UHGV virus genome: UHGV-0202386
Source of the DNA: a virus
Length of the DNA: 15,272 nt
Reading direction: 5' to 3' (one strand)
Part shown: in pieces, positions 1 to 15,272 of the stretch
How the letters are laid out: the number at the start of each line of letters is the position of its first letter
How positions within the stretch are numbered: the first letter of the stretch is position 1
The notes under the pieces: generated by a model
The model's input: only the letters and a program-made list of their open reading frames with translations
What the model was told of the DNA's origin: nothing
Database searches by the model: none
Translations under genes and position numbers: made by a program

Positions 1-125
1 TCACTGTTGAGGTACATATCAGTAAAGGTCTACCCGGCTTAACGATGGTGGGCTTACCAGAAACAACGGTAAAAGAAGCCCGCGATCGCGTGCGCAGCGC
101 CATTATCAATAGCGGATTTTTATAA
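1..125 (+). pseudogene. comM: comM/yifB 5' fragment, interrupted by the island; frame runs 3 codons into island DNA and stops at TAA 123-125
   Basis: In-frame translation from pos 3 reads [38 protein letters not shown] then FL-stop. This matches the conserved N-terminus of ComM/YifB Mg-chelatase-like ATPases as I recall it. The expected continuation [22 protein letters not shown] is found at the other end of the window. Confidence 0.85.
102..117. repeat. attL core: left copy of the 16-bp junction direct repeat (ATTATCAATAGCGGAT)
   Basis: Same 16-mer with one mismatch at 15134-15149. The left copy is the last stretch of native comM before divergence; the right copy is followed immediately by the comM continuation. 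Confidence 0.65.
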
Positions 126-130
126 ATTAG

Positions 131-240
131 TGTTCTTTGCTGTTTCATAATGTGCCACGTTGTTCGTTATGTTTTTGATTTTTAAACGCATTGCAATTTT
201 TCTTGTTCCAGCTTGTTCCACGTTGTACCCCCTTGTGCAA
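131..240 (+). repeat. Array of about 8 TGTTC/TTGTTC-like motifs with 10-bp periodicity between attL and int
   Basis: TGTTC/TGTTT/TGTGC/TGTTC begin at 131, 141, 151, 161; CTTGTTCCA at 202 and 212, CGTTGTACC at 221, CTTGTGCA at 232. Read directly from the sequence. Confidence 0.6.
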
Positions 241-245
241 TGATC

Positions 246-268
246 GGTGTAGTCACTGGTGTAGTCAT
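246..268 (+). repeat. Tandem decamer GGTGTAGTCA x2 (12-bp spacing), candidate integrase arm-type sites in attL
   Basis: GGTGTAGTCAC 246-256 and GGTGTAGTCAT 258-268. A near-identical tandem pair lies at 15045-15066. Together with TTGTTCCACGTTGT (214-227 / 15013-15026) these form an imperfect direct repeat of about 60 bp just inside both ends. Confidence 0.55.
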
Positions 269-303
269 TTTTTTGCAAAATTGGGGAGCGGGGGAGAATA
301 AAC

Positions 304-1533
304 GTGAGCAGAGCGCTTAACAAACTGAGCGATACATTGTTAAGAAAACTTTATGGTAAGCCAGCGGAGAAAAATACGTTCTATAGCGATGGCGGTAATC
401 TGAGCGTGAAATATTTAACATCAGGTAAATTGACCTGGTACTTCACCTACAGGGCTGGAACGGGAAGGGATACCACACCGGAACGCCTGAAGCTGGGAAA
501 CTATCCCGATCTGAGCCTTAAAGCAGCCAGGGAAAAAGCCGCAAAGTGTCGTGCATGGCTGGCAGAAGGGAAAAACCCACGTCATGAACTGAACTACACT
601 GTGCAGGAAGCGTTAAAACCCGTAACGGTTGGCGATGCGATCAGTTACTGGCTGGAAACGCACGTAAAGGAAAACCGTGTCGATTATGTATGCCTGAAAA
701 GTCGCCTGAATAATCACGTCATACAGCACATCGGTAACATGCCACTGGATAAATGCGAATTACGTCACTGGCTGGCCTGTTTTGACCGGATACGCAAAAA
801 ATCCCCCGTAACGTCTGGTCACATGATGCAGGCGTGTAAACAGGCGCTTAAGTTCTGCCGTAAACGTCGCTACGCAGTCAGTAACGTTCTGGATGATCTC
901 AACGTGGTGGACGTTGGCAAAAAGCCGGGCATAAGCGAACGCGTGCTTAGTAACAAAGAACTGGGCGAATTATTACAGGCGCTGGATAAAAAAATATTCC
1001 CGCCCTACTACAGCGCACTAATCCGCCTCCTGATTGTGTTTGGTTGCCGAACCGGAGAACTGAGGCTGTCGGAGATCAGGGAGTGGGATTTTAAGGAAAT
1101 GCTCTGGACAGTACCGAAGGAGCACAGCAAAACGAAGGTCGCCATATTCAGGCCAATACCGGAAAGCATTTTACCGTTTGTCACACGGCTGGTGGAGCAG
1201 AACCGACACACAGGGCTATTACTCGGGGAACTGAAACAGGAAGCCAGCGTGTCGCAATACGGCAGATTCACGCACAAAAAATTAAACCATCCGCACTGGT
1301 CACTACACGATATACGGCGCACGTTTACCACGATGCTGAATGATTTAGGCGTGGATCCGCATATTGTCGAACAACTCACCGCTCACCAGATGCCAGGGAT
1401 GCAGCGAGTCTATAACCACTCCCGTTATCTCGATGCGAAACGTAATGCGCTGGACATGTGGACAGAGCGGTTAGAGATACTGGCGGGTACTCACGAAAAC
1501 GTAACCACACTGCCAATAGCCAGAGAAATATAA
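304..1533 (+). CDS. int: Tyrosine recombinase / phage integrase (P4-type, with N-terminal arm-binding DUF4102-like region); GTG start
   Basis: 409-aa ORF. N-terminal pattern YSDGGNLSV..LTSGKLTWYFTYR...LKLGNYPDLSLKAAREKAAKCRAWLAEGKNP is typical of P4-family integrase arm domains. C-terminal catalytic signatures GCRTGELR, HWSLHDIRRTF, VYNHSRYLD. RBS-like GGGGGAG upstream of GTG 304. Sits next to attL. Confidence 0.9.
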   Translation: MSRALNKLSDTLLRKLYGKPAEKNTFYSDGGNLSVKYLTSGKLTWYFTYRAGTGRDTTPERLKLGNYPDLSLKAAREKAAKCRAWLAEGKNPRHELNYTVQEALKPVTVGDAISYWLETHVKENRVDYVCLKSRLNNHVIQHIGNMPLDKCELRHWLACFDRIRKKSPVTSGHMMQACKQALKFCRKRRYAVSNVLDDLNVVDVGKKPGISERVLSNKELGELLQALDKKIFPPYYSALIRLLIVFGCRTGELRLSEIREWDFKEMLWTVPKEHSKTKVAIFRPIPESILPFVTRLVEQNRHTGLLLGELKQEASVSQYGRFTHKKLNHPHWSLHDIRRTFTTMLNDLGVDPHIVEQLTAHQMPGMQRVYNHSRYLDAKRNALDMWTERLEILAGTHENVTTLPIAREI

Positions 1534-1554
1534 TTTTTTTCGTGATTTTTCAGA

Positions 1555-1620
1555 ACGGACACAACGTGGAACAACGAGACACAACGACGAACAACAAGGA
1601 ACAAAATGGGACAAGCGGAT
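1555..1620 (-). repeat. Six copies of GAACAACG-like motif exactly 10 bp apart (reverse complement of the TTGTTC motif) between int and alpA
   Basis: ACAACG at 1561, 1571, 1581; ACAACA at 1591; ACAAAA at 1601; ACAAGC at 1611. ACAACGTGGAACAA (1561-1574) is the exact reverse complement of TTGTTCCACGTTGT found at 214-227 and 15013-15026. Confidence 0.6.
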
Positions 1621-1699
1621 TAAAAATCAAACTCATTCATAACCATTTGATTTTTATATGTATACTGTTTTTTTATACACTGGCGAATCACTCTTAAAA

Positions 1700-1734
1700 A
1701 TATGTAAAAAAGGCGTAAAAGCAAAATTTTACGC
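1700..1734 (-). terminator. Candidate intrinsic terminator for leftward transcription (8-bp stem GCGTAAAA/TTTTACGC followed by a T-run on the minus strand)
   Basis: Perfect inverted repeat 1713-1720 / 1727-1734 with 6-nt loop. On the minus strand it is followed by TTTTTTACATATTTTT. The stem is AU-rich, so only moderate. Confidence 0.35.
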
Positions 1735-1871
1735 TACTACATCACAATGAATTAAAAGTATTTTTATTCTAATTACCCCATATCTGTAAAACGACCGTCA
1801 CCAATATTTGCCATTCATCACTCTAGCGGGAACAATACGACACAATAAGACACCAAATGACTCTTTGAGAA

Positions 1872-2075
1872 ATGACGGAGGCAATAGTGTTAAGCGCTGA
1901 TCGCTTTATACGTGAAAAAGAATGTCAGCAACTTACAGGCCTGAGCCGCTCATGTCGGTATCGCCTGGAGAAGACTGGACAATTCCCATCACGGCGTAAA
2001 CTCGGCGGTCGTTCCGTTGGCTGGTCTTTATCCGAAGTTCTGGCATGGAAGGACAGCCGCGAGGCAGTTCACTAA
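1872..2075 (+). CDS. alpA: AlpA-family phage transcriptional regulator / excisionase-like HTH protein
   Basis: Translation RFIREKECQQLTGLSRSCRYRLEKTGQFPSRRKLGGRSVGWSLSEVLAWK matches the AlpA/Phage_AlpA pattern (..GxSRSTIYRL...FP....LG.RSVGW..SEV..W). Alternative in-frame GTG start at 1887 is preceded by GGAGG at 1877-1881. Confidence 0.8.
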   Translation: MTEAIVLSADRFIREKECQQLTGLSRSCRYRLEKTGQFPSRRKLGGRSVGWSLSEVLAWKDSREAVH

Positions 2076-2081
2076 TCAGGC

Positions 2082-2100
2082 TGGCGGCGCACCGCCGCCA
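2082..2100 (+). other. GC-rich stem-loop (TGGCGGCG-CAC-CGCCGCCA) immediately 3' of alpA, with no U-tract
   Basis: Perfect 8-bp stem and 3-nt loop, seen directly. No T-run on either strand, so not a canonical intrinsic terminator. Confidence 0.5.
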
Positions 2101-2216
2101 CCCATCCACTAACACAGAGATCTAACCATGAATACTGGATATACGCCCGAACAGGGGCGGGGCTTCGTTCGTCCTGGTGAAACTAAAAAGCCATGTTATC
2201 GGGTATTTTCAGGCAT

Positions 2217-2287
2217 AAAAAAAGCGGCCCCGATAAGGAACCGCCTTTCTGAACAATTAACCTGCTGCGAAAAAAATGGATCAGTGC
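2217..2287 (-). ncRNA. Candidate small RNA of about 70 nt: extended -10 promoter to intrinsic terminator, in an ORF-free gap
   Basis: Minus-strand TGaTATAAT (plus 2294-2302) gives a predicted start near 2285-2287. Terminator hairpin at 2224-2248 (AAGGCGG..CCGCUU, about 11 bp with wobbles, 5-nt loop) is followed by U7 (plus A-run 2217-2223). No ORF of 60 aa or more on either strand here except the rejected long + frame. Confidence 0.3.
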
Positions 2288-2293
2288 AGGGGA

Positions 2294-2302
2294 ATTATAT
2301 CA
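2294..2302 (-). promoter_or_regulatory. Extended -10 promoter element TGaTATAAT (minus strand), no convincing -35
   Basis: Reverse complement of plus 2294-2302 reads TGATATAAT. Read directly. Confidence 0.35.
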
Positions 2303-2340
2303 ACCGTGTGGTGAAGCGCCACTATTGCCGGATAACAGGC

Positions 2341-2369
2341 AAAACAAAGGCGACCGCAAAAGGGTCGCC
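2341..2369 (-). terminator. Intrinsic terminator of the leftward RHH operon
   Basis: Perfect 7-bp stem GGCGACC/GGTCGCC (2349-2355 / 2363-2369) with 7-nt loop. On the minus strand it is followed by TTTGTTTTG (plus 2341-2348). Lies 66 nt downstream of the stop of ORF 2436-2609. Confidence 0.55.
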
Positions 2370-2435
2370 AGTGGGAACAAGGGAAAACAAAAGCATCACC
2401 AACAATGCCACATTTGCGGCTGGTGGGCAATGTGA

Positions 2436-2609
2436 TCAGTCAGATTTGGTTCGTTCCAAGGTTTGCAACGAGAGTTTTTTCCTGCGCTCTTTAAGGAATT
2501 TCTCAAGAGCAAACGAACAAGGTGCGAATCTTTCTGATTCATGCTCTATCTTTCTGCGCCGTCTTTTCCGTGTCGGTGATAATGTTTTGGTCAATTCTTT
2601 ATCGGTCAT
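2436..2609 (-). CDS. Hypothetical small basic protein (57 aa), second gene of the leftward operon
   Basis: ORF MTDKELTKTLSPTRKRRRRKIEHESERF..., AGGG 8 nt upstream of ATG 2609. An alternative ATG at 2624 has no RBS. A perfect 7-bp hairpin (2631-2637 / 2651-2657) separates it from the upstream gene. Supported mainly by the downstream terminator; no recognisable family. Confidence 0.35.
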   Translation of the reverse strand: MTDKELTKTLSPTRKRRRRKIEHESERFAPCSFALEKFLKERRKKLSLQTLERTKSD

Positions 2610-2666
2610 TGTGTTGCCCTGCATAGCAATGCGCCGTAATACCTTACACCACGGCGCTGGTGATGG

Positions 2667-2846
2667 TTACTCCTGCTCTTTGGCCTTGCGGCGCTGGCGG
2701 CGTTTGATCTCGCCTTGCATTGACGCAATGATGAATTGTGATGTGCTTTCGCCTGATTCTTTCACTGATTCCATGGCGTTTACTATTTCGTGTGGTACAC
2801 GAGCCTTTAGAGCTTGTGATTTTGCGTTTGTTGTACCCGTTGCCAT
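2667..2846 (-). CDS. Small ribbon-helix-helix (Arc/CopG-like) DNA-binding protein, candidate repressor of the divergent early promoter
   Basis: 59-aa ORF MATGTTNAKSQALKARVPHEIVNAMESVKESGESTSQFIIASMQGEIKRRQRRKAKEQE. By eye: beta strand (KARVP), helix, helix, basic tail. RBS AGAGGA upstream of ATG 2846. Faces a promoter overlapped by direct repeats. Confidence 0.65.
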   Translation of the reverse strand: MATGTTNAKSQALKARVPHEIVNAMESVKESGESTSQFIIASMQGEIKRRQRRKAKEQE

Positions 2847-2907
2847 TTCTATTCCTCTGTTGGATTGGTGGGGGACAGTATACACAGAAAAAGCACAAAT
2901 AAAACCC

Positions 2908-2948
2908 TTGACGTGGGCCACACCTAAAGCATATAGTGGGCCACACCT
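2908..2948 (+). promoter_or_regulatory. Rightward early promoter (-35 TTGACG 2908-2913, 18-bp spacer, -10 TATAGT 2932-2937) overlapped by two 13-bp direct-repeat operators GTGGGCCACACCT
   Basis: Repeat copies at 2913-2925 and 2936-2948 (perfect 13/13, 23-bp spacing), one over the -35/spacer and one over the -10/start. Sits in the divergent region between the RHH gene and the rightward ORF cluster. Confidence 0.5.
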
Positions 2949-2974
2949 TGAGATTGTCAAGGTGCATAAATGCA

Positions 2975-3009
2975 AAGCCCCGCAAGTGTCGTTACCACTC
3001 GCAGGGCTT
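2975..3009. other. Strong stem-loop in the 5' leader of the rightward operon; on the minus strand it reads as hairpin plus UUUGCAUUUAU
   Basis: AAGCCCCGCAAGTG (2975-2988) pairs with CACTCGCAGGGCTT (2996-3009) at 12 of 14 positions, 7-nt loop. No T-run on plus; T-rich tail on minus (plus 2961-2974). Confidence 0.5.
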
Positions 3010-3045
3010 CTAACCACCAACGATAGAAAGTGTATCGAGGTAGCT

Positions 3046-3252
3046 ATGAGAAATTATACCAGACACCCGCAAGGGCGGGACTCGTACAACCTGAATAAAT
3101 ACATCTGGCGTTTTATCGCCCTGAGCACGGCACAACCGCGCGTGATTACCATTGAGGCCACCAGCGAACAGGAAGCGCGTCAGCAATCTCCTGATGGCTG
3201 CGTGATGGTATTCGCTGCCCGTATTCGTCAGGGGGTACGCCATGTGCAATAA
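3046..3252 (+). CDS. Hypothetical protein (68 aa), first gene of the rightward early operon
   Basis: ATG 3046 preceded by GAGGT (3037-3041). Translation MRNYTRHPQGRDSYNLNKYIWRFIALSTAQPRVITIEATSEQEARQQSPDGCVMVFAARIRQGV. A vague resemblance to small Icd/Ash-like satellite proteins is my impression only. Confidence 0.6.
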   Translation: MRNYTRHPQGRDSYNLNKYIWRFIALSTAQPRVITIEATSEQEARQQSPDGCVMVFAARIRQGVRHVQ

Positions 3253-3481
3253 CACCCGTCCGGACGCAGCCGCCGAAGCCATCAAAACGCTGATGCACGC
3301 GCTGATTGATATTTCTGTTATCGCAGACAAGGCGCATAAGCGCGCCACCAGCGAAACAGAATATGCCGGGGCTTTCGTTCCTCACTCACTGGCTGTTATG
3401 CAACTTAGTGCGGATATGGCGCTGAATGAGGCTAAAGCCATCCTGATTGCTGATTGTGAAAATGGGGGGGGTTATGCGTGA
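3242..3481 (+). CDS. Hypothetical protein (79 aa)
   Basis: ATG 3242 overlaps the upstream stop; AGGGGG 9 nt upstream. No recognisable family. Confidence 0.55.
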   Translation: MCNNTRPDAAAEAIKTLMHALIDISVIADKAHKRATSETEYAGAFVPHSLAVMQLSADMALNEAKAILIADCENGGGYA

Positions 3482-3707
3482 TGATCGTTTTAATTCCCTG
3501 AAACAGGAATTTTCCGGCGTTCCTGATGATGCGGCTGATGCGCTTTCGTCAATGCCAGAGCTTATTAGAGCGGCTTTTTTCTTACTTTCCACGAGAGAAT
3601 ATAAATCAACGGGGCTTGATGTACTGAATATCGCCGCCGATTATGCGGAATATGTGGCAGAGGCGCGTTATAGAAGAAAATTTCCTGAGGATGTAAGCCA
3701 TGCGTGA
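3474..3707 (+). CDS. Hypothetical protein (77 aa from ATG 3474; alternative ATG 3462)
   Basis: G-rich RBS GGGGGGG upstream. Overlaps neighbours in the coupled ATGA/TGA style. Acidic protein, unknown. Confidence 0.5.
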   Translation: MRDDRFNSLKQEFSGVPDDAADALSSMPELIRAAFFLLSTREYKSTGLDVLNIAADYAEYVAEARYRRKFPEDVSHA

Positions 3708-3933
3708 TATTTACCACGAAACAATAGACCGCGCATTTCTTGCACTTTCTCACAGTGAAAACATGCTGGGAATATTGCGCATATGGCTTGAAACACTTGG
3801 CGACAATGAACGCGACAAACAAAAATCAAGAATTGCCACGGCATTAATAACGCTTCTTGAGCCTGTAATAATGGAACTGCAAGAAATAGATCTATTGCAC
3901 GACAGATATAAAGAACAGCACACCGGAGAATAA
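3700..3933 (+). CDS. Hypothetical protein (77 aa)
   Basis: ATG 3700 overlaps the upstream stop; GAGGA at 3686-3690. Unknown family. Confidence 0.5.
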   Translation: MRDIYHETIDRAFLALSHSENMLGILRIWLETLGDNERDKQKSRIATALITLLEPVIMELQEIDLLHDRYKEQHTGE

Positions 3934-3938
3934 AAATA

Positions 3939-4238
3939 ATGAAACTTAAATATTCTGGCTTAACTGCCAGTGGCAACACTCACCCTAAATTTACGCGCGG
4001 CGATATTTACCGCGACCAGTACGGCGGCACGGTAATGATTAAGGGCGTGGAAGAACGGCGCGTAACCTACCGCCGTGAAGGTTACGAATATGATTGCGTG
4101 ATGCCTGTTTATCAGTTCCGGCGTGATTTTTCTCTGGTACAGACCGCGCCGCATAACGTGTCCACCAGCAACGCCAGGGCACGGGCAAACATCCAGAAGC
4201 TGAAAACCATGATTAACGGATTCAGGGGTAAAAAATGA
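3939..4238 (+). CDS. Hypothetical protein (99 aa), possibly DUF4222-like
   Basis: Motif YRDQYGGTVMIKGVEERRVTYRREGYEYDCVMPVYQFRRDF reminds me of DUF4222 proteins of enterobacterial prophages (memory only). Stop overlaps the primase start. Confidence 0.5.
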   Translation: MKLKYSGLTASGNTHPKFTRGDIYRDQYGGTVMIKGVEERRVTYRREGYEYDCVMPVYQFRRDFSLVQTAPHNVSTSNARARANIQKLKTMINGFRGKK

Positions 4239-6049
4239 AACTGGCACCGAACGTAAAACAGCAGTCACGCGGCATAAAACACAAAGAAACAGAAGTCATT
4301 ATTTTTGCGGGTAGTGATGCCTGGTCACACGCAAAACAATGGCAGGAACATGACGCGCGTATGGCCGGAGATAATGAGCCTCCTGTGTGGCTTGGGGAGC
4401 AGCAGTTATCCGAACTGGATAAGCTGCAAATTGTGCCGGAAGGCAGAAAATCCGTGCGCATATTCAGGGCCGGATATCTTGCGCCAGTAATGATAAAGGC
4501 GATTGGTCAGAAGCTGGCGGCGGCAGGCGTACAGGATGCAAATTTTTATCCTGAGGGTATGCACGGTCAGGAGGTGCAGAACTGGCGCGAATATCTGGCC
4601 CGTGAGCGCCAGAATCTTTCTGATGGTCTGGTGATTCAGCTTCCTGTTAAGAAAAAAACAGAAGACAGCGCCGCACCACTGGCGCTTAACCAGATGGGAG
4701 CAAGCCAGCGCGGCGAAGTTCTCCTGGCACATTATGGCGGTGAACTGGCGATTCATGCCGACTCTGACACTGTTCACCATTACAACGGCGTTGTATGGGA
4801 GCCGATTCAGGATAAAGAGTTACAGCGTGCTATGGCGCAGATTTTCATTGATGCGGAGATCAGCTATTCGCAGAACGCCATTAAATCGGCGGTCGATACC
4901 ATGAAGTTAAGTTTGCCTGTAATGGGGAATACAGCCCGTAACCTGATTGGATTCAGTAACGGGGTATTTGATACCAGAACAGGTAATTTTCGGGAGCATA
5001 ACAAAAACGACTGGTTGTTAATTGCCAGTGAATTACCTTTCAGCCCACCAGCAGAGGGGGAAACGCTGGCAACACATGCGCCGAATTTCTGGAAGTGGTT
5101 ACGCTGCTCGGTGGCAGAGAATGACCGCAAGACGGATCGCGTGCTGGCTGCATTATTCATGGTGCTGGCGAACCGGTACGACTGGCAGTTATTCATTGAG
5201 GTAACAGGTCCAGGGGGAAGTGGTAAAAGCGTGATGGCGGAGATTTGCACTATGCTGGCGGGTAAGGCCAACACAGTATCGGCAAGCATGAAGGCGCTGG
5301 AAGATGCAAGGGAACGCGCGTTAGTGGTTGGCTTTTCGCTGATTATCATGCCGGATATGACCCGCTACGCTGGTGATGGCGCAGGAATTAAGGCCATTAC
5401 AGGCGGTGACAAGGTGGCAATCGACCCGAAGCATAAAGCCCCCTACTCAACACGCATTCAGGCGGTCGTGCTGGCGGTGAACAATAACGCCATGTCATTC
5501 AGTGACCGCAGCGGGGGGATCTCACGTCGTCGGGTGATATTCAATTTTTCGGAGGTTGTACCGGAGAACGAGCGCGACCCCATGCTGGCAGAAAAAATAG
5601 AAGGAGAGCTGGCGGTTGTGATTCGCCATCTGCTTACTCGTTTTTCTGACCAGGACGAAGCTAAACGCCTGCTGTATGAGCAGCAGAAATCAGAAGAAGC
5701 TCTGGTGATAAAACGCGAGGGCGATTCGCTGGTGGACTTCTGTGGCTATCTCATGTCGTCGGTAATGTGTGATGGTCTGTTAGTGGGTAATGCCGAAATT
5801 ATTCCGTTCAGTCCGCGCAGGTATCTTTATCACGCCTATCTGGCATATATGAGGGCACACGGATTCGGTAAACCTGTAACACTGACGCGCTTCGGTAAAG
5901 ATATGCCGGGGGCAATGGCGGAATATGGCAGGGAGTATATAAAACGGAAAACGAAGCACGGTTTGCGTTCAAATGTGACACTGACAGAGGATTCAGAAGA
6001 CTGGATGCCATCATGTGCATCGGTCACAAATGACGACAGCAAAAATTAA
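4235..6049 (+). CDS. Replication initiator: P4-alpha-like primase / SF3 helicase (Walker A GPGGSGKS)
   Basis: 604-aa ORF. Walker A in VTGPGGSGKSVMAE, Walker B-like LIIMPDM, sensor AVVLAVNNN. Followed directly by TGTTCACC iterons, as for P4 alpha and its ori. Confidence 0.8.
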   Translation: MKLAPNVKQQSRGIKHKETEVIIFAGSDAWSHAKQWQEHDARMAGDNEPPVWLGEQQLSELDKLQIVPEGRKSVRIFRAGYLAPVMIKAIGQKLAAAGVQDANFYPEGMHGQEVQNWREYLARERQNLSDGLVIQLPVKKKTEDSAAPLALNQMGASQRGEVLLAHYGGELAIHADSDTVHHYNGVVWEPIQDKELQRAMAQIFIDAEISYSQNAIKSAVDTMKLSLPVMGNTARNLIGFSNGVFDTRTGNFREHNKNDWLLIASELPFSPPAEGETLATHAPNFWKWLRCSVAENDRKTDRVLAALFMVLANRYDWQLFIEVTGPGGSGKSVMAEICTMLAGKANTVSASMKALEDARERALVVGFSLIIMPDMTRYAGDGAGIKAITGGDKVAIDPKHKAPYSTRIQAVVLAVNNNAMSFSDRSGGISRRRVIFNFSEVVPENERDPMLAEKIEGELAVVIRHLLTRFSDQDEAKRLLYEQQKSEEALVIKREGDSLVDFCGYLMSSVMCDGLLVGNAEIIPFSPRRYLYHAYLAYMRAHGFGKPVTLTRFGKDMPGAMAEYGREYIKRKTKHGLRSNVTLTEDSEDWMPSCASVTNDDSKN

Positions 6050-6062
6050 ACTTATGGAATAA

Positions 6063-6293
6063 CTGTTCACCACTGTTCACCCTGTTATAAATATCTTTTA
6101 TATCAGTACATTATAGGGTGAACAGTTATTTGTGAACTGTTCACCAAACTATTCACTGTTCACCTTTTTGATTATTTATTGAGCTTTAAGGGTGAACAGT
6201 GGTGAACAGTTGGTGAATAGTTTTTGTGAAACTGTTCACCCCTTAACGTTATGAATAAAAAGGGAAAATCTCAAAAGGTGAACAGGTGAAGGG
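6063..6293. repeat. Origin of replication: about 11 copies of the 9-mer CTGTTCACC (P4 type-I iteron TGTTCACC) in both orientations
   Basis: Plus-orientation copies at 6063, 6073, 6137, 6156, 6232; reverse-orientation GGTGAACAG at 6117, 6191, 6201, 6277, with variants at 6212 and 6285. AT-rich spacers. Lies immediately downstream of the primase. Confidence 0.8.
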
Positions 6294-6336
6294 TTAAAAT
6301 GCAAAAATTTTATTTTATTGCTGTGAGGTAAAGCCT

Positions 6337-6582
6337 GTGACAACGCAGCACGCAAAAAAACCACAATCTCACGCCCTTGATTTGACAGAACACTGGCTGA
6401 GGGTGGCGATAAAAATCATCGACCGCAACGCGGGAGAAGGGTACGCAAAAGCACATCCCGAACTGGTAAGCGCATTCATGACCACGGCAGCGGCAAACTT
6501 TGCCACACTGACAGAACGGGAGATTGCCGAAGCGGAACAGGTGACAACCATCAACGTTAAAACCGGAGAGCAGACAGCATGA
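6337..6582 (+). CDS. Hypothetical protein (81 aa), GTG start
   Basis: GAGG at 6325-6328, 8 nt before GTG 6337. Stop overlaps the ssb start (ATGA). Unknown family. Confidence 0.5.
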   Translation: MTTQHAKKPQSHALDLTEHWLRVAIKIIDRNAGEGYAKAHPELVSAFMTTAAANFATLTEREIAEAEQVTTINVKTGEQTA

Positions 6583-7004
6583 CAGCACAGATAGCGGCTT
6601 ACGGGCGGCTGGTGGCTGACCCGCAGTTAAAGACCACCAGCAAAGGGACACAAATGGCGATGGCGAGTATGGCGGTTCCCCTGCCGTGCAGCCAGGCAGA
6701 TGACGGAACGGCGACGATGTGGTTATCTGTCCTGGCGTTTGGCAGACAGGCCGACGCACTGGCAAAACACCACAAAGGCGAACTGGTGAGCGTGGCGGGT
6801 AACATGCAGGTGAGCCAGTGGACAGGCCAGAACGGGGAAACGCGGCAGGGCTGGCAGGTTATTGCAGACAGCGTAATCAGTGCGCGAACGGCGCGACCGG
6901 GCGGCAAAAAAGGTCAACAGGGCCAGGCCACTGACGCACTGAACAGGGCAAAACAACAGACAAGCCAGCACGATGACCCGTACGGGGATAACATACCGTT
7001 TTAA
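6579..7004 (+). CDS. ssb: Single-stranded DNA-binding protein (short SSB with conserved C-terminal ..D-N-IPF tip)
   Basis: OB-fold pattern (W..V.AFG..A..L.K...KG..V.V.G......W....G..R) and C-terminus DDPYGDNIPF resembling the SSB acidic tip DDDIPF. GGAGAG RBS. Confidence 0.8.
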   Translation: MTAQIAAYGRLVADPQLKTTSKGTQMAMASMAVPLPCSQADDGTATMWLSVLAFGRQADALAKHHKGELVSVAGNMQVSQWTGQNGETRQGWQVIADSVISARTARPGGKKGQQGQATDALNRAKQQTSQHDDPYGDNIPF

Positions 7005-7040
7005 TTCACAACAGCGAACAGAGTAATTACAGGGGAAGGC

Positions 7041-7571
7041 ATGACAACGCTGACCATTAACCGGAAGCCGAAAGGCATTTACGGCACGCCGCAGAAAACG
7101 ACGCAGGCGGCGCAAGAGCAGGATAAAACCACATCGGTGCATAAAGTGATACCCGGCAATCAGAACGCACAGCAGAAGCCCACAGGGGCGACACCGTGGC
7201 AGCATATGACCAAAAGGCAGCGCAAAAACCGCCGACGCGTTAACCGCCTCACTGAGATGTGGCCTGACTTATTCAGCCATAAAGCACCGAAGCCGCTTAA
7301 GGTGGGGATATTCGACGACCTGATGCAGGATATCGCCGTCAGGGGGCTGGCATTCGGGTCGGGGGTATTACGTGCGACGCTGGCATCCTATGCGCAGTCT
7401 CCGCGCTATTACCGCGCCCTGATAGCTGGTGGCGCACGTTACGACCTGAAGGGCCAGCCATGTGGGGAAGTGACACCACAGGAACAGCAGGAGGCAGAAA
7501 CACGGCTGATGGTGCTGAATGAGAAGCACAAGCGCCAGCGCCGGGCAGCAAAGGGGGATACATGCCAGTGA
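7041..7571 (+). CDS. ProQ/FinO-domain RNA-binding protein (FinO-like RNA chaperone)
   Basis: PKPLKVGIFDDLMQDIAVRG...LRATLASYAQSPRYYRALIAGGARYDLKGQPCGEVTPQEQQEA aligns by eye to the ProQ/FinO core (PLKIGIFQDL...[35 protein letters not shown]). Lys/Gln-rich N-terminal extension. RBS AGGGGAAGG. Confidence 0.8.
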   Translation: MTTLTINRKPKGIYGTPQKTTQAAQEQDKTTSVHKVIPGNQNAQQKPTGATPWQHMTKRQRKNRRRVNRLTEMWPDLFSHKAPKPLKVGIFDDLMQDIAVRGLAFGSGVLRATLASYAQSPRYYRALIAGGARYDLKGQPCGEVTPQEQQEAETRLMVLNEKHKRQRRAAKGDTCQ

Positions 7572-7810
7572 CATTTGAAGAAGTTCAGCAACATAAAAAG
7601 CTTCATGGTTTTGATGATCTGGAAACCACGACAGCAAAAAAATATCGTCGGTTGCTTTCTTCCGATGCGTTATTTTTTGTGGATCATCATGATTTTCTGC
7701 GTAGCTCACTGACCGGGGAAATTTTCGCAACCAACCGTGAGCAGGTGGAAGCGATGATCGAATATTTGTGGAAAATAAGACGCAGAATGCGGGAGCCAGT
7801 GAAACAATAA
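7562..7810 (+). CDS. Hypothetical protein (82 aa), last gene of the early/replication operon
   Basis: ATG 7562 overlaps the upstream stop; AGGGGGA RBS. Followed by a strong terminator. Confidence 0.5.
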   Translation: MPVTFEEVQQHKKLHGFDDLETTTAKKYRRLLSSDALFFVDHHDFLRSSLTGEIFATNREQVEAMIEYLWKIRRRMREPVKQ

Positions 7811-7820
7811 AGCGATAAAG

Positions 7821-7847
7821 GCCCGGATTTTTTCCGGGTCTTTTTTC
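7821..7847 (+). terminator. Rho-independent terminator ending the early/replication operon
   Basis: GCCCGGA-TTTTT-TCCGGGTC hairpin (7821-7840) followed by TTTTTT (7841-7847). Confidence 0.8.
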
Positions 7848-7864
7848 AGGTTTTGTAAATTATT

Positions 7865-7890
7865 TGTTCGTGGTTGTTCCAGGTTGTTCG
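7865..7890 (+). repeat. Three TTGTTC motifs exactly 10 bp apart, upstream of the capsid operon
   Basis: TTGTTC at 7865, 7875, 7885 (TTGTTCGTGG / TTGTTCCAGG / TTGTTCGGTG). Same motif family as the arrays at 131-240, 1555-1620 and 15001-15030. Confidence 0.6.
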
Positions 7891-7980
7891 GTGATTCTGG
7901 TTGATGTTTACATACTGATTTTTATGTATATGTTGGCGTGTGGCACTCAGACGTGAGCCGCCACAATGCCGCCTGATCCC

Positions 7981-8013
7981 CTGCGCGATGCCGGGTTGAT
8001 CTGCGAGATGCCG
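7981..8013 (+). promoter_or_regulatory. Pair of 13-bp direct repeats CTGCG(C/A)GATGCCG 20 bp apart, candidate activator sites of the late (capsid) promoter
   Basis: Copies at 7981-7993 and 8001-8013, 12 of 13 identical, 70-100 bp upstream of the capsid start. No good sigma-70 -35/-10 nearby, which fits an activator-dependent promoter. Confidence 0.35.
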
Positions 8014-8083
8014 AGAGTGTCGGGCGGCGCTCCCCCCGTGTTGGTTTCACGTCCTGAATCTTAACCAATGCGAGAAAACCTTC

Positions 8084-9229
8084 ATGAAGAAATTAATCGA
8101 ACTCCGCCAGCAAAAAACCGCCCTGAAAAACCAGATGCGATCCCTGCTGGAAAAAGCCGACAGTGAAAACCGCAGTCTAACCGATGACGAAGGCAAACAG
8201 TTTGATGAACTGCGTGCAAAAGCCGATTCCCTCGACACAGAAATTTCCCGCCTCGAGTCTGTGGCTGATGAAGAACGTAACCAGCCTGGTGTTCCCGTCG
8301 AAGATAAAATCACCAAAAATGAGCTACGCTCTTACATTCTGACCGGGGAAACCCGCAACCTGTCCGGCAGTGTTCCGGCTGATGGTGGTTATACGGTTAT
8401 CCCGGAACTGAACAGAGAAATTATGCGTCAGCTTTCTGATGAGTCGGTGATGCGTAAAATCTGTACTGTTAAAACCATTCACAGTAATGAATTTAAGCAA
8501 CTGGTTTCTGCCGGGGGTGCGGTCGTGGGACACGGCGAAGAAGGTGCGGCACGTAACCAGACGGCAACCCCAAAACTGAATGAAGTCAGTATCCGCCTGT
8601 ATCCGATCTACGCTTACCCGAAAACCACTCAGGAAATTATCGATTTTTCCGAAGTCGATATTATGGGCTGGTTATCTTCTGAAATTGGCGACACTTTCGT
8701 TGATACCGAAGAAACGGATCTGGTTTCCGGTGATGGCGAGAAAAAAGCCAAAGGTTTCCTGACTTTCCCGCGCGCTACGGATAATGACAAAACCCGTCCT
8801 TTCGGTACGCTCCAGACGAAAAAAGTGACTGGCAGTCTCAGCGCCGATATGCTGATTGACCTGAAATTTACGCTGCGCAATAAGTACCGCAAAAAAGCTG
8901 TATGGGTGATGAACTCAAATACAGCCGCCTCCGCACAAAAACTGAAAAATGCCACTGGTGATTACATCTGGCGCGATCGTTTACAGGCTGGTGATCCTGA
9001 TTCTCTGCTGGGGCTTCCGGTTGAATATCTGGAATTTATGCCGGACGGTGTGATTGCAGTCGGTGACTTTAAGCGCGGTTATTTCATCGTTGACCATAAA
9101 ACCGGTACGCGTACCCGTCCGGATTTCAGCGAGCCTGGATTCATTAACATCTATACCCAGAAATATCTGGGCGGTGGTGTGGTGGATTCGAACGCCATCA
9201 AGATTCTGGAAATTCAGGCTGGCAAGTAA
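8084..9229 (+). CDS. HK97-family major capsid protein with N-terminal coiled-coil delta/scaffold domain
   Basis: 381 aa. N-terminal about 70 aa is charged coiled-coil (ELRQQKTALKNQMRSLLEKADSENRSL..). C-terminal motifs LLGLPVEYLEFMP..GDFKRGYFIVDHKTG...YLGGGVVDSNAIKILE are typical of Phage_capsid (HK97 fold). Confidence 0.85.
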   Translation: MKKLIELRQQKTALKNQMRSLLEKADSENRSLTDDEGKQFDELRAKADSLDTEISRLESVADEERNQPGVPVEDKITKNELRSYILTGETRNLSGSVPADGGYTVIPELNREIMRQLSDESVMRKICTVKTIHSNEFKQLVSAGGAVVGHGEEGAARNQTATPKLNEVSIRLYPIYAYPKTTQEIIDFSEVDIMGWLSSEIGDTFVDTEETDLVSGDGEKKAKGFLTFPRATDNDKTRPFGTLQTKKVTGSLSADMLIDLKFTLRNKYRKKAVWVMNSNTAASAQKLKNATGDYIWRDRLQAGDPDSLLGLPVEYLEFMPDGVIAVGDFKRGYFIVDHKTGTRTRPDFSEPGFINIYTQKYLGGGVVDSNAIKILEIQAGK

Positions 9230-9278
9230 TGAGCAAAGGGGGCTTCGGCCTCCTTTTTCAGCTTTATGGAGTACACCG

Positions 9279-9839
9279 ATGAAAAACACCGATTTTGAAA
9301 TCCGTACATCTGAACTGACCGCCAGCGATAAAAAACTGGTGGGTTATGCCGTTCGCTGGAACAGCCTTTCAGAAATTATCTGGGACGAGTTTCGCGAACA
9401 GTTCACGCCGGGGGCTTTTGCTGACTATCTGGCGGCGGGTAATGATGTGCGCTGTCTGTATGAGCATGACTATACCCAACTGCTGGGGCGTACCAAATCC
9501 GGCTCACTGGTACTGACTGAGGATAACACCGGGCTACGTTTTGAACTGACACCGCCAAATACCCAGCTTGGAAAAGATGTGCTTACGCTGGTGGAACGTG
9601 GCGATATTACAGGAATGAGCTTTGGCTTTCGCGCATTATGCGAGGAGTGGAATATCGCGCAAAAACCGTATCTGCGTACTGTAACCGCCGCAGAACTCCG
9701 TGAAATCACGATAACATCGATGCCTGCTTATCCCGAATCCGGCGTGGAGATTGCCCACCGTTCGTTGTTTGCACAGTACCCTGAATTACGCCCGGCAGGA
9801 AATAATCGTCATCGCTGGGCTGAACTGGCGGGGTTGTGA
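9279..9839 (+). CDS. HK97-family prohead (maturation) protease
   Basis: MKNTDFEIR...LVGYAVRWN...FTPGAFADYL...VRCLYEHD..QLLGRTKSGSLVLTEDNTGLRFE...GKDVLTLVERGDITGMSFGF matches the Peptidase_S78/U35 prohead-protease pattern. GGAG RBS at 9268-9271. Confidence 0.85.
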   Translation: MKNTDFEIRTSELTASDKKLVGYAVRWNSLSEIIWDEFREQFTPGAFADYLAAGNDVRCLYEHDYTQLLGRTKSGSLVLTEDNTGLRFELTPPNTQLGKDVLTLVERGDITGMSFGFRALCEEWNIAQKPYLRTVTAAELREITITSMPAYPESGVEIAHRSLFAQYPELRPAGNNRHRWAELAGL

Positions 9840-9840
9840 T

Positions 9841-11055
9841 ATGTGGTGGCCTTTTAGTCGTAAAAAAAGCGATCTGCGTAACCTGTCCATTGATGATTTT
9901 CTGGCGTTGTCTGGTGTACCAAATACCGGATCCGGAGAATATGTTTCTGCCGGGACGGCTGAATCATTGCCTGCTGTGATGAACGCGGTTTCTGTCATCG
10001 CTGAGGCGGTGGCCACGATGCCGTGTTACCTGTATCTGGTACGCAATGATAAGGGCAGAGAGGCGCGGGAATGGCTGGACAGTCACCCGGTAGATATTCT
10101 GCTGAATGAGCAGCCTAATTCGTGCCTGACACCTTACCAGTTTAAACGCACAATGATGCGTCACTGCCTGCTGAACGGTAACGCCTATGCGGTTATTGAG
10201 TGGGGGCGGGACGGGCAGCCAAAATCACTTCATCCTTATGCGCCGGGGTGTGTTGTACCGGAACGCACAGGCACACACAAATACCGCTATACCATCACCG
10301 AACCCTGTACAGGAACGGTGCGCACGTATTTACAGGAAGAAGTTCTGCATCTCCGCTATGCCTCGGATGATGGCTTTCTGGGGCGTTCCCCCGTCACGAT
10401 TTGCCGTGAGGCGCTGGGGCTTGGCCTTGCTCAACAGCGCCACGGAGCCAGCATTATGAAAGATGGCATGATGGCGGCAGGGATTATCACGTCAGGTGAA
10501 TGGCTGGACGGCGTGAAAGGTAAACAGGCATTAGACGCACTGGAACGCTACAAGGGGGCGAAAAATGCCGGAAAAACGCCAATCCTTGAAGGGGGCATGG
10601 ATTACAGGCAGCTGGGGATGAGTAACCAGGATGCGGAATGGCTGGCCTCCCGTCGCTTCTCCATTGAAGACATCGCCAGGATGTTCAACGTGTCGCCGAT
10701 TTTTCTTCAGGAATACAGCAACAGCACCTACAGCAATTTCAGTGAGGCGAGCCGCGCATTTCTGACCATGACAATGCGCCCGTGGCTGGCGAACTTCGAA
10801 CAGCAAATCAAGGCCGCTTTGCTGGTGACTTCTCCCGTACCTGGTACCCGTTATCTGGTTGAGTTTGATTCAGCCGATTTACTGCGCGCCACACCCACCG
10901 AACGTTATGCCACGTATGAGAAAGGGATTAAGAGCGGGATCATGAATCCGAACGAAGCTCGCGAACGCGAGGGTATGCCGCCGCGTGAAGGTGGTGATGA
11001 GTTCAGCCAGGCATGGAAACAGACTGTGGAAATTAAAGGGAGAAAAGATGAGTGA
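9841..11055 (+). CDS. HK97-family portal protein
   Basis: 404 aa from ATG 9841, 1 nt after the protease stop. Long conserved portal-like core (NAYAVIEWGRDGQP..., SIMKDGMMAAGIITSGEWLDG..., FLTMTMRPWLANFEQQIKAALL). Position and size fit a portal. Confidence 0.8.
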   Translation: MWWPFSRKKSDLRNLSIDDFLALSGVPNTGSGEYVSAGTAESLPAVMNAVSVIAEAVATMPCYLYLVRNDKGREAREWLDSHPVDILLNEQPNSCLTPYQFKRTMMRHCLLNGNAYAVIEWGRDGQPKSLHPYAPGCVVPERTGTHKYRYTITEPCTGTVRTYLQEEVLHLRYASDDGFLGRSPVTICREALGLGLAQQRHGASIMKDGMMAAGIITSGEWLDGVKGKQALDALERYKGAKNAGKTPILEGGMDYRQLGMSNQDAEWLASRRFSIEDIARMFNVSPIFLQEYSNSTYSNFSEASRAFLTMTMRPWLANFEQQIKAALLVTSPVPGTRYLVEFDSADLLRATPTERYATYEKGIKSGIMNPNEAREREGMPPREGGDEFSQAWKQTVEIKGRKDE

Positions 11056-11350
11056 AGCCAGAATTACACCTGATGAAGTCAGGGCACATCTTCGACTTGA
11101 TGATGATTTATCCGGTGAAGGCGAACTTCTGAAAATGTATACCGATGCGGCGCTGGAAGCCTGCCAGAAGCATATCGGGAAACGTTTTGAAGACGGGCTG
11201 GAATTTACCCCGGCAATGCGTGTTGGTTGCCTGATGTACATCGCTTTCCTGTACGAGAACCGGGAAGCGGTTTCACCAGTGGAGCAGTCTGAACTGCCTA
11301 TGGCTATTTCTGCGCTCTGGTCAGTTTATCGTGATGTAGGGGTGTACTGA
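11048..11350 (+). CDS. gp6-like head-tail connector (head completion/adaptor) protein
   Basis: 100 aa. MSEARITPDEVRAHLRLDDDLSGEGELLKMYTDAALEACQKHIGKRF matches the Phage_connect_1 N-terminal pattern (..HLRID.D.D...I......AA). Start overlaps the portal stop. Confidence 0.7.
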   Translation: MSEARITPDEVRAHLRLDDDLSGEGELLKMYTDAALEACQKHIGKRFEDGLEFTPAMRVGCLMYIAFLYENREAVSPVEQSELPMAISALWSVYRDVGVY

Positions 11351-11790
11351 TGCCGTGGCAACCATTAAGGCGATGCACTGAGCCGGGCTGTAATAAGCGC
11401 GTGAAGTCCGGCAAGTGTGAAGAGCACAGGCGGGCTGTATGGCGTGCAGAGGATGCCAGACGGGGACACCGCCGCGCGCGCGGGTATTCCCGACAGTGGG
11501 ACAAATACCGCGCCCTGTACCTGAGCAAAAACCCGTTATGCGTGCGTTGTCTGGCTAAGGGGATTTATACGCCAGCTCTTGTGGTGGATCACATCATCCC
11601 CATCAATGGCGGCGGTGATGTTCTCTTCTGGCCTGAGTGGAACCACCAGGCATTGTGCCAGACGTGCCACAACCGTAAGACGACACGGGAAGATCCAGCC
11701 ACGAAAGCGAACCGTAAGGCGGGCATGTATCGCGAGCAGGAAGAACGGGCAGCACACCGTAACGACTGGATGTATGGCGATGATGACTGA
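11350..11790 (+). CDS. Phage HNH endonuclease (terminase-associated)
   Basis: Cys-rich zinc finger (CTEPGCNKRVKSGKCEEH ... CVRC ... CQTCHNRKT) with VVDHIIPINGGGD..WNHQALC HNH core. Located immediately upstream of terS/terL, as in HK97-like cos phages. ATG overlaps the upstream stop (TGATG). Confidence 0.8.
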   Translation: MPWQPLRRCTEPGCNKRVKSGKCEEHRRAVWRAEDARRGHRRARGYSRQWDKYRALYLSKNPLCVRCLAKGIYTPALVVDHIIPINGGGDVLFWPEWNHQALCQTCHNRKTTREDPATKANRKAGMYREQEERAAHRNDWMYGDDD

Positions 11791-11959
11791 ACAGGAGCAA
11801 ACCAGGCTGATACGTGGACTGATAAGGCAGCGTGACTTATGGAAGACACAGGAGACAGGGCACAAAGCCAACAGGACAGGGCGCACAAAACGCACCACAG
11901 CGAAGCGATTAACCGACCGTGACCGCGAGGCCATGGAATGTTTTCGCAATCGCTGGTGA
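11780..11959 (+). CDS. Doubtful small basic ORF (about 59 aa) overlapping the HNH stop; may instead be non-coding cos DNA
   Basis: ATG-ATG at 11780/11783, no clear RBS. Arg/Lys/Thr-rich low-complexity translation. Confidence 0.2.
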   Translation: MMTEQEQTRLIRGLIRQRDLWKTQETGHKANRTGRTKRTTAKRLTDRDREAMECFRNRW

Positions 11960-12078
11960 GGCCGTCAGAGGGGGTGGGGGTGGTTTTCAGGACGAAACCG
12001 TCCCTGCCGGACACCGACCGCCTCCTCAAATTTTTGTGCACGGGAATTTTTTTGAAAATAATTGGGCGAAAAAAGAAC
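11791..12078 (+). other. Candidate cos/packaging-recognition region between HNH and terS, containing a G-rich tract
   Basis: 288-bp gap without a convincing gene. GGGGGTGGGGGTGG at 11970-11983 followed by a CAGGACG-AAAC-CGTCCCTG hairpin. Location argument: in HK97-like phages cos lies between the HNH gene and terS. Confidence 0.3.
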
Positions 12079-12435
12079 ATGGCAAGACCACCAAAAGCCC
12101 CCGCTTACCTGGATGAAATCGCGGTCAGGCAGTGGAAGGAAAAATCGCGCCAGCTTTCCGGACGGGAAGACCTTACCCCCGCCGACTGGAGCAATCTGGA
12201 GCTGTATTGTGTTAACTACTCCATATACCGCAAAGCCGTCGAAGACCTTGCCACGCGCGGGTTCAGCATTGTTAACAGTCAGGGCAGCGAGAGCAGAAAC
12301 CCCGCCCTGAGCGCAAAGGCTGACGCTGAAAGAATAATGATCAAAATGGCTTCTTTGCTGGGTTTTGACCCGGTAAGTCGCCGCAGAAATCCACCGGAAA
12401 CAGAGGAAGAGGACGAGCTTGACCGCCTGGCATGA
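12079..12435 (+). CDS. terS: Terminase small subunit, P27 family
   Basis: MARPPKAPAYLDEIAVRQWKEK...LELYCVNYSIYRKAVEDL...GSESRNPALSAKADAERIMIKMASLLGFDPVSRRR matches the P27-family TerS pattern. The ORF-track N-terminal extension (from 11938) has no support. Confidence 0.75.
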   Translation: MARPPKAPAYLDEIAVRQWKEKSRQLSGREDLTPADWSNLELYCVNYSIYRKAVEDLATRGFSIVNSQGSESRNPALSAKADAERIMIKMASLLGFDPVSRRRNPPETEEEDELDRLA

Positions 12436-14080
12436 GTACGCAGAAGGCGTAAAAAACGGCAAAATTACGGCCTGTAAACGACTGAAACAGGCCGTTAAAC
12501 GGTATTTTTCTGACCTTGAAAACCCCCTTTACACGTTCGATCCGGAGGTCGTGGAGCGGTTTATTGCCTTTTCCAGGGTGTGTCCGCACGTAAAAGGCGC
12601 AATGCGCGGTAGCCCCATTGAGCTGGAGCCGTGGCAGCAGTTCGCCTTTGCGTGCATCCTGGGCTTTAAGGTTAAGGCCACCGGACGGCGCAAATACACC
12701 AGCGCATTCATTGAAGTGCCGCGAAAAAATGCCAAATCCACGGTCGCCGCTATCCTGGCTAACTGGTTTCTGGTTATGGAAAACGGGCAGCAGGATATTT
12801 ACACCGCCGCTGTGAGTCGTGATCAGGCGCGGATCGTGTTTGATGATGCGCGTCAGATGTGCCTTTTATCCCGACCGTTACGAAAGCGGGTAAATATTCA
12901 GGCACACAAGGTGATACACCCGAAAACCAACAGCCTGTTAAAGCCACTGGCAGCAAAAGCGGCAACCATTGAAGGTACAAACCCGAGTCTTGCCATTGTG
13001 GATGAATATCACCTGCACCCTGACAACGGGGTTTATTCCGCGCTTGAACTGGGAATGGGGGCGCGTCCGGAGGGGCTGTTATTTGCCATCACCACATCGG
13101 GGAGCAACGTTGTTTCAGCCTGTAAACAACACTATGACTATTGCTGCCAGATACTGGATGGTGAAGAGGTGAACGAATCCATGTTCGTGCTGATTTACGA
13201 GCTGGATGATGAAAGCGAGGTTGACGATCCGGCGATGTGGATAAAGGCGAATCCCAATATCGATGTTTCCGTCGATCGTGAAAAACTGGCCTCAACCATC
13301 CAGAAAGCGCGGGGTATTCCGTCGCAGTGGGTGGAAATGCTCACCAAGCGATTCAATATCTGGTGTCAGGGGGCTACGCCGTGGATGGGTAACGGTGCAT
13401 GGGCGGAGTGCGCCGGAACGTTCGCGGAGGCGGATTTATACGGTCAGGAGTGCTACGCGGGGCTGGACTTATCATCAACCAGCGATATTTCCAGCGTGTG
13501 CTATGCCTTTCCGGTCGGTAAAAAGATTATGCTGGTTTCCCGTCACTATCTGCCGGAATTTCAGCTACAGAACCCCGCCAATAAAAACCGCGCCATCTAT
13601 CGCCAGTGGGTAAAGGCGGGCTGGATACGCACAACACCGGGTGACTGCATTGATTATGACCGTATCCGTGATGACATCATGGCGGATGCAGAGAATTTCA
13701 ATATCAGGCTGGTGGGCTTCGATACATGGAACGCCACGCACCTGAGGACGCAGCTACAGGGGGCAGGATTTGAGGTGGAGCCGTTCCCGCAAACATACCT
13801 TCGTTTCAGTCCGGCGGCGAAATCGTTCGAAGTTTTTGTTAACCGGAAGGTGATTGTGCATCGTGGCGATCCGGTGCTGGCCTGGTCAATGAGTAATGTT
13901 GTGATGCAGAGTGACGCGAACGCCAATATCAAGCCGAACAAGAAAAAATCATCCAACAAGATAGACCCGAGCGTTGCGGCTCTGATGGCGTTTGGCACAT
14001 TCCAGGCAGAACATGAGGAATTTGCATTTGATATAAGCGACAGCCACAAAGAGCGGCTTGCGGCGTTTGATGGGGTATGA
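12419..14080 (+). CDS. terL: Terminase large subunit (Terminase_1-like ATPase/nuclease); apparent TTG start overlapping terS by 17 nt
   Basis: 553 aa. Size, position after terS and a conserved-looking N-terminal region (PWQQFAFACILGFKV..., DIYTAAVSRDQARIVFDDAR). No in-frame ATG until codon 62; GAGGA at 12408-12412 precedes TTG 12419. Confidence 0.85.
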   Translation: MTAWHEYAEGVKNGKITACKRLKQAVKRYFSDLENPLYTFDPEVVERFIAFSRVCPHVKGAMRGSPIELEPWQQFAFACILGFKVKATGRRKYTSAFIEVPRKNAKSTVAAILANWFLVMENGQQDIYTAAVSRDQARIVFDDARQMCLLSRPLRKRVNIQAHKVIHPKTNSLLKPLAAKAATIEGTNPSLAIVDEYHLHPDNGVYSALELGMGARPEGLLFAITTSGSNVVSACKQHYDYCCQILDGEEVNESMFVLIYELDDESEVDDPAMWIKANPNIDVSVDREKLASTIQKARGIPSQWVEMLTKRFNIWCQGATPWMGNGAWAECAGTFAEADLYGQECYAGLDLSSTSDISSVCYAFPVGKKIMLVSRHYLPEFQLQNPANKNRAIYRQWVKAGWIRTTPGDCIDYDRIRDDIMADAENFNIRLVGFDTWNATHLRTQLQGAGFEVEPFPQTYLRFSPAAKSFEVFVNRKVIVHRGDPVLAWSMSNVVMQSDANANIKPNKKKSSNKIDPSVAALMAFGTFQAEHEEFAFDISDSHKERLAAFDGV

Positions 14081-14370
14081 CGAGAATGAGCGAAACCGAA
14101 CTACTAAAAATAATCCGTCGCGTTACCGGAATCAGCCAGGAAGCAGGCAAACAGGAGGCCACGCAGCCGGACAGCGTGATAGCCGAAAATTACGCGCGTG
14201 TGGTGGCTGAGGTGATGCGCCGTGACGGTATCGAGCTTAACGGCGTGGATATACGCAATATACGCACCAGAGTTCTGGAGTTGTTGTCATATCGTCGCCG
14301 CGTGGAGATGTACCAGGAGAAAGAAAAAATTACTTACCACTGGAAGAAGCCGGAGCGGTTACGACGTTAA
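14077..14370 (+). CDS. Hypothetical protein (97 aa) translationally coupled to terL
   Basis: ATG 14077 overlaps the terL stop (ATGA). Alternative ATG at 14086. Unknown family. Confidence 0.5.
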   Translation: MTRMSETELLKIIRRVTGISQEAGKQEATQPDSVIAENYARVVAEVMRRDGIELNGVDIRNIRTRVLELLSYRRRVEMYQEKEKITYHWKKPERLRR

Positions 14371-14376
14371 CTTGTG

Positions 14377-14426
14377 GTGACATACCGTGACGGAGAGTGA
14401 CAACCAGTGACACACAGTGACAAAAA
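14377..14426 (+). repeat. Five GTGAC(A) motifs at exactly 10-bp spacing (one face of the helix)
   Basis: GTGAC starts at 14377, 14387, 14397, 14407, 14417 (GTGACATACC / GTGACGGAGA / GTGACAACCA / GTGACACACA / GTGACAAAAA). Begins 7 bp after the last stop codon. Confidence 0.7.
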
Positions 14427-14445
14427 GACGGTATTTAAATAGAGT

Positions 14446-14472
14446 GGGTGTTTAATACCCCCCGTTTTTTTT
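14446..14472 (+). terminator. Weak candidate terminator of the late operon (short stem then T8)
   Basis: GGGTG..TACCC stem (about 5 bp), then CCCG and TTTTTTTT at 14465-14472. A larger GGTATT/AATACC stem (14430-14435 / 14454-14459) encloses it. Stem is weak and separated from the T-run. Confidence 0.35.
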
Positions 14473-14483
14473 CGTGTGGTGCA

Positions 14484-14498
14484 TGGTCAAAATGACCA
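14484..14498. promoter_or_regulatory. Perfect 6-3-6 palindrome TGGTCA-AAA-TGACCA (operator-like)
   Basis: Read directly; typical geometry for a dimeric HTH-protein binding site. Confidence 0.45.
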
Positions 14499-14624
14499 CG
14501 GAGAAGATACGCACCGAAGCAGAACAATTACCGTAGGTTAAAGCGACAGTATTCACACCAGCAACCTGATTATCAATTTTCAGCCGTTCGGTGGCATCAC
14601 TGGCCCCATTTTCCTGATGGGGTT

Positions 14625-14676
14625 GCGGGTTATTTGGGGGGGATTTGCGGGTTATTTTGAATGTCTCGCGGGTTAC
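14625..14676 (+). repeat. Three direct copies of GCGGGTTA at 22-bp spacing
   Basis: Copies at 14625-14632, 14647-14654, 14669-14676, preceded by a CCCCAT/ATGGGG hairpin (14604-14622). Confidence 0.6.
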
Positions 14677-14752
14677 GCTTTGGCTAATATTCAAACGCAT
14701 CATTTTTTAACCCATTGATATTAAATAATAAAAAACACTTAGCAAGCGAAGA

Positions 14753-14777
14753 TAACCCGCTAACCCGCATAACCCGC
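14753..14777 (-). repeat. Three tandem copies of TAACCCGC (reverse complement of GCGGGTTA) at 8-9 bp spacing
   Basis: 14753-14760, 14761-14768, 14770-14777. Forms an inverted arrangement with the 14625-14676 array around a 76-bp AT-rich centre (14677-14752). Confidence 0.6.
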
Positions 14778-14785
14778 ACTGTTTT

Positions 14786-14799
14786 GTATATATATATAC
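14786..14799. repeat. 14-bp alternating palindrome GTATATATATATAC
   Basis: Read directly; immediately follows the TAACCCGC repeats. Confidence 0.6.
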
Positions 14800-15000
14800 G
14801 AAAAATTGCATTCAGGAGGTGGGATCGAAATCCCTACAACCCATTGCTTATGGGACTGCCCGCCCCGTCAAATTTTTACACCCGCGAAAAATACTTCAAG
14901 CTGGTGGGCATGATGCCGATATGGGGATCCCCATGTCGACATTAACGCCCCTCATGAATTGGCGTGCTTCCCCCTGGAAAGATGACCCGCCTGTATATTT

Positions 15001-15066
15001 CTTGTGTCTATTTGTTCCACGTTGTTTCATACAGTGCACCGAACGGTGTAGTTACTGGTGTAGTCA
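15001..15066 (+). repeat. Right-arm copy of the terminal repeat: 3 phased TTGT motifs, TTGTTCCACGTTGT, and tandem GGTGTAGTTA/GGTGTAGTCA
   Basis: TTGT at 15002, 15012, 15022. TTGTTCCACGTTGT 15013-15026 is identical to 214-227. GGTGTAGTTACTGGTGTAGTCAT 15045-15067 versus left GGTGTAGTCACTGGTGTAGTCAT 246-268. Confidence 0.6.
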
Positions 15067-15133
15067 TTTTGCGATTTTTAAAGTTATCTAAGATATTATT
15101 TGTCATTTAAATTCAATTGGTTATGAGTACTTG

Positions 15134-15149
15134 ATTATAAATAGCGGAT
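15134..15149. repeat. attR core: right copy of the 16-bp junction repeat (ATTATAAATAGCGGAT)
   Basis: 15 of 16 identical to 102-117. comM sequence resumes in frame from here. Confidence 0.65.
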
Positions 15150-15272
15150 ATGAATATCCGGCGAAAAAAATCACCATCAATCTGGCTCCAGCCGATCTGC
15201 CAAAAGAAGGGGGACGATATGATTTACCTATCGCCATTGCGTTGCTGGCGGCCTCAGAACAGCTTACAGCCA
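15140..15272 (+). pseudogene. comM: comM/yifB continuation (3' part, runs off the window), separated from its 5' end by the island
   Basis: In-frame translation [44 protein letters not shown] continues the ComM N-terminal domain begun at 1-116. The frame is closed upstream by TAA 15089-15091, with no ATG or RBS before the junction. Confidence 0.8.

Follow-up and report, generated by a model that had tools for sequence, protein, structure and literature searches.

We find that the 15,272-nucleotide virus genome UHGV-0202386 (the window, analyzed at its whole length) very probably holds an intact capsid-forming PICI (cf-PICI) of the EcCIEDL933 family, inserted by its integrase at a 16-bp core inside comM/yifB. 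cf-PICIs, as defined by Alqurainy et al. (10.1101/2022.09.08.507074) and by the SatelliteFinder model (PMC10085698), are satellites that make small capsids of their own, fill them, and take only tails from a helper phage. Their prototype, EcCIEDL933 from E. coli O157:H7 EDL933, has been characterized experimentally (Alqurainy et al. 2022, 10.1101/2022.09.08.507074; He et al. 2025, 10.1101/2025.02.11.637232). Its packaging module matches ours in gene order, with 80.6% nucleotide and 56–94% amino acid identity, and this gene-for-gene synteny of full-length orthologues argues that the element belongs to the known class, as the earlier note had proposed.

The insertion measures 15,032 bp (window 118-15149) and splits E. 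coli comM/yifB in two. Window segments 1-117 and 15134-15272 map to adjacent positions in K-12 yifB; their alignments overlap there by 16 bp, which is the att repeat, and joining them restores intact yifB exactly. Insertion of the 15,032 bp thus duplicated a 16-bp core, and the 16-bp direct repeat that had been taken as its bounds lies where it had been placed, with 15 of 16 positions identical between attL and attR. RefSeq annotates the comM halves as pseudogene fragments in an E. coli locus that is 99.4% identical. The element has a size of 15.0 kb, compared with 15.4–15.5 kb for EcCIEDL933.

Features of the comM element in window coordinates (Table 1)
Feature	Position	Strand	Basis or detail
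attL core, 16 bp, ATTATCAATAGCGGAT	102-117	.	Identical to K-12 attB inside comM/yifB
Left arm repeat block	196-271	+	TTGTTCS decamers (203-229), GGTGTAGTCA x2 (246-267)
Tyrosine integrase with arm-binding domain	304-1533	+	Pfam Arm-DNA-bind_3 and Phage_integrase; 84.5% aa identity to EcCIEDL933 integrase
About six phased TTGTTCS-type decamers, int-alpA interval	1558-1614	-	
AlpA regulator/excisionase-like protein	1887-2075	+	Pfam Phage_AlpA, 3e-18
62-aa hypothetical	2436-2624	-	PHROG, 2e-13
YlcI/YnfO-family protein	2667-2846	-	PHROG, 2e-22; RefSeq annotation of sibling locus
Icd-like protein/PHROG 'transcriptional repressor'	3037-3252	+	RefSeq sibling locus, PHROG
Four small genes without assigned function, last = DUF4222 (3939-4238)	3242-4238	+	PHROG
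Replicase	4235-6049	+	Pfam; P4-alpha-type D5_N, SF3 helicase, origin-binding domain
Replication origin	6064-6284	.	TGTTCACC iterons, 9 exact and 1 near, both orientations, around AT-rich spacers
Block with 81-aa hypothetical at start, 82-aa hypothetical at end	6337-7810	+	
SSB	6579-7004	+	PHROG
ProQ/FinO-domain protein	7041-7571	+	
Three TTGTTCS decamers, then promoter-like site (7907-7934), upstream of packaging operon	7864-7934	+	
HK97-fold major capsid protein, N-terminal delta/scaffold domain	8084-9229	+	Pfam, 7e-61
Prohead serine protease (S78)	9279-9839	+	Pfam, RefSeq sibling locus
Portal protein	9841-11055	+	Pfam, 2e-91
gp6-like connector (PHROG 'adaptor Ad1'), sole head-tail gene	11048-11350	+	Pfam, PHROG
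HNH endonuclease (packaging cofactor)	11350-11790	+	Pfam, PHROG
61-aa basic protein, conserved in EcCIEDL933	11774-11959	+	
cos1, family-conserved cos region upstream of terS	11960-12078	+	Core 12018-12035, CCGCCTCCTCAAATTTTT
TerS, small terminase, P27 family	12079-12435	+	Pfam, RefSeq sibling locus
TerL, large terminase	12419-14080	+	Pfam; 93.7% to EcCIEDL933 TerL
Homologue of last EcCIEDL933 gene; classical PICI has one too	14086-14370	+	PHROG, homology
Orphan iteron cluster	14625-14778	.	GCGGGTTA x3 forward, x3 reverse, around AT-rich spacer
cos2, second cos-like site near attR	14815-14895	+	Core 14860-14877, CCGCCCCGTCAAATTTTT
Right arm repeat block	14995-15070	+	TTGTTCS at 15012-15028; GGTGTAGTYA x2 at 15045-15066
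attR core, 16 bp, ATTATAAATAGCGGAT	15134-15149	.	One synonymous mismatch, C>A

The element has the organization of a cf-PICI, with the integrase at one end, att repeats, AlpA and a replicase followed by an iteron origin, and with its own capsid protein, protease, portal and gp6-like connector; the adaptor is missing. The hnh-terS-terL genes are placed in this order after the morphogenetic genes, as in the cf-PICI model. Ten of the 11 SatelliteFinder core components are present and the forbidden tail and holin families were not found. Because the model accepts 10/11 ('Type B') or 9/11 components (PMC10085698), the absence of the adaptor lowers the match and does not exclude cf-PICI membership.

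Both the integrase and AlpA, already named in the earlier note, are matched by Pfam, and AlpA shares 89% identity with its EcCIEDL933 counterpart and 46% with P4 ORF88 (Vis). A closer screen of all ORFs of at least 60 amino acids with Pfam and/or PHROGs returned no tail, tape-measure, baseplate, holin or endolysin families, which bears out the reported lack of tail and lysis genes. ORFs outside the named modules belong to small function-unknown PHROG families or encode SSB, ProQ/FinO, DUF4222 or Icd-like proteins, and the minus frame at 2436-2846 is 81% conserved compared with EDL933. PADLOC returned no defence genes in the element, and no membrane-spanning segments were seen by eye in its small proteins. 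Phased TTGTTCS repeats, candidate sites for AlpA, occur at four places: each att arm carries one set, and the other two sets precede alpA and the capsid operon. The left arm repeats may be bound by AlpA and, as arm-type sites, by integrase; the right arm block is 78% identical to the left one, and EcCIEDL933 has a left arm block of the same layout.

The replicase resembles different proteins in its different parts. Residues 1-145 are common with the DUF927 Rep of EcCIEDL933 (87.6%), and the P4-alpha-type parts come after them, with 49.5% identity to P4 alpha across the helicase and origin-binding parts and a match to the P4 origin-binding domain structure 1KA8 (E = 3e-24). No primase domain was recognized in residues 1-136, and the N-terminal primase domain of P4 alpha is unmatched. 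The origin sits directly 3' of the replicase gene, and its iteron is the same as the annotated 'ori type 1 repeat' of P4 (TGTTCACC), so that the P4-type replication module with an iteron origin described previously is upheld. P4-alpha-like replicases are not unusual in PICIs: a classical PICI from E. coli BH100 (L086) carries a full-length homologue with 50% identity, and published work describes an int-alpA-rep half common to PICIs and cf-PICIs. The octamer of the orphan cluster, GCGGGTTA, serves as the iteron in origins of DUF927-type Rep proteins, not in that of the element's own Rep. The right arm thus holds iterons fitting another replicase, which points to an exchange of the replication module.

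The capsid protein shares 74% identity with the EcCIEDL933 MCP, solved as PDB 9GYI (T=4 capsid), and loop residues 227-248, the proposed capsid-size determinant, align between the two without gaps. Capsid, protease, portal, connector, HNH, TerS and TerL are all present, and the full HK97-type head and packaging set previously described holds for these seven and fails for the adaptor/head-closure gene. This second head-tail gene, annotated 'head closure' in EcCIEDL933 and presumably of the SPP1 gp16/HK97 gp7 type, is carried by all studied cf-PICIs. It gave no tblastn match in the element, and a six-frame search of the element with a profile of 66 family members returned a best E-value of 0.65, compared with 1e-41 for the control. 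In EcCIEDL933, mutating any packaging-module gene abolished transfer with the exception of gene 1792, mutation of which severely reduced it (10.1101/2022.09.08.507074); by its position, the gene at 14086-14370 is probably the counterpart of gene 1792. According to published work, adaptor and connector are required for tail use and as a pair determine tail specificity. With the adaptor missing, the element might by itself fail to retain DNA or to attach tails.

It could follow that the element is a crippled cf-PICI, which by loss of the adaptor still integrates, and perhaps replicates and makes capsids, yields no infectious particles and is passed on mainly by vertical descent. The published requirement for the adaptor and the retention of both head-tail genes in 66 of 76 informative related loci are in line with this, but the single-gene locus looks clean: the portal gene runs 8 nt into the connector gene, no relic of a lost gene separates the two, and the other genes are all full length. 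The same portal-connector-HNH junction is found at ≥94.7% identity in ∼150 of 5426 complete E. coli genomes (with all three genes annotated there, among the matches listed), and 10 single-gene loci from nine other species are scattered over the connector tree. There are, moreover, at least two integration sites with identical proteins: at allE/allC, the replicase, portal, connector and TerS proteins are 100% identical and the integrase is 82% identical. Judged from these sequences, the lineage is mobile. A clean one-gene form that recurs at two or more sites and in several species is hard to square with a dead end, and we consider the crippled state quite unlikely.

Two cos-like sites, with cores in the same orientation, are present in the element. 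Among 80 related loci from other species, 46 have the cos1 sequence conserved at this position, ahead of terS, and the deposited linear ends of vB_KppS-Ant appear to flank its equivalent (the 3' end aligns to window 11971-11993, and terS of that record follows 22 nt after the 5' end). cos2 is 89% identical to the phage phiP27 cos region over 63 nt and lies inside a 311-nt block with 91% identity to the right end of the BH100 PICI. The element's own terminase could also cut cos2, and the genome would then be fragmented. We give a small chance to a bolder proposal, in which a sub-lineage repeatedly shed the adaptor and borrows neck and tail from the helper, and the comM copy is also cut and packaged by the helper terminase via cos2 into helper-sized capsids. 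If true, two packaging routes would be open to this satellite, and its helper dependence would be wider than that of the studied cf-PICIs.

A decayed HK97/phiP27-like prophage, stripped of its tail, lysis and immunity regions and not a satellite, would account for phage-derived head and packaging genes, for a connector 34–39% identical to Ad1 of SfI, SfII, ST64B and phiP27, and for a TerS of the P27 family. However, both att cores are intact at 15-kb spacing, and the order capsid-protease-portal-connector-HNH-terS-terL is that of cf-PICIs, whereas phiP27 has HNH-cos-terS-terL-portal-capsid. The left half is a PICI/P4-type int-alpA-replicase module. Related loci from Enterobacterales, Pasteurellaceae and the Gilliamella/Frischella group have this module. 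In a megablast search of 50,697 phage records, no more than 30% of the element found a match, and the best record, vB_KppS-Ant, deposited as 'phage', itself shows cf-PICI organization. We thus regard prophage decay as highly improbable. A temperate HK97/phiP27-like prophage was rejected, as such a phage has modules for tail, lysis and immunity and a genome of ∼40 kb, all of which are lacking. A P4-like satellite that remodels the capsid of a P2-type helper is barely credible: the P4-alpha-type helicase/origin-binding part, the identical TGTTCACC iterons and an AlpA/Vis homologue are there, but the psu-delta-sid operon and epsilon have no homologues among the ORFs (Pfam, PHROGs; P4 gene table compared), all of which are assigned to other families, the alpha likeness covers the helicase/origin-binding part only, the capsid, portal and terminase genes are the element's own, and the integrase shares only 23% identity with the P4 integrase. 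A classical Gram-negative PICI, which relies on helper capsid and terminase and for which portal, connector and adaptor are forbidden components (SatelliteFinder, PMC10085698), is ruled out by the element's own portal, connector and TerL.

For an intact cf-PICI, we observed boundaries, gene content, homology, synteny and spread, and infer each functional step by analogy with EcCIEDL933. A helper prophage would turn on alpA, and AlpA and integrase would excise the element and activate its operons. The P4-alpha-type helicase/origin-binding replicase would then fire the TGTTCACC iteron origin. The element's capsid protein, protease and portal would assemble small HK97-type procapsids, probably T=4, and its HNH-TerS-TerL proteins would cut the DNA at cos1, ahead of terS, and package it as unit genomes of ∼15 kb. 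The gp6-like connector would cap the portal, with tails and lysis provided by the helper phage. The helper would probably supply the adaptor/head-closure neck protein too, since the element does not encode one.

As a member of a known satellite class the element is fairly ordinary; it departs in the absent adaptor gene, the second cos-like site and the mismatched right-arm iterons. It shares with EcCIEDL933 the overall order of int, alpA, Icd-like, small genes, DUF4222, Rep, ori, SSB and accessory genes, followed by capsid, protease, portal, connector, HNH, small ORF, cos, terS, terL and last-gene homologue. Both have the four-place TTGTTCS layout, similar size and neither tail nor lysis genes. 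EcCIEDL933, in contrast, is integrated in the roxA/phoQ intergenic region instead of comM, has a DUF927/GCGGGTTA instead of a P4-alpha/TGTTCACC type Rep C-terminal part and ori, has PerC in place of ProQ/FinO and carries the adaptor/head-closure gene, whereas the phiP27/classical-PICI-type cos-like site and the orphan iteron cluster are extra right-arm parts of the comM element. K. pneumoniae ATCC 13883 is presumably the same type strain as DSM 30104. Its locus (L008) and vB_KppS-Ant (L003) represent the KpCIDSM30104/EcCIGN02175 lineage (He et al. 2025), which has a cf-PICI packaging module with both adaptor and connector genes; its portal (86–88%) and protease (85%) are nearer to ours than those of EcCIEDL933, the replicase is 74% and the capsid protein 68% identical, and integrase and AlpA only ∼50%. 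The BH100 PICI, at cspD/clpS, has the same int-alpA-Icd-DUF4222-primase-SSB left half, a homologue of the last gene with 70% identity, and GCGGGTTA repeats and the cos-like core in its right-end block. It encodes a protease/capsid fusion and a DUF1441 protein, and no full capsid, portal and terminase set, and thus depends on helper capsids and terminase. P4 resembles the comM element in its alpha-type helicase and origin-binding domain, its Vis/AlpA homologue and its type-1 iterons, which here lie just downstream of the replicase gene like the P4 crr; P4 itself lacks genes for capsid, portal and terminase, whereas the comM element has all three.

The first 117 and last 139 bases of the window are the two halves of comM/yifB, and the window is a segment of an E. 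coli chromosome. E. coli K-12 yifB aligns with window 1-117 at 99% identity, and the stretch of K-12 that comes directly after it aligns with 15134-15272 at 98%. The two alignments share a 16-bp overlap (ATTATCAATAGCGGAT), so that the flanks rejoin on K-12 yifB and the element is an insertion of 15,032 bp that has its 16-bp core in duplicate. The earlier note had the element bounded by a 16-bp direct repeat, and the yifB alignments and repeat positions confirm its coordinates exactly. A same-site copy in E. coli E500002 is 99.4% identical, and the comM halves are annotated there as pseudogene fragments in RefSeq. Searching the literature for a PICI at yifB/comM gave no useful result. The cspD/clpS site of CFT073, at which we sought EcCICFT073, is empty.

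Pfam searches identified a tyrosine integrase with an arm-binding domain, AlpA, a 604-aa replicase (D5_N/DUF5906/Pox_D5), an HK97-family capsid protein, an S78 prohead protease, a portal, a gp6-like connector, an HNH endonuclease, a P27-family small terminase (TerS), and a large terminase (TerL). The remaining ORFs encode an SSB, a ProQ/FinO-domain protein, DUF4222, Icd-like and YlcI/YnfO-family proteins, and small PHROG families with no assigned function. As the earlier note had stated, tail, tape-measure, baseplate, and lysis genes are absent: no tail, tape-measure, baseplate, holin, or endolysin family of Pfam or PHROG matches an ORF in the window. The head and packaging set, which had been called full, does comprise capsid, protease, portal, connector, HNH, TerS, and TerL but is missing the adaptor gene (annotated elsewhere as phage head closure protein). 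PADLOC assigned no defence family to ten small or accessory proteins (six from the early region, three preceding the capsid gene, and the last gene), and an Rfam scan of the whole window returned no family at its gathering score. The ProQ/FinO-domain protein, of an RNA-chaperone family, sits in the accessory slot in which EcCIEDL933, the prototype capsid-forming PICI (cf-PICI), has a PerC-family regulator. GTGAC repeats directly follow the last gene, and a 47-nt stretch containing them recurs with 98% identity in a Shigella flexneri cf-PICI.

The greater part of a 374-aa plus-strand ORF in the early region was rejected as a real gene. The ORF has no Pfam match, and its codon-position GC profile is flat, unlike that of real genes; an overlapping minus-strand 62-aa ORF is 81% conserved versus 48% for the plus frame, and overlapping minus-strand ORFs match PHROGs. 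Only the 71 codons at its end, which make up the Icd-like gene, resemble a real gene. In RefSeq, EDL933 has a homologous plus-strand 247-aa hypothetical protein, and closer relatives have minus-strand genes instead. Since both conservation and composition speak for the genes on the minus strand, the plus-strand annotation in EDL933 may be spurious.

Coordinates of features in the window and of iteron clusters in related loci
Feature	Position	Remark
Left att core	102-117	identical to K-12
TTGTTCS, left arm	203-229	
GGTGTAGTYA pair, left arm	246-267	exact
TTGTTCS, between int and alpA	1558-1614	opposite orientation
Rejected 374-aa ORF, plus strand	2128-3252	
Minus-strand ORFs with PHROG matches	2436-2624 (-), 2667-2846 (-)	
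Replicase residues 1-145	4235-4669	
TGTTCACC octamers	6064-6284	nine exact copies, both orientations, directly 3' of the replicase gene
ProQ/FinO-domain protein	7041-7571	
TTGTTCS, upstream of capsid operon	7864-7890	followed by a promoter-like site, 7907-7934
Portal gene, end	11055	
Connector gene, start	11048	
cos1 core, CCGCCTCCTCAAATTTTT	12018-12035	between the HNH-adjacent small ORF and terS
Last gene	14086-14370	
GTGAC repeats	14378-14425	five, ~10-11-bp spacing
47-nt stretch with GTGAC repeats	14386-14432	
GCGGGTTA clusters, right arm	14625-14778	inverted
cos2, second cos-like site, in the non-coding right arm	14815-14895	
cos2 core, CCGCCCCGTCAAATTTTT	14860-14877	same orientation as cos1
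TTGTTCS, right arm	15012-15028	
GGTGTAGTYA pair, right arm	15045-15066	exact
Right att core	15134-15149	one synonymous change relative to K-12
GCGGGTTA clusters, locus L090	6609-6724, 14841-14986	
GCGGGTTA clusters, locus L002	8061-8367	
GCGGGTTA clusters, locus L086 (E. coli BH100 PICI)	14047-14192	

TTGTTCS repeats with ten-bp phasing are found in four places (9 matches versus 0.1 expected). EcCIEDL933 and the Shigella flexneri cf-PICI, which have similar int and alpA, share this layout of four places, and it is absent from elements whose int and alpA are ~50% identical. Exact GGTGTAGTYA pairs occur only in the two att arms. These are plausible candidates for integrase arm sites, and the TTGTTCS repeats for AlpA sites. 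AlpA would serve as an excision factor and an operon activator, like its P4 homologue Vis, with which it shares 46% identity and whose dual role is annotated in the P4 record. Promoter and terminator scans were overall not above shuffled expectation and provide positional hints only.

A P4-alpha-like primase with an iteron origin had been proposed for the element. P4-type origin recognition is borne out, because the TGTTCACC octamer is the one annotated as 'ori type 1 repeat' in P4, P4 alpha shares 49.5% identity with replicase residues 137-594, and the solved P4 origin-binding domain (1KA8) matches residues 496-592 (E = 3e-24). A primase function is putative: the P4 N-terminal primase domain has no match in the replicase, and Pfam finds no domain in residues 1-145. 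These residues are 87.6% identical to the N terminus of the EcCIEDL933 DUF927 Rep, which is otherwise unrelated. With a DUF927-Rep-like N terminus on a P4-alpha-type remainder, the replicase looks chimeric.

The inverted clusters in the right arm consist of GCGGGTTA, the origin iteron of DUF927-type Rep, unlike the window's own TGTTCACC origin. A sibling element at the comM site has GCGGGTTA both downstream of rep and in its right arm. This sibling is 99.7% identical to the window from 6546 onward and 95% in 1-2696, and between 2696 and 6546 the two match in just two short stretches (274 nt at 93% and 259 nt at 83%). Divergence confined to the middle, together with the right-arm GCGGGTTA cluster, points to an exchange of the early/replication region (~2.7-6.5 kb), which would have left behind iterons that mismatch the present replicase. 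[quoted passage not shown]

The window contains two cos-like sites. The first, cos1, has the canonical HK97/phiP27 placement (the annotated phiP27 cos lies between HNH and terS), and its position upstream of terS is conserved in 46 of 80 related loci, sampled at one genome per species. For vB_KppS-Ant, both ends of the linear genome as deposited appear to fall on either side of the cos1 sequence. The second, cos2, for which no occurrence is expected by chance, is 89% identical to the phiP27 cos region over 63 nt and 97% over 38 nt. It belongs to a 311-nt block sharing 91% identity with the right end of the BH100 PICI, which also encodes a homologue of the window's last gene (70% identity). The second site is absent from EcCIEDL933 and from a copy of the element between allE and allC in E. 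coli AST19, and the full right arm is found in only ~20 genomes.

The vB_KppS-Ant record (LR881103.1, 'Escherichia phage', 16.5 kb) was deposited as an induced prophage and is organised as a cf-PICI. It belongs to the lineage of KpCIDSM30104, taken to be the K. pneumoniae ATCC 13883 element, with which it shares a 100% identical adaptor protein. The 'tail length tape measure protein' annotated after terL, in the accessory region, probably bears a wrong name. Two Pasteurella 'phages', Pmp7 (10.7 kb) and Pmp8 (15.3 kb), look like similar cases.

EcCIEDL933 and KpCIDSM30104 each have two genes between portal and HNH, encoding the adaptor and the gp6-like connector. EcCIGN02175 is reported to have the same pair, and adaptor and connector together decide which phage tails can be used (He et al., 10.1101/2025.02.11.637232). 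In the window, the portal gene overlaps the connector gene and there is no second gene. Searching the window by tblastn returned no adaptor match, and a six-frame search with a profile of 66 adaptors from the family gave a best E value of 0.65, compared with 1e-41 for the control. At an identity of at least 94.7%, ~150 of 5426 complete E. coli genomes (~3%), SMS-3-5 among them, carry the contiguous portal-connector-HNH junction. The allE/allC locus of AST19 represents a second integration site of the same element, with replicase, portal, connector, and TerS proteins 100% identical to those of the window. The integrase of this copy is 82% identical, which shows an exchange of integrase or att specificity within the lineage.

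Among the 80 related loci, 66 have the two-gene arrangement and 10, from nine species, have one gene: Xenorhabdus sp. TCT-1 (two loci), Symbiopectobacterium (two, one on the 17.4-kb end of the same contig), Candidatus Pantoea formicae, Pantoea rodasii, Yersinia aleksiciae, Leclercia, Erwinia psidii, and Gilliamella. A truncated eleventh one-gene locus, from Xenorhabdus yunnanensis, was left out of the count. The one-gene forms are scattered over a neighbour-joining tree of the connector, suggesting that the adaptor was lost repeatedly. That the missing gene marks a transfer-defective cf-PICI is the serious rival explanation, against which stands the distribution of the one-gene form over E. 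coli genomes, two integration sites, and nine species. Most economically, the helper would supply the neck protein. An adaptor-less lineage that is common in nature offers a ready test of whether the adaptor is truly indispensable, and could reveal the minimal satellite-encoded functions for head completion.

A decayed prophage is a very unlikely origin for the element as a whole: it retains intact att cores, its genes follow the order of a cf-PICI and not of a phage, and phage records match at most 30% of it. A P4-like satellite is excluded, as sid, psu, delta, and epsilon are absent and the element has its own head module.

cf-PICIs have been known since 2022 and are abundant in Enterobacteriaceae. 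They have recently come to be recognised as agents of gene transfer, both within species and between them, with tail compatibility set by the adaptor-connector pair. The element illustrates the free exchange of replication, integration, and right-arm modules among classical PICIs, cf-PICIs, and P4-type elements. Its common adaptor-less form, the extra cos site of classical-PICI type, and the evidence for module swapping are worth carrying forward; otherwise, we are left with the correct identification of a known element type, which opens no new question.

The assignment to capsid-forming PICIs is borne out by 10 of the 11 core components that SatelliteFinder defines for cfPICI, a model in which tails and holins are forbidden; this makes the element a 'Type B' cfPICI. 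It is also supported by synteny and identity with EcCIEDL933. This prototype of the class described in 2022 is a 15.4-kb island with int, alpA, rep, capsid, protease, portal, head-tail connectors, HNH, TerS, and TerL and without tail genes, shown by experiment to form its own small capsids and to package itself, requiring only helper tails (Alqurainy et al., 10.1101/2022.09.08.507074). The packaging modules share 80.6% nucleotide identity over 95% of their length, and every EcCIEDL933 gene that lies between the capsid gene and the end of the gene order, both included and the adaptor apart, has a full-length orthologue in the window in the same order, with 56-94% amino-acid identity. The integrases are 84.5% and the AlpA proteins 89% identical, and DUF4222 and SSB are conserved as well. 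By these comparisons, the element is a further member of the known cf-PICI class and had been correctly identified beforehand. The EcCIEDL933 capsid is a T=4 shell 47.5 nm across; its capsid protein (PDB 9GYI) is 74% identical to that of the window, and there are no gaps in the alignment of the loop that has been proposed to determine the small size of the capsid.

Follow-up and report, generated by a model that had tools for sequence, protein, structure and literature searches.

A capsid-forming PICI-type phage satellite integrated in the yifB (comM) gene of Escherichia coli

Capsid-forming phage satellites of the PICI type (cf-PICIs) are delimited by their gene set and by a size of 10-18 kb (bioRxiv 10.1101/2025.02.11.637232), and published work gives six attB sites for those residing in E. 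coli. A second body of work concerns comM, a gene whose role in natural transformation and branch migration has been shown in V. cholerae and A. baylyi (PMC6158740), and whose reading frame is disrupted by various mobile elements in A. baumannii, V. cholerae, P. syringae, Pasteurellaceae and others, as compiled in a 2025 review (PMC12378983). A cryo-EM study reports that the Lon-like domain of ComM is required for oligomerization and DNA translocation, with ring-interface and DNA contacts involving E22, S26, K43, K46, R50, K64 and R117 (PMC11612176). A sequence-only reading that preceded our analysis had stated that comM is a known target of islands in other genera and that insertion there blocks natural transformation. 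The first part of this statement agrees with the literature, in which comM is a recurrent target (PMC12378983; PMC7192596); the second is too strong, as cells lacking comM transform less well without losing the ability altogether (PMC12378983).

The DNA analyzed here, a stretch of 15,272 nucleotides to which we refer as the window, holds a 15,032-bp cf-PICI-type phage satellite between the two halves of the E. coli yifB/comM gene. With the cf-PICIs it shares the length of about 15 kb, an AlpA regulator, a primase module, its own set of genes from the capsid to the large terminase, and a dedicated attB. As in the comM disruptions of naturally transformable Gram-negative bacteria, the same gene is hit and the loss of the branch-migration helicase is to be expected; unlike in those cases, the element is a phage satellite equipped with a tyrosine integrase, and its host is E. 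coli. AbaR islands, for which comM is the classic target, move by Tn7-like transposition. The present island differs from these AbaR/Tn6019-type elements in that Pfam scans and the PGAP annotation of a near-identical island reveal no transposase, and in that its ends are att cores and not inverted repeats.

A precedent from an enterobacterial comM gene is the S. Typhi prophage ST35 (TIGER entry Sen346.34.comM), whose attB is located in the same 5' segment. Its core, aatttccggctaaaaaaataaccatt, corresponds to codons 59-67 and follows directly on the ...ATTAATAGCGGATATG used by the present island; ST35 is, however, a 34-kb prophage with another core and another integrase. A short 5' segment of comM serves two unrelated integrases in this manner. 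At positions 15145-15160 (native yifB codons 56-62) we also noted a perfect palindrome, CGGATAT-GA-ATATCCG, that overlaps the right end of the present core, and right after which the ST35 core begins. The insertion resembles the candidates for regulated gene integrity reported by Mageeney et al. (2020) in breaking a Pfam domain without restoring it and in the recurrence of a tight integrase clade at the site. It is unlike them in that at least two comM entries of that study stand in the serine-integrase tree under codes other than that of E. coli (Aac, Bca), and yifB is mentioned in a later paper as a target of serine recombinases. The att sequence described below was not found in the TIGER supplements.

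Positions 1-117 and 15149-15272 of the window are the two halves of yifB/comM. When the island is removed together with one core copy, so that positions 1-117 are joined to 15150-15272, the empty site is regained as a 240-nt sequence that matches the intact yifB gene of strain CFSAN061763 at 240/240 positions (100%), and this uninterrupted sequence is present in 5,398 of the 5,426 complete E. coli genomes. With a length of 1,521 nt (506 codons), the intact gene has ilvL and maoP as its neighbors. Its product carries a Lon-protease-like domain (ChlI, PF13541; residues 21-142), a Mg-chelatase/MCM-like AAA+ domain (PF01078; 189-386) and a Mg_chelatase_C domain (PF13335; 400-492), and both fragments in the window are 100% identical to the allele bearing all three of these ComM Pfam domains. 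At full length, with residues 1-493 aligned, intact YifB is similar to the solved structure of L. pneumophila ComM (PDB 8rxd; E=7.2e-141). Base 1 of the window corresponds to nt 56 of the 1,521-nt gene; Gly57 is consequently encoded at 114-116, and codon 58 (TAT) begins at position 117 in the left half of the gene and at 15149 in the right half. Exact identity to yifB restarts at 15140, or as far back as 15134 if one synonymous mismatch is tolerated. A second yifB copy was not found, as a junction-spanning query had at most two places per genome among the 5,426 complete E. coli genomes, and each yifB half has a single place in the closest genome, that of strain E500002.

These data bear out what the sequence-only reading had proposed for the flanks. 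Their assignment to comM/yifB is confirmed by the Pfam architecture, the 8rxd match and the ilvL-yifB-maoP synteny, and the split that it had placed near codon 57 falls directly after Gly57. Translation likewise shows the left comM frame, read from base 3, to stop at 123-125 and the right one to be closed by the TAA at 15089-15091, as it had described, and exact yifB identity does restart at the position (15140) from which it had the comM remainder resume. Aligning both ends to an uninterrupted comM allele, a step that it had suggested, yields the full 240-nt match; the crossover falls within AATAGCGGAT. A second, intact comM copy, which it had named as evidence that would speak against a split gene, was not seen in the complete E. 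coli genomes searched. The coordinates of all features are collected in Table 1.

Table 1. Features of the yifB::satellite locus in the 15,272-nt window.
Feature	Position	Strand	Remarks
yifB/comM 5' fragment, codons 20-57	1..116	+	Frame from base 3; corresponding E500002 piece matches Pfam ChlI profile positions 1-38 of 121
attL core ATTATCAATAGCGGAT	102..117		Host-type C at 107; same in E500002, ETEC1748, Z1323CEC0003 and 5 metagenome contigs
Fusion tail Phe-Leu-stop, TAA 123-125	117..125	+	Island DNA; base 117 still common to yifB
Island left arm (P' arm)	118..303	+	Four 10-bp-phased TTGTTCCACGTTGT-like repeats 150-236; tandem GGTGTAGTCA pair 246-267
Tyrosine integrase, 409 aa, GTG start	304..1533	+	PF13356 Arm-DNA-bind_3, PF22022 Phage_int_M, PF00589 Phage_integrase
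AlpA-family HTH regulator, candidate excision/induction factor	1872..2075	+	Pfam PF05930, E=3.4e-18
DUF4222 protein	3939-4238		
Replication and packaging modules of the satellite	4235..14080	+	
D5-type primase	4235-6049	+	
SSB	6579-7004	+	
ProQ-like protein	7041-7571	+	
HK97-type major capsid protein	8084-9229	+	
S78 prohead protease	within 9054-9839	+	
Portal	within 9751-11055	+	
HNH endonuclease	11350-11790	+	
P27-type small terminase (TerS)	within 11938-12435	+	
Large terminase (TerL)	12419-14080	+	
Convergent ORF	14452-14703	-	After the last + strand gene, ahead of attR
Island right arm (P arm)	14995..15133	+	76-nt direct repeat of left arm, TTGTTCCACGTTGT, GGTGTAGTYA pair
TAA closing the yifB frame within the island	15089..15091	+	58 nt ahead of codon 58
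Sole in-frame alternative start, TTG	15131..15133	+	Without usable Shine-Dalgarno; missing from ETEC1748 and Z1323CEC0003
attR core ATTATAAATAGCGGAT	15134..15149		Island-type A at 15139, synonymous for Ile54 (ATC vs ATA)
yifB/comM 3' fragment, codons 58-98 within the window	15149..15272	+	Open to codon 506 in the closest genome

The island is flanked by a 16-bp direct repeat, ATTAT(C/A)AATAGCGGAT, whose copies at 102-117 and 15134-15149 differ at a single position (107 and 15139, respectively). The host attB, ATTATCAATAGCGGAT, covers yifB codons 53-58; read in the frame of yifB, the island core gives the residues IINSG. In the window, as well as in strain E500002 (L001), the pig isolate ETEC1748 (L006) and the chicken isolate Z1323CEC0003 (L007), attL carries the host-type C in each case, and attR the island-type A. 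Every copy inspected keeps this asymmetry, which places the resolved exchange in AATAGCGGAT, rightward of the variable base. The integrase gene, whose product PGAP labels as 'tyrosine-type recombinase/integrase', starts 186 bp from attL, and the motif residues R249, H335-x-x-R338, H361 and Y370 can be read from its sequence. Very probably, the tyrosine integrase encoded by the island brought about the insertion in a conservative, site-specific recombination reaction.

The two arms of the island are enriched in repeats. Units resembling TTGTTCCACGTTGT occur in 10-bp phase with 13 matches, versus 1.8 expected by chance, and are located at 150-236 (+), 1561-1614 (-), 7864-7887 (+) and 15012-15025 (+); they cluster in the two att arms, in the int-alpA interval and in the region upstream of the capsid gene. 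Tandem GGTGTAGTCA pairs are present once in each arm (246-267 and 15045-15066), and are contained within a 76-nt direct repeat that the arms have in common (196-271 versus 14995-15070; 78% identity). These arm repeats are plausible candidate sites for the arm domain of the integrase or for AlpA. If the TTGTTCCACGTTGT-like units do bind the integrase or AlpA, recombination would be linked with the control of the late operon.

With int at its left end, rightward transcription and a length of about 15 kb, the island displays the set of cf-PICI modules (integrase, regulation, replication, and capsid to TerL) within the size range of this class; Pfam scans of it and PGAP annotation of the near-identical E500002 island show neither tail nor lysis genes. 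Beyond the features of Table 1, the PGAP annotation also lists a head-tail connector and an Icd-like protein. Only distant relatives were present in the phage collection, and they cover 30% of the island at about 76% identity. One long open reading frame, 2128-3252 (+, 374 aa), was considered as a cargo or defence gene and rejected: it has no Pfam or PADLOC match and an odd, Cys/Arg-rich composition. The annotations of relatives place an Icd-like gene, and YlcI/YnfO genes on the opposite strand, in overlap with this frame, which is probably no genuine gene.

Two further stretches of the island drew our attention. Positions 14699-14773 match the annotated cos site of phiP27 at 85.7%. This stretch is probably the satellite's own cos site, a reading that fits its HNH, P27-type TerS and TerL genes, and the match would be compatible with cos packaging of the satellite. 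Directly downstream of the primase gene, positions 6048-6262 are densely filled with direct and inverted GGTGAACAG(T) repeats, which probably represent an iteron replication origin.

The insertion is not confined to a single strain. Both the attL junction (positions 1-300) and the attR junction (14973-15272) are present as a whole in 27 of the 5,426 complete E. coli genomes, and these 27 carriers nearly account for the 28 genomes without an uninterrupted yifB site; five metagenome contigs share attL as well. The hosts of the carriers are humans, pigs, chickens, one baboon and one rodent from several continents. As a side observation, many of the 27 carriers are enterotoxigenic or diarrhoeal strains (for instance pig ETEC1748/4077/4079, O169:H41, O166:H15, and Indian and Mozambican isolates from human stool). 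In strain E500002, yifB is occupied by an island 99% identical to ours. The occupant in pig ETEC1748 is a classical PICI with PerC, RepA and NUDIX genes, and that of Z1323CEC0003 is a satellite with major capsid, head decoration and small terminase proteins. The integrases of the latter two are 94-97% identical to that of the window and their junctions are identical. Judged from the three yifB insertions inspected, three satellite types share one int-att module. This modular cassette is exchanged among E. coli satellites, and yifB appears to be the cognate attB for one of its specificity subtypes. Three island types that have the same junctions and integrases of 94-97% identity, and 27 genomes with the insertion, amount to a recurrence of the kind that TIGER looks for in a tight integrase clade. 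Exact 23-mer scans for attL and attP in IMG/VR and in a set of one genome per species gave no matches, and an integrase-based scan of the same one-genome-per-species set gave no confirmed relative. The excised attP form was not found in IMG/VR or among the metagenome contigs, all five matches in the latter representing attL; the present mobility of this island copy is something that we infer.

What remains of comM after the insertion is an N-terminal stub of 57 codons followed by Phe-Leu-stop, and a 3' part comprising codons 58-506. The comM allele is very probably null, a view that we base on the position of the break inside the Lon-protease-like domain needed for the hexameric ring and for DNA translocation. 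Most of the ComM contact residues listed above fall into the severed 57 residues. The ChlI Pfam score drops from 151.2 bits for the intact protein to 45.6 (profile positions 1-38) and 100.6 (32-121) for the attL and attR pieces, respectively, as measured on their E500002 equivalents. The resulting ratio of the attB form to the best attL/R piece is 1.50, whereas TIGER speaks of 'disruption without restoration' from a bit-score ratio above 1.1 (Mageeney et al., 2020; PMC7192596). PGAP calls both yifB pieces pseudogenes.

Restart of translation in the 3' part finds little to build on. Neither ATG nor GTG occurs in frame between 15092 and the junction, and the next in-frame ATG within yifB itself is that of Met223. 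A replacement 5' end provided by the island at attR was considered and rejected, as similarity to YifB is limited there to the five residues that the core encodes, IINSG. Terminator-like hairpins are located on the + strand at 14446-14460 and 14601-14625, after the last + strand gene, and no promoter-like site was detected on that strand beyond them; these scans for promoters and terminators are crude consensus matches. The sequence-only reading had considered comM probably inactivated, to which the broken domain, the loss in score and the PGAP pseudogene calls lend support. It had further held that there is no ATG or RBS before the junction and that the island supplies no replacement start. 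The lack of an in-frame ATG stands and extends to GTG, but one in-frame TTG, devoid of a Shine-Dalgarno sequence, has to be added; as this codon is not conserved and only the core residues match YifB, the island still does not provide a new beginning for the gene.

The 3' piece of the E500002 locus has retained an open frame in which 450 of 455 residues are identical to those of the intact allele. With this undecayed 3' piece, a core that is in frame, a core mismatch that is synonymous, and intact int and AlpA genes, excision would restore wild-type yifB.

We therefore consider it highly probable that a cf-PICI-type satellite was integrated by its own tyrosine integrase into yifB, leaving a null allele that excision would restore. 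In this event, the attP core of the island, ATTATAAATAGCGGAT, recombined with the host attB, ATTATCAATAGCGGAT, in yifB. The exchange within AATAGCGGAT kept the host C in attL and placed the island A in attR, and left the 3' part (codons 58-506) promoterless and startless, with its frame closed upstream. Recognition of the core sequence, rather than selection for the loss of ComM, most likely determined the choice of comM. Natural transformation is not an established trait in E. coli. The simplest view is that of a sequence-driven site choice by a diversifying integrase family, in which the loss of comM would be a tolerated side effect.

The relatives of the island at other sites are instructive in this respect. 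Nearly the same cf-PICI (93-97% coverage, 96-98% identity) is located between abgR and smrA (L004). Its integrase is 93.6% identical to that of the window, with 21 of the 26 residue differences in the first 120 residues, and its core, ATTAT[T/A]AATATCGTGA, is four bases off the yifB-type attP. Another copy (L003), with an integrase of 82% identity and a core ending in ATATCCC, resides between allE and allC. Both of these islands bear GGTGTAGTTAA in place of the GGTGTAGTCA pairs. In E. coli E300010 (L005, positions 2500-2520 and 17588-17610), preA holds an island of 98.5% identity that has the yifB-type attP core and an integrase 99.5% identical to that of the window. It sits at the poorly matching site CAATATCGAT, an off-target event by which a gene is likewise split. 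Non-yifB arms look commoner than those of the yifB type: beyond one place per genome, 84 were counted, and all 33 of the listed non-yifB places, preA aside, are in unannotated DNA. Because close integrase relatives with near-identical cores use intergenic sites, comM does not seem to be specially sought by this island family and appears as one target among several.

An adaptive insertion, or one acting as a regulatory switch in the sense of 'regulated gene integrity', would entail that the loss of ComM lessens recombinational curing of integrated elements and that ComM returns upon excision when it is needed; it could also bring int under the control of the yifB promoter. We regard this as unlikely, although several observations speak in its favor. 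Unrelated elements repeatedly strike comM across many Gram-negative bacteria, and a role of ComM in the removal of mobile elements has been suggested (PMC12378983); yifB is among the genes newly named as candidates for regulated gene integrity (PMC7192596). The core of the S. Typhi ST35 prophage (codons 59-67) adjoins the present site, the E. coli site is used by three satellite types in hosts from several continents, and the ChlI ratio of 1.5 signifies domain disruption by the measure of TIGER. Furthermore, the 5' piece of yifB and int are co-oriented, and a crude consensus scan of the + strand of the 186 bp between them gave neither a terminator-like nor a promoter-like site. Transcription from the yifB promoter, which we take to be regulated by Sxy/CRP-S, could consequently read into int. 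Against these points stand the closest relatives of the integrase, which occupy intergenic sites with a similar core and are seemingly commoner, and the preA off-target insertion, which shows that targeting is sequence-driven. Excision of PICIs is tied to helper-phage induction, when cells are near lysis, the insertion is found in just 0.5% of genomes, and transformation is possible without comM (PMC12378983). Similarly doubtful is a joint reading, in which the satellite would disable the host's competence regulon and at the same time respond to it: the removal of ComM would lead to less curing, the yifB promoter would drive int, and the yifB integrase would have been retargeted recently from an abgR-smrA ancestor. 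If true, the yifB and abgR-smrA integrases would form a natural system for shifts in tyrosine-integrase specificity.

Less probable still is the production of a truncated or fused ComM protein with partial or altered function, made from the TTG at 15131 or from an internal start on read-through transcripts of the packaging operon. The TTG (15131-15133) is in frame, the late genes of the island are co-oriented with yifB, and the 3' open reading frame is intact, with complete AAA+ and C-terminal domains. However, the TTG has no Shine-Dalgarno sequence and is missing in the ETEC1748 and Z1323CEC0003 copies, two terminator-like hairpins and the convergent ORF at 14452-14703 (-) precede attR, and the product would be deprived of a third of the Lon-like domain, including the equivalents of E22, S26, K43, K46 and R50. 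Entry by transposition in the manner of the AbaR/Tn6019-type elements of Acinetobacter, to which the comM disruption in A. baumannii (PMC12378983) might point, and an assembly chimera are both ruled out by the structure of the junctions and their recurrence: the ends are a 16-bp imperfect direct repeat equal to host sequence, without terminal inverted repeats or a short target duplication, a tyrosine integrase adjoins attL, and identical junctions are found in 27 finished genomes and five metagenome contigs.

Integration of the satellite by its own integrase, the reading that we favor, is an event familiar in kind, since the disruption of comM by mobile elements is already well documented, and it does not overturn current understanding. 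It defines exactly the att sites of a PICI integration module of E. coli and places the phage satellites of this bacterium on the long list of comM-resident elements. About 0.5% of finished E. coli genomes would accordingly bear a comM null allele, one that is presumably reversible. At the same time, the intergenic sites used by sister integrases with near-identical cores counsel caution, as not every insertion into comM needs to reflect anti-transformation targeting. The yifB, abgR-smrA and allE-allC pairs of integrases and sites, together with the preA event, may serve as a natural series for studying and engineering integrase specificity.

Follow-up and report, generated by a model that had tools for sequence, protein, structure and literature searches.

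The window, the whole stretch of 15,272 nucleotides analysed here (virus genome UHGV-0202386), contains a 15-kb element lying between 10-bp direct repeats AATAGCGGAT at positions 108-117 and 15140-15149. The insertion target is a gene annotated as a magnesium-chelatase-domain protein (Mg-chelatase-like), and homology to related elements begins at window position 118. After the attL core, the element-side half reads TTTTATAAAT and is inverted relative to the TTATAAA found left of the attR core. The main genes and sites of the element are as follows.

108-117 (element-side half to 127), plus strand: attL core AATAGCGGAT, defined by its 10-bp identity with attR
304-1533, plus strand: int, a P4-type tyrosine integrase with an Arm-DNA-bind_3 N-domain (Pfam)
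1872-2075, plus strand: alpA, a 67-aa winged-helix protein (Pfam Phage_AlpA) and the proposed binder of the arrays described below
4235-6049: D5-type primase (Pfam)
6048-6290: iteron-rich origin region, following the primase gene
8084-9229: capsid gene
15140-15149, plus strand: attR core AATAGCGGAT, from the sequence

The origin region holds ten GGTGAACAG/CTGTTCACC iterons in two inverted sets, partly at 10-bp spacing. Besides int, alpA and pri-rep, Pfam matches identify an SSB and the element's own capsid, protease, portal, connector, HNH, TerS and TerL genes, all within about 15 kb; none of the ORFs scanned in the window matched a tail family in Pfam. Based on this gene content, which is the same as that of cf-PICIs such as EcCIEDL933, the element is a capsid-forming PICI (cf-PICI).

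A few other features of the element deserve mention. A ProQ/FinO-family RNA chaperone (7041-7571) sits between the SSB gene and the capsid module. A 374-aa ORF after alpA (2128-3252) matches the PHROGs category 'transcriptional repressor' with its C-terminal 80 residues alone, and its RefSeq relatives are annotated as Icd-like. Because the zone after alpA differs between related PICIs, the product of this ORF is unlikely to be the binder of conserved arrays. Between int and alpA, a hairpin at 1712-1735 (-10.4 kcal/mol) shows compensatory changes in relatives (GCGTAAAA/TTTTACGC versus GGCATAAAA/TTTTATGCC). The T-run lies on the minus strand; the hairpin thus resembles a terminator of leftward transcription or, alternatively, a stop for both directions following int.

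An earlier sequence-only reading of this DNA had noted about eight TGTTC-like motifs, phased at 10 bp, between attL and int. We find nine units there, arranged in two blocks, with TGT anchors at 131, 141, 151, 161 and (170) and then at 204, 214, 224 and 234. The blocks are 73 bp apart, so no single strict 10-bp register runs across both. The three motifs that the same reading had placed before attR are also there, with TGT at 15003, 15013 and 15023, together with a degenerate fourth unit. Exact TGTTC occurs at 131, 161, 204, 214 and 15013. Three additional arrays, A2, A3 and A4 below, had gone unreported. The six arrays comprise 25 units with the consensus ynTTGT(T/G)(C/T)C(a/t), recurring at exactly 10 bp.

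128-177, plus strand: array A1a (block 1), five units TAGTGTTCTT TGCTGTTTCA TAATGTGCCA CGTTGTTCGT TTATGTTTTT, the last of them 1 bp off register
178-200, plus strand: AT-rich spacer between blocks 1 and 2 with a TTGAT(T/A)T motif, a weak feature read from the sequence
201-240, plus strand: array A1b (block 2), four units TCTTGTTCCA GCTTGTTCCA CGTTGTACCC CCTTGTGCAA
1557-1616, minus strand: array A2, six inverted units GCTTGTCCCA TTTTGTTCCT TGTTGTTCGT CGTTGTGTCT CGTTGTTCCA CGTTGTGTCC, directly after int
1640-1652, minus strand: exact IHF consensus match WATCAANNNNTTR between A2 and the alpA promoter, a weak feature
1828-1857, minus strand: array A3, three inverted units over the alpA -10 and leader
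7851-7891, plus strand: array A4, four units TTTTGTAAAT ATTTGTTCGT GGTTGTTCCA GGTTGTTCGG, ending 16 bp before a promoter-like site
15000-15039, plus strand: array A6 on the attR arm, TCTTGTGTCT ATTTGTTCCA CGTTGTTTCA and the degenerate TACAGTGCAC

The 10-bp phasing of these units far exceeds chance. Same-strand pairs of TTGT occur 14, 9 and 4 times at lags of 10, 20 and 30, compared to 0-3 times at other lags. At lag 10 the window contains four runs of at least three TTGT, the longest with 6, and none of 300 dinucleotide-preserving shuffles contains any; at lags 8, 9, 11 and 12 such runs are absent from the window. A motif-blind scan for 5-mers (runs of at least three, lags 9-12) gave matches at lag 10 alone, at 1561, 7864 and 14377. 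With the TGT anchor left out, the information content of the 25 units is 3.58 bits, compared to 0.61 ± 0.19 (maximum 1.45) in random TGT-anchored sets.

Around the arrays, we noted several sequences with possible roles of their own. A TGTTTTTT-like word (TAGTGTTCTTTG here) at 128-140 overlaps the first A1a unit and is conserved beside the core across all Int types examined, even though the core itself varies; possible roles are a core-type Int site and the first RDF site. The motif in the spacer at 178-200 resembles an IHF site: it differs from YAANNNNTTGATW at one position, and in the relative L143 the match is perfect. No exact IHF consensus lies in the attL spacer; the only exact matches in the window are at 1640-1652 and 14708-14720 (2 observed, 0.76 expected).

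The 14377 match of the motif-blind scan belongs to another 10-bp phased array, in which GTGAC is repeated five times at exact 10-bp spacing (14377-14425), directly after the last ORF (14077-14370; phrog_1561). Four copies are found in the classical PICIs L001 (27217), L003 (27953) and L005 (25814). Because its TGTCAC unit differs from TTGTTCC at two positions, this array is likely read by a different binder, and it is possibly packaging-related or cosB-like. Downstream, GCGGGTTA occurs in three direct copies (14625, 14647 and 14668) and three inverted copies (14753, 14761 and 14770) around an AT-rich stretch. The cluster (14625-14777; 0.56 copies expected by chance) is conserved in L004 at 26990-27170 and is a possible cos site or second origin-like site.

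The att arms carry a second class of repeat, a 12-bp tandem pair GGTGTAGTCAnnGGTGTAGTCA that the sequence-only reading did not mention. One copy of the pair separates block 2 from int, and another is on the attR arm.

246-267, plus strand: tandem pair GGTGTAGTCAct GGTGTAGTCA of the P′ arm, which begins 132 bp from the core centre and may serve as Int arm-type sites
15045-15066, plus strand: tandem pair GGTGTAGTTAct GGTGTAGTCA of the P arm, likewise candidate Int arm-type sites

Exact copies of the pair word (GGTGTAGTYA) are found at the two att arms and nowhere else in the window. A6 is part of a 76-nt direct repeat of 196-271 (78% identity), which means that a four-unit array together with the 12-bp pair is duplicated on both arms.

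The arrays outside att (A2/A3 and A4) are associated with promoter-like sites.

1808-1836, plus strand: promoter-like TTGCCA-17-AACAAT, the putative PalpA, whose -10 is the first A3 unit
7812-7852, plus strand: GC-rich hairpin with a T-run (-19 kcal/mol, z -4.15), closing the replication module
7907-7934, plus strand: promoter-like TTTACA-16-TATGTT upstream of the capsid gene

Since A3 covers the -10 and the leader of the putative PalpA, its position would suggest repression rather than the reported autoactivation. A4 lies at about -88 to -51 of the capsid-operon promoter. The 3′ end of the hairpin at 7812-7852, which a separate scan did not flag, overlaps the first A4 unit by 2 nt. A sigma-70 scan of 100-303 found no int promoter.

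We then compared the arrays with those of relatives, drawing on E. coli genomes and about 140 viral contig loci. A related int-alpA module is present in about 1,100 of the 5,426 complete E. coli genomes. The register of the arrays is preserved in over 70 related elements, including ones whose Int is only 52-54% identical. All inspected PICIs carry arrays, with two attL blocks, 3-6 units after int, units at the alpA promoter and three at attR. The A2 counterpart (3-6 units) was seen in about 70 relatives; no clear array was found upstream of alpA in the distant relatives L143 and L145. An exact 4-mer run search, done de novo, missed the arrays of the most divergent loci; these could be recognised when the sequences were aligned on the 12-bp pair and read directly.

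For the attL arm, we aligned 17 unique relatives on the 12-bp pair, including some with an Int only 52-54% identical to that of the window. The order of core, block 1, AT spacer, block 2, 12-bp pair and int is the same in all 17. TGT is found at -43, -33 and -23 from the pair in 13, 16 and 15 of the 17, respectively, and block 1 at -117, -97, -87 and -77. The distance from the last unit to the pair is 13 or 23 bp, that is, whole turns apart. The TTGAT motif of the AT spacer is conserved among the aligned relatives. The ACAA/TTGT cores of the units are retained although the stretches between them diverge.

The promoter arrays are also retained. A3 has 3 or 4 units in relatives, with the 17-bp promoter spacing kept and the -35 of the putative PalpA (TTGCCA) invariant. 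In three divergent cf-PICIs, A4 is the most conserved stretch of its intergenic region, and TTTAC and TAT of the capsid promoter-like site are invariant in relatives. The only constant neighbours of the arrays are int and alpA; the zone after alpA and the replication module vary. Units of distant relatives (L143 1225-1255 and L139 1400-1430) read (T/C)GTTCA(T/A)G, a word similar to the TorR tor box CTGTTCATAT.

Next, we looked at AlpA itself. The protein matches Pfam Phage_AlpA (PF05930) with an E value of 3.4e-18 and the PHROG 'excisionase and transcriptional regulator'. In a single-sequence structure prediction (pLDDT 77), it is modelled as a helix-turn-helix with a wing and a C-terminal helix. 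The top fold match is the GIsul2 excisionase (8C3T; TM 0.73/0.84, 39% identity), and further matches are the RdfS excisionase (8DGL), TorI (1Z4H), BldC and MerR-type domains. According to this predicted model, AlpA is an excisionase-fold winged helix, a small RDF-type protein. In the homologous element EcCICFT073, AlpA activates PalpA and downstream genes, and its overexpression leads to int-dependent excision with no helper and with Pint not raised (PMC6092414). AlpA of PICMI acts as an excisionase and has a TorI-like fold (PMC10803314). RdfS, Cox, Xis and BldC are described as assembling head to tail on DNA, each turn of which takes up one protomer, and as acting in both recombination and transcription (PMC11963761).

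We also considered and rejected the model of the Q-like Pseudomonas AlpA antiterminator. That protein is larger, with 8 helices and residues beyond 140, and uses a single 6-bp ABE (GGGACG) between -35 and -10, as against a 67-aa protein and arrays here.

The closest architectural parallel that we compared is the prophage KplE1 (CPS-53), where int is likewise directed away from attL and its upstream region forms part of attL. In this prophage, the RDF TorI has five sites (GTTCG, GATCG and GTCCG), which it binds cooperatively and which fall into two blocks; the second block has three sites at 10-bp spacing beside the intS -35 (PMC2951348, PMC3509656). The IntS arm sites lie between the second TorI block and the intS ATG (PMC2951348), and TorI represses PintS. 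The window thus shares with KplE1 two blocks of RDF-type sites between core and int, a GTTC core in the distal block and a winged-helix RDF. Nevertheless, TorI is not a member of Pfam AlpA (26% identity over 42 aa), so the two systems are alike in architecture and fold class but do not share a protein family. In addition, torI sits at the opposite end of the prophage, some 10 kb away from intS, whereas alpA adjoins int in the window. TorI sites are described on attL only (PMC2951348), while the window arrays are longer and are found on both arms and at two promoters.

Satellite P4 offers a second parallel. P4 has a P4-type Int, 12-bp tandem pairs on both arms that are annotated as attP arm repeats in GenBank, and four phased units (GTCCT, TTCCG, GTCCG and ATCCG) directly upstream of the int-proximal pair. 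Its Vis protein is an AlpA-family excisionase and regulator. CP4-57 likewise has phased GTCC(G) units just upstream of its 12-bp int-proximal arm-repeat pair. P4 differs in its unit word (GTCC), in its pair word (TGGGGGCA) and in having vis far from int, and the stretch that we read shows no obvious array on the other arm. According to Cali et al. in 2004, Vis reportedly binds two boxes between core and int. At the Cox boxes of P2 and the Apl sites of 186, the small winged-helix proteins Cox and Apl bind and bend direct repeats spaced by a helical turn, and each is both RDF and promoter regulator.

The filament of lambda Xis on X1, X1.5 and X2, RdfS and BldC are alike in being small winged-helix proteins on direct repeats one turn apart, with bending of the DNA (PMC11963761). 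Xis, Cox, Apl, RdfS and BldC belong to other protein subfamilies and read other words, and for RdfS no clear sequence motif is described (PMC11963761), in contrast to the well-defined word of the window arrays. For the pair, a counterpart is the doubled motif tgTGTATTGCantgTGTATTGCa of HE-PICIs, published in 2023: a 12-bp tandem in two copies of the same orientation, located some 81 bp upstream of the attP centre and 132 bp downstream of it (PMC10111431). This is the geometry of the doubled GGTGTAGTCA, whose pair also starts 132 bp from the core centre. The HE-PICI motif has a different word and is stated to be absent from other PICIs; the paper leaves the choice between Int and AlpA open and does not mention phased TTGTTC arrays (PMC10111431). 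Our literature search found no mapping of AlpA sites in PICIs, no binding data for any PICI AlpA and no mention of phased TTGTTC arrays, the doubled 12-bp motif of the sister clade being the only att-arm motif reported.

The variation of the two repeat classes among relatives bears on which protein reads which. In elements with the window-type AlpA, the base after TTGTnn is mostly C (42 C and 3 G at attL, 272 C and 61 G in the int-alpA region). In a second AlpA allele group this base shifts to G (55 G and 3 C at attL). An element whose AlpA has the recognition helix CRMHRY instead of CRTTRY carries GTA(C/T)A phased units and a GGTGTATCAC pair, and Vis and the CP4-57 AlpA, with TIY helices, occur with GTCC units. 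Int and AlpA alleles mostly co-vary, except in one recombinant class. This class has a third type of Int N-domain (about 60-65% identical) together with an AlpA 90-100% identical to the second allele, that of L004. It keeps TTGTTCG arrays, and both copies of its pair carry a one-base change to GTGTGGTCA. In this one class, the pair has changed along with the type of Int N-domain while AlpA and the arrays have stayed.

The sequence-only reading had named the integrase arm domain, AlpA and the primase as candidates for the binder, and among these AlpA appears to be the best one. We consider it probable that AlpA lines up along the arrays and thereby serves both excision and control of its own and the capsid promoters. 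The idea that one protein oligomerises on one face of the DNA fits the exact spacing, the common unit and the conserved register; AlpA as the binder, the formation of filaments and the sign of regulation at each promoter are what we infer. Like known RDF arrays, the window arrays are tandem repeats at helical-turn spacing, lie, in attL, between the core and the candidate Int arm-type sites and occur in an element that encodes a small winged-helix RDF. Several observations count against AlpA. The placement of A3 over the -10 and the leader is one of them, and another is that L143 and L145 have no clear array upstream of alpA. A four-unit array with its pair is found on both arms, unlike the one-arm RDF sites of KplE1 and lambda, and AlpA had no effect on Pint-lacZ in EcCICFT073 (PMC6092414), although block 2 abuts the upstream region of int.

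An alternative that we regard as unlikely is that the arrays are extra arm-type sites for the Arm-DNA-bind_3 domain of Int, in which case stacked Int would also regulate transcription of int, alpA and the capsid genes. Int does carry an arm-binding domain, arrays lie on both att arms beside core and int, and the variants of Int and array mostly change together. Int also represses its own promoter in KplE1 and P4 (PMC2951348). However, the arrays are not confined to the arms: some lie at promoters, at distances of 1.4 kb and 7.7 kb from the core, as would suit a regulator. It is also the RDF, not IntS, that occupies the phased GTTCG sites of KplE1 (PMC2951348). Moreover, it is the separate pair that has the layout of the P4 arm repeats and of the HE-PICI doubled motif, including the +132 position, and it is the pair that changes in the recombinant class. 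By analogy, the 12-bp tandem pair GGTGTAGTCA is thus a better candidate for the Int arm sites than the TTGTTC arrays, so that the proposal of the Int arm domain as a binder fits the pair, with its exact copies at the att arms only, rather than the units for which it was made. The arm sites P′1-P′3 of lambda Int are tandem phased direct repeats too, and phasing alone therefore cannot separate Int from AlpA; the discrimination draws on analogy and on a single recombinant class with a one-base change in its pair. For the primase, the TGTTC shared with the origin iteron CTGTTCACC, the ten copies of that iteron and their partial 10-bp spacing would suggest that a D5-type primase or replication initiator binds the arrays. 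We rejected this candidate, to which we give next to no weight: iterons follow the Rep type (AAAGTGGGGA with a RepA helicase in L001, CTGTCTACC in L002) and the arrays do not. Six related elements have other iterons and zero GGTGAACAG, two with a RepA helicase replacing the primase, and all six keep 7-11 TTGTTC(C/G) words and four GTGTAGTYA sites. Such swaps of the replication module with the arrays retained contradict the link that the sequence-only reading had drawn through the iteron.

It is also conceivable, but quite unlikely, that the reader of the arrays, or at any rate of the promoter arrays, is a factor from outside the element, either a helper Xis/Cox-like protein, as P2 Cox at P4 PLL, or a host OmpR/PhoB-type regulator such as TorR. 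P4 has three 10-bp GCTTTAAGTG-like repeats upstream of vis, annotated as ori type 2 repeats, which we take to resemble P2 cox boxes. Among the lambda Xis sites, X1 (ATGTTGTGTTTT) is similar to the unit CGTTGTGTCT and X2 (ATGTAGTCTGTTTT) to the pair GGTGTAGTCA. The lambda attP stretch compared was 72-112 (L158); lambda is known to act as a helper for the related EcCICFT073 and to induce it. The likeness of the Xis sites may be due to chance, or may be a lead for excisionase cross-talk between helper and satellite. The tor boxes are tandem decamers CTGTTCATAT with the same GTTC core and 10-bp layout (PMC9239176), excisionase cross-talk between PICI and helper has been demonstrated (PMC11773190), and a helper-phage function switches on alpA (PMC6092414). 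Our literature search found no paper that identifies the helper function inducing alpA. On the other hand, AlpA needs no helper to activate PalpA and to trigger excision (PMC6092414), the unit co-varies with element-encoded alleles while host factors are constant, and the likenesses are 7-mers that could arise by chance. A combined scheme, which we hold to be improbable, would make the arrays a shared operator code for excision, alpA autoregulation and capsid expression, read by AlpA and by a helper Xis/Cox-type protein; the latter would be the helper signal that induces Gram-negative PICIs, comparable to P2 Cox on P4 PLL. Finally, a 10-bp period in a T-rich context, on att arms that need bending, would be expected of sequence-directed DNA curvature or of sites for general nucleoid proteins with no dedicated binder. 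This explanation is very improbable, for the conserved positions are the G and C of a specific word and not A-tracts, and the word differs by element family (GTTC, GTCC, GTAC) while the layout is constant.

If AlpA is indeed the binder, it would act on the arrays as both a recombination directionality factor (excisionase) and a transcription factor. AlpA would be produced after induction by a helper phage and would then polymerise on the arrays, with its monomers lying head to tail, one per 10-bp unit, and reading TTGT(T/G)(C/T)C. The resulting cooperative filaments would be short, with three to six protomers. On the att arms, they would lie between the core and the 12-bp Int arm sites, 13 or 23 bp from the pair. 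There they would act in concert with an IHF-type bend of the AT spacer, giving attL and attR a shape that lets Int carry out excision, and would position the arm-bound Int N-domains for excisive recombination. Binding to A2 and A3 may provide feedback control of the alpA promoter, and on A4 AlpA may switch on the capsid operon and packaging module from a class-I-like position.

Excisionase filaments on phased repeats, and proteins that are both RDF and regulator, are known from other systems, and on the proposed reading the arrays are the counterpart in PICIs of the TorI, Vis, Xis and Cox sites. In Gram-negative PICIs and cf-PICIs, AlpA serves as the master switch, and the arrays provide a concrete candidate for an "AlpA box" at six locations. 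Arrays and pair represent two separate classes of repeat in PICI att sites, and this split helps to settle the question of Int versus AlpA left by the paper on the HE-PICI doubled motif. If the proposed reading is true, one small protein ties excision to the expression of alpA and of the capsid module.

Follow-up and report, generated by a model that had tools for sequence, protein, structure and literature searches.

Candidate integrase arm-type sites in both attachment-site arms of a capsid-forming phage satellite inserted in Escherichia coli yifB

A literature search for earlier descriptions of GGTGTAGTYA sites, or of the attachment-site arms of PICIs and capsid-forming PICIs (cf-PICIs), found a single paper (Mageeney et al., PMC10111431). 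It reports that in the attP of helper-embedded PICIs (HE-PICIs) the sequence tgTGTATTGCantgTGTATTGCa lies 81 ± 2 bp upstream of the centre, with a co-oriented copy 132 ± 2 bp downstream of it. This motif was reported to be absent from other PICIs, and the identity of its binder was left open between the arm domains of Int, AlpA or another protein (PMC10111431). Two further systems are relevant. In attL of KplE1, the recombination directionality factor (RDF) TorI binds units of the GTTCG/GATCG type, three of which stand 10 bp apart by the P' sites of IntS and over the intS promoter, and a second TorI block lies closer to the core (PMC2951348). In P2/186, the arm consensus is specific to the clade (tgTGGaCa as against tgccGCCActt) and goes with discriminating residues in the N-domain of Int, and the core-binding part of Int varies with the integration site (PMC3448106). 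More generally, the binding sites of RDFs tend to be repeated directly at intervals of one turn of the helix, and some RDFs, Apl among them, act at promoters as well (PMC7498355). AlpA is the master activator of Gram-negative PICIs, and alpA of EcCIEDL933 is essential for induction and transfer of that element (bioRxiv 10.1101/2022.09.08.507074).

The DNA analysed here (the window, a stretch of 15,272 nt from virus genome UHGV-0202386) carries an island that splits the yifB gene of E. coli, the two halves of which are found at positions 1–117 and 15151–15272. Complete E. coli genomes, thousands of them with empty yifB sites, match positions 1–117 only, and related islands match from position 118 on. 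The core repeat is the 10-mer AATAGCGGAT, present on the plus strand inside the split yifB at 109–118 (attL) and, in identical form, at 15141–15150 (attR). All genes of the island lie on the plus strand, in the order int, alpA and genes for a DUF4222 protein, a D5-type primase/helicase, SSB and a ProQ/FinO protein, followed by the late genes for the major capsid protein, prohead protease, portal, connector, HNH, TerS and TerL. The Pfam matches thus bring together the int-alpA-primase set and the element's own capsid, protease, portal, connector, HNH, TerS and TerL genes within about 15 kb, the combination by which cf-PICIs are recognized, and neither tail nor lysis genes were found among the island genes. 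Judged by its genes, the window is a cf-PICI, a phage satellite, integrated in E. coli yifB. Its gene organization resembles that of L002, a sibling island at roxA/phoQ which is itself EcCIEDL933-like.

Two products of the island matter most for what follows. The gene at 304–1533 (plus strand) codes for a tyrosine integrase (PF00589, E=1.3e-16) with an N-terminal Arm-DNA-bind_3 domain at residues 8–95 (PF13356, E=4e-18), and these residues match PDB 3jtz, the N-domain of a CP4-like integrase. The island Int therefore possesses the separate N-terminal arm-binding domain that heterobivalent tyrosine integrases require. A P4-type integrase, the name used in an earlier sequence-only reading, agrees with it in domain architecture (Arm-DNA-bind_3 plus Phage_integrase). 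No integrase in the phage collection is more than 50% identical to it, and most of the closest are only 28–31% identical (Stx-phage type). The gene at 1872–2075 (plus strand) codes for AlpA (Pfam PF05930, E=3.4e-18; PHROG 2790, 'excisionase and transcriptional regulator', E=8e-18; PDB 8c3t) and is the only gene of the excisionase/regulator type that Pfam and PHROG recognize in the island.

An imperfect direct repeat just inside both ends of the island had been noticed in an earlier sequence-only reading, and both its existence and, within 1–2 nt, its coordinates were confirmed. A repeat search aligned positions 196–271 with 14995–15070 on the same strand, without gaps, at an offset of 14,799 and with 78% identity. 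The best gapless 58-nt window between the first and the last 300 nt of the island, at 213/15012, contains 47 matches out of 58, as against 29.2 ± 1.4 (maximum 38) in 300 Markov-1 randomizations of the same test. The copies lie 94–150 bp from the core on the left and 74–130 bp on the right, close to the 65–150 bp first given. Within them, TTGTTCCACGTTGT occurs exactly at 213–226 and 15012–15025, and the decamer GGTGTAGTYA occurs exactly at 246, 258, 15045 and 15057, always on the plus strand and nowhere else in the window. When one mismatch is tolerated, the decamer has six matches (1.05 expected), a number reached in none of 200 shuffles. Two other sorts of repeat were considered and rejected. 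Replication iterons do not fit, the iteron-like repeats at 6048–6262 being different in sequence, and neither do transposon-like terminal repeats, the copies being direct rather than inverted and placed 74–127 bp inside the junctions.

The terminal repeat of about 60 bp is a composite, in which two types of site stand side by side in each arm. One is a doubled 12-bp unit, GGTGTAGTYAnT twice, which is confined to the two arms. In the int-proximal P' arm the candidate doubled arm-type site reads GGTGTAGTCACT GGTGTAGTCA (246–267, plus strand), with 127 bp between it and the preceding core and 36 bp between it and the start codon of int; its int-distal counterpart, in the P arm, reads GGTGTAGTTACT GGTGTAGTCA (15045–15066, plus strand) and ends 74 bp before the core. 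The other type is a TTGT unit repeated in a 10-bp phase, with four units in the int-proximal arm (TTGTTCCAGC TTGTTCCACG TTGTACCCCC TTGTGCAATG; 203–242, plus strand), which are candidate AlpA/RDF sites, and three in the int-distal arm (15002–15031, plus strand). The whole repeat had been taken for a cluster of integrase arm sites. This assignment is retained for the part made of the doubled decamer, but not for the part containing TTGTTCCACGTTGT, which is of the 10-bp-phased type and is more likely to be a site for AlpA.

The doubled units have the properties expected of arm-type sites: they are unlike the core, they occur on both sides of it within island DNA, and they are absent from attB. 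When attP is rebuilt from attL and attR of the window, they lie about 80 and about 132 bp from the core centre and start 233 bp apart. The same reconstruction gave a start-to-start distance of 233 bp in the related islands L001 and L002 and 232 bp in L004. That the copies would flank the core as P and P' arms after excision had been proposed from the sequence, and the arrangement can be seen directly in L031, a circularly permuted contig of a tqsA-type sibling island, in which the right arm, the core and the left arm are contiguous and the doubled sites are exactly 233 bp apart. Other contiguous attPs were observed in L023 and L276 (232 bp each) and in L355 and L370 (233 bp each). In all the attPs rebuilt or observed, which represent four motif classes, the spacing falls between 232 and 235 bp (for loci from genome contigs, whose right arms mostly lie beyond the 10-kb flank, viral contigs were used for the check). 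By class, the values are 232–235 bp for TGTATTGC, 232 bp for GTGTATCA (L276), 233 bp for TGTATAAAC (L355, L370) and 232–233 bp for the GTGTAGTY class.

Comparison with four E. coli islands that encode related integrases separates the arms from the core. L001 is a cf-PICI in tqsA with the core ATAACAGCA, and L002 is a cf-PICI between roxA and phoQ with the core GGACATATTT. L003 is an 11-kb PICI in tqsA with a different late module that has neither portal nor TerL, and L004 is a PICI between yljB and clpS, the Int and AlpA of which are 75% and 61% identical to those of the window. All four carry GGTGTAGTYA(A/C)T twice, in the same orientation, in both arms, and in all four the doubled unit is preceded by phased TTGT(T/C) units. 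The same doubled decamer thus accompanies four different cores (yifB, tqsA, roxA/phoQ and yljB/clpS), which indicates that the arm module persists through changes of core, target gene and cargo. In IMG/VR, the doubled motif was found in 93 stretches; wherever these include an int gene, the Int is at least 75% identical to that of the window, and the motif either lies upstream of int by 46–58 bp or occupies the other end of the element. Absence of the repeat from relatives with the same integrase had been named in advance as an observation that would speak against arm sites; the motif is present in these relatives. It would take a very generous view of coincidence to regard the repeat as a product of chance or as a functionless relic of duplication. 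Its modest identity (78% over 76 nt) is all that such an account can draw on, and it conflicts with the excess over shuffled sequences, with the invariance of the decamers in arms whose flanking sequence, core and cargo have diverged, and with the fixed geometry. The int-distal arm also contains a nearly invariant block, at 14922–15001 (no strand assigned), which is common to cf-PICIs with different cores. No part of the window matched Rfam at gathering thresholds, and this block is consequently not a known RNA.

A larger set of loci, obtained by scanning for the HE-PICI motif and for a third motif and by searching one genome of each species with an integrase alignment, made it possible to ask which protein the doubled unit accompanies. 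The integrase was complete, and the sequence upstream of it long enough, at 134 loci; at 127 of these a doubled unit lies 30–84 bp upstream of int. The period of the unit is 12 bp, or 11 bp in a clade at 28–32% identity, and its sequence falls into the classes GTGTAGTY, GTGTATCA, TGTATAAAC, TGTATTGC, GGGGTACATG and GTGTACA. For the analysis of covariation, the Int N-domains, AlpA proteins and motif classes were reduced to 85 unique combinations, the pairs of which were scored as belonging to the same or to different classes. Membership of the same class was predicted with an AUC of 0.969 by Int residues 1–100, 0.762 by Int from residue 101 to the end and 0.783 by AlpA (taken automatically as the best tblastn match downstream of int, some loci having two or three paralogues); these values are descriptive, because the sequences are phylogenetically related and the motif classes were defined by the analysts, and an AUC is not a probability. 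The separation by the Int N-domain is imperfect, as pairs from different classes reach 72% identity and pairs from the same class go down to 50%.

Two natural swaps point in the same direction. Loci L243, L240 and L244, with the motif TGTATAAAC, and locus L247, with GTGTATCA, encode AlpA proteins that are 95–97% identical and Int N-domains that are 59–63% identical, and both motifs were confirmed, either in the two arms or in an uninterrupted attP. Conversely, L220–L222 (GTGTAGTC) and L231 (GTGTATCAC) share 87–90% identity over Int from residue 101 to the end and 66–72% over the N-domain. Between L221 and L231 the differences are confined to residues ~11–62, the predicted beta-sheet part, residues 63–105 being almost identical. 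The alignment columns that are most informative about class correspond to positions 24–26, 31, 42, 48 and 60 of the window Int. The direction of these comparisons is clear: the doubled unit goes with the arm-binding domain of the integrase and not with AlpA or with the catalytic part of Int.

These data bear on the possibility that AlpA, rather than the integrase, binds the doubled units. AlpA is encoded beside int in nearly all these elements, members of its family can act as RDFs on att arms, and the authors of the HE-PICI study left this option open for their motif (PMC10111431). However, nearly identical AlpA proteins are found with two different motifs in the first of the swaps above, AlpA proteins just 28–44% identical occur with the same motif, and AlpA predicts the class much less well than the Int N-domain does (AUC 0.78 versus 0.97). 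Moreover, neither the alpA nor the capsid promoter contains the decamer, although a site for a regulator would be expected there. We consider binding of the doubled units by AlpA improbable. A host factor that bends the arms, such as IHF, Fis or a similar protein, is a still poorer candidate and very improbable. Although attP arms generally hold sites of this kind and weak IHF-like matches do occur elsewhere in the arms studied here, the decamer is unlike WATCAANNNNTTR, and different classes share host genera: GTGTAGTY is found in E. coli and TGTATTGC in enterobacterial/E. coli-type prophage contigs, and Klebsiella has both TGTATAAAC and GTGTATCA. A site for a host protein would not be expected to change with the element. 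The proposal that the decamer is the best candidate for the arm-type site of the integrase is strengthened by its retention with this integrase clade whatever the core and by its agreement with the Int N-domain, and on comparative grounds the decamer is very probably such a site.

The position of the left copy raises another question, namely whether the doubled units serve mainly as an int operator for a regulator encoded by the island or by a helper phage, the copy at the right end being a by-product. The left copy always lies 30–84 bp upstream of the int start codon, and the equivalent region of KplE1 is the intS promoter (PMC2951348). A promoter role does not explain a second copy 10–15 kb away with no gene downstream, nor a fixed spacing of 232–235 bp across the core in four motif classes, and the motif follows the N-domain of the integrase; we therefore regard a role that is mainly that of an operator as having only a slight chance of being correct. 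Regulation at this place is nevertheless compatible with integrase arm sites, since the arm sites over the int promoter of KplE1 are autoregulatory. The int-proximal doublet of the window is 36 bp from the int start codon, so that Int probably autoregulates its own gene. A scan for sigma-70 consensus sequences between the core and int found no promoter, and for this reason autoregulation of int is something that we infer.

As candidates for IHF, the arms of the window contain only sites with one mismatch. The exact consensus WATCAANNNNTTR occurs twice in the window, no more often than chance would give, and neither occurrence is in an arm. With one mismatch, AATCAAAAACATA is a weak IHF-like match at 168–180 (minus strand), found at the same position in L001–L003. 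A second match with one mismatch, ATTCAATTGGTTA at 15111–15123 (plus strand), is replaced at the same place by the exact consensus in L001 (AATCAATGTGTTA) and L002 (AATCAATGGGTTG).

The TTGT arrays are not restricted to the arms. Runs of at least three TTGT units at 10-bp phasing occur four times in the window, as against 0.01 expected, and no such run was found there at periods of 7–9 or 11–13 bp. Besides the two in the arms, six units at 1555–1614 (minus strand) occupy the space between int and alpA in the opposite orientation, and three units at 7864–7893 (plus strand) precede the capsid gene (8084) by about 190 bp and follow a terminator-like hairpin at 7818–7844. A pair of phased units at 1826–1850 (minus strand) overlaps the predicted alpA promoter TTGCCA-17-AACAAT (1808–1836). 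Three degenerate TGT units in the same 10-bp phase, TGTTTCATAA TGTGCCACGT TGTTCGTTAT, stand on the core-proximal side at 141–170 (plus strand); they are candidate RDF/AlpA sites and are conserved as TGTT three times in L001 and L003. In L001 and L002 the arrays are found at the same four places as in the window (each of the two arms, the minus strand of the int-alpA spacer, and the stretch before the capsid gene), and none was detected in about 19 kb of flanking chromosome per locus. An array beside the doubled site is clear in the clade of the window, in the Vibrio class and in part of a clade at 30% identity. By a strict test it is degenerate or absent in the TGTATTGC, TGTATAAAC and GTGTATCA classes, and we consequently do not claim that it is general.

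Direct repeats at the spacing of a helical turn, beside arm-type sites and at promoters, are what is expected of RDF sites. We assign the TTGT arrays to AlpA because it is the sole excisionase-type product of the island and the known master activator of Gram-negative PICIs. Resting as it does on analogy and on the distribution of the sites, the identification of the arrays as AlpA (excisionase/activator) sites seems to us somewhat better than an even bet. In a search against sequences of solved structures (PDB), AlpA matched 8c3t only, and TorI and lambda Xis were not among the matches; the parallel with TorI is therefore one of site architecture and not of protein homology.

Taken together, the data lead us to a reading to which we give a probability of roughly 0.8: the four GGTGTAGTYA decamers would be the arm sites of the Int N-domain in a cf-PICI attP, the TTGT arrays most likely being AlpA sites. 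The Arm-DNA-bind_3 domain of Int would grip the four co-oriented units, two in each arm. Once excision had joined the ends, one doublet would stand about 74 bp upstream of the 10-bp core and the other 127 bp downstream of it. In the resulting complex, following the paradigm of lambda, P2 and KplE1, the bent arms would be held by the four arm domains of an integrase tetramer as its C-terminal domains carry out recombination at the cores, and A/T-rich spacers with the IHF-like sites at 168–180 and 15111–15123 could let the arms bend back towards the core. From its sites in the phased arrays, AlpA would act as the recombination directionality factor at the arms and also as a regulator that switches on alpA and the capsid operon. 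Int bound to the int-proximal doublet would probably autoregulate its gene, as in KplE1.

Arm sites are textbook knowledge and a doubled attP geometry has already been published for one PICI clade, so the finding is in itself an ordinary one. It defines the att architecture of cf-PICIs and of their classical E. coli relatives at several attB sites, and it shows the HE-PICI motif, published as unique, to be one among several cognate classes that share a scaffold. On the question left open between integrase and AlpA, the comparative evidence favours the integrase. In practical terms, the doubled unit together with the 233-bp spacing precisely marks the ends of PICIs and their excised circles in genomes and viromes, and the match between motif class and N-domain gives an indication of which integrases might cross-react where one strain carries several satellites. 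The widest interest lies in the pattern, in which one scaffold is combined with several arm classes set by the N-domain and with independent change of the core.

This pattern allows speculation of a more general kind, to which we give slightly less than even odds. A single rigid attP scaffold, composed of two co-oriented doublets with starts 232–235 bp apart and an off-centre core, may be common to the DUF4102-type integrases of Gram-negative PICIs and their relatives. On five or six occasions at least, arm specificity may have been altered by exchange of the N-domain beta-sheet alone (residues ~10–62), core specificity changing independently, and through the phased TTGT arrays AlpA may serve as the one switch by which excision and capsid-operon activation are linked. 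If this is true, the shared scaffold would provide orthogonal recombination modules for co-resident satellites, and there would be a simple design code relating Int positions 24–26, 31, 42, 48 and 60 to the four nucleotides after TGTA.

It remains to set the site beside those already described. The lambda attP, too, is served by a heterobivalent integrase; its arm sites flank the core at distances of up to about 150 bp and have RDF (Xis) sites for neighbours (PMC2951348), and it contains IHF sites as well. It differs in having five arm sites (P1, P2 and P'1–P'3) instead of two identical doublets, and in that its int promoter lies outside attP. P2/186 differ from the window in integrase family, in motifs and in their RDFs (Cox/Apl). 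The likeness to KplE1 (CPS-53) is greater: there as here, int reads away from attL, so that the arm overlaps the region upstream of int, and an RDF-type block with 10-bp spacing stands beside the arm sites (P'1/P'2), a second block lying on the core side (141–170 in the window). However, the arm-site sequence of IntS is another one, the target of KplE1 is the tRNA gene argW, and its sites were footprinted and mutagenized, whereas those of the window are deduced from sequence comparison.

The HE-PICIs are the closest in layout. In both cases a unit with a 12-bp tandem period is present in two co-oriented copies per attP, at ~80 and ~132 bp in the window and ~81 and ~132 bp in HE-PICIs, with starts 233 bp apart here and 232–235 bp apart in the elements of the TGTATTGC class, and in both the motif lies just upstream of an int-alpA pair that includes a DUF4102-type integrase. 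The two differ in the unit that follows the common TGTA (GGTGTAGTYA here, TGTGTATTGC in HE-PICIs), in the integrase, that of the window being 40–45% identical to the integrases beside TGTATTGC motifs, and in the target, which is the chromosomal gene yifB here and a prophage late gene in HE-PICIs. By sequence, then, the element is not an HE-PICI: the scaffold is the same, but the unit, the integrase clade and the target are different. In function its attP would be a classical heterobivalent-integrase attP, as are those of lambda, P2/186 and KplE1, and in structure it has the scaffold of the HE-PICI attP.

Contiguous attP sites, in which right arm, core and left arm follow one another, are present in the related viral and metagenome contigs L031 (1-270), L023, L276, L355 (2934-3186) and L370 (2792-3044), and in all of these the spacing of the doubled sites, the putative integrase arm-type sites, is 232-233 bp. 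These contigs are excised PICI circles or concatemers and represent three motif classes. In the window, the island interrupts yifB, a homologue of comM, and does not restore it (1-125 and 15141-15272); the upstream yifB reading frame stops three codons past the crossover (…SGFL*). The RefSeq label for the yifB remnant is magnesium chelatase domain protein only.

In the right arm, a block of 80 bp (14922-15001) that opens with the palindrome GGGGATCCCC is nearly invariant across cf-PICIs with different cores. The block is partially deleted in L003, an 11-kb PICI in tqsA, and is missing from L004, a PICI located between yljB and clpS. A search of Rfam gave no match for it.

The int-alpA spacer of the window (1555-1655) bears an inverted likeness to the right arm at 15002-15126. 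Its array of TTGT units (1558-1584), candidate sites for the RDF AlpA, is 89% complementary to 15002-15028, as is 1637-1654 to 15109-15126. The spacer contains an exact IHF consensus on the minus strand (1640-1652) and no copy of the integrase decamer (1555-1655). The spacer looks as though the RDF/IHF portion of the arm had been copied there for regulation.

Three phased TTGT units (7864-7893) also follow a terminator-like hairpin (7818-7844), with the capsid gene beginning approximately 190 bp further downstream. A matching array lies 5' of the capsid gene in the cf-PICIs inserted in tqsA (L001, 23653) and between roxA and phoQ (L002, 23729). The region 7818-7893 is a candidate site for AlpA-dependent control of the packaging operon.

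Directly 3' of the primase/helicase gene (4235-6049), GGTGAACAGT-type repeats, both direct and inverted, are densely packed between 6048 and 6262. These repeats are probably iterons constituting the replication origin of the island.

In the window, the gene for a ProQ/FinO-domain protein (7041-7571) occupies the position that a PerC-family regulator has in L001 and L002, an accessory-gene swap between satellites that are alike in other respects. The 374-aa ORF at 2128-3252 has no match in Pfam; over its C-terminal ~85 residues it matches families that PHROG lists as 'transcriptional repressor', and its position is annotated in relatives as Icd-like cell-division inhibitor genes.

Among more distant integrases, those of L279-L297 form one clade, 28-32% identical to the Int of the window and resembling Stx-phage integrases. 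GTGTACA-type units with an 11-bp period are found in these loci about 30-50 bp 5' of int, often preceded by GTTC units phased at 10 bp. Because this Stx-phage-like clade carries phased and repeated units upstream of int, the layout reaches beyond PICIs.

Follow-up and report, generated by a model that had tools for sequence, protein, structure and literature searches.

Six helically phased ACAA units between int and alpA of a capsid-forming satellite, a candidate operator for AlpA

The window, i.e., the whole stretch of 15,272 nucleotides analysed here (virus genome UHGV-0202386), is a cf-PICI, a capsid-forming phage satellite of about 15 kb lodged in comM/yifB. Its main features are collected in Table 1. 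The genes for SSB and for a ProQ/FinO protein come after that of the primase-helicase, and the HK97-like packaging module comprises capsid, protease, portal, connector, HNH, TerS, and TerL genes; cf-PICIs such as EcCIEDL933 have the same layout. The ProQ/FinO-domain RNA-binding protein is encoded at 7041-7571, between the replication and packaging modules. AlpA, a small winged-HTH protein of the RDF type, matches PF05930 (E 3e-18), the PHROG family 'excisionase and transcriptional regulator', and PDB 8C3T, an AlpA family protein, and is 42% identical to P4 Vis. Relatives of the int-alpA module were found in 1114 of 5426 complete E. coli genomes, 851 of which cover most of the query, and the relatives that were fetched are inserted in comM, abgR, roxA, tqsA, or cspD. 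A search of a phage database returned no match, and a scan of genome contigs using a single Int protein as query found nothing.

Table 1. Features of the island, with positions in the window
Feature	Position	Strand	Remarks
att core identity block	108-117 and 15140-15149	+ (108..117)	AATAGCGGAT; comM; read directly from the sequence
P' arm array, core-proximal	130..169	+	four to five phased nTGTnn units
P' arm array B	202..241	+	four phased TTGT units, directly abutting the doubled 12-mer
Doubled 12-bp motif, P' arm	246..269	+	GGTGTAGTCAct x2; probable Int arm-type sites
int	304..1533	+	P4-type tyrosine integrase; Arm-DNA-bind_3 and catalytic domain
Six-unit array	1556..1615	-	head-to-tail; consensus nTTGTKYCnn (minus strand), ACAA (plus strand)
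Predicted alpA promoter	1808..1836	+	TTGCCA-17-AACAAT; consensus match only; -35 invariant in 7 relatives
alpA-proximal mini-array	1828..1854	-	three phased units GAACAAT / GACACAAT / GACACC
alpA	1872..2075	+	67-aa Phage_AlpA winged-helix protein; candidate array binder
D5/P4-alpha-like primase-helicase	4235-6049		
Late-promoter array	7853..7892	+	four phased TTGT units
Predicted capsid-operon promoter	7907..7934	+	TTTACA-16-TATGTT
P arm array	15001..15030	+	three phased TTGT units
Doubled 12-bp motif, P arm	15045..15068	+	probable Int arm-type sites

The stop of int (1533) and the start of alpA (1872) bound a spacer of 338 bp, in which the six-unit array begins 23 bp past the int stop. As the preliminary description had observed, ACAA starts at 1561, 1571, 1581, 1591, 1601, and 1611, with an exact spacing of 10 bp; Tandem Repeats Finder reports period 10 over 1561-1604. 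Read on the minus strand, the units are GTTGTGTCCG, GTTGTTCCAC, GTTGTGTCTC, GTTGTTCGTC, TTTGTTCCTT, and CTTGTCCCAT, i.e., six direct repeats one helical turn apart and the longest run of the TTGTKYC word in the window. This array is real and non-random: the longest phased ACAA/TTGT run is six, against three in 2000 first-order Markov shuffles of the window, a length that only 10 of them reached and none exceeded. It was also described as the reverse complement of the arrays near the att ends, and this holds: 27 nt pair with 15002-15028 at 89% complementarity, and 35 nt pair with 131-165 at 71%. Conservation was assessed in seven E. coli relatives from four insertion sites. In the four units that they share, 15 of the 16 ACAA columns are invariant, versus 5 of the 20 spacer columns, and two subtypes differ in unit number by whole 10-bp steps. 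Judged from this alignment, selection acts on both the ACAA cores and their 10-bp phase.

The array is restricted to the E. coli/Shigella clade and absent from the other AlpA-bearing clades; hence, AlpA does not generally depend on it to function. Between the array and the att core there are 1.4 kb, with the entire int gene among them, and the predicted alpA promoter is about 220-290 bp downstream of the array. Manual reading and promoter prediction gave nothing convincing or conserved as a promoter directly flanking it on either strand. The same spacer contains a hairpin (1713-1734) that has a T-run on the minus strand and compensatory stem changes in the relatives, which would imply a leftward transcript ending there, or a bidirectional terminator. 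A LexA box was considered in the conserved block at 1645-1700 and rejected, as the sequence reads CTG-N10-CAC, not CAG; published work, in which alpA is not SOS-dependent, also speaks against it (PMC6092414).

The TTGTKYC word recurs at 10-bp phase in both att arms, in the int-alpA spacer, at the alpA promoter, and at the capsid-operon promoter, with more than 25 phased units in total. In a neutral k-mer count, a single non-trivial 5-mer, AACAA/TTGTT, has two or more copies in each of the four regulatory regions, where it is 6.7-fold enriched. The att arm copies abut the doubled 12-mers. Two of the places were not on the list of the preliminary description, i.e., the alpA-proximal mini-array, which overlaps the predicted -10 and +1 of alpA, and the late-promoter array. 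The latter is preceded by a terminator (7818-7844), ends 14 bp before the predicted late promoter, of which it covers -50 to -90, and lies 7.7 kb from the att core; it is invariant across the aligned cf-PICIs, while its flanks have diverged. The promoter itself is kept as TTTAC(A/T)-16-TAnnTT in most of the cf-PICI variants examined. With this distribution, the suggestion that the motif marks a regulon stands in outline.

Other sequences were noticed around these places. A second sequence type (L001, L002, and L004) has a 10-nt insertion beside the alpA-proximal phased units (window 1811-1830). Just past the predicted late promoter, a leader (GTGGCACTCAGACGTGAGCCGCCAC, 7940-7964; L099-L159) is invariant in essentially all the cf-PICI variants examined and folds as a 5' hairpin (-13.8 kcal/mol, z -3.1). 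At 14377-14424, past the last packaging-module ORF, which stops at 14370, and ahead of a terminator (14446-14470), five GTGAC units follow each other with exact 10-bp spacing; their word is different from TTGTYC, a difference that the preliminary description had not noted, and EcCIEDL933 has no such array at the corresponding place. Further on, three copies of TTGCGGGTTAT and three of the inverted ATAACCCGC, at 14623-14657 and 14752-14778, surround the 5' end of a minus-strand ORF of 83 aa (14452-14703) that has no Pfam or PHROG match. Their arrangement looks like an operator or an iteron set.

The att arms carry another repeat, the doubled 12-mer, whose consensus in each arm is GGTGTAGTYAnt x2. 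It is located at about -88 and +145 from the core, its exact copies are found nowhere else in the window, and none accompanies the six-unit array. It is equivalent to the doubled TGTATTGC motif that forms the arm sites of HE-PICIs at -81 and +132 (PMC10111431), and P4 has matching pairs of 12-bp repeats, which its annotation calls 'attP arm sequence repeats'. Those arm sites occupy the same att arms as the phased arrays, but their role is that of the doubled 12-mer and not that of the 10-bp TTGTYC units. Among 80 related loci, the doubled motif varies by clade. In Xenorhabdus (L033-L047), two groups of loci differ in it (GTGGGGTAAT vs TGTATAAACA), and the N-terminal domain of their Int is 61% identical between the groups and 92% within them; AlpA is 94-95% identical across the groups and the neighbouring array is the same. 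These loci amount to a clean natural domain-swap experiment for the arm specificity of Int. Since the doubled motif and the Int N-terminal domain switch together with the array constant, the doubled 12-mer reads as the Int arm site and the array as something read otherwise. We conclude that the doubled 12-mer is probably an Int arm-type site and that the 10-bp array, which does not co-vary with the arm-binding domain and whose six-unit copy is outside the att arms, probably is not. The statement that the motif is "not only" an integrase arm site is thus half right: given an internal copy, the motif does not belong to the intasome alone, but it is probably no arm site at all.

The same organization was found in a wider survey. 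The P' arm presents, in this order, the core, a phased array, an IHF-like TTGAT site, a second phased array, the doubled 12-mer, and int, and this layout recurs from E. coli to Shewanella. At 75 loci outside the clade of the window, GTT-GTT distances peak sharply at 10, 20, and 30 bp, in counts that are inflated by related sequences. Strict runs of at least three exactly phased GTT occur in the P' arm at 23% of the loci, versus 1.5% of shuffles; as strict runs are found in only this fraction, the family-wide claim rests on the aggregate 10/20/30-bp peaks. In P4 and CP4-57, the P' arm has a 10-bp-phased TCC/GTCC run followed by the doubled 12-mer, and P4 has GGAC words just upstream of vis. Related islands in which a stretch of 3 kb showed no AlpA gene have phased GTT arm arrays as well.

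Several details of these loci deserve a mention of their own. An inverted copy of the 12-mer is located at or just upstream of the int start in CP4-57 (L161, 740-840) and P4 (L009, 3940-4010). In the clade with 53-55% Int identity (L020-L035), a hairpin lies about 40 bp upstream of alpA and is followed by a T-run; its stem co-varies and contains the Shine-Dalgarno sequence, and its loop has, in most loci, two GAAC words 10 bp apart. It looks like an attenuator or a translational switch. In the Xenorhabdus/Proteus/Klebsiella clade (L033-L075), the int promoter region carries a LexA-box-like CTGTATATTGTTCCAG, and some of the arrays resemble PhoP boxes (TGTTTA-N5-GTTTA).

What could bind these arrays? 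RDFs occupy tandem repeats that are spaced by one DNA turn, in a head-to-tail arrangement; each single site is of low specificity, but cooperativity is strong. Some of them (Apl, Cox, and Vis) use similar arrays to control promoters at a distance from att as well (PMC7498355). AlpA has been called the master regulator of Gram-negative PICIs and cf-PICIs; it drives excision, Pint being unchanged, and activates its own promoter (PMC6092414, PMC11773190, PMC10803314). As it acts on both excision and its own promoter, the published genetics require AlpA sites at two places, and the phased TTGTT word is the only motif common to the att arms and the alpA upstream region. On account of the RDF geometry, the mapped TorI sites discussed below, the identity with Vis, and these genetics, we assign the arrays to AlpA. 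The doubled 12-mer tracking the Int N-terminal domain, the P' arm module of P4 and CP4-57 with the GGAC words near vis, the selection on cores and phase, and the invariance of the late-promoter array speak for the same assignment. We lean, with some reserve, towards the six-unit array being an operator that AlpA would occupy cooperatively, doubling as excision factor (RDF) and transcription regulator much like Vis, Cox, Apl, and TorI; both AlpA as the binder and the direction of its regulatory effect are what we infer from the sequences and from these analogies.

In the mechanism that we propose, one AlpA monomer would occupy each TTGTYC word and, because the words are one helical turn apart, the monomers would line up head-to-tail on one face of the DNA, giving a bent filament. 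In the att arms, where the doubled Int arm sites and the IHF-like site are close by, such filaments would give the excisive intasome its shape, and the late genes would be turned on by a filament lying at -50 to -90 of the capsid-operon promoter. The six-unit array, together with the three weaker units over the alpA -10, would provide feedback of AlpA on its own gene, the long, good array filling first and the proximal one at high AlpA levels. On the most economical reading, the six-unit array is probably the main site at which AlpA loads to regulate its own gene, in concert with the weak proximal units; a further role may be to shield alpA from transcription reading through from int.

Some observations sit less easily with the assignment to AlpA. 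The combination of a distant array with proximal units over the alpA -10 has a geometry that would predict repression, against the positive autoregulation that is reported. GTTCC/GTGTC units accompany SRSCRY helices and GTTCG units CRTTRY helices, and yet the identical late-promoter array is found in cf-PICIs whose AlpA recognition helices are of four very different types (LSRSCRY, VCRTTRY, LGRRHRS, and LSRSTRF), so that either specificity is shared or loose, or another factor binds. Two Arg are kept in the recognition helix of all four types. This sharing fits equally well a core specificity common to the four, which we infer, and a different binder. In EcCICFT073, AlpA has no effect on Pint despite the arrays in that arm (PMC6092414). 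The confinement of the six-unit array to one clade and the arm arrays of islands lacking an AlpA gene within 3 kb weigh in the same direction. As for the P. aeruginosa AlpA antiterminator, we set it aside as a model: it is larger (contact residues up to 142), has a Q-like fold, and uses a single GGGACG element.

Other explanations were weighed against this assignment. If the phased units were a second class of integrase-binding site, through which Int would regulate itself and repress alpA and the late genes, the arrays could be expected to adjoin the doubled motif in the two att arms and to travel with int, as they do; moreover, P4 Int and KplE1 IntS do repress their own promoters (for IntS, PMC2951348). 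We nevertheless judge it improbable, given the Xenorhabdus loci, where the array does not follow the switch of the Int N-terminal domain and doubled motif, a number of units far beyond what an Int tetramer could use, and the position of the late array, ill-suited to repression. The preliminary description had also thought of a secondary binding region for the primase-helicase, analogous to the P4 crr. The island does encode a D5/P4-alpha-like primase, and the array word has TGTTC in common with TGTTCACC, the type-1 iteron annotated in the P4 record; the P4 ori/crr iterons are short repeats too, but they differ in word and location. Nine exact copies of TGTTCACC lie elsewhere (6064-6284), where they form two inverted clusters right behind the primase gene and are the genuine P4-type iterons of the island's replication origin; at up to one mismatch, TGTTCACC has no match in 1555-1620. 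Besides, the arm and int-alpA arrays are independent of the cognate primase, being kept in the O157 PICI, which has a RepA-type helicase, AAAGTGAGG iterons, and no TGTTCACC, and in EcCIEDL933, which has a DUF927 primase. This proposal was rejected, and its probability is close to negligible. Hardly more credible is a role of the repeat as RNA, in the int 3' UTR, as a platform for the ProQ/FinO protein, Hfq, or Rho. It draws on the location of the array between the int stop and the next hairpin (1713-1734), on the ProQ/FinO protein of the island, and on P4 Vis, which reportedly also binds RNA. Such a role is unlikely: the array does not fold on either strand (z +0.9 and +1.2), and Rfam has no match in it, its only hits being spurious miRNA matches on the ori palindromes. 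The word is, furthermore, present in both orientations and in untranscribed positions upstream of promoters, and a phase of 10 bp reflects the DNA helix. The RNA element was rejected as well.

The arrays might also be bound by a trans-acting factor other than AlpA, such as a host winged-helix response regulator of the OmpR/PhoB type (TorR, ArcA, or PhoP, which use direct repeats of 10-11 bp), another island protein, or the inducer of alpA from the helper phage, which the literature reports as still to be found (PMC6092414). In favour of such a factor, the YGTTY core hardly changes from one Int clade, host, or AlpA type to another, and the islands with arrays and no AlpA gene found nearby point the same way. 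The units of one clade, YGTTCAT(A/G), resemble the tor-box decamer. On the other hand, the arrays adjoin alpA or vis in several clades, as autoregulation predicts, the experimentally mapped sites with such a motif and phase belong to the RDF TorI, the exact 10-bp period is unlike that of the 11-bp ArcA or PhoP boxes, and the hosts of the elements range from Enterobacterales to Shewanella. All told, a factor other than AlpA is unlikely. A bolder form of it, in which the YGTTY code would be a docking site for the helper-phage inducer or for a host response regulator that switches on Gram-negative PICIs, rather than for AlpA alone, is distinctly unlikely; it would explain how one late array serves four types of AlpA helix, and it would make the arrays the target in cis that has long been sought for PICI induction. 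There remains the view that no dedicated protein is involved, the array being intrinsically curved or flexible DNA or what is left of an old, decaying att arm. DNA can be bent by phased AA/TT steps, and the high complementarity to the attR arm array and the restriction to one clade would suit this view. A passive array of this kind is highly improbable: the spacers drift, but the core never varies in its G and C, length differences between relatives are multiples of the 10-bp unit, and the six units have no doubled 12-mer beside them.

If AlpA is the reader, the arrays are testable candidate AlpA operators at four places, i.e., both att arms, the alpA control region, and the capsid-operon promoter, and these candidates separate cleanly from the integrase arm sites and the replication iterons. 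One small protein and one loose, helically phased word would then couple excision, the expression of alpA itself, and the activation of late genes, which would explain the shuffling of int/alpA modules and packaging modules between satellites. In the PICI and cf-PICI literature that we searched, no DNA target is defined for AlpA. A dual-purpose RDF operator array is of a known kind; in that same literature, we did not find one described for the AlpA of PICIs or cf-PICIs.

Among known systems, lambda Xis is instructive for its geometry: on X1-X1.5-X2, winged-helix monomers sit head-to-tail at about 10-bp spacing beside an Int arm site, and the arm is bent. Unlike the arrays of the window, it has only three sites, in one arm, and no transcriptional targets elsewhere. 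Closer in use are 186 Apl, P2 Cox, and P4 Vis, which act on direct repeats spaced by one turn at att and at distant promoters, including that of the RDF's own operon. Their binding is cooperative and of low specificity, and Vis is a true homologue of the AlpA of the window. Their words differ from that of the window; Apl sites are 6-mers and the P2 cox boxes read TTAAAG(G/C)CA. The array at the late operon of a capsid-forming satellite has no counterpart in these three systems. Moreover, they mostly repress, whereas AlpA is a reported activator (PMC6092414), whose binding in the window we postulate. The nearest likeness in the DNA itself is offered by TorI of KplE1 (CPS-53), a small winged-helix RDF that represses Pint. 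Its similarity to the AlpA of the window is distant, with 26% identity over 42 aa and a Pfam AlpA match that does not reach the threshold, and its sites are known only in attL, whereas the window has further arrays 1.4 kb and 7.7 kb from the core. The TorI sites mapped in attL (GTTCG, GTCCG, and GATCG; PMC2951348) are separate from the arm-type sites of Int and, in the K-12 sequence, three of them stand at exact 10-bp phase just upstream of the -35 of intS. They have the core and the phase of the arrays in the window (TTGTTCG, TTGTTCC, and TTGTCCC).

Follow-up and report, generated by a model that had tools for sequence, protein, structure and literature searches.

Gram-negative PICIs have been described as having an 'integration zone', which carries int and alpA, followed by a 'Bro zone'. 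A 2018 paper reported that AlpA activates itself and the downstream genes and that the helper phage induces AlpA; on the switching-on of these islands by AlpA, that work shows self and downstream activation and helper induction only. In EcCICFT073, over-expression of AlpA leads to excision and runaway replication. Around alpA, the published Gram-negative PICI descriptions compared here mention neither terminators or stem-loops nor antisense RNAs. A related arrangement is that of the satellite phage P4, where, in the portion of the published description drawn on here, late transcription proceeds from PLL through vis (an AlpA homologue) to eta, and translation of eta prevents termination in the immunity region.

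The window, i.e. the whole 15,272 nt stretch analyzed (UHGV-0202386), is an E. coli capsid-forming PICI (cf-PICI) satellite with the insertion site yifB/comM. It encodes int, AlpA, primase, capsid, portal and TerS/TerL, the gene content of the EcCIEDL933 family of cf-PICIs, and is syntenic with the EDL933-type island. EcCIEDL933, the prototype cf-PICI, displays about 81% identity to the window in the alpA region. A ProQ/FinO-family protein is also encoded in the window. A search of genome contigs with AlpA gave four loci, three of which were too distant for alignment, and IMG/VR loci were used instead. The comparison covers about 57 distinct relatives.

Two hairpins lie on either side of alpA (Table 1) and both are retained in all relatives. 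They are read here as punctuation of rightward transcription, in a unit that begins with alpA as its first cistron, and the leftward RNAs are taken to end before alpA. The probability of this reading is put at roughly 0.55.

Table 1. Coordinates of features in the window from int to the icd-like gene
Feature	Position	Strand	Details
int, tyrosine integrase	304..1533	+	Pfam Arm-DNA-bind_3 and Phage_integrase; PGAP-annotated in relatives; upstream neighbour of hairpin 1
Hairpin 1, intrinsic-terminator-type	1705..1735	unstranded	A6 tract 1706-1711, then stem-loop 1712/1713-1734/1735; int-alpA spacer
alpA promoter	1808..1844	+	TTGCCA 1808-1813, 17-nt spacer, AACAAT 1831-1836, start ~A1844; promoter scan
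Three 10-bp-phased repeats, GGAACAATAC GACACAATAA GACACCAAAT	1829..1858	+	Cover -10 and start site of alpA promoter
alpA, 62 aa	1887..2075	+	GTG start; GGAGG Shine-Dalgarno; Pfam PF05930 Phage_AlpA, 3.4e-18
GC stem-loop	2082..2100	+	Between alpA and bridging ORF; no U tract
Stop-free 'bridging' ORF, 374 codons	2128..3252	+	Conserved ATG; in frame with icd-like gene
Leftward small RNA 1, predicted	2217..2302	-	Extended -10 TGATATAAT 2302..2294; start ~2287; terminator stem 2244..2224; U7 tail 2223..2217
Intrinsic terminator of leftward gene pair	2339..2369	-	Stem 2369..2349; terminator scan
Leftward genes	2436..2846	-	62-aa basic protein 2436-2624; YlcI/YnfO-family protein 2667-2846
Rightward promoter TTGACG-18-TATAGT	2908..2947	+	Promoter scan; two GTGGGCCACACCT copies, 2912-2924 and 2935-2947
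Leftward small RNA 2, predicted	2962..3061	-	Extended -10 TGGTATAAT 3061..3053; start ~3046; stem-loops 3046..3011 and 3010..2974; U-rich tail
icd-like gene, first of replication operon	3046..3252	+	NCBIfam phage_ICD_like, 1e-19

Terminator-like sites are numerous in this part of the island: the terminator scan lists seven between positions 1400 and 3200, with 2.1 expected from shuffles. Scanned against Rfam at E up to 1, the whole window showed no known RNA family over either hairpin or the leftward RNAs; the matches obtained are spurious plant-miRNA assignments, all within the iteron region 6090-6270.

alpA and its promoter

The GTG start of alpA in the window is the start annotated by PGAP in relatives, and the stop codon is at 2073-2075. 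The alpA promoter is retained in every one of the 57 distinct relatives. In EDL933 the main Cappable-seq transcription start site (TSS) of alpA, 1681879, is located 8 nt past the homologous -10 and 44 nt ahead of the GTG, and the int homologue displays a TSS 41 nt upstream of the gene in nearly all conditions (PMC10469882). The phased repeats at the alpA promoter begin at 1829, 1839 and 1849; further copies begin at 1558, 1568, 1578 and 1598 (region 1558-1604) and inverted copies are found at both island ends, at 203 and 213 and at 15002, 15012 and 15022.

The closest solved relative of AlpA is 8c3t, an 'AlpA family phage regulatory protein'. It was the only match when AlpA was compared by phmmer with all PDB chains (E up to 1), and no P. 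aeruginosa AlpA-labelled RNA polymerase-complex chain was among the matches. That the window AlpA is an antiterminator of the P. aeruginosa type with the hairpins as its targets was set aside, as no sequence relationship was detected.

The hairpin between int and alpA

The sequence-only reading had proposed a hairpin at 1713-1734 with its U tract on the minus strand, and this structure is present. The arms, GCGTAAAA (1713-1720) and TTTTACGC (1727-1734), form 8 bp with three G-C pairs and a loop of 6 nt, which is within the range for an intrinsic terminator (at least 5 bp, loop 3-8 nt); the energy of the core stem, -7.9 kcal/mol, is at the weak end. The minus-strand tail is CTTTTTTACA, with the U6 tract CUUUUUUACA directly 3′ of the stem, and the terminator scan lists the hairpin on this strand. 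The plus-strand tail in the window, UACUACAU, is not a U tract. Folding of the window sequence gives -10.8 kcal/mol on the minus strand (z -3.6) versus -11.3 on the plus strand (z -5.0).

Comparison with relatives alters the picture that the window presents. The A6 tract, i.e. U6 on the minus strand, is invariant in 57 of 57 distinct relatives; most of these also have a plus-side tail, TTTGTATT or TTTGCATC, in which a U tract (UUUGUAUU or UUUGCAUC) directly follows the stem on the plus strand. All 15 sequence variants display the hairpin. Their mean energy is -8.9 kcal/mol on the plus strand versus -7.1 on the minus, and the plus fold is the more stable in 10 of the 15. One pair has changed from G:C to A:U via G.U on the plus strand, and among related sequences the substitutions that produce wobbles favor the plus strand by roughly six to two. 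The strand bias comes from per-sequence folding; RNAalifold predicted almost nothing on the alignment, and in the left arm MAFFT shifted the two sequence groups by one column relative to each other. Tolerance of G.U argues that hairpin 1 is an RNA structure and not a DNA palindrome.

Across the family, hairpin 1 is flanked by an A tract and, at its opposite end, by a U-rich tract, and is thus predicted to be bidirectional. In the lineage of the window the plus-strand U tract has decayed, and for this reason only the leftward reading looks canonical there. Judged from its sequence, hairpin 1 is a terminator of the bidirectional type that has lost its plus-strand U tract in this lineage.

The hairpin is 180 nt past the int stop and about 100-110 nt ahead of the alpA start site. 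On the plus strand it is at the end of a transcription unit, with the TSSs of int and alpA mapped in EDL933. On the minus strand there is no such unit, as no minus-strand gene and no promoter above 9 of 12 is found between 1735 and 2217. Most likely, hairpin 1 would stop constitutive int transcription from entering the master switch alpA, and it may also halt stray leftward RNA ahead of int. Insulation of alpA from int would matter because of the excision and runaway replication triggered by AlpA over-expression in EcCICFT073. Against a role in rightward punctuation are the lack of a plus-strand U tract in the window and the invariance of the minus-strand U6 and its A6 template, which would fit selection for leftward termination. 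In addition, a stem with three G-C pairs is weak on both strands.

The GC stem-loop after alpA

An 8-bp GC stem without a U tract had been described directly past the alpA stop, and it is found there. Its arms, TGGCGGCG (2082-2089) and CGCCGCCA (2093-2100), enclose the loop CAC, and the structure begins 7 nt past the stop codon. The predicted energy is -18.5 kcal/mol (z -4.6). Neither the plus tail, CCCAUCCACU, nor the minus tail, GCCUGAUUAG, is a U tract, and the stem is absent from the terminator scan list. Without a U tract the GC stem would not terminate transcription, and RNA polymerase would be expected to pass it. The spacer that follows (2101-2127) is C-rich and G-poor, with 11 C and 2 G.

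A 7-bp consensus of the stem is almost invariant, while the flanks and the loop vary. Three one-sided changes are seen: two of them leave a G.U pair in the plus-strand RNA, and the third abolishes pairing. No compensatory change is present among the 12 distinct variants, thus the evidence for the structure is its conservation. An E. coli 042-type PICI does not have the GC stem, which shows that the layout can exist without it. A REP-like repeat is ruled out by its single copy in the window. The most likely role of the stem is to define the 3′ end of an alpA-only RNA, and to protect it, once the downstream RNA has been cut or Rho-terminated.

The bridging open reading frame

The bridging ORF starts 52 nt past alpA and 27 nt past the GC stem, with a weak GAG upstream of its ATG. 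It crosses, in antisense, the two leftward RNAs, the two leftward genes and the divergent promoter. Over 300 codons its frame has no stop codons versus 14 and 20 in the other two plus-strand frames. In all 59 distinct loci the frame stays free of stops as far as the icd-like start, over intervals of 536 to 1218 nt. Among the changes observed in codons 1-17, 42% are synonymous versus 25% expected. The translated sequence displays no Pfam domain.

Some relatives have a true AntA/Bro-network gene as the ORF that follows alpA, and in one group of loci (L012-14) the same start heads a genuine AntA gene. The E. coli 042 PICI, which has an independent alpA lineage, shows an equivalent ORF 10 nt past alpA with a strong Shine-Dalgarno sequence, AGGGGGG. 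A weak stem around the ATG of the bridging ORF (ATCCA/TGGAT; TCAATC/GATTGA in relatives; -2 to -5 kcal/mol) was set aside as it breaks in recombinant types. The canonical TSS table of EDL933 lists no start between alpA and the capsid gene (PMC10469882).

Leftward genes and leftward RNAs

A putative leftward small RNA promoter had been placed at 2294-2302. The sequence there, TGATATAAT, is a perfect extended -10, and all relatives with this segment retain it. The RNA predicted from it, RNA 1, is about 71 nt long, is antisense to codons ~30-53 of the bridging ORF and does not overlap alpA. Its terminator (2250..2217) is conserved and strong, with -19.1 kcal/mol and a U7 tail, and it ends 141 nt short of the alpA stop. 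The terminator is specific to the minus strand: the mean energy is -18.0 kcal/mol on the minus versus -10.7 on the plus strand, and 13 of 14 variants fold more stably on the minus strand. Identity with the EHEC sRNA Esr41 was considered and dropped, as Esr41 is located in a different island (SpLE1/OI-43); the Pas sRNA of a preprint is unrelated.

To the right of RNA 1 is the leftward gene pair with its own terminator, the stem of which shows compensatory variants in relatives (GGCGACC/GGTCGCC, GGCCACC/GGTGGCC and TGCGACC/GGTCGCA). The YlcI/YnfO-family gene matches NCBIfam YlcI_YnfO_N (8e-19), and both leftward genes are PGAP-annotated in relatives. Both are in the same third-position-to-third-position antisense phase relative to the bridging ORF.

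The predicted RNA 2 is antisense to the leader, the Shine-Dalgarno sequence and the ATG of the icd-like gene. It folds at -40.1 kcal/mol on the minus strand (z -7.0) versus -22.2 on the plus, and the minus fold is the more stable in all 38 variants. Compensatory changes are seen at 8 of the 13 pairs and 98.8% of cells are paired; none of 500 shuffles was as good. RNA 1 and RNA 2 each combine a promoter and a terminator with a conserved, strand-specific fold, and both would overlap a plus-strand RNA; they are thus candidate cis-antisense RNAs against the alpA read-through transcript.

Does leftward transcription cross alpA?

The sequence-only reading took alpA to be bracketed by a leftward terminator and a GC hairpin, and suggested that transcription from the opposite strand crosses the gene and that antisense or convergent control is at work. 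The hairpins do not look like the ends of such a transcript, since the wobbles of hairpin 1 mostly fit the plus strand and the GC stem is between two plus-strand cistrons. The crossing is not supported by the leftward units, which are predicted to stop at 2369..2349 and 2250..2217. What stands of the proposed control are the leftward signals near alpA and the antisense theme; the probable target is not alpA itself. From sequence, convergent or antisense control would be directed at the alpA read-through transcript.

Leftward transcription from the right of alpA could still be supposed to cross the gene and to be stopped by hairpin 1, damping alpA through antisense pairing or polymerase collision. 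The canonical U tract of hairpin 1 in the window is on the minus strand only, its A6 template is unchanged in every relative, a genuine leftward promoter is located at 2302..2294 and no terminator is 100% efficient. However, two conserved leftward terminators, the nearer of them strong, separate every predicted leftward promoter from alpA, and the RNA that starts from 2302..2294 is predicted to end at ~2217, with no overlap with alpA mRNA. A scan of the minus strand from 2217 to 1735 found no good promoter; the only match was TTTACA-19-AAAAAT at 1790..1760, 9 of 12. No conserved minus-strand promoter is present inside alpA in relatives. With no credible leftward promoter between the 2250..2217 terminator and hairpin 1, antisense transcription across alpA is unsupported, and the wobble pairs of hairpin 1, which mostly suit the plus strand, also argue against it. 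This explanation is unlikely, and antisense probes for alpA RNA are unlikely to show much.

The same weak promoter match raises a second explanation, less probable than the first, by which hairpin 1 terminates a tiny leftward RNA of about 45-50 nt that starts from TTTACA (1789..1784) and AAAAAT (1765..1760) with a 19-nt spacer. The TTTACAG sequence is invariant, 37 of 57 distinct relatives keep TAAAAT or AAAAAT at this position, and such an RNA would account for the invariant minus-strand U6. The promoter is however marginal (8-9 of 12 with the 19-nt spacer), a plus-strand promoter is scored in this AT-rich block as well, there is no extended -10 of the kind displayed by the two clear leftward RNAs, and A.C mismatches weaken the minus stem in most variants.

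That one or both hairpins are DNA palindromes bound by a regulator (AlpA, Int or a helper-phage protein) is the least probable explanation: the GC stem sequence is conserved without compensatory change, and other conserved blocks near hairpin 1 and a second covarying palindrome in relatives (CTCTTTAAAGAG and CGCTTTAAAGCG) would suit it, but hairpin 1 tolerates G.T positions that break a DNA palindrome yet keep the RNA helix, the repeats here that resemble protein sites are direct, 10-bp-phased copies of G[GA][AC]AC[AC]A and not palindromes, and the flanking A and U tracts are requirements of a terminator.

Proposed role in induction

With the hairpins read as punctuation of rightward transcription, the alpA start site, the putative insulating hairpin and the downstream stem-loop are placed in a concrete transcript map, in which the interval from alpA to the replication genes is always bridged by an ORF that opposes a repressor module and two antisense RNAs. 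This arrangement suggests a testable P4-like switch mechanism. We propose, tentatively and at less than even odds, that induction of the PICI is a translation-coupled override of antisense-RNA immunity.

In quiescence two factors would hold the replication operon silent: the leftward YlcI/YnfO module, and a cis-antisense RNA masking the ribosome-binding site of the icd-like gene. The GC stem would be the resting 3′ boundary of the alpA-only RNA. When the helper phage switches alpA on, transcripts from the alpA promoter would run past the GC stem. By analogy with P4, ribosomes on the bridging ORF, which is unconstrained in sequence, may shield these transcripts from Rho. Translation of the ORF would proceed head-on through the whole leftward module and, in the window, in frame through the masked icd-like start.

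Comparison with known systems

Bidirectional intrinsic (Rho-independent) terminators consist of a stem-loop with an A tract and a U-rich tract and are found between transcription units. Hairpin 1 has this A tract/U-rich tract form in most relatives. It differs in that it is located between co-directional rather than convergent genes, its stem is AT-rich (3-4 G-C) and the plus-side U tract has been lost in the window.

Phage switches are known to use cis-antisense RNAs, e.g. lambda OOP against cII and P22 Sar against ant, and FinP acts against traJ with FinO. The RNAs at 2302..2217 and 3061..2962 may be comparable, as both are short (70-80 nt), each with its own promoter and a strong terminator, and are directed against a regulatory operon. 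The ProQ/FinO-family protein of the window could likewise be compared with the FinP/FinO pair. They are complementary to the bridging ORF and to the region of the icd-like start, and neither overlaps alpA as an RNA of the OOP, Sar or FinP type acting on that gene would.

The gene order and orientation in the window are those of the integration zone and Bro zone of Gram-negative PICIs. As in P4 vis-eta, so far as the portion of the P4 description cited above extends, the AlpA gene is followed by a same-strand ORF extending across the immunity region as far as the replication genes, in all 59 loci; the spanning ORF is found in the independent alpA lineage of the E. coli 042 PICI as well. Unlike P4, no CI/C4/isrK-type RNA is detected on either strand of the window (Rfam, E up to 1), and 52 nt, including a GC stem-loop, separate the two cistrons. 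Also unlike P4, the ORF of the window is antisense to a YlcI/YnfO protein module and to two leftward small RNAs with promoters and terminators of their own.

Gene content of the island

Bases 1–120 of the window are the 5′ part of yifB/comM, and the closest E. coli relative has an interrupted Mg-chelatase gene adjoining ilvLXG at the corresponding site. The sequence beyond these bases is a mobile island. Besides the integrase, AlpA and replication protein genes, it encodes SSB, a ProQ/FinO-family protein, a major capsid protein, portal, HNH, TerS and TerL, and this gene set is that of a capsid-forming PICI. An E. coli O157:H7 island (EcCIEDL933 type) has the identical gene order and about 81% identity over the alpA region. 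An IMG/VR scan with the AlpA protein gave 69 loci, to which E. coli chromosomal loci were added. The comparison set consists of 57 distinct int-alpA spacer plus alpA sequences with 76–100% identity to the window; these relatives share descent, so variants do not count as independent events. The published PICI and cf-PICI accounts compared here make no mention of terminators, hairpins or antisense RNA around alpA.

Positions of features in the window
Feature	Position	Strand	Basis or remark
Tyrosine integrase (int)	304-1533		
alpA promoter	1808-1813 and 1831-1836	+	start ~A1844
AlpA	1887-2075		Pfam PF05930, 3e-18
Bridging ORF	2128-3252	+	374 codons, starts 52 nt after alpA; stop-free, in frame with icd-like gene
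Terminator of leftward gene pair	2369..2349	-	terminator scan; tail TTTGTTTTGC; site spans 2339-2369
62-aa basic protein gene	2436-2624	-	annotated in relatives
YlcI/YnfO-family gene	2667-2846	-	NCBIfam 8e-19
Candidate cis-antisense leftward RNA 2	2962-3061	-	~80 nt; extended -10, two stem-loops
D5/primase-type replication protein	4235-6049		
Chi sites	1188, 2419, 3158, 3345, 4162, 5045, 5728, 6608, 6634, 7425, 9587, 13708, 14900		

The ProQ/FinO-family RNA-chaperone gene (7041–7571, plus strand; Pfam 4.8e-24) occupies an accessory slot after SSB, where the O157-type island has a PerC-family regulator. Its product may be a partner of the island's antisense RNAs. Chi sites (GCTGGTGG) number 13 in the 15.3 kb window, 8 on the plus and 5 on the minus strand, where shuffles predict 0.47. 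In the O157 EcCIEDL933-type island there are 12 over 14.5 kb, and the copy at 2419–2426 is kept across relatives. This density may provide RecBCD protection for a satellite that has no Gam. Downstream of the primase gene, positions 6090–6270 are dense in GGTGAACAG-type repeats, both direct and inverted, and are probably the replication origin. Sub-threshold Rfam matches to plant miRNA precursors in this region are spurious and are produced by the repeats.

The hairpin between int and alpA

In the int-alpA spacer, GCGTAAAA (1713–1720) pairs with TTTTACGC (1727–1734) around a 6 nt loop to form hairpin 1. As the sequence-only reading had described, the U tract follows on the minus strand, with the 3′ tail CTTTTTTACA; the terminator scan lists the hairpin on this strand, and the plus-strand tail in the window is UACUACAU. 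The folding energy is −10.8 kcal/mol on the minus strand (z −3.6) and −11.3 on the plus strand (z −5.0).

A hairpin is retained at this position in every one of the 57 distinct relatives. More distant relatives display GAAAAAAGGCATGAAA-CAATA-TTTTATGCCTTTGTATT, i.e. an A tract, a stem-loop and a U-rich tract, which by its sequence has the form of a bidirectional intrinsic terminator. One stem pair is G:C in one group and A:T in the other; an intermediate type (GGCGT...ATGCC) has G.T, which pairs in plus-strand RNA but corresponds to C.A in the minus-strand RNA. Between one and three additional G.T positions with this polarity are present in several other variants, and only two variants show the opposite polarity. 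The tolerance of G.T argues for an RNA helix and not a DNA palindrome. RNAalifold was unusable for this hairpin because the left arms of the two groups are misaligned by one column in the MAFFT alignment; 15 core variants were therefore folded per strand. The mean is −8.9 kcal/mol for the plus versus −7.1 for the minus strand; the plus strand is the more stable in 10 of 15, and one variant has no minus-strand fold. The undoubted leftward terminator at 2250..2217, used as calibrator for strand bias, gives −18.0 (minus) versus −10.7 (plus), with the minus strand more stable in 13 of 14 variants. A purely rightward role for hairpin 1 is argued against by the adjacent A6 run, which templates the minus-strand U6 and is invariant in 57/57 sequences, together with the loss of the plus-side U tract in the sub-lineage to which the window belongs (TACTACAT, TACTGCAT).

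Just left of the A tract, the more distant relatives have a second short palindrome (aligned to window positions 1688–1705; e.g. L080 1825–1842), which covaries (CTCTTTAAAGAG, CGCTTTAAAGCG, CGCGTTAAAGCG) and is degenerate in the window. The adjoining block ACTG(G/T)TTTTTTATACA.T.GCGAATCAC (1664–1692) is conserved in all relatives.

Under nearly all conditions, Cappable-seq data of EDL933 put an int start site 41 nt upstream of the gene. The main alpA start site, 1681879, is 8 nt after the predicted −10 and 44 nt before the GTG, and the alpA promoter, TTGCCA-17-(A/C)ACAAT, is found in 57/57 variants. Hairpin 1 precedes the alpA start site by about 110 nt. Since a constitutive int transcript comes near the autoactivating master switch alpA, an insulator at this position would make functional sense. 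Hairpin 1 may insulate alpA from int and, in the window, would stop stray leftward RNA if it is active at all.

Repeats of the form G[GA][AC]AC[AC]A, phased at 10 bp, are found after int (1558–1604) and over the −10 and start site of the alpA promoter (1829–1855), and in inverted orientation near both island ends (203–219 and 15002–15028). The motif is clearly clustered and occurs 32 times in the whole window versus 14.7 expected. The phased repeats are candidate binding sites for AlpA (excisionase-type) or of the Int arm type, linking excision with alpA autoregulation.

The GC hairpin after alpA

Seven nucleotides after the alpA stop begins a GC hairpin, where TGGCGGCG (2082–2089) pairs with CGCCGCCA (2093–2100). 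It is a single copy in the window and folds at −18.5 kcal/mol (z −4.6); neither strand has a U tract, in agreement with the earlier description. All variants have CTGGCGGC-loop-GCCGCCA directly 3′ of alpA. The flanks vary (TAATCAGG, TAAAAAGA, TAATCACG), as does the loop, which is ACACA, ACGCA or ATACA in relatives and GCACC in the window. Hardly any change is seen in the stem: the seven consensus pairs show no two-sided changes, so that the structure is supported by conservation only, and of the one-sided changes two remain paired as plus-strand G.U and one breaks the pair. In the Term-seq literature, stable stem-loops that lack a U tract are typically the ends left by processing of transcripts that were cleaved or terminated by Rho. 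The GC stem is thus probably non-terminating and may be the stable 3′ boundary of an alpA-only RNA.

The observation of these structures is correct and non-random, and the hairpins themselves are ordinary. The interest is in what the GC hairpin leads into: a C-rich, G-poor spacer of 27 nt (11 C, 2 G) and then a conserved ATG at 2128, which opens the bridging ORF.

Leftward units between alpA and the icd-like gene

Two leftward units are found in this interval. One is the gene pair, whose terminator stem displays compensatory variants in relatives (GGCGACC/GGTCGCC, GGCCACC/GGTGGCC, TGCGACC/GGTCGCA). The other, leftward RNA 1 (2217–2302, minus strand), has a predicted length of about 71 nt, its own extended −10 and a strongly minus-specific U7 terminator. 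The leftward promoter proposed at 2294–2302 is indeed present as a perfect extended −10, TGATATAAT (2302..2294), kept in all relatives that carry its ~150-bp segment. About 70 nt to its left is the terminator GGCGGUUCC-UUAUC-GGGGCCGC-U7 (2244..2217), found in nearly all relatives with compensatory variants and with U.G pairs whose plus-strand counterpart would be C.A. Leftward RNA 1 would thus end at about 2217, 141 nt short of the alpA stop, and by their sequences both units are closed off before alpA. O157-type islands are without the ~150-bp segment, which carries the RNA 1 promoter and the gene-pair terminator; there the U7 terminator would close the leftward genes directly.

Scans of the minus strand from 2217 to 1735 gave no convincing promoter. 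The sole match, TTTACA-19-AAAAAT (1790..1760; score 9/12), would yield an RNA of about 45–50 nt. A scan of relatives showed no positionally conserved minus-strand promoter above 8/12 inside alpA, and no notable minus-strand open reading frame is present between 2217 and 1735. The sequence-only reading had proposed antisense or convergent control by a transcript running across alpA back to hairpin 1. Antisense and convergent transcription do matter here; the geometry was wrong, as a transcript across alpA has no sequence support and the leftward units close before it.

Two copies of GTGGGCCACACCT (2912–2924 and 2935–2947, plus strand), each with the small palindrome GTGG-G-CCAC, bracket the −10 of a rightward promoter, TTGACG-18-TATAGT (2908–2937). 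They look like operators for the leftward-encoded regulator.

A third, candidate leftward RNA, leftward RNA 2, lies over the start of the icd-like gene (3046–3252, plus strand). The minus strand at 3050..2965 folds at −40.1 kcal/mol (z −7.0) versus −22.2 for the plus strand. At 3061..3053 lies a perfect extended −10, TGGTATAAT, from which the RNA would start at the icd-like ATG (about 3046). The RNA complements the icd-like leader, Shine-Dalgarno sequence and ATG; its first stem-loop faces the latter two and its second has a long stem and a U-rich tail. The minus strand is the more stable in 38/38 distinct variants (means −45.2 versus −31.2). Compensatory changes affect 8 of 13 stem pairs, and 98.8% of cells pair in a MAFFT alignment of 31 distinct sequences; slid registers pair 38–56%, and 0/500 shuffles reach any of five measures. 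The region has no Rfam match and no annotated RNA gene in any RefSeq record of the relatives examined.

The bridging open reading frame

The bridging ORF is antisense to leftward RNA 1, both leftward genes and the divergent promoter region, and ends at the icd-like stop. Its O157 counterpart is annotated by PGAP as a 247-aa hypothetical protein with 48% identity to that of the window. The first 300 codons are without a stop in 46 of 67 distinct relatives. The other two plus frames have on average 14.6 and 21.1 stops. At the window's off-frame rate (34 stops/600 codons) the chance of zero stops in 306 codons is about 2e-8. The icd-like start could be located in 59 distinct loci; in all of them the frame either passes through this start in phase (38 loci) or stops near it (21 loci), within about 30 nt except in L018 (176 nt short). 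The bridging holds although the interval ranges from 536 to 1218 nt with different mosaic leftward modules.

Both main families of leftward genes are antisense to the ORF in the phase with coinciding third codon positions (56/57 and 50/51), the one that constrains a pair of overlapping frames least. No Pfam domain matches the ORF, and excess synonymous change is confined to its first 17 codons (42% versus 25% expected). In three relatives a genuine AntA antirepressor gene begins at the ORF start. E. coli 042 carries an independent PICI lineage with a different alpA allele and spacer and without the GC hairpin; its equivalent ORF has 295 codons, with a start 10 nt downstream of alpA, preceded by AGGGGGG, and an end 13 nt within the icd-like gene.

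A weak plus-strand terminator-like hairpin (2798–2818; 7 pairs, tail ATTTTGCGTT) lies inside the ORF, antisense to the YlcI/YnfO gene. Its folding z is only −1.6 and it may be due to chance.

The EDL933 canonical list has no transcription start site between alpA and the capsid gene. On induction, translation through the bridging ORF would let transcripts from the alpA promoter extend past the leftward module and the antisense RNAs into the replication operon.

Comparison with P4 and other PICIs

In the general PICI layout, int and alpA make up an integration zone; after it comes a "Bro zone", which encodes domain-swapping Bro/Ant proteins and immunity RNAs (PMC10111431). The bridging ORF sits exactly at the place of the Bro zone. 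The closest precedent is vis-eta of satellite P4. As summarised in the same source, eta follows vis, the alpA homologue, and is translationally coupled to it, and eta translation prevents termination in the immunity region such that late-promoter transcripts reach the replication genes (PMC10111431). The bridging ORF resembles eta in position. Unlike P4, a CI/C4/isrK-type RNA is undetectable in the window with Rfam, the bridging ORF overlaps a leftward protein module, and it is faced by true cis-antisense RNAs.

Follow-up and report, generated by a model that had tools for sequence, protein, structure and literature searches.

The window, that is the whole stretch of 15,272 nt that was analysed, represents a phage-inducible chromosomal island (PICI) of E. 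coli, one of those PICIs that carry capsid genes of their own. The rightward genes include int (304-1533, plus strand), alpA (1872-2075, plus strand, Pfam Phage_AlpA 3.4e-18) encoding the island activator, whose activator role is described in PMC6092414, an icd-like gene, ssb, and a gene for a D5/P4-type primase (4235-6049, plus strand). The FinO-domain protein pointed out in an earlier note on this DNA is real, and is encoded by 7041-7571 on the plus strand (FinO/ProQ domain, Pfam ProQ 4.8e-24). Capsid, prohead protease, portal, head-tail connector and HNH-motif proteins are annotated in the identical region of strain 2014EL-1345-2, and positions 2076-2440 of the window are 100% identical to the chromosome of that strain. 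The same layout is found in the prototype islands of CFT073 and EDL933. In the best-matching genome (L001) a DUF927 replication protein of 707 aa (11164-13287) replaces the 604-aa D5-type primase of the window, showing that the islands are mosaic despite an identical regulatory region.

Two genes on the minus strand constitute a leftward operon between alpA and the icd-like gene. One encodes a basic protein of 62 aa (2436-2624, PHROG phrog_21027, 2e-13), and the other belongs to the YlcI/YnfO family (2667-2846, NCBIfam NF041551, 1e-18, and annotated as such by PGAP); the product of the latter appears to be ribbon-helix-helix-like and is a candidate repressor. The operon ends at a separate terminator, T1 (2349-2369, minus strand), detected by a terminator scan, and is probably transcribed from the second perfect extended -10 of the window (TGGTATAAT, 3053-3061, minus strand), which is located within icd codons 2-5 and faces a promoter-like site before icd (2908-2937, plus strand, TTGACG-18-TATAGT). 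Together with its repeats this site spans 2908-2948: two exact and operator-like direct repeats of GTGGGCCACACCT, at 2913-2925 and 2936-2948, overlap the -35 region and the -10/+1 region respectively, and each copy contains the palindrome GTGGGCCAC. An analogous pair of repeats is located at 4551-4567 and 4586-4602 in the related locus L005. The icd 5' leader contains a long imperfect hairpin (GCCCCGCAAGTG ... CACTCGCAGGGC, 2965-3015, plus strand) that is also present in L005. Directly 3' of the alpA stop codon there is a G+C-rich hairpin without a U tract (GGCTGGCGGCG / CGCCGCCACCC, 2079-2103, plus strand), which L002 and L005 retain with loops of other sequence.

A short leftward transcription unit, convergent with alpA, is predicted between alpA and T1. 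The transcript should be about 70 nt long, with a start near g2287 and its 3' end in a U7 tract (2217-2287, minus strand), as judged from the positions of a -10 element and a terminator. The extended -10 that had been reported on the minus strand (TGaTATAAT, about 70 nt 5' of a hairpin with U7) is found as TGATATAAT at 2302-2294, where it forms the predicted promoter of the upstream type that we call class A, with a poor -35 region (GTGGCG). Sites of the form TGNTATAAT occur twice in the 15 kb, against 0.42 expected, and both are on the minus strand in the regulatory region. The leftward operon ends at T1, 105 nt upstream of the hairpin of the candidate RNA, and the candidate should therefore be a transcription unit of its own in this island.

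The putative intrinsic terminator (2217-2248, minus strand) consists of an A tract, an 8-bp G+C stem, the loop UUAUC and the U7 tail, as indicated by pairing and fold energies. In the stem 2244-2237 pairs with 2231-2224 (g2244-c2224 to c2237-g2231), including two G.U pairs and leaving 2236-2232 as the loop, and it is lengthened by A/U pairs of 2245-2248 with 2223-2220, so that it runs into the tail at 2223-2217. The simple consensus terminator scan that found the leftward terminator at 2369-2349 missed this hairpin (2244-2224), probably because its stem continues into the T tract. The predicted RNA has a folding energy of -20.4 kcal/mol (z = -2.6), and its first ~45 nt are unpaired in the structure prediction. 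They include the conserved core CGCAGCAGGUUAAUUGUUCAG (2249-2269, minus strand), recognized from alignments and predicted to be single-stranded in both the MFE and the centroid structure.

The hairpin is suited to one strand. In the window the stem has -16.7 kcal/mol in the minus sense and -9.1 in the plus sense, and in 15 of 15 variants the minus-sense fold is more stable by 2.5-8.5 kcal/mol, because the G.U pairs turn into C.A mismatches in the plus sense. The stem occurs in three sequence types; 98.7% of the cells are paired, and at three pairs both partners have changed. The G+C hairpin followed by a U tract on the predicted transcribed strand thus shows covariation, with a score of 0.268 against 0.139 in shuffled alignments and none of 500 shuffles reaching 0.268, in an alignment that had been fitted to the structure of the model.

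DNA matching positions 2205-2312 of the window is present in 1091 of 5426 complete E. coli genomes, about a fifth, including CFT073 and EDL933. The 3' module, 63 nt corresponding to 2212-2274, was found in 75 of 79 loci compared, 77 of which are relatives of the island family. A covariance model built on it scores 89 bits in the window and, in each of 45 related islands, picks out a single strong copy with no second one; the region is thus conserved in related elements, where its absence had been named in advance as evidence against the RNA. The module, located at 6294-6400 in L002 and at 4007-4100 in L005, is always convergent with alpA or with an ant-like gene, and the most conserved bases are those of the A tract, the stem and the T tract. 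Recombination has its breakpoints where the U tail ends and immediately 5' of the core. The module is thus passed on whole, combined with four or more different left flanks. The relatives are E. coli, Shigella, or IMG/VR contigs of unstated host and are closely related, so that part of this conservation is shared ancestry. A scan of genome contigs with AlpA gave at least three loci. The module is also present in four plasmid records, and it had no match in 50,697 phage genomes. With Rfam at gathering thresholds the whole window gave zero matches, including to C4 antisense RNA, IsrK, sar and FinP, and at E values up to 10 only terminator-driven noise appeared (Atu_C8 17.6 bits, sbrA 15 bits).

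The sequence upstream of the core falls into classes that cannot be aligned with one another, with promoter-like elements TGaTATAAT (window type), TTGCCC-17-TATCAT (O157 type), GCTATAAT, GCTACAAT and GCTAAAAT. A -10 hexamer is nevertheless located 23-35 nt 5' of the conserved core in at least three unrelated upstream contexts, and the estimated chance of such a hexamer within a 13-nt span is ~0.04 per independent class. A putative σ70 element is in this way placed to yield a short transcript, as would be expected of a small RNA gene with its own promoter. In the class B RNAs a palindrome, TGATAGCgGCTATCA, overlaps the -10 (TATCAT; L005 ~4095-4112) directly 3' of the stop codon of the 62-aa gene, and may be an operator for the class B RNA promoter.

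The hairpin might be a terminator and nothing else, ending the leftward repressor operon and insulating alpA and int against antisense transcription, with incidental -10 elements and any short RNA being functionless. This would agree with the concentration of the conserved bases in the A tract, stem and T tract and with the tandem terminator, T1, that the window carries upstream, and in class B islands the leftward operon itself terminates at the hairpin, no other terminator lying between it and the 62-aa gene. Classes A and E, however, keep the module with its -10 although their operon has its own terminator, and the hexamer recurs at the same distance in the unrelated contexts described above. 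In addition, TGATATAA is invariant in 17 of 17 distinct class A variants, with the final T in 16 of 17, in the midst of variable flanks (L014 has a natural T2294C change), and the core, which lies 5' of the hairpin, moves with the module across recombination breakpoints. We therefore regard a mere terminator as unlikely, if still a reading of some weight. The strand-specific stem, the compensatory changes and the -10 in unrelated contexts instead give good comparative support to the short leftward RNA beside alpA, with its own promoter and intrinsic terminator, that was proposed in the earlier note, and as far as sequence can tell the locus is an unannotated, conserved small-RNA module.

The same note had suggested that this RNA could be a partner of the FinO-domain protein in induction or helper interference. 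Read in this way, it would be an RNA acting in trans on helper-phage or host mRNAs with the help of that protein, or of host ProQ or Hfq. The window does encode a FinO-domain protein, the core is predicted to be single-stranded, and the A-rich 5' flank of the terminator pairs with the U tail, leaving a short free tail; a terminator of this kind presumably resembles ProQ ligands. The two genes are not co-inherited, however, since the module DNA is present in 1091 E. coli genomes and the FinO gene in 279, and strict co-occurrence is ruled out by these counts and by the islands themselves: among 54 module-bearing islands with enough DNA the FinO gene is missing from 49, being an accessory gene of a minority (5/54). 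The CFT073 island has the RNA without an annotated FinO gene within 6 kb, and conversely the FinO-bearing island L177 is without the module. In the other direction, 50 of 57 FinO-bearing islands have the module, and it is of class A, C, D or E but never B (Fisher p = 0.004, uncorrected for relatedness). The absence of class B is a weak lead for a FinO link, as the association of the FinO gene with RNA class is confounded by relatedness. Target prediction by duplex folding over both strands of the window, as had been recommended, gave a best non-cis site of -40.2 kcal/mol, within the range of the shuffled controls (mean -36, minimum -44.7), so that only the cis site outdoes shuffled sequence in pairing within the window. 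The lack of a match among the phage genomes searched likewise speaks against this reading, and a FinO-dependent RNA acting in trans appears improbable.

The more surprising feature is a stop-free frame on the plus strand (2128-3252), which we call the leader. The gap had been described as having no credible open reading frame, but from the ATG at 2128 to 3252 this frame runs for 374 codons through the whole interval without a single stop, where the other plus frames have 20 and 23. It begins with an ant-like start and ~30 codons, continues for 250 codons without a family match and ends with an icd-like domain (3100-3237). On its way it crosses the RNA gene and both leftward terminators, runs antisense to the two leftward genes, with third codon positions of both strands coinciding, and then passes through the promoter region to enter icd in frame. 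In some relatives a complete ant-like gene of 266 aa starts at ATG 2128, and in the window this gene has been deleted in frame after ~30 codons. CFT073-type islands have a BRO-N/antirepressor remnant of ~200 nt between alpA and the module, in frame with the leader (L002 6102-6300; L003 2757-3284).

The frame is preserved while the DNA in it is exchanged. In 172 related loci it continues through icd in 97 and ends at most 250 nt from the icd domain in 56, together 153 of 172, and in the examples checked the leader stop is 9-26 nt before the icd ATG; the leader is thus placed for coupling to the downstream icd. The intervening DNA constitutes 21 sequence clusters. In 14 of these every member is open in the icd frame, while the other frames contain 9-30 stops. 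Unrelated cassettes replace one another in the middle, and the length of the leader varies from 175 to 606 codons in relatives (for example L017 1416-3236 and L176 3448-4968), indicating that many indels have kept the frame. A frame that remains open although its sequence may vary freely suggests that translation as such is under selection.

The position of the start of the leader relative to the RNA differs between islands. In three compact classes of relatives its SD and ATG are separated from the antisense RNA 3' end by 6-30 nt, and in islands with another alpA allele and without the module the SD and ATG lie directly before another leftward terminator, so that where the RNA module is missing a terminator of the T1 type adjoins the leader start codon. 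For the RNA of the window the complementary stretch is leader codons 30-54. The RNA 3' end lies 87 nt downstream of the leader ATG, and direct occlusion of the ribosome site would thus not operate there.

The frame could also be nothing more than a protein gene on the plus strand, a 374-aa ORF of which the interval is a part and the minus-strand features by-products. It is open and kept through many indels, the same start codon serves a genuine ant-like gene in relatives, and PGAP (NCBI) annotates it, calling it in related genomes a pseudogene, a hypothetical protein or an oversized Icd-like protein. Residues 1-290, on the other hand, match none of Pfam, NCBIfam and PHROG, only the last ~85 residues, the icd domain, having a match, and a real protein family was rejected for the lack of matches beyond that domain. 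A protein gene would also have to accept a middle exchanged among unrelated cassettes with lengths of 175-606 codons and an overlap with two minus-strand genes whose families are recognised, and it would leave the G.U pairs that favour the minus-sense fold unexplained. Since the frame ends just before icd in 56 loci, a fusion protein is not required. This explanation is very improbable in our view.

The reading that we prefer, to which we give somewhat less than an even chance, is that the module encodes a cis-antisense RNA that blocks translation of the leader and in this way lowers what alpA read-through transcripts contribute to the expression of icd and the replication genes. Rightward transcripts from the AlpA-activated alpA promoter would get past the hairpin with its weak plus-sense fold, and leader translation would be required for them to extend into icd and the primase operon, because translation presumably keeps Rho and the hairpins from halting the transcripts. 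The small RNA, and with it the 3' end of the leftward operon mRNA, would pair with the leader, and the pairing would stop its translation or trigger cleavage. Basal read-through would thereby be cut short and the island kept silent, until a helper phage turns on alpA and rightward transcription outpaces the antisense RNA. The earlier idea of an RNA-based switch for induction fits the position of the RNA, antisense to the 5' part of the stop-free frame between alpA and icd with the replication genes; the partnership with the FinO-domain protein finds no support in co-inheritance. In EcCICFT073, reporter fusions after the alpA stop codon and at ORF3 were AlpA-dependent, AlpA expression alone induced the island, and such islands have no known repressor (PMC6092414). 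A promoter-like site with operator-like repeats directly precedes icd, and icd need not rely on alpA read-through. The wider proposal, that Gram-negative PICIs are silenced by an RNA device in which the antisense RNA and the 3' end of the leftward mRNA stop leader translation, the frame being stop-free solely for translation across the antisense operon so as to license alpA read-through to icd and the replication genes, is tentative, and we see it as a possibility of clearly lower probability than the local one.

The proposed mechanism follows the logic of P1 c4/icd, P4 CI, hok/sok and CopA/tap, but with an opposite-strand RNA and a very long leader. In phages P1 and P7 the C4 immunity RNA is small, acts on a leader upstream of an icd- or kil-type gene and causes premature termination, which shuts off early or replication genes. 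In the satellite phage P4 the CI immunity RNA likewise shuts off such genes by premature termination via a leader (summarised in PMC4825925). The islands share with these systems an icd-like first downstream gene and a P4-like primase. C4 and CI, by contrast, are cut from the leader transcript of the same strand and pair upstream and downstream, whereas the RNA described here would be transcribed from the other strand, between a promoter and a terminator of its own; no matching repeats of the C4/CI type were found in the window, and the Rfam C4 model had no match. A 15-nt sequence (ACACACACAAACGGC) occurs both in class B RNAs and in the 5' part of the icd coding sequence, the two copies forming a perfect inverted repeat in the DNA (L005 4064-4078 and 4724-4738). 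It was considered as a second pairing site and rejected, being present in 16 loci but missing from classes A and C and wherever icd is of another allele.

In hok/mok/sok and in CopA/tap/repA of R1 a cis-antisense RNA of ~65-90 nt blocks a leader ORF whose translation is needed by the downstream gene. In compact relatives the leader ATG likewise lies close to the predicted antisense RNA, and the leaders end 9-26 nt before the icd ATG or are fused to it, but with 175-606 codons they run antisense through the whole leftward operon, and the RNA of the window pairs with codons 30-54 and not with the ribosome site. OOP of lambda and Sar of P22 are short leftward antisense RNAs of phage regulatory regions, with their own promoter and intrinsic terminator; OOP targets the 3' end of cII and Sar the ribosome site of ant, and the P22 immI region pairs an antirepressor gene with ribbon-helix-helix regulators. 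Some of the islands carry an ant-like gene as immI does, but here the partner would be a long leader frame, and there is no sequence or Rfam similarity to OOP or Sar. As in the FinP/FinO system of F-like plasmids, the element of the window encodes a candidate antisense RNA ended by a terminator hairpin and a FinO-domain protein, but the two are not inherited jointly across islands, and the Rfam FinP model had no match. A regulatory small RNA of a phage satellite has been described in the Vibrio cholerae satellite PLE, where SviR acts in trans on phage and satellite transcripts (bioRxiv 10.1101/2022.04.08.487710); host, satellite family and sequence are unrelated to those studied here.

Literature searches for PICIs and small RNAs, for the core sequence and for PICIs and FinO gave no description of the RNA or of a transcript. 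Esr41 was considered as the candidate RNA and rejected, as it is located in a different island, SpLE1, and the Pas RNAs are described as coming from prophages, likely Stx phages. The part consulted of the table of EHEC Hfq-bound orphan sRNAs (EcOnc) lists nothing at the module locus, and the name SpLE2, which we tentatively equate with the EHEC island, is absent from the EcOnc supplement.

The module is most likely a cis-antisense regulator placed at the entry of the alpA-to-icd leader. These islands have previously been drawn as transcribed rightward only, and about a fifth of the complete E. coli genomes carry the conserved leftward module described here, with a repressor-like operon, a predicted small RNA and strand-specific terminators. 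If the RNA alone is real, an unannotated small RNA family would be added to pathogenic E. coli. If the model is true, it would provide a concrete and mutable switch for the induction of a phage satellite, and the leader would be a rare case of a frame kept open for its translation and not for its product.

What the first reader, a model, noticed from the sequence alone, without database searches (positions are those of the whole stretch)
2436..2948. Leftward RHH-protein operon facing a promoter overlapped by 13-bp direct-repeat operators
A 59-aa ribbon-helix-helix-like protein and a 57-aa basic ORF are transcribed leftward, ending at a clean terminator (2341-2369). They face a rightward promoter (TTGACG-18-TATAGT) overlapped by two perfect copies of GTGGGCCACACCT, and RHH proteins usually bind tandem repeats. 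This is the likely master switch for the early/replication operon. The two-gene layout with an inter-gene hairpin (2631-2657) could alternatively be a small toxin-antitoxin-like pair.
Basis: partly seen in the sequence, partly recalled or inferred. Interest (0 to 1): 0.6.

Follow-up and report, generated by a model that had tools for sequence, protein, structure and literature searches.

The report
Phage-satellite repressor with matched operators
A 59-residue ribbon-helix-helix protein and three matching DNA sites form the likely repressor ("immunity") module of an E. coli phage satellite, a component not yet identified for Gram-negative satellites of this kind, and the module lies inside a phage-P4-like read-through frame next to an unannotated antisense RNA.

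Summary
Two perfect GTGGGCCACACCT copies overlap a TTGACG-18-TATAGT promoter. They face a leftward 59-aa gene, a 57-aa gene and a terminator.

The 59-aa protein (YlcI/YnfO family) models as a ribbon-helix-helix fold. In 75 related loci from many Enterobacterales genera, three 11-bp sites of the form GTG-N5-CAC sit at fixed positions:
- O1 lies on the repressor's own -10.
- O2 lies in the spacer of the rightward promoter.
- O3 lies on its -10/+1.

The central bases of these sites change together with beta-strand residues 12 and 14. A nearly identical island has swapped exactly this cassette, while its alpA stays 97% and its icd-like gene 100% identical. So the protein very probably binds the repeats and represses both promoters.

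It is not a toxin-antitoxin pair, because the 57-aa gene is confined to Escherichia/Shigella. It is also probably not the whole switch:
- The repressor gene lies antisense inside a stop-free frame running from alpA into the Icd/Kil-like gene, as with P4 eta/kil.
- A conserved roughly 80-nt cis-antisense RNA covers that gene's ribosome-binding site.

All binding and regulation remain inferred.

The parts
2667..2846 (-). 59-aa ribbon-helix-helix protein gene (YlcI/YnfO family), the candidate immunity repressor
2436..2609 (-). 57-aa basic ORF (alternative start at 2624 gives 62 aa). Escherichia/Shigella-specific accessory gene of unknown function.
   Evidence: 43 homologues at 55-98% identity with in-frame indels and a conserved ERFAPCxFxLEKFLKE core. 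Not found next to the RHH gene in the loci of other genera. AF2 pLDDT 68.
2349..2369 (-). Intrinsic terminator of the leftward transcript
   Evidence: 7-bp stem with 6 GC pairs and a T-rich tail. -15.1 kcal/mol, z = -3.9.
2631..2657 (-). Hairpin between the two leftward ORFs (no U-tract, not a terminator)
   Evidence: Present in the fold, but its energy is not unusual (z = -1.5).
2868..2878 (.). Operator O1 (degenerate here: CTGTCCCCCAC in gene orientation, 8/11). Overlaps the -10/+1 of the repressor's own promoter.
   Evidence: At -32 from the ATG in 69/75 loci. At least 9/11 identical to O2 in 57/75 loci.
2878..2883 (-). -10 hexamer TATACT of the leftward promoter P_L
   Evidence: TATACT at the same position in 59/75 loci. 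No good -35, so the consensus scanner did not call it.
2913..2925 (.). Operator O2 (core 2913-2923, GTGGGCCACAC), in the -35/spacer of P_R
   Evidence: Perfect repeat. At -77 from the RHH ATG in 68/75 loci, always followed by the -35 of the opposite strand.
2936..2948 (.). Operator O3 (core 2936-2946), overlapping the -10 and +1 of P_R
   Evidence: Perfect repeat. At least 9/11 identical to O2 in 69/75 loci, as a direct copy in 41 and an inverted copy in 28.
2908..2937 (+). Rightward promoter P_R (TTGACG-18-TATAGT), internal to the eta-like frame. Analogue of P4 P_LE.
   Evidence: Scanner hit with 10/12 matches. The -35 TTGAN abuts O2 in all loci analysed.
2966..3046 (-). Predicted cis-antisense RNA of about 80 nt. 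It has a 5' hairpin with the anti-SD in its loop and a 3' terminator hairpin (2974-3010). Ends are approximate.
   Evidence: Covariation in 13/18 pairs. 64 A.C cells against 2 G.U cells, so 97.4% paired on the antisense strand and 88.7% on the sense strand. Alifold -28.7 against -6.5 kcal/mol. Single-sequence fold -41.6 kcal/mol, z = -6.8. Weak full-length Rfam matches to R1162 ctRNA and SymR.
3053..3061 (-). Extended -10 promoter TGgTATAAT for the antisense RNA, inside the first codons of the icd-like gene
   Evidence: Read from the sequence. A TAnnnT hexamer sits at the equivalent position in essentially all loci, although the encoded residues differ.
3046..3252 (+). Icd/Kil-like gene (68 aa), first gene of the P_R operon
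   Evidence: NF033153 E 1e-19. P4 Kil matches the same model at E 1.6e-21.
2128..3252 (+). Eta-like stop-free frame (374 codons). It runs from just after alpA, antisense through both leftward genes and the operators, in frame into the icd-like gene.
   Evidence: Open for at least 600 nt in 58/75 loci. Upstream of the icd-like ATG, the in-frame stop-free stretch has a median of 538 nt against 15 nt in the other two frames. Stop-free across the RHH gene in 70/70 unique genes against 49% after codon resampling. Substitutions spread evenly over codon positions.
1872..2075 (+). alpA (Vis/AlpA-family regulator), upstream of and co-directional with the eta-like frame
   Evidence: Pfam Phage_AlpA E 3.4e-18. 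AlpA is the inducer of EcCICFT073 (PMC6092414).

Best explanation
The window is an E. coli capsid-forming PICI. The 59-aa gene encodes a ribbon-helix-helix repressor.

**Proposed binding.** Dimers bind three 11-bp operators of the form GTG-N5-CAC. The invariant S10 and R16 on the DNA-facing side of the beta-strand would read the GTG/CAC arms. The variable residues 12 and 14 would read the central bases.

**Proposed repression.** O2 (2913-2923) and O3 (2936-2946) occlude the spacer and the -10/+1 of the rightward promoter P_R. This shuts off the icd/kil-like-to-primase operon. O1 (2868-2878) lies on the -10/+1 of the repressor's own promoter and gives autoregulation, which is weakened in this allele.

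**Role in the element.** This is the protein 'immunity' layer of a P4-like control region. P_R is internal to a long frame (eta-like, 2128-3252) that begins after alpA and ends as the Icd/Kil-like protein. A cis-antisense RNA (about 3046->2966) additionally blocks the icd-like ribosome-binding site.

**Proposed induction.** Helper-induced AlpA drives transcription from upstream. Translation of the open frame then carries it through the repressed region, as eta translation does in P4. This convergent transcription would also run against the repressor gene.

**Shown versus inferred.** Shown computationally: the fold, the operator geometry, protein-operator co-variation, the cassette swap, the conserved open frame, and the RNA structure with its strand. 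Inferred: DNA binding, repression, the residue-to-base code, the read-through mechanism, and expression of the antisense RNA.
For: **Fold**
- NF041551 E 7.9e-19.
- AF2 pLDDT 90 with an extended N-terminus followed by helices 19-28 and 35-58.

**Operators**
- O1 sits at -32 in 69/75 loci and O2 at -77 in 68/75. O3 is at least 9/11 identical to O2 in 69/75 loci.
- The central N5 of O1 and O2 shares 4.06 of 5 bases within a locus against 1.61 between loci. None of 10,000 permutations reached this.
- Loci sharing residues 12 and 14 share 4.39 of 5 core bases, against 1.37 otherwise. This is the strongest association of the residue pairs tried.

**Cassette swap**
- The window and the AST19 island are about 100% identical over 1918-2437 and 2996-4275, but only 55-72% identical over 2718-2995.
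- AlpA is 97% and Icd-like 100% identical between them, while RHH is 66% identical and the operators differ.
- Xenorhabdus loci with the same beta-strand as AST19 have the same operator despite diverged spacers.

**Coding status**
- Codon-position entropy is 0.72/0.50/1.39.

**P4 parallel**
- P4 Kil and the window protein hit the same NF033153 model.
- The conserved in-frame open stretch is documented.
- The P4 eta/kil mechanism is described in PMC10111431.

**Antisense RNA**
-.

**Literature gap**
Against: - No experiment was done, so binding and repression are inferred.
- Foldseek against the PDB and a PDB sequence-profile search found nothing. Pfam gives no RHH family.
- The AF2 monomer shows no formed beta-strand. 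That is expected for an RHH monomer, but it is not evidence for one.
- Co-variation statistics are inflated by shared ancestry. Another residue pair (23, 24) also scores high at 3.84 of 5, and the Mantel r is only 0.22.
- AlpA overexpression alone induces EcCICFT073, which carries an identical RHH protein (PMC6092414). So the repressor is not sufficient to hold the island once AlpA is made.
- O1 is degenerate in this window.
- The eta-like frame is interrupted in about 17 of 75 loci, including AST19.
- Co-resident islands carrying different classes is not statistically significant.
Confidence: 0.7

Rival explanations
1. The RHH repressor alone is the master switch. Induction occurs by inactivating it, for example through a helper-phage antirepressor as with SaPI Stl. 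P_R is the only route to the replication operon.
For: The operators overlap P_R. The gene is divergent from the replication operon, as Stl is. The C-terminal motif EIKRR is invariant across all specificity classes and could be a partner-binding surface.
Against: AlpA is required for EcCICFT073 induction, and its overexpression is sufficient (PMC6092414). A conserved open frame links alpA to the icd-like gene across the repressed region. A second, RNA-based block sits on the icd-like RBS. The protein is only 59 aa and has no separate sensor domain.
Confidence: 0.13
2. The two leftward genes are a type II toxin-antitoxin-like pair, with the RHH protein as antitoxin and autorepressor and the 57-aa basic protein as toxin.
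Against: tblastn finds the 57-aa ORF only in the window and the two E. coli islands, not next to the RHH gene in the 78 genome-contig loci from other species and genera. Its database homologues are Escherichia/Shigella proteins. There is no conserved downstream partner: in Xenorhabdus the RHH gene is followed about 240 nt later by convergent alpA. The ORF matches no Pfam or NCBIfam family. A 57-nt gap with a hairpin (42 nt from the alternative ATG at 2624) separates the genes, rather than coupling. The RHH has no C-terminal toxin-binding extension beyond one long helix. Two of the three operators lie on the opposite promoter.
Confidence: 0.03
3. The repeats are bound by some other factor (AlpA, the Icd-like protein, the 57-aa protein or a host protein). 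The RHH protein has a different target.
For: PHROGs labels Icd-like families 'transcriptional repressor'. AlpA is a DNA-binding regulator of these islands.
Against: Between the window and AST19, AlpA is 97% and Icd-like 100% identical, yet the operators differ. Only the RHH N-terminus changes with them. The 57-aa ORF is absent from most loci that have the same operator layout. The PHROG label traces to the old 'cI gene product' annotation of the P4 eta ORF.
Confidence: 0.05
4. The RHH protein binds the repeats but acts mainly in competition between satellites (superinfection immunity) or as a local governor of the toxic Icd/Kil-like gene. It would have little role in the induction decision.
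For: There are 33 distinct O2 11-mers and 29 beta-strand variants among 75 loci. Cassette exchange has occurred between otherwise identical islands. 24 of 25 co-resident pairs differ in class. The first regulated gene belongs to the cell-division-inhibitor/Kil family.
Against: The heteroimmunity count is not significant against random pairing. P_R also heads the primase operon, so repression necessarily affects replication. This reading overlaps with the best explanation rather than excluding it.
Confidence: 0.07

Closest known systems
Phage P4 immunity/late-readthrough region (vis - eta/kil - P_LE - CI RNA - alpha)
   Same: The gene order is the same: an AlpA/Vis homologue, then a long frame containing an internal promoter, ending as a 65-68-aa Icd/Kil-family protein, then a primase. 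P4 Kil and the window protein hit the same NCBIfam model. P4 eta is a 214-codon ORF whose end is kil. The frame is conserved here too. The P4 mechanism, in which eta translation prevents termination, is described in PMC10111431.
   Different: P4 immunity is the CI RNA. Rfam C4, isrK and c4-a1b1 hit P4 strongly but not this window. P4 has no RHH homologue: tblastn against 50,697 phage records finds none. Here a protein repressor gene is embedded antisense in the frame and the RNA is cis-antisense. In this island the eta-like part shows no conserved protein sequence.
Omega repressor of pSM19035 (PDB 1irq, 2bnw) and other multi-site RHH repressors (Arc/Mnt of P22, CopG, AmrZ)
   Different: There is no detectable sequence similarity. 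The sites are 11 bp with palindromic arms and an asymmetric core, spaced 22-45 bp apart rather than abutting heptads. Helix 2 is longer and carries an invariant basic tail.
SaPI Stl / Gram-positive PICI Rpr master repressors
   Same: The position is the same: divergently transcribed from the replication operon and next to the integration genes. The presumed role of keeping the island silent is also the same.
   Different: From my own knowledge, Stl proteins are much larger helix-turn-helix proteins that are inactivated by binding helper-phage proteins. For Gram-negative PICIs the published inducer is the activator AlpA, and no repressor has been defined (PMC6092414).
R1162/RSF1010 repA countertranscript (Rfam RF00043) and SymR (RF01809)
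   Same: All are cis-antisense RNAs of about 75-80 nt that start at or just inside the start codon. They have a 5' hairpin over the SD, a linker and a terminator hairpin. There are full-length model matches: 24.6 bits to RF00043 at 2975-3047 and 35.9 bits to SymR on the antisense strand of L010.
   Different: Both scores are below the gathering thresholds (55 and 61 bits), so this RNA is not a member of either family by Rfam's criteria. The regulated gene is Icd/Kil-like, not repA or symE.
E. coli K-12 YlcI (DLP12) and YnfO (Qin), DUF3950
   Same: They fall in the same NCBIfam family, NF041551. YlcI shows the same beta-alpha-G-x-S/T-alpha sequence pattern when read by eye.
   Different: Pairwise identity is only about 18%. 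YlcI lies next to nohD and cos in a lambdoid remnant, not in a satellite control region. I saw no GTG-N5-CAC triplet upstream of it. Neither protein has a reported function in the literature I could search.

Membership tests
Ribbon-helix-helix (MetJ/Arc/CopG) DNA-binding fold | N-terminal beta-strand followed by two helices joined by a G-x-S/T/N turn | tested here: met
Ribbon-helix-helix (MetJ/Arc/CopG) DNA-binding fold | Homodimer whose paired beta-strands enter the major groove | not testable with these tools
   Only a monomer could be modelled. Alternating polar (10, 12, 14, 16) and hydrophobic (13, 15, 17) residues fit a ribbon.
Ribbon-helix-helix (MetJ/Arc/CopG) DNA-binding fold | Cognate repeated operator sites at the regulated promoter | tested here: met
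   Three sites at fixed positions that co-vary with the beta-strand. Physical binding was not tested.
Ribbon-helix-helix (MetJ/Arc/CopG) DNA-binding fold | Sequence match to a curated RHH family (Pfam RHH_1 or similar) | tested here: not met
   No Pfam RHH hit at E<=1. The PDB profile search found nothing relevant.
YlcI/YnfO family (NCBIfam NF041551) | Score above the curated cut-off | tested here: met
   67.4 bits against a cut-off of 30, E 7.9e-19. Also PHROG 949, E 1.7e-22.
Type II toxin-antitoxin module with RHH antitoxin | Conserved adjacent toxin gene co-inherited with the antitoxin | tested here: not met
   tblastn finds the 57-aa ORF only in the window and the two E. coli islands, and its database homologues are Escherichia/Shigella proteins. 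There is no common downstream ORF in other genera.
Type II toxin-antitoxin module with RHH antitoxin | Partner belongs to a known toxin family | tested here: not met
   No Pfam or NCBIfam match. Only PHROG 21027, of unknown function. PADLOC and TA-specific libraries were not searched.
Phage P4-type control region | Icd/Kil-family gene as the in-frame terminal part of a longer ORF that starts after the vis/alpA homologue and contains the early promoter | tested here: met
   Window ORF 2128-3252. The same holds in 58/75 loci. P4 eta/kil serves as the reference.
Phage P4-type control region | CI/C4-type immunity RNA with seqA/isrK targets | tested here: not met
   No C4, isrK or c4-a1b1 hit in the window at E<=1, or at E<=10 in 2900-3100. 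The P4 positive control scores 74.9, 60.8 and 44.1 bits.
Phage P4-type control region | Translation of the long ORF prevents Rho-dependent termination | not testable with these tools
   Only indirect evidence. The frame is kept open while the protein sequence drifts.
Rfam RF00043 (R1162 ctRNA) / RF01809 (SymR) | Score at or above the family's gathering threshold | tested here: not met
   24.6 bits against 55. 35.9 bits against 61 in L010. No hits at gathering threshold in 20 loci.
Gram-negative PICI / capsid-forming PICI | int, alpA, P4/D5-type primase, plus own capsid, protease, portal, connector, HNH, TerS and TerL, with no tail genes | tested here: met
   Pfam hits. RefSeq annotation of the AST19 island, about 100% identical over the flanks aligned (1918-2437 and 2996-4275) and 89% over the 1.1-kb query that spans the swapped cassette. 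Same control region as the CFT073 island.

The most novel reading that the evidence does not exclude
Gram-negative PICIs of this widespread Enterobacterales lineage, including the model island of CFT073, are kept silent by a previously unrecognised three-layer lock.

1. A family of tiny RHH immunity repressors in many interchangeable specificity classes (29 beta-strand variants and 33 O2 sequences among 75 loci), each matched to its own GTG-N5-CAC operators.
2. A SymR/ctRNA-like cis-antisense RNA on the Icd/Kil ribosome-binding site, possibly assisted by the island's own ProQ/FinO protein.
3. An AlpA-driven bypass that works by translating a long frame kept open on the opposite strand of the repressor gene. 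The repressor gene and the read-through frame would then be a selected, fully overlapping antisense pair.
Probability: 0.4. Interest if true: 0.82.

Novelty: new variant of a known kind. Interest (0 to 1): 0.7.

Why it matters
PICIs and capsid-forming PICIs move virulence and defence genes between enterobacteria and are being engineered as delivery vehicles. For the Gram-negative ones, the only known regulator is the activator AlpA. The founding paper states that a global repressor has not been identified.

This analysis gives a concrete candidate with exact operator coordinates. It gives a testable recognition rule in which residues 12 and 14 read the central bases. It also offers natural specificity swaps that could serve as orthogonal repressor-operator pairs.

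The analysis connects PICI control to the P4 eta/kil read-through logic. It predicts a new antisense RNA. It provides an unusually clean case of an antisense frame kept open at synonymous sites of a real gene: 70 of 70 genes are stop-free, against 49% expected.

The CFT073 island carries an identical module, so the predictions can be tested directly in an existing model system.

Tried and rejected
- **Pfam on the 59-aa and 57-aa proteins:** nothing.
- **tblastn of the RHH protein against 50,697 phage records:** no match, so I dropped the idea that it is a phage-borne repressor.
- **K-12 YlcI as a functional guide:** too distant, in a different context, and uncharacterised.
- **P4/P1-type C4/CI RNA in the leader:** rejected, with P4 as a positive control. 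I first read the hairpin plus 'CUAACCA' as a tRNA-like RNase P substrate on the sense strand. I dropped that reading when the A.C versus G.U asymmetry showed the structure is selected on the antisense strand.
- **Per-column mutual information between protein and operator:** saturated, because there are too many operator classes. I replaced it with the shared-residue test.
- **Mantel correlation:** weak (r = 0.22) and not much better for the beta-strand than for the rest of the protein. I report it as a caveat.
- **Heteroimmunity of co-resident islands:** the trend is right (24 of 25 pairs differ) but not significant.
- **Structure of the 57-aa protein:** pLDDT 68, too poor for a fold search.
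- **Extra operator copies elsewhere in the window:** none beyond chance.
- **The 374-codon frame as an ordinary protein gene:** rejected. It has no domain, a Cys/Trp-rich translation and substitutions spread evenly over codon positions.
- **Literature searches for YlcI/YnfO, DUF3950, RHH with PICI, and EcCICFT073:** no prior description found. The library lacks most subscription journals, so this is not proof of absence.
Full report
**Context**

The window is an Escherichia-type phage satellite. It encodes:
- a tyrosine integrase (304-1533);
- an AlpA-family regulator (1872-2075; Pfam Phage_AlpA E 3.4e-18);
- two small leftward ORFs;
- an Icd-like protein (3046-3252; NF033153 E 1e-19);
- DUF4222 and a D5/P4-type primase;
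- SSB, a ProQ/FinO protein, a major capsid protein and a large terminase.

The 2200-3300 stretch matches 1,700 of 5,426 complete E. coli genomes. The best full-length match is an island in strain AST19 that RefSeq annotates with the full capsid-forming PICI gene set. Another match is the single CFT073 island between roxA and phoQ. By content and position I take that island to be the model PICI EcCICFT073; this is an inference.

**Checking the observation**

- The 59-aa ORF (2667-2846, minus strand) has an AGGA Shine-Dalgarno.
- The second ORF is 57 aa from the ATG at 2609, or 62 aa from 2624.
- A terminator-like hairpin lies at 2369->2349 on the minus strand and folds at -15.1 kcal/mol, z = -3.9.
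- TTGACG-18-TATAGT lies at 2908-2937. One such match is what shuffled sequence also gives (mean 1.2), so alone it proves nothing.
- GTGGGCCACACCT occurs perfectly at 2913-2925 and 2936-2948. By my arithmetic about 6e-4 such pairs are expected within 45 bp in 900 bp.
- The 2631-2657 hairpin exists but is energetically unremarkable (z = -1.5).

**The 59-aa protein has a ribbon-helix-helix fold**

- It scores 67 bits on NCBIfam YlcI/YnfO against a cut-off of 30, and it matches PHROG 949, a family of unknown function.
- Fifty-five database relatives, all Enterobacterales or unnamed metagenomic sequences, are 55-98% identical.
- Their alignment shows invariant S10, R16, P18, E33, F38 and E46-I-K-R-R50. 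It also shows a G-E-S-T turn and a highly variable stretch at residues 11-15.
- AlphaFold2 with this alignment gives pLDDT 90, an extended N-terminus and helices 19-28 and 35-58.
- No Pfam RHH model and no PDB sequence matched. Membership of the fold therefore rests on the model.

**The repeats are conserved operators that track the protein**

A scan of one genome per species returned 78 loci with a relative of the gene. I oriented all loci on the RHH gene. The upstream 135 nt has one architecture:
- O2, an 11-mer usually of the form GTG-N5-CAC, sits at -77 from the ATG in 68 of 75 loci. It is always followed by NTCAA, which is the -35 TTGAN of the opposite-strand promoter.
- O1 sits at -32 in 69 of 75 loci. 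It begins inside a TATACT hexamer, which is present in 59 of 75 loci and is evidently the -10 of the RHH gene's own promoter.
- O3 sits at -99 to -112. It is at least 9/11 identical to O2 in 69 of 75 loci, as a direct copy in 41 and an inverted copy in 28.

In window coordinates these are O1 2868-2878, O2 2913-2923 and O3 2936-2946.

The arms are nearly constant but the central bases differ between loci and agree within a locus. O1 and O2 share 4.06 of 5 central bases within a locus, against 1.61 between loci. None of 10,000 permutations reached this value.

Each beta-strand variant has its own core:

| Beta-strand residues 11-15 | Operator (RHH-gene orientation) |
|---|---|
| QALKA, QSLKS | GTGTGGCCCAC |
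| KKLEA, RKLEA | GTGTCAGCCAC |
| QQLNA | GTGAATCGCAC |
| QTLAA, QTIAA | GTGTTGAACAC |
| LQVSV | GTGAACACCAC |
| QMTTV | GTGAAATACAC |

Loci that share residues 12 and 14 share 4.39 of 5 core bases, against 1.37 otherwise. That is the strongest association among the residue pairs I tried. Another pair (23, 24) reaches 3.84, so shared ancestry contributes.

Residues 10, 12, 14 and 16 alternate with hydrophobic 13, 15 and 17. A reasonable but unproven reading follows. Invariant S10 and R16 would read the invariant arms, and residues 12 and 14 would read the core.

**A natural swap experiment excludes the other candidate binding proteins**

The window and the AST19 island are essentially identical from 1918 to 2437 and from 2996 to at least 4275. 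They are only 55-72% identical over 2718-2995.

The diverged block holds exactly the N-terminal two-thirds of the RHH gene, all three operators and the first 50 nt of the rightward leader. Across it, AlpA stays 97% and the Icd-like protein 100% identical. RHH drops to 66% identity, and the operators change from GTGTGGCCCAC to GTGTCAGCCAC.

Xenorhabdus islands have the AST19-type beta-strand and the AST19-type operator, although their spacers are quite different. CFT073 has an RHH protein identical to the window's and the same operators.

So the sites follow the RHH protein. They do not follow AlpA, Icd-like or the 57-aa ORF.

**The second ORF and the toxin-antitoxin idea**

The 57-aa ORF looks like a real gene. 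It has 43 homologues at 55-98% identity, in-frame indels and a conserved ERFAPCxFxLEKFLKE core. The homologues come only from Escherichia and Shigella. It has no family assignment beyond a PHROG of unknown function, and its model is poor (pLDDT 68).

In other genera nothing conserved follows the RHH gene. In Xenorhabdus the next feature is the convergent alpA about 240 nt away. A co-inherited toxin partner, the defining feature of a type II module, is therefore absent.

**A conserved open frame on the opposite strand**

While listing ORFs I noticed that the plus strand is stop-free for 374 codons, from 2128 to 3252. This frame starts just after alpA. It runs antisense through both leftward genes, the operators and the leader, and continues in frame into the icd-like gene. 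This is not a quirk of the window.
- In 48 of 74 loci the frame of the icd-like ATG stays open for 411-1101 nt upstream. The median is 538 nt, against 15 nt for the other two frames.
- In 58 of 75 loci the open stretch across the RHH gene is at least 600 nt and ends as the Icd-like protein.
- Across the RHH coding region, that antisense frame has no stop in 70 of 70 unique genes. The other two antisense frames average 2.5 and 3.7 stops.
- Resampling synonymous codons from the family's own usage leaves only 49% of genes stop-free, with a maximum of 61% in 200 trials. The RHH family also contains no tyrosine; a Tyr codon is one of the two ways a stop can arise in that frame.

The RHH frame is nevertheless the one coding for a conserved protein. 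Its codon-position entropy is 0.72/0.50/1.39. The upstream part of the long frame drifts freely. Window-versus-CFT073 substitutions fall 19/22/22 on the three codon positions, and the indels are net in frame. It has no Pfam domain, apart from a sub-threshold Bro-N trace in CFT073.

**This is the architecture of phage P4**

In the P4 record, vis (ORF88) is followed by a 214-codon ORF, eta. Its last 65 codons are kil. Kil hits the same Icd-like model as the window protein, at E 1.6e-21.

PMC10111431 summarises the P4 mechanism:
- A constitutive promoter inside eta is silenced by the CI RNA.
- Kil is a truncated Eta.
- Full-length Eta is translated only from an upstream late promoter, coupled to the alpA homologue.
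- Its translation prevents termination, so that transcription reads through.

The window has the frame, the internal promoter, the Kil homologue and the AlpA homologue. It has no CI. Rfam C4, isrK and c4-a1b1 score 75, 61 and 44 bits on P4 but give nothing here.

**A cis-antisense RNA stands where CI would act**

The leader between P_R and the icd-like ATG is conserved in about 70 loci. It consists of two hairpins joined by CUAACCACAA.
- On a 40-sequence alignment, 13 of 18 pairs show compensatory changes. 88.7% of cells pair, against 78% in shuffles and 31-43% when the partners are slid.
- The non-pairing cells are almost all A.C: 64, against only 2 G.U. On the opposite strand these become G.U wobbles, raising pairing to 97.4%.
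- RNAalifold gives -28.7 kcal/mol and 23 pairs on the antisense strand, against -6.5 kcal/mol on the sense strand.
- The window's antisense strand folds at -41.6 kcal/mol, z = -6.8. The 5' hairpin carries the anti-Shine-Dalgarno in its loop. A perfect 15-bp stem follows, then UUUGCAUUUAU.
- An extended -10, TGgTATAAT, lies at 3061->3053 on the minus strand. It would start transcription at about 3045-3047.
- A TAnnnT hexamer occupies the equivalent place in essentially every locus, although the overlapping codons specify different residues (His, Ser, Cys, Asp). In each case the synonymous choice ends in T.
- Covariance models for the R1162 repA countertranscript region and for SymR match end to end but below threshold: 24.6 bits against 55, and 35.9 against 61.

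I therefore predict a leftward RNA of about 80 nt that blocks translation of the Icd/Kil-like gene. Its expression has not been shown.

**How it most likely works**

In the quiescent island the RHH dimer occupies O2 and O3 and keeps RNA polymerase off P_R. It limits its own synthesis at O1. Any P_R transcript that escapes is untranslatable because the antisense RNA covers the ribosome-binding site. By analogy with P4 and P1 such a transcript would then be prone to termination.

On helper infection, AlpA is made and activates its own promoter (PMC6092414). That transcript continues into the open frame. Ribosomes translating the frame carry RNA polymerase through the repressed region and deliver the Icd/Kil domain in frame, without needing the blocked ribosome-binding site. 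The convergent transcription would also run against the RHH gene.

The first half of this account, the repressor and its operators, is well supported by comparative evidence. The second half is inference from conserved anatomy and the P4 precedent.

**Comparison and novelty**

RHH repressors with repeated operators are textbook, and P4 eta/kil is known. I could not find the following described in the searchable literature:
- this repressor family;
- its operator code and exchangeable specificity cassettes;
- its antisense embedding in the read-through frame;
- the antisense RNA.

[quoted passage not shown] I rate this a new variant of a known kind.

**Caveats**

- Nothing here is experimental.
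- The co-variation statistics are not phylogenetically corrected.
- The frame is interrupted in about 17 loci, including AST19.
- The heteroimmunity trend among co-resident islands is not significant.
- The literature library omits most subscription journals.

Noticed in passing
window 2128-3252 (+): A 374-codon stop-free frame runs from just after alpA, antisense through both leftward genes and the operators, in frame into the icd-like gene. It is conserved in 58/75 related loci and maintained at synonymous sites of the RHH gene (70/70 stop-free against 49% expected). It matches the P4 eta/kil nesting.
   Followed up: yes
window ~2966-3046 (-), promoter 3053-3061 (-): A predicted cis-antisense RNA of about 80 nt over the icd-like RBS and start codon. 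It shows strong covariation, and the structure is selected on the antisense strand (64 A.C against 2 G.U). It has a conserved TAnnnT -10 and sub-threshold full-length matches to the R1162 ctRNA and SymR models.
   Followed up: yes
window 2718-2995 versus L001 (AST19) ~13520-13800: A recombinant cassette. The two islands are about 100% identical on both sides but 55-72% identical across the RHH N-terminus, the operators and the 5' leader. A smaller diverged patch lies at 2438-2517, the C-terminus of the 57-aa ORF.
   Followed up: yes
window 7041-7571 (+): The island encodes a ProQ/FinO-family RNA chaperone (Pfam E 4.8e-24). From my own knowledge, this family is known for assisting cis-antisense RNA pairing, so it might serve the predicted antisense RNA.
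   Followed up: no
window 6090-6270: A dense array of GGTGAACAG-type direct and inverted repeats downstream of the primase gene, AT-rich at 33% GC. This is probably the replication origin. It produced spurious sub-threshold microRNA-model hits in Rfam.
   Followed up: no
L003, L019, L025, L031, L033, L034, L041, L072, L079 (between int and alpA): The Rfam int-alpA RNA motif (RF02996) is present above gathering score in 9 of 20 related loci scanned. It was not detected in the window's int-alpA spacer (1534-1871).
   Followed up: no
window 2798-2818 (+): A terminator-like hairpin with tail ATTTTGCGTT on the plus strand, inside the RHH coding region and upstream of P_R. It could stop untranslated read-through from alpA. 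It lies in the variable beta-strand codons, so it is unlikely to be conserved.
   Followed up: no
window 2944-2964 (+): A perfect palindrome, CACCTTGA-gattg-TCAAGGTG, at the predicted 5' end of the P_R transcript, abutting O3. Similar CCTTGA-N5-TCAAGG palindromes occur in several other loci (L021, L042, L059). It could be a 5' stabilising hairpin or an extra protein site.
   Followed up: partly
window 2083-2099 (+): A GC-rich hairpin, GGCGGCG-cacc-GCCGCC, immediately after the alpA stop codon, with no U-tract. It lies between alpA and the ATG (2128) of the eta-like frame.
   Followed up: no
A1 alignment, residues 46-52 of the RHH protein (window 2691-2711): The C-terminal helix motif E-I-K-R-R-(Q-R) is invariant across all operator-specificity classes. 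This suggests a conserved contact, with a partner protein, the DNA backbone or another dimer, that is unrelated to site specificity.
   Followed up: no
L002 (CFT073) 13566-14039: RefSeq annotates a 157-aa 'Icd-like' protein that overlaps the RHH gene on the opposite strand. This is an internal-start call within the eta-like frame, and it shows that annotation pipelines stumble over this open frame. The PHROG label 'transcriptional repressor' for Icd-like families traces to the old 'cI gene product' annotation of P4 eta.
   Followed up: partly

Follow-up and report, generated by a model that had tools for sequence, protein, structure and literature searches.

A conserved hairpin in the early-operon leader of a phage satellite as the probable terminator of a RepX-like cis-antisense RNA

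The 15,272-nt virus genome UHGV-0202386, referred to here as the window, carries a strong hairpin between the promoter of its early operon and the first gene of that operon, and the locus raises the question of which strand this structure serves and what it does there. The window is a complete capsid-forming PICI-like phage satellite whose genes and control elements are collected in Table 1. The first early gene, icd, encodes an Icd-like protein, and the genes downstream of it overlap by 4–11 nt in a chain that ends at the primase.

Table 1. Features of the island and of its early control region, with positions in the window.
Feature	Position	Strand	Evidence or remark
Integrase	304–1533		
AlpA	1872–2075		
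Divergent YlcI/YnfO-family protein (ylcI), 59 aa	2667–2846	-	NF041551, 8e-19; start ATG 2846
Early promoter TTGACG-18-TATAGT	2908–2937	+	Promoter-like site; predicted start ~2945, transcript is the predicted antisense target
Operator-like direct repeats GTGGGCCACACCT	2913–2925 and 2936–2948	.	Two 13-nt copies flanking/over the early promoter
U-rich 3′ tail GCAUUUAUGC, predicted 3′ end region	2964–2973	-	With the last U residues of the stem, UUUGCAUUUAU
Stem-loop II (SLII)	2974–3010	-	15 bp (3 G.U), 7-nt loop; folding, conservation, covariation, strand asymmetry
Stem-loop I (SLI)	3011–3046	-	Fold of the 84-nt RNA; pairing 95.7% across relatives
Shine-Dalgarno GAGG (3037–3040) and start codon ATG (3046–3048) of the Icd-like gene	3037–3048	+	Segment that the RNA would sequester
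Icd-like first early gene (icd)	3046–3252	+	NCBIfam phage_ICD_like NF033153, 1e-19 for 3046–3249
Extended -10 TGGTATAAT, predicted antisense promoter	3053–3061	-	Read from sequence; conserved hexamer in relatives
DUF4222 gene			Part of the island
D5-type primase/helicase	4235–6049		
SSB gene			Part of the island
FinO/ProQ-domain protein	7041–7571	+	PF04352 4.8e-24; ProQ NTD 7.9e-12, FinO 7e-11
Capsid, protease, portal, connector, HNH and terminase genes			As found in L001, a close E. coli relative whose insertion site is tqsA

Folding of 2965–3020 on the plus strand gave 12 pairs with two mismatches (C.A and A.C) for the segment 2975–3009, at −16.3 kcal/mol (z −4.0; 0/200 shuffles as good), which bears out the inverted repeat with 12 of 14 positions paired that the initial annotation had described, together with its placement between the promoter-like site and the first ribosome-binding site. 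On the minus strand the stem is longer, with 15 uninterrupted pairs (3010–2996 with 2988–2974) closed by the loop 2995–2989; it is uninterrupted because the two plus-strand mismatches become G.U pairs, and the closing pair 3010/2974 is a third G.U that is extra on this strand. A 66-nt minus-strand stretch folded at −31.2 kcal/mol (z −5.3; 0/200 shuffles as good), and when a 45-nt segment was slid along both strands over all 15,272 bases the minus-strand hairpin, at −27.2 kcal/mol, was the single most stable local fold (all scanned segments: mean −7.8, sd 3.9). Other stable hairpins in the window were located directly past the alpA stop (2079–2103, terminator-like), between ylcI and the next minus-strand open reading frame (2613–2657, minus strand), upstream of the capsid gene (7929–7974) and near the right end of the island (14905–14951, a palindrome).

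With 15 bp and a 7-nt loop, the minus-strand hairpin has the G+C-rich stem (≥5 bp) and short loop of a terminator. Past the stem, the plus strand reads CUAACCACCAACG and has no U tract, as had been annotated. The minus-strand tail, which the initial annotation gave as UUUGCAUUUAU, is correct in its letters, although its first three U residues form the last pairs of the stem and the free tail is only GCAUUUAUGC. The U tract in the window is interrupted and falls short of what a terminator scan demands; because of this interruption, the efficiency of termination is uncertain and some transcription may continue toward the operator and ylcI. Across 86 relatives, the 12 nt past the stem contain 47% U versus 33% overall, and some alleles possess a tail of the canonical type (UUUGCUUUUUU).

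Relatives of the leader were collected from annotated E. coli variants, from loci in E. ruysiae, Shigella, Klebsiella and Tenebrionibacter and from a pattern scan of viral contigs, and comprised 82–86 distinct sequences; the DNA pattern scan, which used the conserved linker motif, added 120 loci and biased the set toward that motif, and a search of genome contigs with a single Icd-like protein yielded 5 loci. When the hairpins were folded one by one, the minimum free energy was lower on the minus strand than on the plus strand in all 52 real distinct hairpins (a 53rd, a false pattern match, was left out of this count), with means of −23.5 and −17.0 kcal/mol, respectively. When the minus strands were aligned plainly with MAFFT (A1), pairing in the structure was 96.5% versus 92.2% in shuffles (0/500) and 31–56% in slid controls; the 10 lowermost SLII pairs were 97.7% paired with 152 G.U cells, and single stem positions showed pair types such as AU/CG/GU/GC and UG/CG/GC/GU/UA/AU. 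RNAalifold recovered the lower stem alone from the MAFFT alignment, since a 1-nt bulge shifts the upper stem. The 86 sequences were realigned with a covariance model (R1), and in the resulting alignment (A2) the 1-nt bulge present in most alleles is resolved; A2 is fitted to the minus-strand model, and the per-sequence folding and the MAFFT alignment agree with it. The 27 pairs of A2 were 96.1% paired (slid controls, 32–55%), and double-sided changes affected 10 pairs versus 5.1 in shuffles (0/500), a significance that is overstated because the sequences are related.

The two strands differ clearly in this alignment. Compensatory changes were detected at 7 of the 14 SLII pairs (A2, 86 sequences), 96.5% of SLII cells were paired on the minus strand versus 83.1% on the plus strand, and 160 G.U cells distributed over six SLII positions pair on the minus strand only, whereas the number of cells that pair on the plus strand only is zero. 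The R1 model scored 82.8 bits on the minus strand of the leader versus 11.3 bits on the plus strand. The 52 individual folds, A1 and A2 together support a conserved, covarying structure of the antisense strand, and the A2 cell counts, taken with the weaker plus-strand fold in every allele, give no sign of selection for sense-strand pairing. Variation is concentrated in the loops (1.29 and 1.37 bits per column, versus 0.28–0.48 in the stems and 0.08 in the linker), and the 86 sequences contain 31 different SLI loops and 37 apical variants of SLII, in 76 combinations. On these comparisons, selection has maintained the hairpin as an RNA structure on the minus strand, which excludes a palindrome of duplex DNA and argues against a function primarily on the plus strand.

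The same observations bear on three other explanations of the hairpin. A chance inverted repeat without function, in favour of which only the general frequency of short inverted repeats can be cited, is already refuted by the comparative data, the structure being the most stable fold of the window, better than any of 200 shuffles, and showing both conservation and covariation across 86 distinct sequences that span several genera. It is very improbable that the element acts at the level of DNA, either as a palindromic protein site or as a single-stranded hairpin for island replication or packaging: although the inverted repeat lies near the operator region, and IncQ plasmids use hairpin single-strand initiation sites, a duplex palindrome gives no reason for G.T-type imperfections to outnumber A.C-type ones by 160:0 on one strand, both apex and loop are hypervariable where a binding site would be conserved, and the hairpin keeps a fixed distance from the ribosome-binding site and the -10, not from a replication origin. 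We also consider it decidedly unlikely that the hairpin acts in the plus-strand early leader, in processing or stability, as a site for a protein (an anti-terminator or an AlpA-dependent factor) or as a translational regulator, with no antisense RNA being involved. Its location in the predicted 5′ UTR (+31 to +66), a plus-strand fold that is still stable at the energy and z-score given above, and the structured nature of the whole leader are what such a role has to recommend it; however, the six stem positions switch between Watson-Crick and G.U pairs only in ways that let the minus-strand pairing survive, the plus-strand stem is the weaker one in every real allele, and both the missing plus-strand U tract and the low plus-strand R1 score point the same way.

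A candidate promoter for a minus-strand RNA is the extended -10, which has the consensus sequence and lies inside icd codons 3–6; on the minus strand it precedes the hairpin by ~45 nt, and it predicts an RNA start at ~3047–3045, opposite the icd ATG. A -10-like hexamer (TATGAT, TATAAT, TATTAT, TACGAT, TATGCT, TAGAAT or TACTAT), mostly preceded by TGn, was present 4 or 9–10 nt before the anti-ATG in 62 of 62 distinct relatives, and was kept despite unrelated Icd N-termini (MVAVNHIPH, MAGSQHTQ, MAGADSK, MANVNSNT). Codon 4, under the hexamer, varies (His/Tyr/Asn/Arg) while the equivalents of T-12, A-11 and T-7 stay; as the -10 overlaps coding sequence (N-H/Y-T), the constraints of protein and promoter are not fully separable at this site. 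The predicted antisense promoter has no recognisable -35, and the site was missed by a consensus promoter scan.

The predicted 84-nt RNA (3047 to 2964) folds into two stem-loops at −40.1 kcal/mol (z −6.2). The outer stem of SLI pairs 3046–3039 with 3018–3011, the latter segment holding the conserved UUGGUGGUUAG, and its inner stem pairs 3037–3033 with 3025–3021 around a variable loop (3032–3026); the inner stem covaries among relatives (CGAUA/UAUCG, CGUUA/UAACG and CGCUA/UAGCG, that is AU/UA/CG). SLI is complementary to the icd Shine-Dalgarno sequence and AUG. The fold is consistent with an RNA of ~75–85 nt, extending from ~3047 to ~2965, in which the two stem-loops would be joined by UUGGUGGUUAG. 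Our preferred reading, to which we assign a probability of roughly 0.7, is that the hairpin is the Rho-independent terminator (SLII) of a RepX/FinP-like cis-antisense RNA of this size, which acts as a translational repressor of the early/replication operon; the production of the RNA, its end point and its action are what we infer from the features described here. An RNA of this kind at this locus was not described in the accessible literature, and the RefSeq records of relatives have no RNA feature here. A cis-antisense RNA that covers a ribosome-binding site and ends in a terminator hairpin is of a classical kind, and it is the occurrence in a phage satellite that would be new.

Rfam gave no match anywhere in the window at the gathering threshold. 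At E≤10, a search of 2700–3300 returned only chance matches of the snoRNA/miRNA type and a weak isrJ match (14.1 bits), which was not credited. The best Rfam match, obtained in a 116-nt search, was RF00043 (R1162/RepX) with 24.6 bits (E 0.011), which is well below the gathering score of 55 bits; this match spans the full model (1–75) at 2975–3047 on the plus strand and ends at the icd ATG, and RF00043 was also the top match (19.9 bits) in the divergent E. ruysiae leader L002. In IncQ plasmids the Rfam consensus falls in the interval from gene F to repA and on the strand that is sense for repA, ending with the Shine-Dalgarno sequence and ATG GCT AC (L013, 401–475). The consensus therefore represents the target strand, and a match to the plus strand of the window would put the RNA on the minus strand, antisense to both the ribosome-binding site and the start codon of the first gene of the replication operon, with the model aligned end to end. 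The RNA ends implied by this match are the same as those predicted from the -10 and the hairpin. In the reciprocal direction, R1 matched the IncQ plasmid at L013 466–386, antisense to repA, with 22.1 bits (E 4.5e-4, from a rough calibration), and the 11-nt linker UUGGUGGUUAG is identical in RepX and the islands.

RepX is an experimentally established 75-nt antisense RNA with two stem-loops that covers the ribosome-binding site and start codon of repA and holds down the copy number of the plasmid; its 3′ U tail is poor, and it is a FinO ligand (PMC8136791; PMC9977716). The predicted RNA of the island resembles it in being cis-antisense, in having its start at the initial codons of the gene that heads a replication operon, whose Shine-Dalgarno sequence and AUG it covers, and in having two stem-loops, of which the second, at the 3′ end, is long and G+C-rich and is followed by a poor U tail; the model scores are reciprocal, though both are below threshold. 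The context is not that of an IncQ replicon, where the target is the repA helicase gene on a plasmid, but a chromosomal cf-PICI-like phage satellite in which an Icd-like gene is the target. Further differences are that the stem sequences are unrelated, that the IncQ hairpin overlaps the end of the upstream gene F whereas the island hairpin overlaps no upstream coding gene, and that the island loops are hypervariable; moreover, the island RNA is predicted from sequence alone. The element is a distant relative or structural analogue of RepX, and by the score threshold it is not a member of RF00043.

Other regulatory RNAs show partial likeness. FinP of F-like plasmids (~79 nt) forms two stem-loops over the 5′ UTR and ribosome-binding site of the master regulator traJ, and its terminator hairpin and 3′ tail are bound by a FinO-domain protein, a protein type that the window also encodes; however, sequence similarity to FinP was not detectable, the FinO-domain gene is present in only ~16% of related islands, and binding is here a prediction. 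The c4 RNA of P1/P7 and the CI RNA of P4 are immunity RNAs, c4 blocking the icd ribosome-binding site; both are processed from the strand of their own target and act through short complementary boxes. They share with the island the context of a mobile element of enterobacteria and repression at the RNA level of an icd ribosome-binding site, with icd leading the operon and the genes behind it dependent on its translation, but the RNA predicted here would be a true cis-antisense transcript, and the C4 family gave no Rfam match on 2700–3300 or 2955–3070 even at E≤10. The sar RNA of P22, which lies between two cistrons and is antisense to the ant ribosome-binding site in immI, is likewise a short antisense RNA whose promoter faces a strong early promoter, which overlaps the ribosome-binding site of the downstream gene and which adjoins small ribbon-helix-helix repressors; it has no sequence relationship to the island RNA and a different gene context, and the islands use the first leader.

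The FinO/ProQ-domain gene of the window adjoins the SSB gene and precedes the capsid module, and its product, a possible chaperone for the antisense RNA, fits the likeness to RepX. Such a gene was present in 12 of 75 related islands and absent from 84% of them; it is an accessory gene and not a universal or required partner, and an obligatory partnership of the RNA with a FinO-domain protein was rejected on this count.

Upstream of the early promoter, the divergent YlcI/YnfO-family protein is likely to be a DNA-binding repressor of that promoter. The ylcI gene has its own -10 (TATACT, 2882–2877), which is conserved in YlcI-type loci, and these loci also possess an upstream T-rich tract and a third operator-like copy, 35–45 nt before the ATG; in loci with a repressor of the ribbon-helix-helix (RHH) type, a palindromic -10 of the ACTATAGT type adjoins the start. 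The divergent repressor is allelic, being of the YlcI/YnfO family or of one of several ribbon-helix-helix-like types (window, 2667–2948; L012, 4746–4990; other loci), and every type comes with a distinct operator-repeat pair that overlies the early promoter, with the antisense module downstream being kept. Judged by this sequence arrangement, the repressor, operator and antisense region is a mosaic ‘immunity’ region. A 62-aa open reading frame downstream of ylcI (2436–2624, minus strand), which corresponds to a hypothetical protein in L007 (4465–4665) and L008 (4456–4665), probably forms a two-gene repressor operon with it. Where the early transcript is predicted to begin, an inverted repeat (CACCTTGAGATTGTCAAGGTG, 2944–2964) overlaps the second operator copy and is kept in the form CACCTTG...CAAGGTG in several YlcI-type relatives; it could be a 5′-terminal stabilising stem-loop or part of the operator. 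The region is also crossed by a 374-codon open frame (2128–3252, plus strand) in phase with icd, which runs antisense to ylcI and through the promoter and the hairpin; L024 has a similar frame of 677 codons, and the long frames of RefSeq relatives are labelled ‘hypothetical’, ‘ash family’ or ‘Icd-like’ and in part as pseudogenes. The 374-codon frame is probably a shadow ORF.

The position of ylcI gives rise to one more alternative, in which the minus-strand transcript is a long 5′ leader of the ylcI mRNA, the hairpin is an attenuator or stabiliser within it, and regulation works mainly by convergent transcriptional interference. At every locus examined the repressor gene does follow downstream on that strand, the two promoters, which are ~100 bp apart, point toward each other as pL faces pR in coliphage 186, and the imperfect U tract makes some read-through plausible. 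We nevertheless regard this as unlikely, and give a low rank to an antisense promoter that serves the repressor gene, since the repressor is served by a conserved -10 of its own in YlcI-type loci, with the third operator-like copy, and by a -10 that adjoins the start in RHH-type loci. It also fits poorly with the exchange of the repressor between unrelated types while the RNA module stays, with the canonical terminator tail of some alleles, and with the resemblance of the module to RepX, which is a discrete 75-nt RNA.

If the hairpin is instead the terminator of a discrete antisense RNA, as we prefer, the following sequence of events can be proposed. Minus-strand transcription would begin at ~3047–3045, from the extended -10 inside the first icd codons, and end at ~2970–2964, just past the hairpin, giving an RNA fully complementary to the 5′ leader, Shine-Dalgarno sequence and AUG of the early operon. 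By analogy with RepX/repA and FinP/traJ, this RNA would be made constitutively and, after loop-loop contact, form a duplex with the early mRNA that blocks the icd ribosome-binding site and hence icd translation. Since the downstream genes overlap, the block would lower expression of the whole replication operon, and the island would be kept quiet or its copy number limited. The hairpin would end the RNA and so shield the operator region from antisense transcription, as the initial annotation suggested, and it would also provide a structured 3′ end of the type recognised by ProQ/FinO proteins; host ProQ, or the FinO-domain protein of the island, may bind it. Upon induction of the early promoter, convergent transcription would in turn silence the antisense promoter, and the hypervariable loops would make the control specific to each island.

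Compared with the initial annotation, the picture has thus shifted in several respects. The terminator that it proposed on the minus strand is supported and extended, whereas the transcription that it stops is most likely not stray antisense transcription but a discrete RNA from the conserved extended -10. The suggestion of a leader structure, an anti-termination site or a processing site on the plus strand found no specific support, the relatives keeping the pairing only on the minus strand. The operon was rightly called early, being an early/replication operon, but it belongs to a phage satellite and not to a phage.

The leader is widely distributed. A 701-nt region around the hairpin matched 1539 of 5426 complete E. 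coli genomes and the 136-nt leader alone matched 1408 of 5426, at up to 6 places per genome, counts that place the leader module in roughly one complete E. coli genome in four; related loci were also found in Klebsiella, Shigella, E. ruysiae and Tenebrionibacter. A blastn search of a phage collection gave no match, and the element is therefore not shared with the deposited phages, P4 included. A plasmid collection yielded a few island-bearing E. coli records, together with two matches to Arsenophonus plasmids that were only partial, and no other plasmid matched. The viral contig L024 has two tandem leader/antisense modules (9682–9770 and 10474–10556), ~800 nt apart, each preceding an Icd-like start; the SLI sequences and SLII loops of the two copies differ.

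In papers on Gram-negative PICIs, only the activator AlpA has been described and the existence of a repressor has been called unclear (PMC6092414). If our reading is true, a conserved antisense RNA placed where the replication operon begins, together with a small divergent repressor and its operator repeats, would be a missing layer in the control of satellite induction and copy number, and the regulation of satellites would be linked to the antisense control of IncQ and IncF plasmids and to FinO/ProQ chaperones. The leader module belongs to no Rfam family, and R1 is a covariance model ready for use in annotation. More tentatively, and as a possibility we would not yet favour, Gram-negative PICIs and related satellites may be kept quiescent or limited in copy number through a family of RepX-like antisense RNAs, in which the hypervariable loops would act as an RNA ‘immunity/incompatibility’ code that allows several islands (up to the 6 places per E. 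coli genome) to coexist without cross-talk, some islands having a dedicated FinO-domain chaperone of their own.

What the first reader, a model, noticed from the sequence alone, without database searches (positions are those of the whole stretch)
3046..4238. Cluster of five small unknown ORFs immediately upstream of the primase
Five translationally coupled ORFs (68-99 aa) with good RBSs and no recognisable families lie where P4-type satellites carry helper-manipulation genes (derepression of the helper, interference functions). This is the most likely place for novel anti-helper, anti-defence or host-takeover proteins on this element.
Basis: inference. Interest (0 to 1): 0.6.

Follow-up and report, generated by a model that had tools for sequence, protein, structure and literature searches.

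The report
Early operon of a phage satellite
The five small ORFs are real, conserved genes at the start of the replication operon of a capsid-forming phage satellite (cf-PICI) of E. coli; two belong to known families (Icd-like, RgdR), two are halves of one gene split at a poly-G run, and the operon seems to be guarded by a conserved, apparently undescribed antisense RNA.

Summary
The ORFs sit exactly where stated (3046-4238) and are real. They keep their order in all 74 related loci whose sequence spans the whole cluster, have no internal stops, show dN/dS of about 0.2-0.4, have SD sequences and have overlapping stop/start codons that run into the primase.

- The element is a capsid-forming PICI (EcCIEDL933/O-island 51 kind) inserted in yifB, not a P4-type satellite.
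- Two ORFs have families. ORF1 is an Icd homologue (NF033153; 35% identical to P1 Icd). ORF5 is an RgdR/DUF4222 protein, 97/99 identical to its O157:H7 homologue, and RgdR is an experimentally characterised regulator.
- ORF2 and ORF3 are the two halves of one 154-aa protein, split here by a G8 run (G7 gives the fused form). So there are four genes.

The ORF2/3 protein and ORF4 (a confident two-helix hairpin) remain without function. They belong to small families seen almost only in Enterobacterales satellites.

Upstream I found an operator-flanked promoter next to a divergent YlcI/YnfO gene. I also found a conserved ~80-nt cis-antisense RNA covering the ORF1 ribosome site. It has covariation support, matched 55 times (always on that strand) across 76 sources from about 12 genera, and is not in Rfam. 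I found no support for anti-helper or anti-defence roles.

The parts
2667..2846 (-). Divergently transcribed YlcI/YnfO-family gene (59 aa from the ATG at 2846); candidate repressor of the small-ORF operon
   Evidence: NF041551 at 67.4 bits against a cutoff of 30. Annotated as YlcI/YnfO in relatives. The operator-like repeats change together with its allele.
2908..2937 (+). Sigma-70 promoter-like site, TTGACG-18-TATAGT (10 of 12), for the small-ORF/primase operon
   Evidence: A [CT]TGA[CA] -35 element in the same position is kept in the divergent intergenic variants.
2913..2948 (.). Two 13-bp direct repeats, GTGGGCCACACCT (2913-2925 and 2936-2948), overlapping the -35 and -10 elements; putative operators
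   Evidence: In relatives with other YlcI alleles the repeat core differs (GTGGCTGACACC, GTGTT[TC]AACACC, TGTGCGCACA ...) but its placement is kept.
2966..3048 (-). Predicted ~80-nt cis-antisense RNA. Stem-loop I (3011-3046) is complementary to the SD and ATG of ORF1. Stem-loop II (2975-3009) plus a U-rich tail looks like an intrinsic terminator.
   Evidence: The hairpin is more stable on the minus strand in 31 of 32 variants, mean -25.5 against -18.1 kcal/mol. 95.1% of cells pair as minus-strand RNA against 81.6% as plus-strand RNA. Covariance model R1 scores 84.4 bits in the window and gives 55 matches, all on this strand, in 76 sources. 17 of 27 pairs show compensatory changes and 0 of 500 shuffles reach the observed values. 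No Rfam family reaches threshold.
3053..3061 (-). Extended -10 element TGGTATAAT (read on the minus strand) inside ORF1 codons 3-6; predicted promoter of the antisense RNA, with a start near 3047
   Evidence: Read directly from the sequence. A TAnnnT element lies just upstream of the modelled RNA in the variants listed. No good -35 is present. The element overlaps conserved codons, so its conservation is ambiguous.
3046..3252 (+). ORF1: Icd-like protein, 68 aa, pI 10.4
   Evidence: NF033153, E 1e-19. 35% identity over 49 aa to P1 Icd, E 6e-8. P1 Icd matches the same model. Median dN/dS about 0.27-0.34.
3242..3481 (+). ORF2: N-terminal half (helical hairpin, low-confidence model) of the 154-aa protein; acidic, pI 5.1
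   Evidence: Matches phrog_2512 positions 1-76 and phrog_5146. Fused homologues. AF2 model of the fused form is all-helical with pLDDT 54.
3464..3471 (+). Poly-G run (G8) at the ORF2/ORF3 junction. G7 or G10 fuses the two ORFs; G8, G9 or G11 splits them.
   Evidence: Tract lengths among relatives: G7 in 21, G8 in 25, G9 in 9, G10 in 3, G11 in 1. The length is stable within lineages: every O157:H7 genome listed has the G7 length, while CFT073 and Nissle have the G8 length. pN/pS is similar in fused and split forms.
3474..3707 (+). ORF3: C-terminal half (three predicted helices) of the 154-aa protein; acidic, pI 4.8. Its own ATG follows the G-run, which can serve as an SD.
   Evidence: Matches phrog_2512 positions 78-154 and phrog_24341. 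Stand-alone and fused homologues. dN/dS 0.12-0.22.
3700..3933 (+). ORF4: 77-aa acidic two-helix hairpin protein of unknown function
   Evidence: phrog_2196, E 5e-41. 525 protein clusters, the best-listed all E. coli. AF2 pLDDT 93.4 with helices at 2-32 and 37-75. Only generic hairpin fold matches, all with E above 0.1. Diverged look-alikes with an [IM]WL[ED] motif occur in Klebsiella and Proteus loci (seen by eye).
3939..4238 (+). ORF5: RgdR-family (DUF4222) protein, 99 aa, pI 10.2, RGD motif at residues 20-22. Its stop codon overlaps the primase ATG (ATGA).
   Evidence: PF13973, E 1.6e-24. 97 of 99 residues identical to the O157:H7 protein at the same position in an OI-51-type island. RgdR/ECs1581 literature: PMC3378721, PMC6092414.
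4235..6049 (+). Primase/helicase (D5_N, DUF5906, Pox_D5); last gene of the coupled chain examined here

Best explanation
The segment is the promoter-proximal half of the early (replication) operon of a capsid-forming phage-inducible chromosomal island. It holds four conserved genes: icd-like; a two-domain acidic helical protein that this copy splits into ORF2 and ORF3 at a G8 run; a 77-aa helical-hairpin protein; and rgdR. They are translated as a coupled chain that ends in the primase.

I infer that transcription starts at the promoter at 2908-2937. Allele-specific repeats flank it, and I take these to be operators for the divergent YlcI/YnfO protein. I also infer that an ~80-nt cis-antisense RNA, made from an extended -10 promoter inside the first ORF1 codons, pairs with the ORF1 SD and start codon. 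Through coupling and polarity this would keep the whole chain, primase included, silent until induction. The logic resembles P1 c4-icd-ant, P22 sar-ant and plasmid CopA-tap-repA.

Once expressed, the products most likely act on the host cell and on satellite DNA, not on the helper phage. The Icd-like protein would arrest division while the island replicates and packages. RgdR is a small basic protein with non-specific DNA binding that is known to re-programme host transcription. The two acidic helical proteins would be partner-binding accessory factors with unknown targets.

Shown here: gene reality, family membership, the split-gene status and the conservation of the RNA structure. Inferred: the operator and antisense functions, and all protein activities in this element.
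For: Element identity: a 99%-identical relative is annotated int, HTH(AlpA-like), YlcI/YnfO, Icd-like, 3 hypotheticals, DUF4222, primase, SSB, ProQ/FinO, capsid, protease, portal, connector, HNH, TerS, TerL, all inside yifB. This matches the published cf-PICI layout (bioRxiv 10.1101/2022.09.08.507074).

Genes are real: conserved order, no internal stops, dN/dS 0.2-0.4.

Families: Icd; RgdR/DUF4222 (PMC3378721 and PMC6092414, the latter stating that RgdR is encoded by all analysed E. coli PICIs).

Split gene.

Single transcription unit: overlapping junctions and no convincing internal promoter or plus-strand terminator between 3046 and 4238.

Operators.

Antisense RNA. The first ORF downstream of the RNA looks Icd-like in five of the seven other-genus loci inspected (Klebsiella, Proteus, Serratia, Raoultella, Frischella, by eye; tblastn support for Klebsiella, Serratia and Proteus).

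Module behaviour: the same cluster precedes a primase, a RepA helicase or a DUF927 protein in different E. coli islands, so it travels as a unit with the regulatory region and is not tied to one replicase.

Precedent: in related satellite loci an Icd-like gene plus linked small genes and a primase are needed for a growth-arrest phenotype (bioRxiv 10.1101/2023.04.06.535777).
Against: No experiment exists for this element. The ORF2/3 and ORF4 proteins have no informative sequence or fold relatives. Icd function rests on 35% identity to P1 Icd. The known RgdR phenotypes (LEE1, motility) say nothing about its role in the satellite life cycle. The antisense RNA has no recognisable -35, and its -10 lies in conserved codons, so promoter conservation could come from coding constraint. 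No transcript data were available. Published work puts Gram-negative PICI induction under AlpA and does not mention a YlcI repressor or an antisense RNA (PMC6092414). PGAP annotates no YlcI gene in the O157:H7 island fetched, although other O157-type copies (L101 group) do encode one.
Confidence: 0.6

Rival explanations
1. One reading: one or more of the small proteins, most plausibly the acidic helical ORF2/3 and ORF4 products, manipulate the helper phage or block host defences (helper interference, derepression or anti-defence).
For: The products are small, acidic helical proteins (pI about 5) of unknown function, in a slot whose content differs between genera even where the primase is 75% identical. 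The alleles are mosaic, ranging from 45 to 100% identity and shuffled between islands. PICIs are known to interfere with helpers (PMC6092414).
Against: No match in PADLOC (which models defence systems, not anti-defence proteins), Pfam or NCBIfam, no PHROG family of known function, no PDB match and no informative fold match. Selection is purifying, not diversifying. The genes are a fixed part of E. coli PICIs, not a variable cargo spot. cf-PICIs build their own capsids and only borrow tails, and PICI induction runs through AlpA, not through helper derepression.
Confidence: 0.2
2. The cluster plus the primase is an abortive-infection or superinfection-exclusion device. A phage protein would trigger the Icd-like effector, causing division arrest or cell death, as reported for an ECOR61 'prophage' locus and a P4-like island.
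For: Silas et al. (bioRxiv 10.1101/2023.04.06.535777). Suppressor insertions fell in two small hypothetical genes and an Icd-like gene. [quoted passage not shown] The architecture of small genes, an Icd-like gene and a primase is the same here. A potentially toxic first gene covered by an antisense RNA also resembles a type I toxin-antitoxin pair.
Against: The ECOR61 Icd-like protein is 121 aa with an N-terminal extension and comes after two small genes, not first. I could not compare the sequences. No PADLOC model matches. Growth arrest on forced activation can also be a side effect of uncontrolled satellite replication (PMC6092414).
Confidence: 0.2
3. The ORF chain matters mainly as a translational-coupling conduit that sets primase dosage, in the way leader peptides do in antisense-controlled plasmid replicons. 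On this view the proteins themselves are of little importance.
For: Stop and start codons overlap all the way to the primase. The antisense RNA sits on the first ribosome site. The gene content of the slot changes between genera while the RNA and the primase stay.
Against: All five reading frames are under purifying selection at the protein level, and their lengths are conserved across alleles 45-70% identical. Two belong to families with demonstrated activities (PMC3378721).
Confidence: 0.1
4. The ORFs are chance open frames or decayed pseudogenes.
For: Short ORFs of this size are common on both strands of the window. ORF2 and ORF3 look like a frameshifted gene.
Against: Conserved order, no internal stops, dN/dS well below 1, HMM matches, and similar constraint in the fused and split states. 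The split form is carried by the mobilisable island of CFT073 (PMC6092414).
Confidence: 0.01

Closest known systems
EcCIEDL933 / O-island 51 (CP-933C) of E. coli O157:H7, the prototype cf-PICI, and the classical PICI EcCICFT073
   Same: Same module order: icd-like, ORF2/3, ORF4, rgdR, then the replicase. The O157:H7 copy is about 97% identical in DNA over 3228-4238. CFT073 and Nissle carry the same genes. Overall cf-PICI gene set is the same.
   Different: This island sits in yifB and uses a D5/P4-type primase, whereas the O157 island has a RepA helicase. The O157 copy has the fused 154-aa gene (G7) and a different Icd allele (56% identical), plus one extra small gene.
Phage P1 immI operon (c4 RNA - icd - ant)
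   Same: An Icd-family first gene whose ribosome site is the target of a small regulatory RNA, and whose translation is coupled to the downstream gene by an overlapping ATGA. A repressor-controlled promoter lies upstream.
   Different: The P1 C4 RNA is encoded on the same strand, upstream of icd, and is processed from the operon transcript. Here the RNA is a true cis-antisense transcript, and Rfam C4 does not match. The downstream genes here are small proteins and a primase, not an antirepressor.
P22 sar RNA/ant, SymR/SymE, and plasmid CopA-tap-repA or RNAI-repY-repZ control
   Same: A short, highly structured cis-antisense RNA overlaps the ribosome site of a first or leader ORF and so controls a translationally coupled downstream gene. 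A divergent small regulator gene beside the promoter recalls the P22 mnt/arc layout. These parallels come from my own knowledge of those systems.
   Different: No sequence relationship was found. The function here is inferred only from structure conservation and position.
P4-like satellites (left operon: kil/Icd-like ... epsilon, orf151, alpha)
   Same: Small genes, including an Icd-like one, precede a P4-family primase domain (TIGR01613 at 96 bits, below its cutoff of 108.7). P4-like islands carry Icd-like genes after AlpA.
   Different: No Sid, Psu, Delta or epsilon family matched the window proteins scanned, and none is named in the relative's annotation. No CI/C4 RNA was found. The island has its own capsid and terminase genes. 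The literature treats PICIs and P4 as independent lineages (PMC6092414).

Membership tests
Capsid-forming PICI (cf-PICI) | Island of about 15 kb with int, an alpA-type regulator and a rep/pri gene at the left end | tested here: met
   int at 304-1533; HTH/excisionase-type regulator at 1872-2075 (phrog_2790); primase at 4235-6049. Annotation of a 99%-identical relative.
Capsid-forming PICI (cf-PICI) | Own major capsid, prohead protease, portal, head-tail connector, HNH, TerS and TerL genes, with no tail or lysis genes | tested here: met
   PGAP annotation of the 99%-identical relative L001 lists exactly these genes and no tail or lysis genes.
Capsid-forming PICI (cf-PICI) | Induction by a helper phage through AlpA, and transfer in its own small capsids joined to helper tails | not testable with these tools
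   Needs experiments. Shown for EcCIEDL933 in bioRxiv 10.1101/2022.09.08.507074.
P4-type satellite | Sid, Psu, Delta and epsilon genes, and dependence on helper capsid genes | tested here: not met
   No such family appeared in the Pfam, NCBIfam or PHROG scans of the proteins tested or in the relative's annotation. Not every gene in the window was scanned. The island encodes its own capsid.
P4-type satellite | CI/C4-type immunity RNA in the leader of the primase operon | tested here: not met
   No Rfam match at gathering score anywhere in the window. At relaxed threshold the leader gives only insignificant matches (best: isrJ, E 3.4).
Icd (P1 cell-division inhibitor) family, NF033153 | Match to the family model above its curated cutoff, and direct similarity to P1 Icd | tested here: met
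   70.3 bits against a cutoff of 25. BLASTP against P1 Icd gives 35% identity over 49 aa, E 6e-8. P1 Icd itself scores 52.6 bits on the same model.
Icd (P1 cell-division inhibitor) family, NF033153 | Inhibits host cell division when expressed | not testable with these tools
   Needs expression and microscopy.
RgdR / DUF4222 (PF13973) | DUF4222 domain, 99 aa, basic, RGD motif at residues 20-22, encoded just upstream of the replicase in an OI-51-type island | tested here: met
   PF13973 at 85.7 bits against 27. RGD at residues 20-22, with Q27, K35 and R61 as in ECs1581 (sequence, compared with PMC3378721). pI 10.2. 97 of 99 residues identical to the O157:H7 PV15-279 homologue.
RgdR / DUF4222 (PF13973) | Activates LEE1/type III secretion, represses motility, binds DNA non-specifically | not testable with these tools
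   Shown for ECs1581 and for C1493 of CFT073 (PMC3378721). This allele carries A10 and R45, as in the inactive ED1a variant, but keeps R20, the residue shown to be decisive.
Known anti-phage defence system proteins (PADLOC-DB) | Match to any model of a known or candidate defence system | tested here: not met
   No hit at E up to 0.1 for any of the five ORFs or the primase.
Phase-variable (contingency) locus | Homopolymer length changes fast enough to differ among close relatives or within clones, switching gene expression | tested here: inconclusive
   The tract ranges from G7 to G11 (possibly G6) among islands with near-identical flanks. It is constant within O157:H7 (G7) and within CFT073/Nissle (G8). 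The change toggles fusion against fission, not on against off.
Cis-antisense regulatory RNA | Conserved secondary structure with compensatory changes on the antisense strand, plus its own promoter and terminator | tested here: met
   Structure and strand. Terminator-like hairpin with a U-rich tail. A -10-like element at a matching position. No -35 was found and the transcript itself has not been observed.

The most novel reading that the evidence does not exclude
Gram-negative PICIs and related primase-bearing satellites across Enterobacterales and Orbales may share an undescribed immunity layer. It would consist of an allele-specific YlcI/YnfO repressor-operator pair plus a conserved ~80-nt cis-antisense RNA that clamps the ribosome site of a potentially toxic Icd-like first gene. 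That would gate the whole coupled chain down to the primase, acting at once as a type-I-toxin-antitoxin-like safety catch and as a replication-control circuit. The poly-G fission/fusion of the ORF2/3 gene would then tune coupling strength. If so, induction of these satellites is not explained by AlpA alone.
Probability: 0.3. Interest if true: 0.65.

Novelty: new member of a known kind. Interest (0 to 1): 0.4.

Why it matters
As submitted, the finding is largely ordinary. It is the standard early module of E. coli PICIs, which is present in about 15% of complete E. coli genomes, and one of its genes (rgdR) is already a published virulence regulator.

Its value is in the clarification. A first pass would label this an 'unknown anti-helper cluster on a P4-like element'. 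It is in fact four conserved genes on a cf-PICI, two of them with known families.

Two by-products may be useful to people working on satellites. First, the conserved antisense RNA and the allele-specific operators at the head of the operon suggest a control layer for Gram-negative PICI induction that I did not find in the PICI papers consulted here. Second, the ORF2/3 gene exists as stable fused and split forms, which offers a natural handle for genetics. The ORF2/3 and ORF4 proteins remain true unknowns restricted to these satellites and are reasonable targets for a small functional screen.

Tried and rejected
1. C4/CI-type RNA in the leader. Rfam finds nothing at gathering score. At relaxed threshold there is only an insignificant isrJ match (E 3.4).

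2. Structure-based function for the ORF2/3 protein. The AF2 model of the fused protein has pLDDT 54, which is too poor for a fold search.

3. Fold search with the confident ORF4 hairpin. Only generic helical hairpins came back, all with E above 0.1. A low-ranked match to the phage HK446 Rip1-TerS complex (E 1.7, probability 0.23) is not meaningful.

4. PDB sequence searches for ORF1, ORF4, ORF5 and the ORF2/3 profile. No hits at E up to 1.

5. ORF3 and ORF4 as paralogues. Both are 77 aa, both start MRD and both share the ATGCGTGAT junction, but hhalign gives probability 0.3%, so I rejected this.

6. The 374-aa ORF at 2128-3252, in frame with ORF1, as a 'long Icd-like' protein. PGAP calls Icd-like pseudogenes downstream of alpA in relatives. 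Its N-terminal part has no family match, it runs antisense to two conserved minus-strand genes, and the promoter lies inside it. I treated it as an artefact.

7. Fast phase variation at the poly-G run. The tract is stable within lineages, so this is not supported.

8. A first, ungapped pN/pS comparison of fused and split forms was misaligned by length variants. I redid it with codon alignments.

9. Phage origin. DNA search of the phage collection found nothing. Protein searches hit only a 16.5-kb 'induced prophage' record that is probably itself a cf-PICI, plus weak DUF4222 matches.

10. I could not fetch the ECOR61 contig QOYT01000045 for a direct comparison.
Full report
**1. What the window is**

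Megablast against complete E. coli genomes finds near-identical copies of the whole 15.3-kb window (99% identity, 98% coverage) inserted in yifB. The annotation of one such copy reads, in order: integrase; HTH regulator; a small hypothetical and a YlcI/YnfO gene on the opposite strand; Icd-like; three hypotheticals; DUF4222; DNA primase; hypothetical; SSB; ProQ/FinO; hypothetical; major capsid; HK97 protease; portal; head-tail connector; HNH; hypothetical; TerS; TerL; hypothetical.

That is the published layout of a capsid-forming PICI, whose prototype is EcCIEDL933, the O-island 51 / CP-933C element of O157:H7. It is not a P4-type satellite.
- None of the window proteins scanned matched a Sid, Psu, Delta or epsilon family, and the relative's annotation names none.
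- Rfam finds no CI/C4 RNA.
- The primase reaches only 96 bits on the P4-family C-terminal model, whose cutoff is 108.7.

**2. The observation**

The five ORFs are at exactly the stated coordinates. The junctions between successive genes, ending at the primase, are -11, -8, -8, +5 and -4 nt, and each start codon has an SD-like motif.

Short ORFs are common on both strands of this window, so I tested whether these are genes by comparison with relatives.
- I fetched 80 IMG/VR loci using ORF4 as the query, plus four E. coli loci. All five ORFs occur in the same order in 74 of the 74 loci whose sequence covers the whole cluster. The other ten (seven lacking ORF1 and ORF2, three others) mostly start too close to a contig end to hold the missing ORFs.
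- Each ORF has several allele classes, from 45 to 100% amino-acid identity, combined in a mosaic fashion.
- None of the 12-49 distinct nucleotide alleles per ORF has an internal stop.
- Median pairwise dN/dS is 0.27 (ORF1), 0.43 (ORF2), 0.22 (ORF3), 0.29 (ORF4) and 0.29 (ORF5).
- At least 80% of the cluster is present in 787 of 5426 complete E. coli genomes. It is followed by a primase, a RepA-type helicase or a DUF927 protein, depending on the island.

These are real genes. They travel as a module with the regulatory region and are not tied to one replicase.

**3. What the genes are**

*ORF1* (68 aa, pI 10.4).
- I fetched the P1 genome and compared ORF1 directly with authentic Icd: 35% identity over 49 residues, E 6e-8. 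P1 Icd matches the same model.

*ORF5* (99 aa, pI 10.2).
- It is a DUF4222 protein (PF13973, 85.7 bits against 27) with an RGD tripeptide at residues 20-22.
- DUF4222 with this RGD motif defines RgdR (ECs1581), the regulator found in O-island 51. RgdR activates LEE1 and type III secretion, represses motility and binds DNA non-specifically (PMC3378721; PMC10877973).
- Fillol-Salom et al. state that RgdR is encoded by all E. coli PICIs they analysed (PMC6092414).
- The window protein is 97/99 identical to the protein at the same position in an O157:H7 island. It keeps R20, Q27, K35 and R61.

*ORF2 and ORF3* are one gene.
- PHROG 2512 is a 154-residue family. ORF2 matches its positions 1-76 and ORF3 its positions 78-154.
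- In O157:H7 and other strains a single 154-aa CDS is annotated here.
- A database search with that fused protein finds 495 clusters, the best-listed mostly full-length 150-156-aa forms.
- The difference is a poly-G run at the junction. The window has G8 (3464-3471). G7 or G10 gives the in-frame fusion. G8, G9 or G11 gives two ORFs, with the second starting at an ATG two bases after the run.
- Among 59 tracts found in relatives with near-identical flanks the counts are G7 21, G8 25, G9 9, G10 3 and G11 1.
- In complete genomes the length is stable within lineages. Every O157:H7 listed has the G7 length, CFT073 and Nissle have the G8 length, and two STEC genomes appear one base shorter.
- pN/pS is the same in fused and split forms: 0.54 against 0.57 for the N-half, and 0.49 against 0.45 for the C-half.
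- More distant relatives exist as stand-alone N-halves and C-halves.

Both architectures therefore look functional. The run is a recurrent slippage polymorphism, not a fast switch or a pseudogenising lesion.

The family is tiny, with 53 representatives at 50% identity among 1.84 billion proteins. AlphaFold gives an all-helical model of low confidence (pLDDT 54).

*ORF4* (77 aa, acidic).
- It belongs to phrog_2196. A search finds 525 clusters, and the best 120 are all E. coli at 91% identity or more.
- It folds with high confidence (pLDDT 93.4) into a two-helix hairpin.
- Foldseek against the PDB and viral models returns only generic hairpins, all with E above 0.1.

*Negative results for the set.*
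- None of the five matches PADLOC.
- PDB sequence searches with ORF1, ORF4, ORF5 and the ORF2/3 profile gave no hit.
- DNA search of the phage collection with the whole region, and protein searches with ORF1 and ORF5, hit almost nothing. The exception is a 16.5-kb 'induced prophage' record that is probably itself a cf-PICI.

**4. How the operon is controlled (outside the stated coordinates)**

*Promoter and operators.* The 199-bp spacer between the YlcI/YnfO gene (2667-2846, minus strand) and ORF1 holds a promoter-like site, TTGACG-18-TATAGT, at 2908-2937. It is bracketed by two 13-bp direct repeats, GTGGGCCACACCT. In relatives that carry other YlcI/YnfO alleles the repeats stay in the same positions but have a different core. 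That is the pattern expected for a repressor and its operators.

*Conserved hairpin on the minus strand.* Downstream of the promoter lies a hairpin (2975-3009).
- Its sequence differs between islands while its pairing is kept.
- In 31 of 32 distinct variants it is more stable as minus-strand RNA, with a mean of -25.5 against -18.1 kcal/mol. The reason is that its G.U pairs become C.A mismatches on the plus strand. The variants come from Klebsiella, Enterobacter, Serratia and Proteus as well as Escherichia.
- On the minus strand it is followed by a U-rich tail.

*Second stem.* RNAalifold adds a 5' stem-loop in which the complement of the ORF1 SD and ATG (3039-3046) pairs with an invariant GGUGGUUA.
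- The two-stem structure forms 95.1% standard pairs on the minus strand, against 81.6% on the plus strand.
- It beats all 500 column shuffles and all register shifts.

*Predicted promoter.* An extended -10 element, TGGTATAAT, lies on the minus strand at 3053-3061, inside ORF1 codons 3-6. This places the predicted start at the first base of stem I. A TAnnnT element sits just upstream of the modelled RNA in the variants listed.

*Distribution.* A covariance model of the 81 positions finds 55 matches in 76 sources.
- Every match is on the strand opposite the primase.
- In the loci anchored on the primase the match lies about 0.4-1.9 kb upstream of it, usually 1.4-1.9 kb. There is one match per locus, apart from one locus with two.
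- The genera are Escherichia, Klebsiella, Raoultella, Kluyvera, Pluralibacter, Enterobacter, Serratia, Proteus, Xenorhabdus, Photorhabdus, Frischella and Gilliamella.
- On that wider alignment 17 of 27 pairs show compensatory changes.
- The first ORF downstream looks Icd-like in five of the seven other-genus loci I inspected, while the following small ORFs differ.

*Interpretation.* I read this as an ~80-nt cis-antisense RNA that occludes the ribosome site of the first gene. No Rfam family reaches threshold, and the PICI papers I consulted do not mention it.

*Caveats.* There is no good -35. The -10 overlaps conserved codons. No transcript data were available.

**5. Most likely mechanism**

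Shown:
- Four conserved genes.
- Two family memberships.
- A split gene.
- A coupled layout ending in the primase.
- Conserved operator-like repeats.
- A conserved antisense-strand RNA structure.

Inferred:
- The YlcI-like protein and the antisense RNA keep the operon silent.
- On induction (AlpA-dependent in characterised PICIs, PMC6092414) the chain is translated.
- The Icd-like protein arrests division.
- RgdR alters host and/or island DNA transactions.
- The two acidic helical proteins bind unknown partners.
- The primase starts replication.

The logic parallels P1 immI, where the c4 RNA targets the icd ribosome site and icd translation is needed for ant. It also parallels antisense-controlled leader-ORF systems such as P22 sar/ant and R1 CopA-tap-repA, which I cite from my own knowledge.

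One relevant precedent exists. In ECOR61 and in a P4-like island, Icd-like genes together with linked small genes and a primase mediate growth arrest triggered by phage accessory proteins (bioRxiv 10.1101/2023.04.06.535777). The gene order there is different, and I could not compare the sequences.

**6. Verdict**

A host-directed role is plausible for ORF1 and ORF5. The P4-type label and the anti-helper/anti-defence ideas have no support.

As submitted, the finding is a new member of a known kind, namely the standard early module of E. coli PICIs, with rgdR already published. The unexplained remainder is the function of the ORF2/3 and ORF4 proteins. The most interesting by-product is the conserved antisense RNA and operator layer. 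If confirmed, it would add a control step to Gram-negative PICI induction.

Noticed in passing
window 255-271 and 15054-15070: An exact 17-bp direct repeat, ACTGGTGTAGTCATTTT, lies near both ends of the island. One copy is just upstream of int and the other is before the 3' part of yifB. It is a candidate attL/attR core.
   Followed up: no
window 2667-3470 compared with L001 (NZ_CM128599): A relative that is 99% identical overall is 99-100% identical in protein from ORF3 through the primase, but only 63% in YlcI, 94% in ORF1 and 91% in ORF2, and it has G9 in place of G8. This looks like a recombination break at or near the poly-G run, so the regulatory cassette is exchanged as a unit.
   Followed up: partly
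window 3474-3482 and 3700-3708: The ORF2/ORF3 and ORF3/ORF4 junctions use the same 9-nt sequence, ATGCGTGAT (start codon, with the previous gene's TGA stop at bases 6-8). ORF3 and ORF4 are both 77 aa and both start MRD, yet their profiles are unrelated.
   Followed up: yes
window 2128-3252 (+): A 374-aa ORF lies in frame with ORF1. It runs antisense to the YlcI/YnfO gene and to a second small minus-strand gene (2436-2609). PGAP annotates 'Icd-like pseudogene, missing C-terminus' in the equivalent place after alpA in O157:H7 and Nissle. Its N-terminal part has no family match. It may be an artefact or the remnant of a long Icd-like gene.
   Followed up: partly
protein P0041: A 128-aa E. coli protein is a chimera of the Icd-like N-terminus joined to the end of the ORF2 domain plus the whole ORF3 domain. 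This is a deletion variant of the cluster.
   Followed up: no
phage record LR881103.1 (Escherichia phage vB_KppS-Ant, 16,548 bp, 'induced prophage'): This is the only record in the phage collection with an ORF1 homologue. Its size suggests it is a cf-PICI deposited as a phage.
   Followed up: no
window 2974-3057 (-): A sub-threshold Rfam match to the Salmonella island sRNA IsrJ (14.1 bits, E 3.4) covers the same stretch as the predicted antisense RNA. It is not significant, but it spans the model end to end.
   Followed up: partly
L133 1564-1644 (-) and 2301-2376 (-): One IMG/VR locus has two matches to the antisense-RNA model, about 0.7 kb apart. This could be a duplicated regulatory cassette or tandem islands.
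   Followed up: no
window 6579-7571 and 11350-11790: The island also encodes an SSB, a ProQ/FinO-family RNA chaperone and an HNH endonuclease next to TerS/TerL. A ProQ/FinO protein on an element with a structured antisense RNA may be worth linking.
   Followed up: no
L008 4799-5017, L044 3523-3717, L028 3682-4092: In Klebsiella and Proteus the slot contains diverged look-alikes of ORF4 with an [IM]WL[ED] motif. In Xenorhabdus, Photorhabdus and Klebsiella it contains a recurrent small family with the motifs 'ISL.QA..(R/K)..L..SLF' and 'CD(I/F)NQE(V/I)..AL'. Both were seen by eye and not tested statistically.
   Followed up: no
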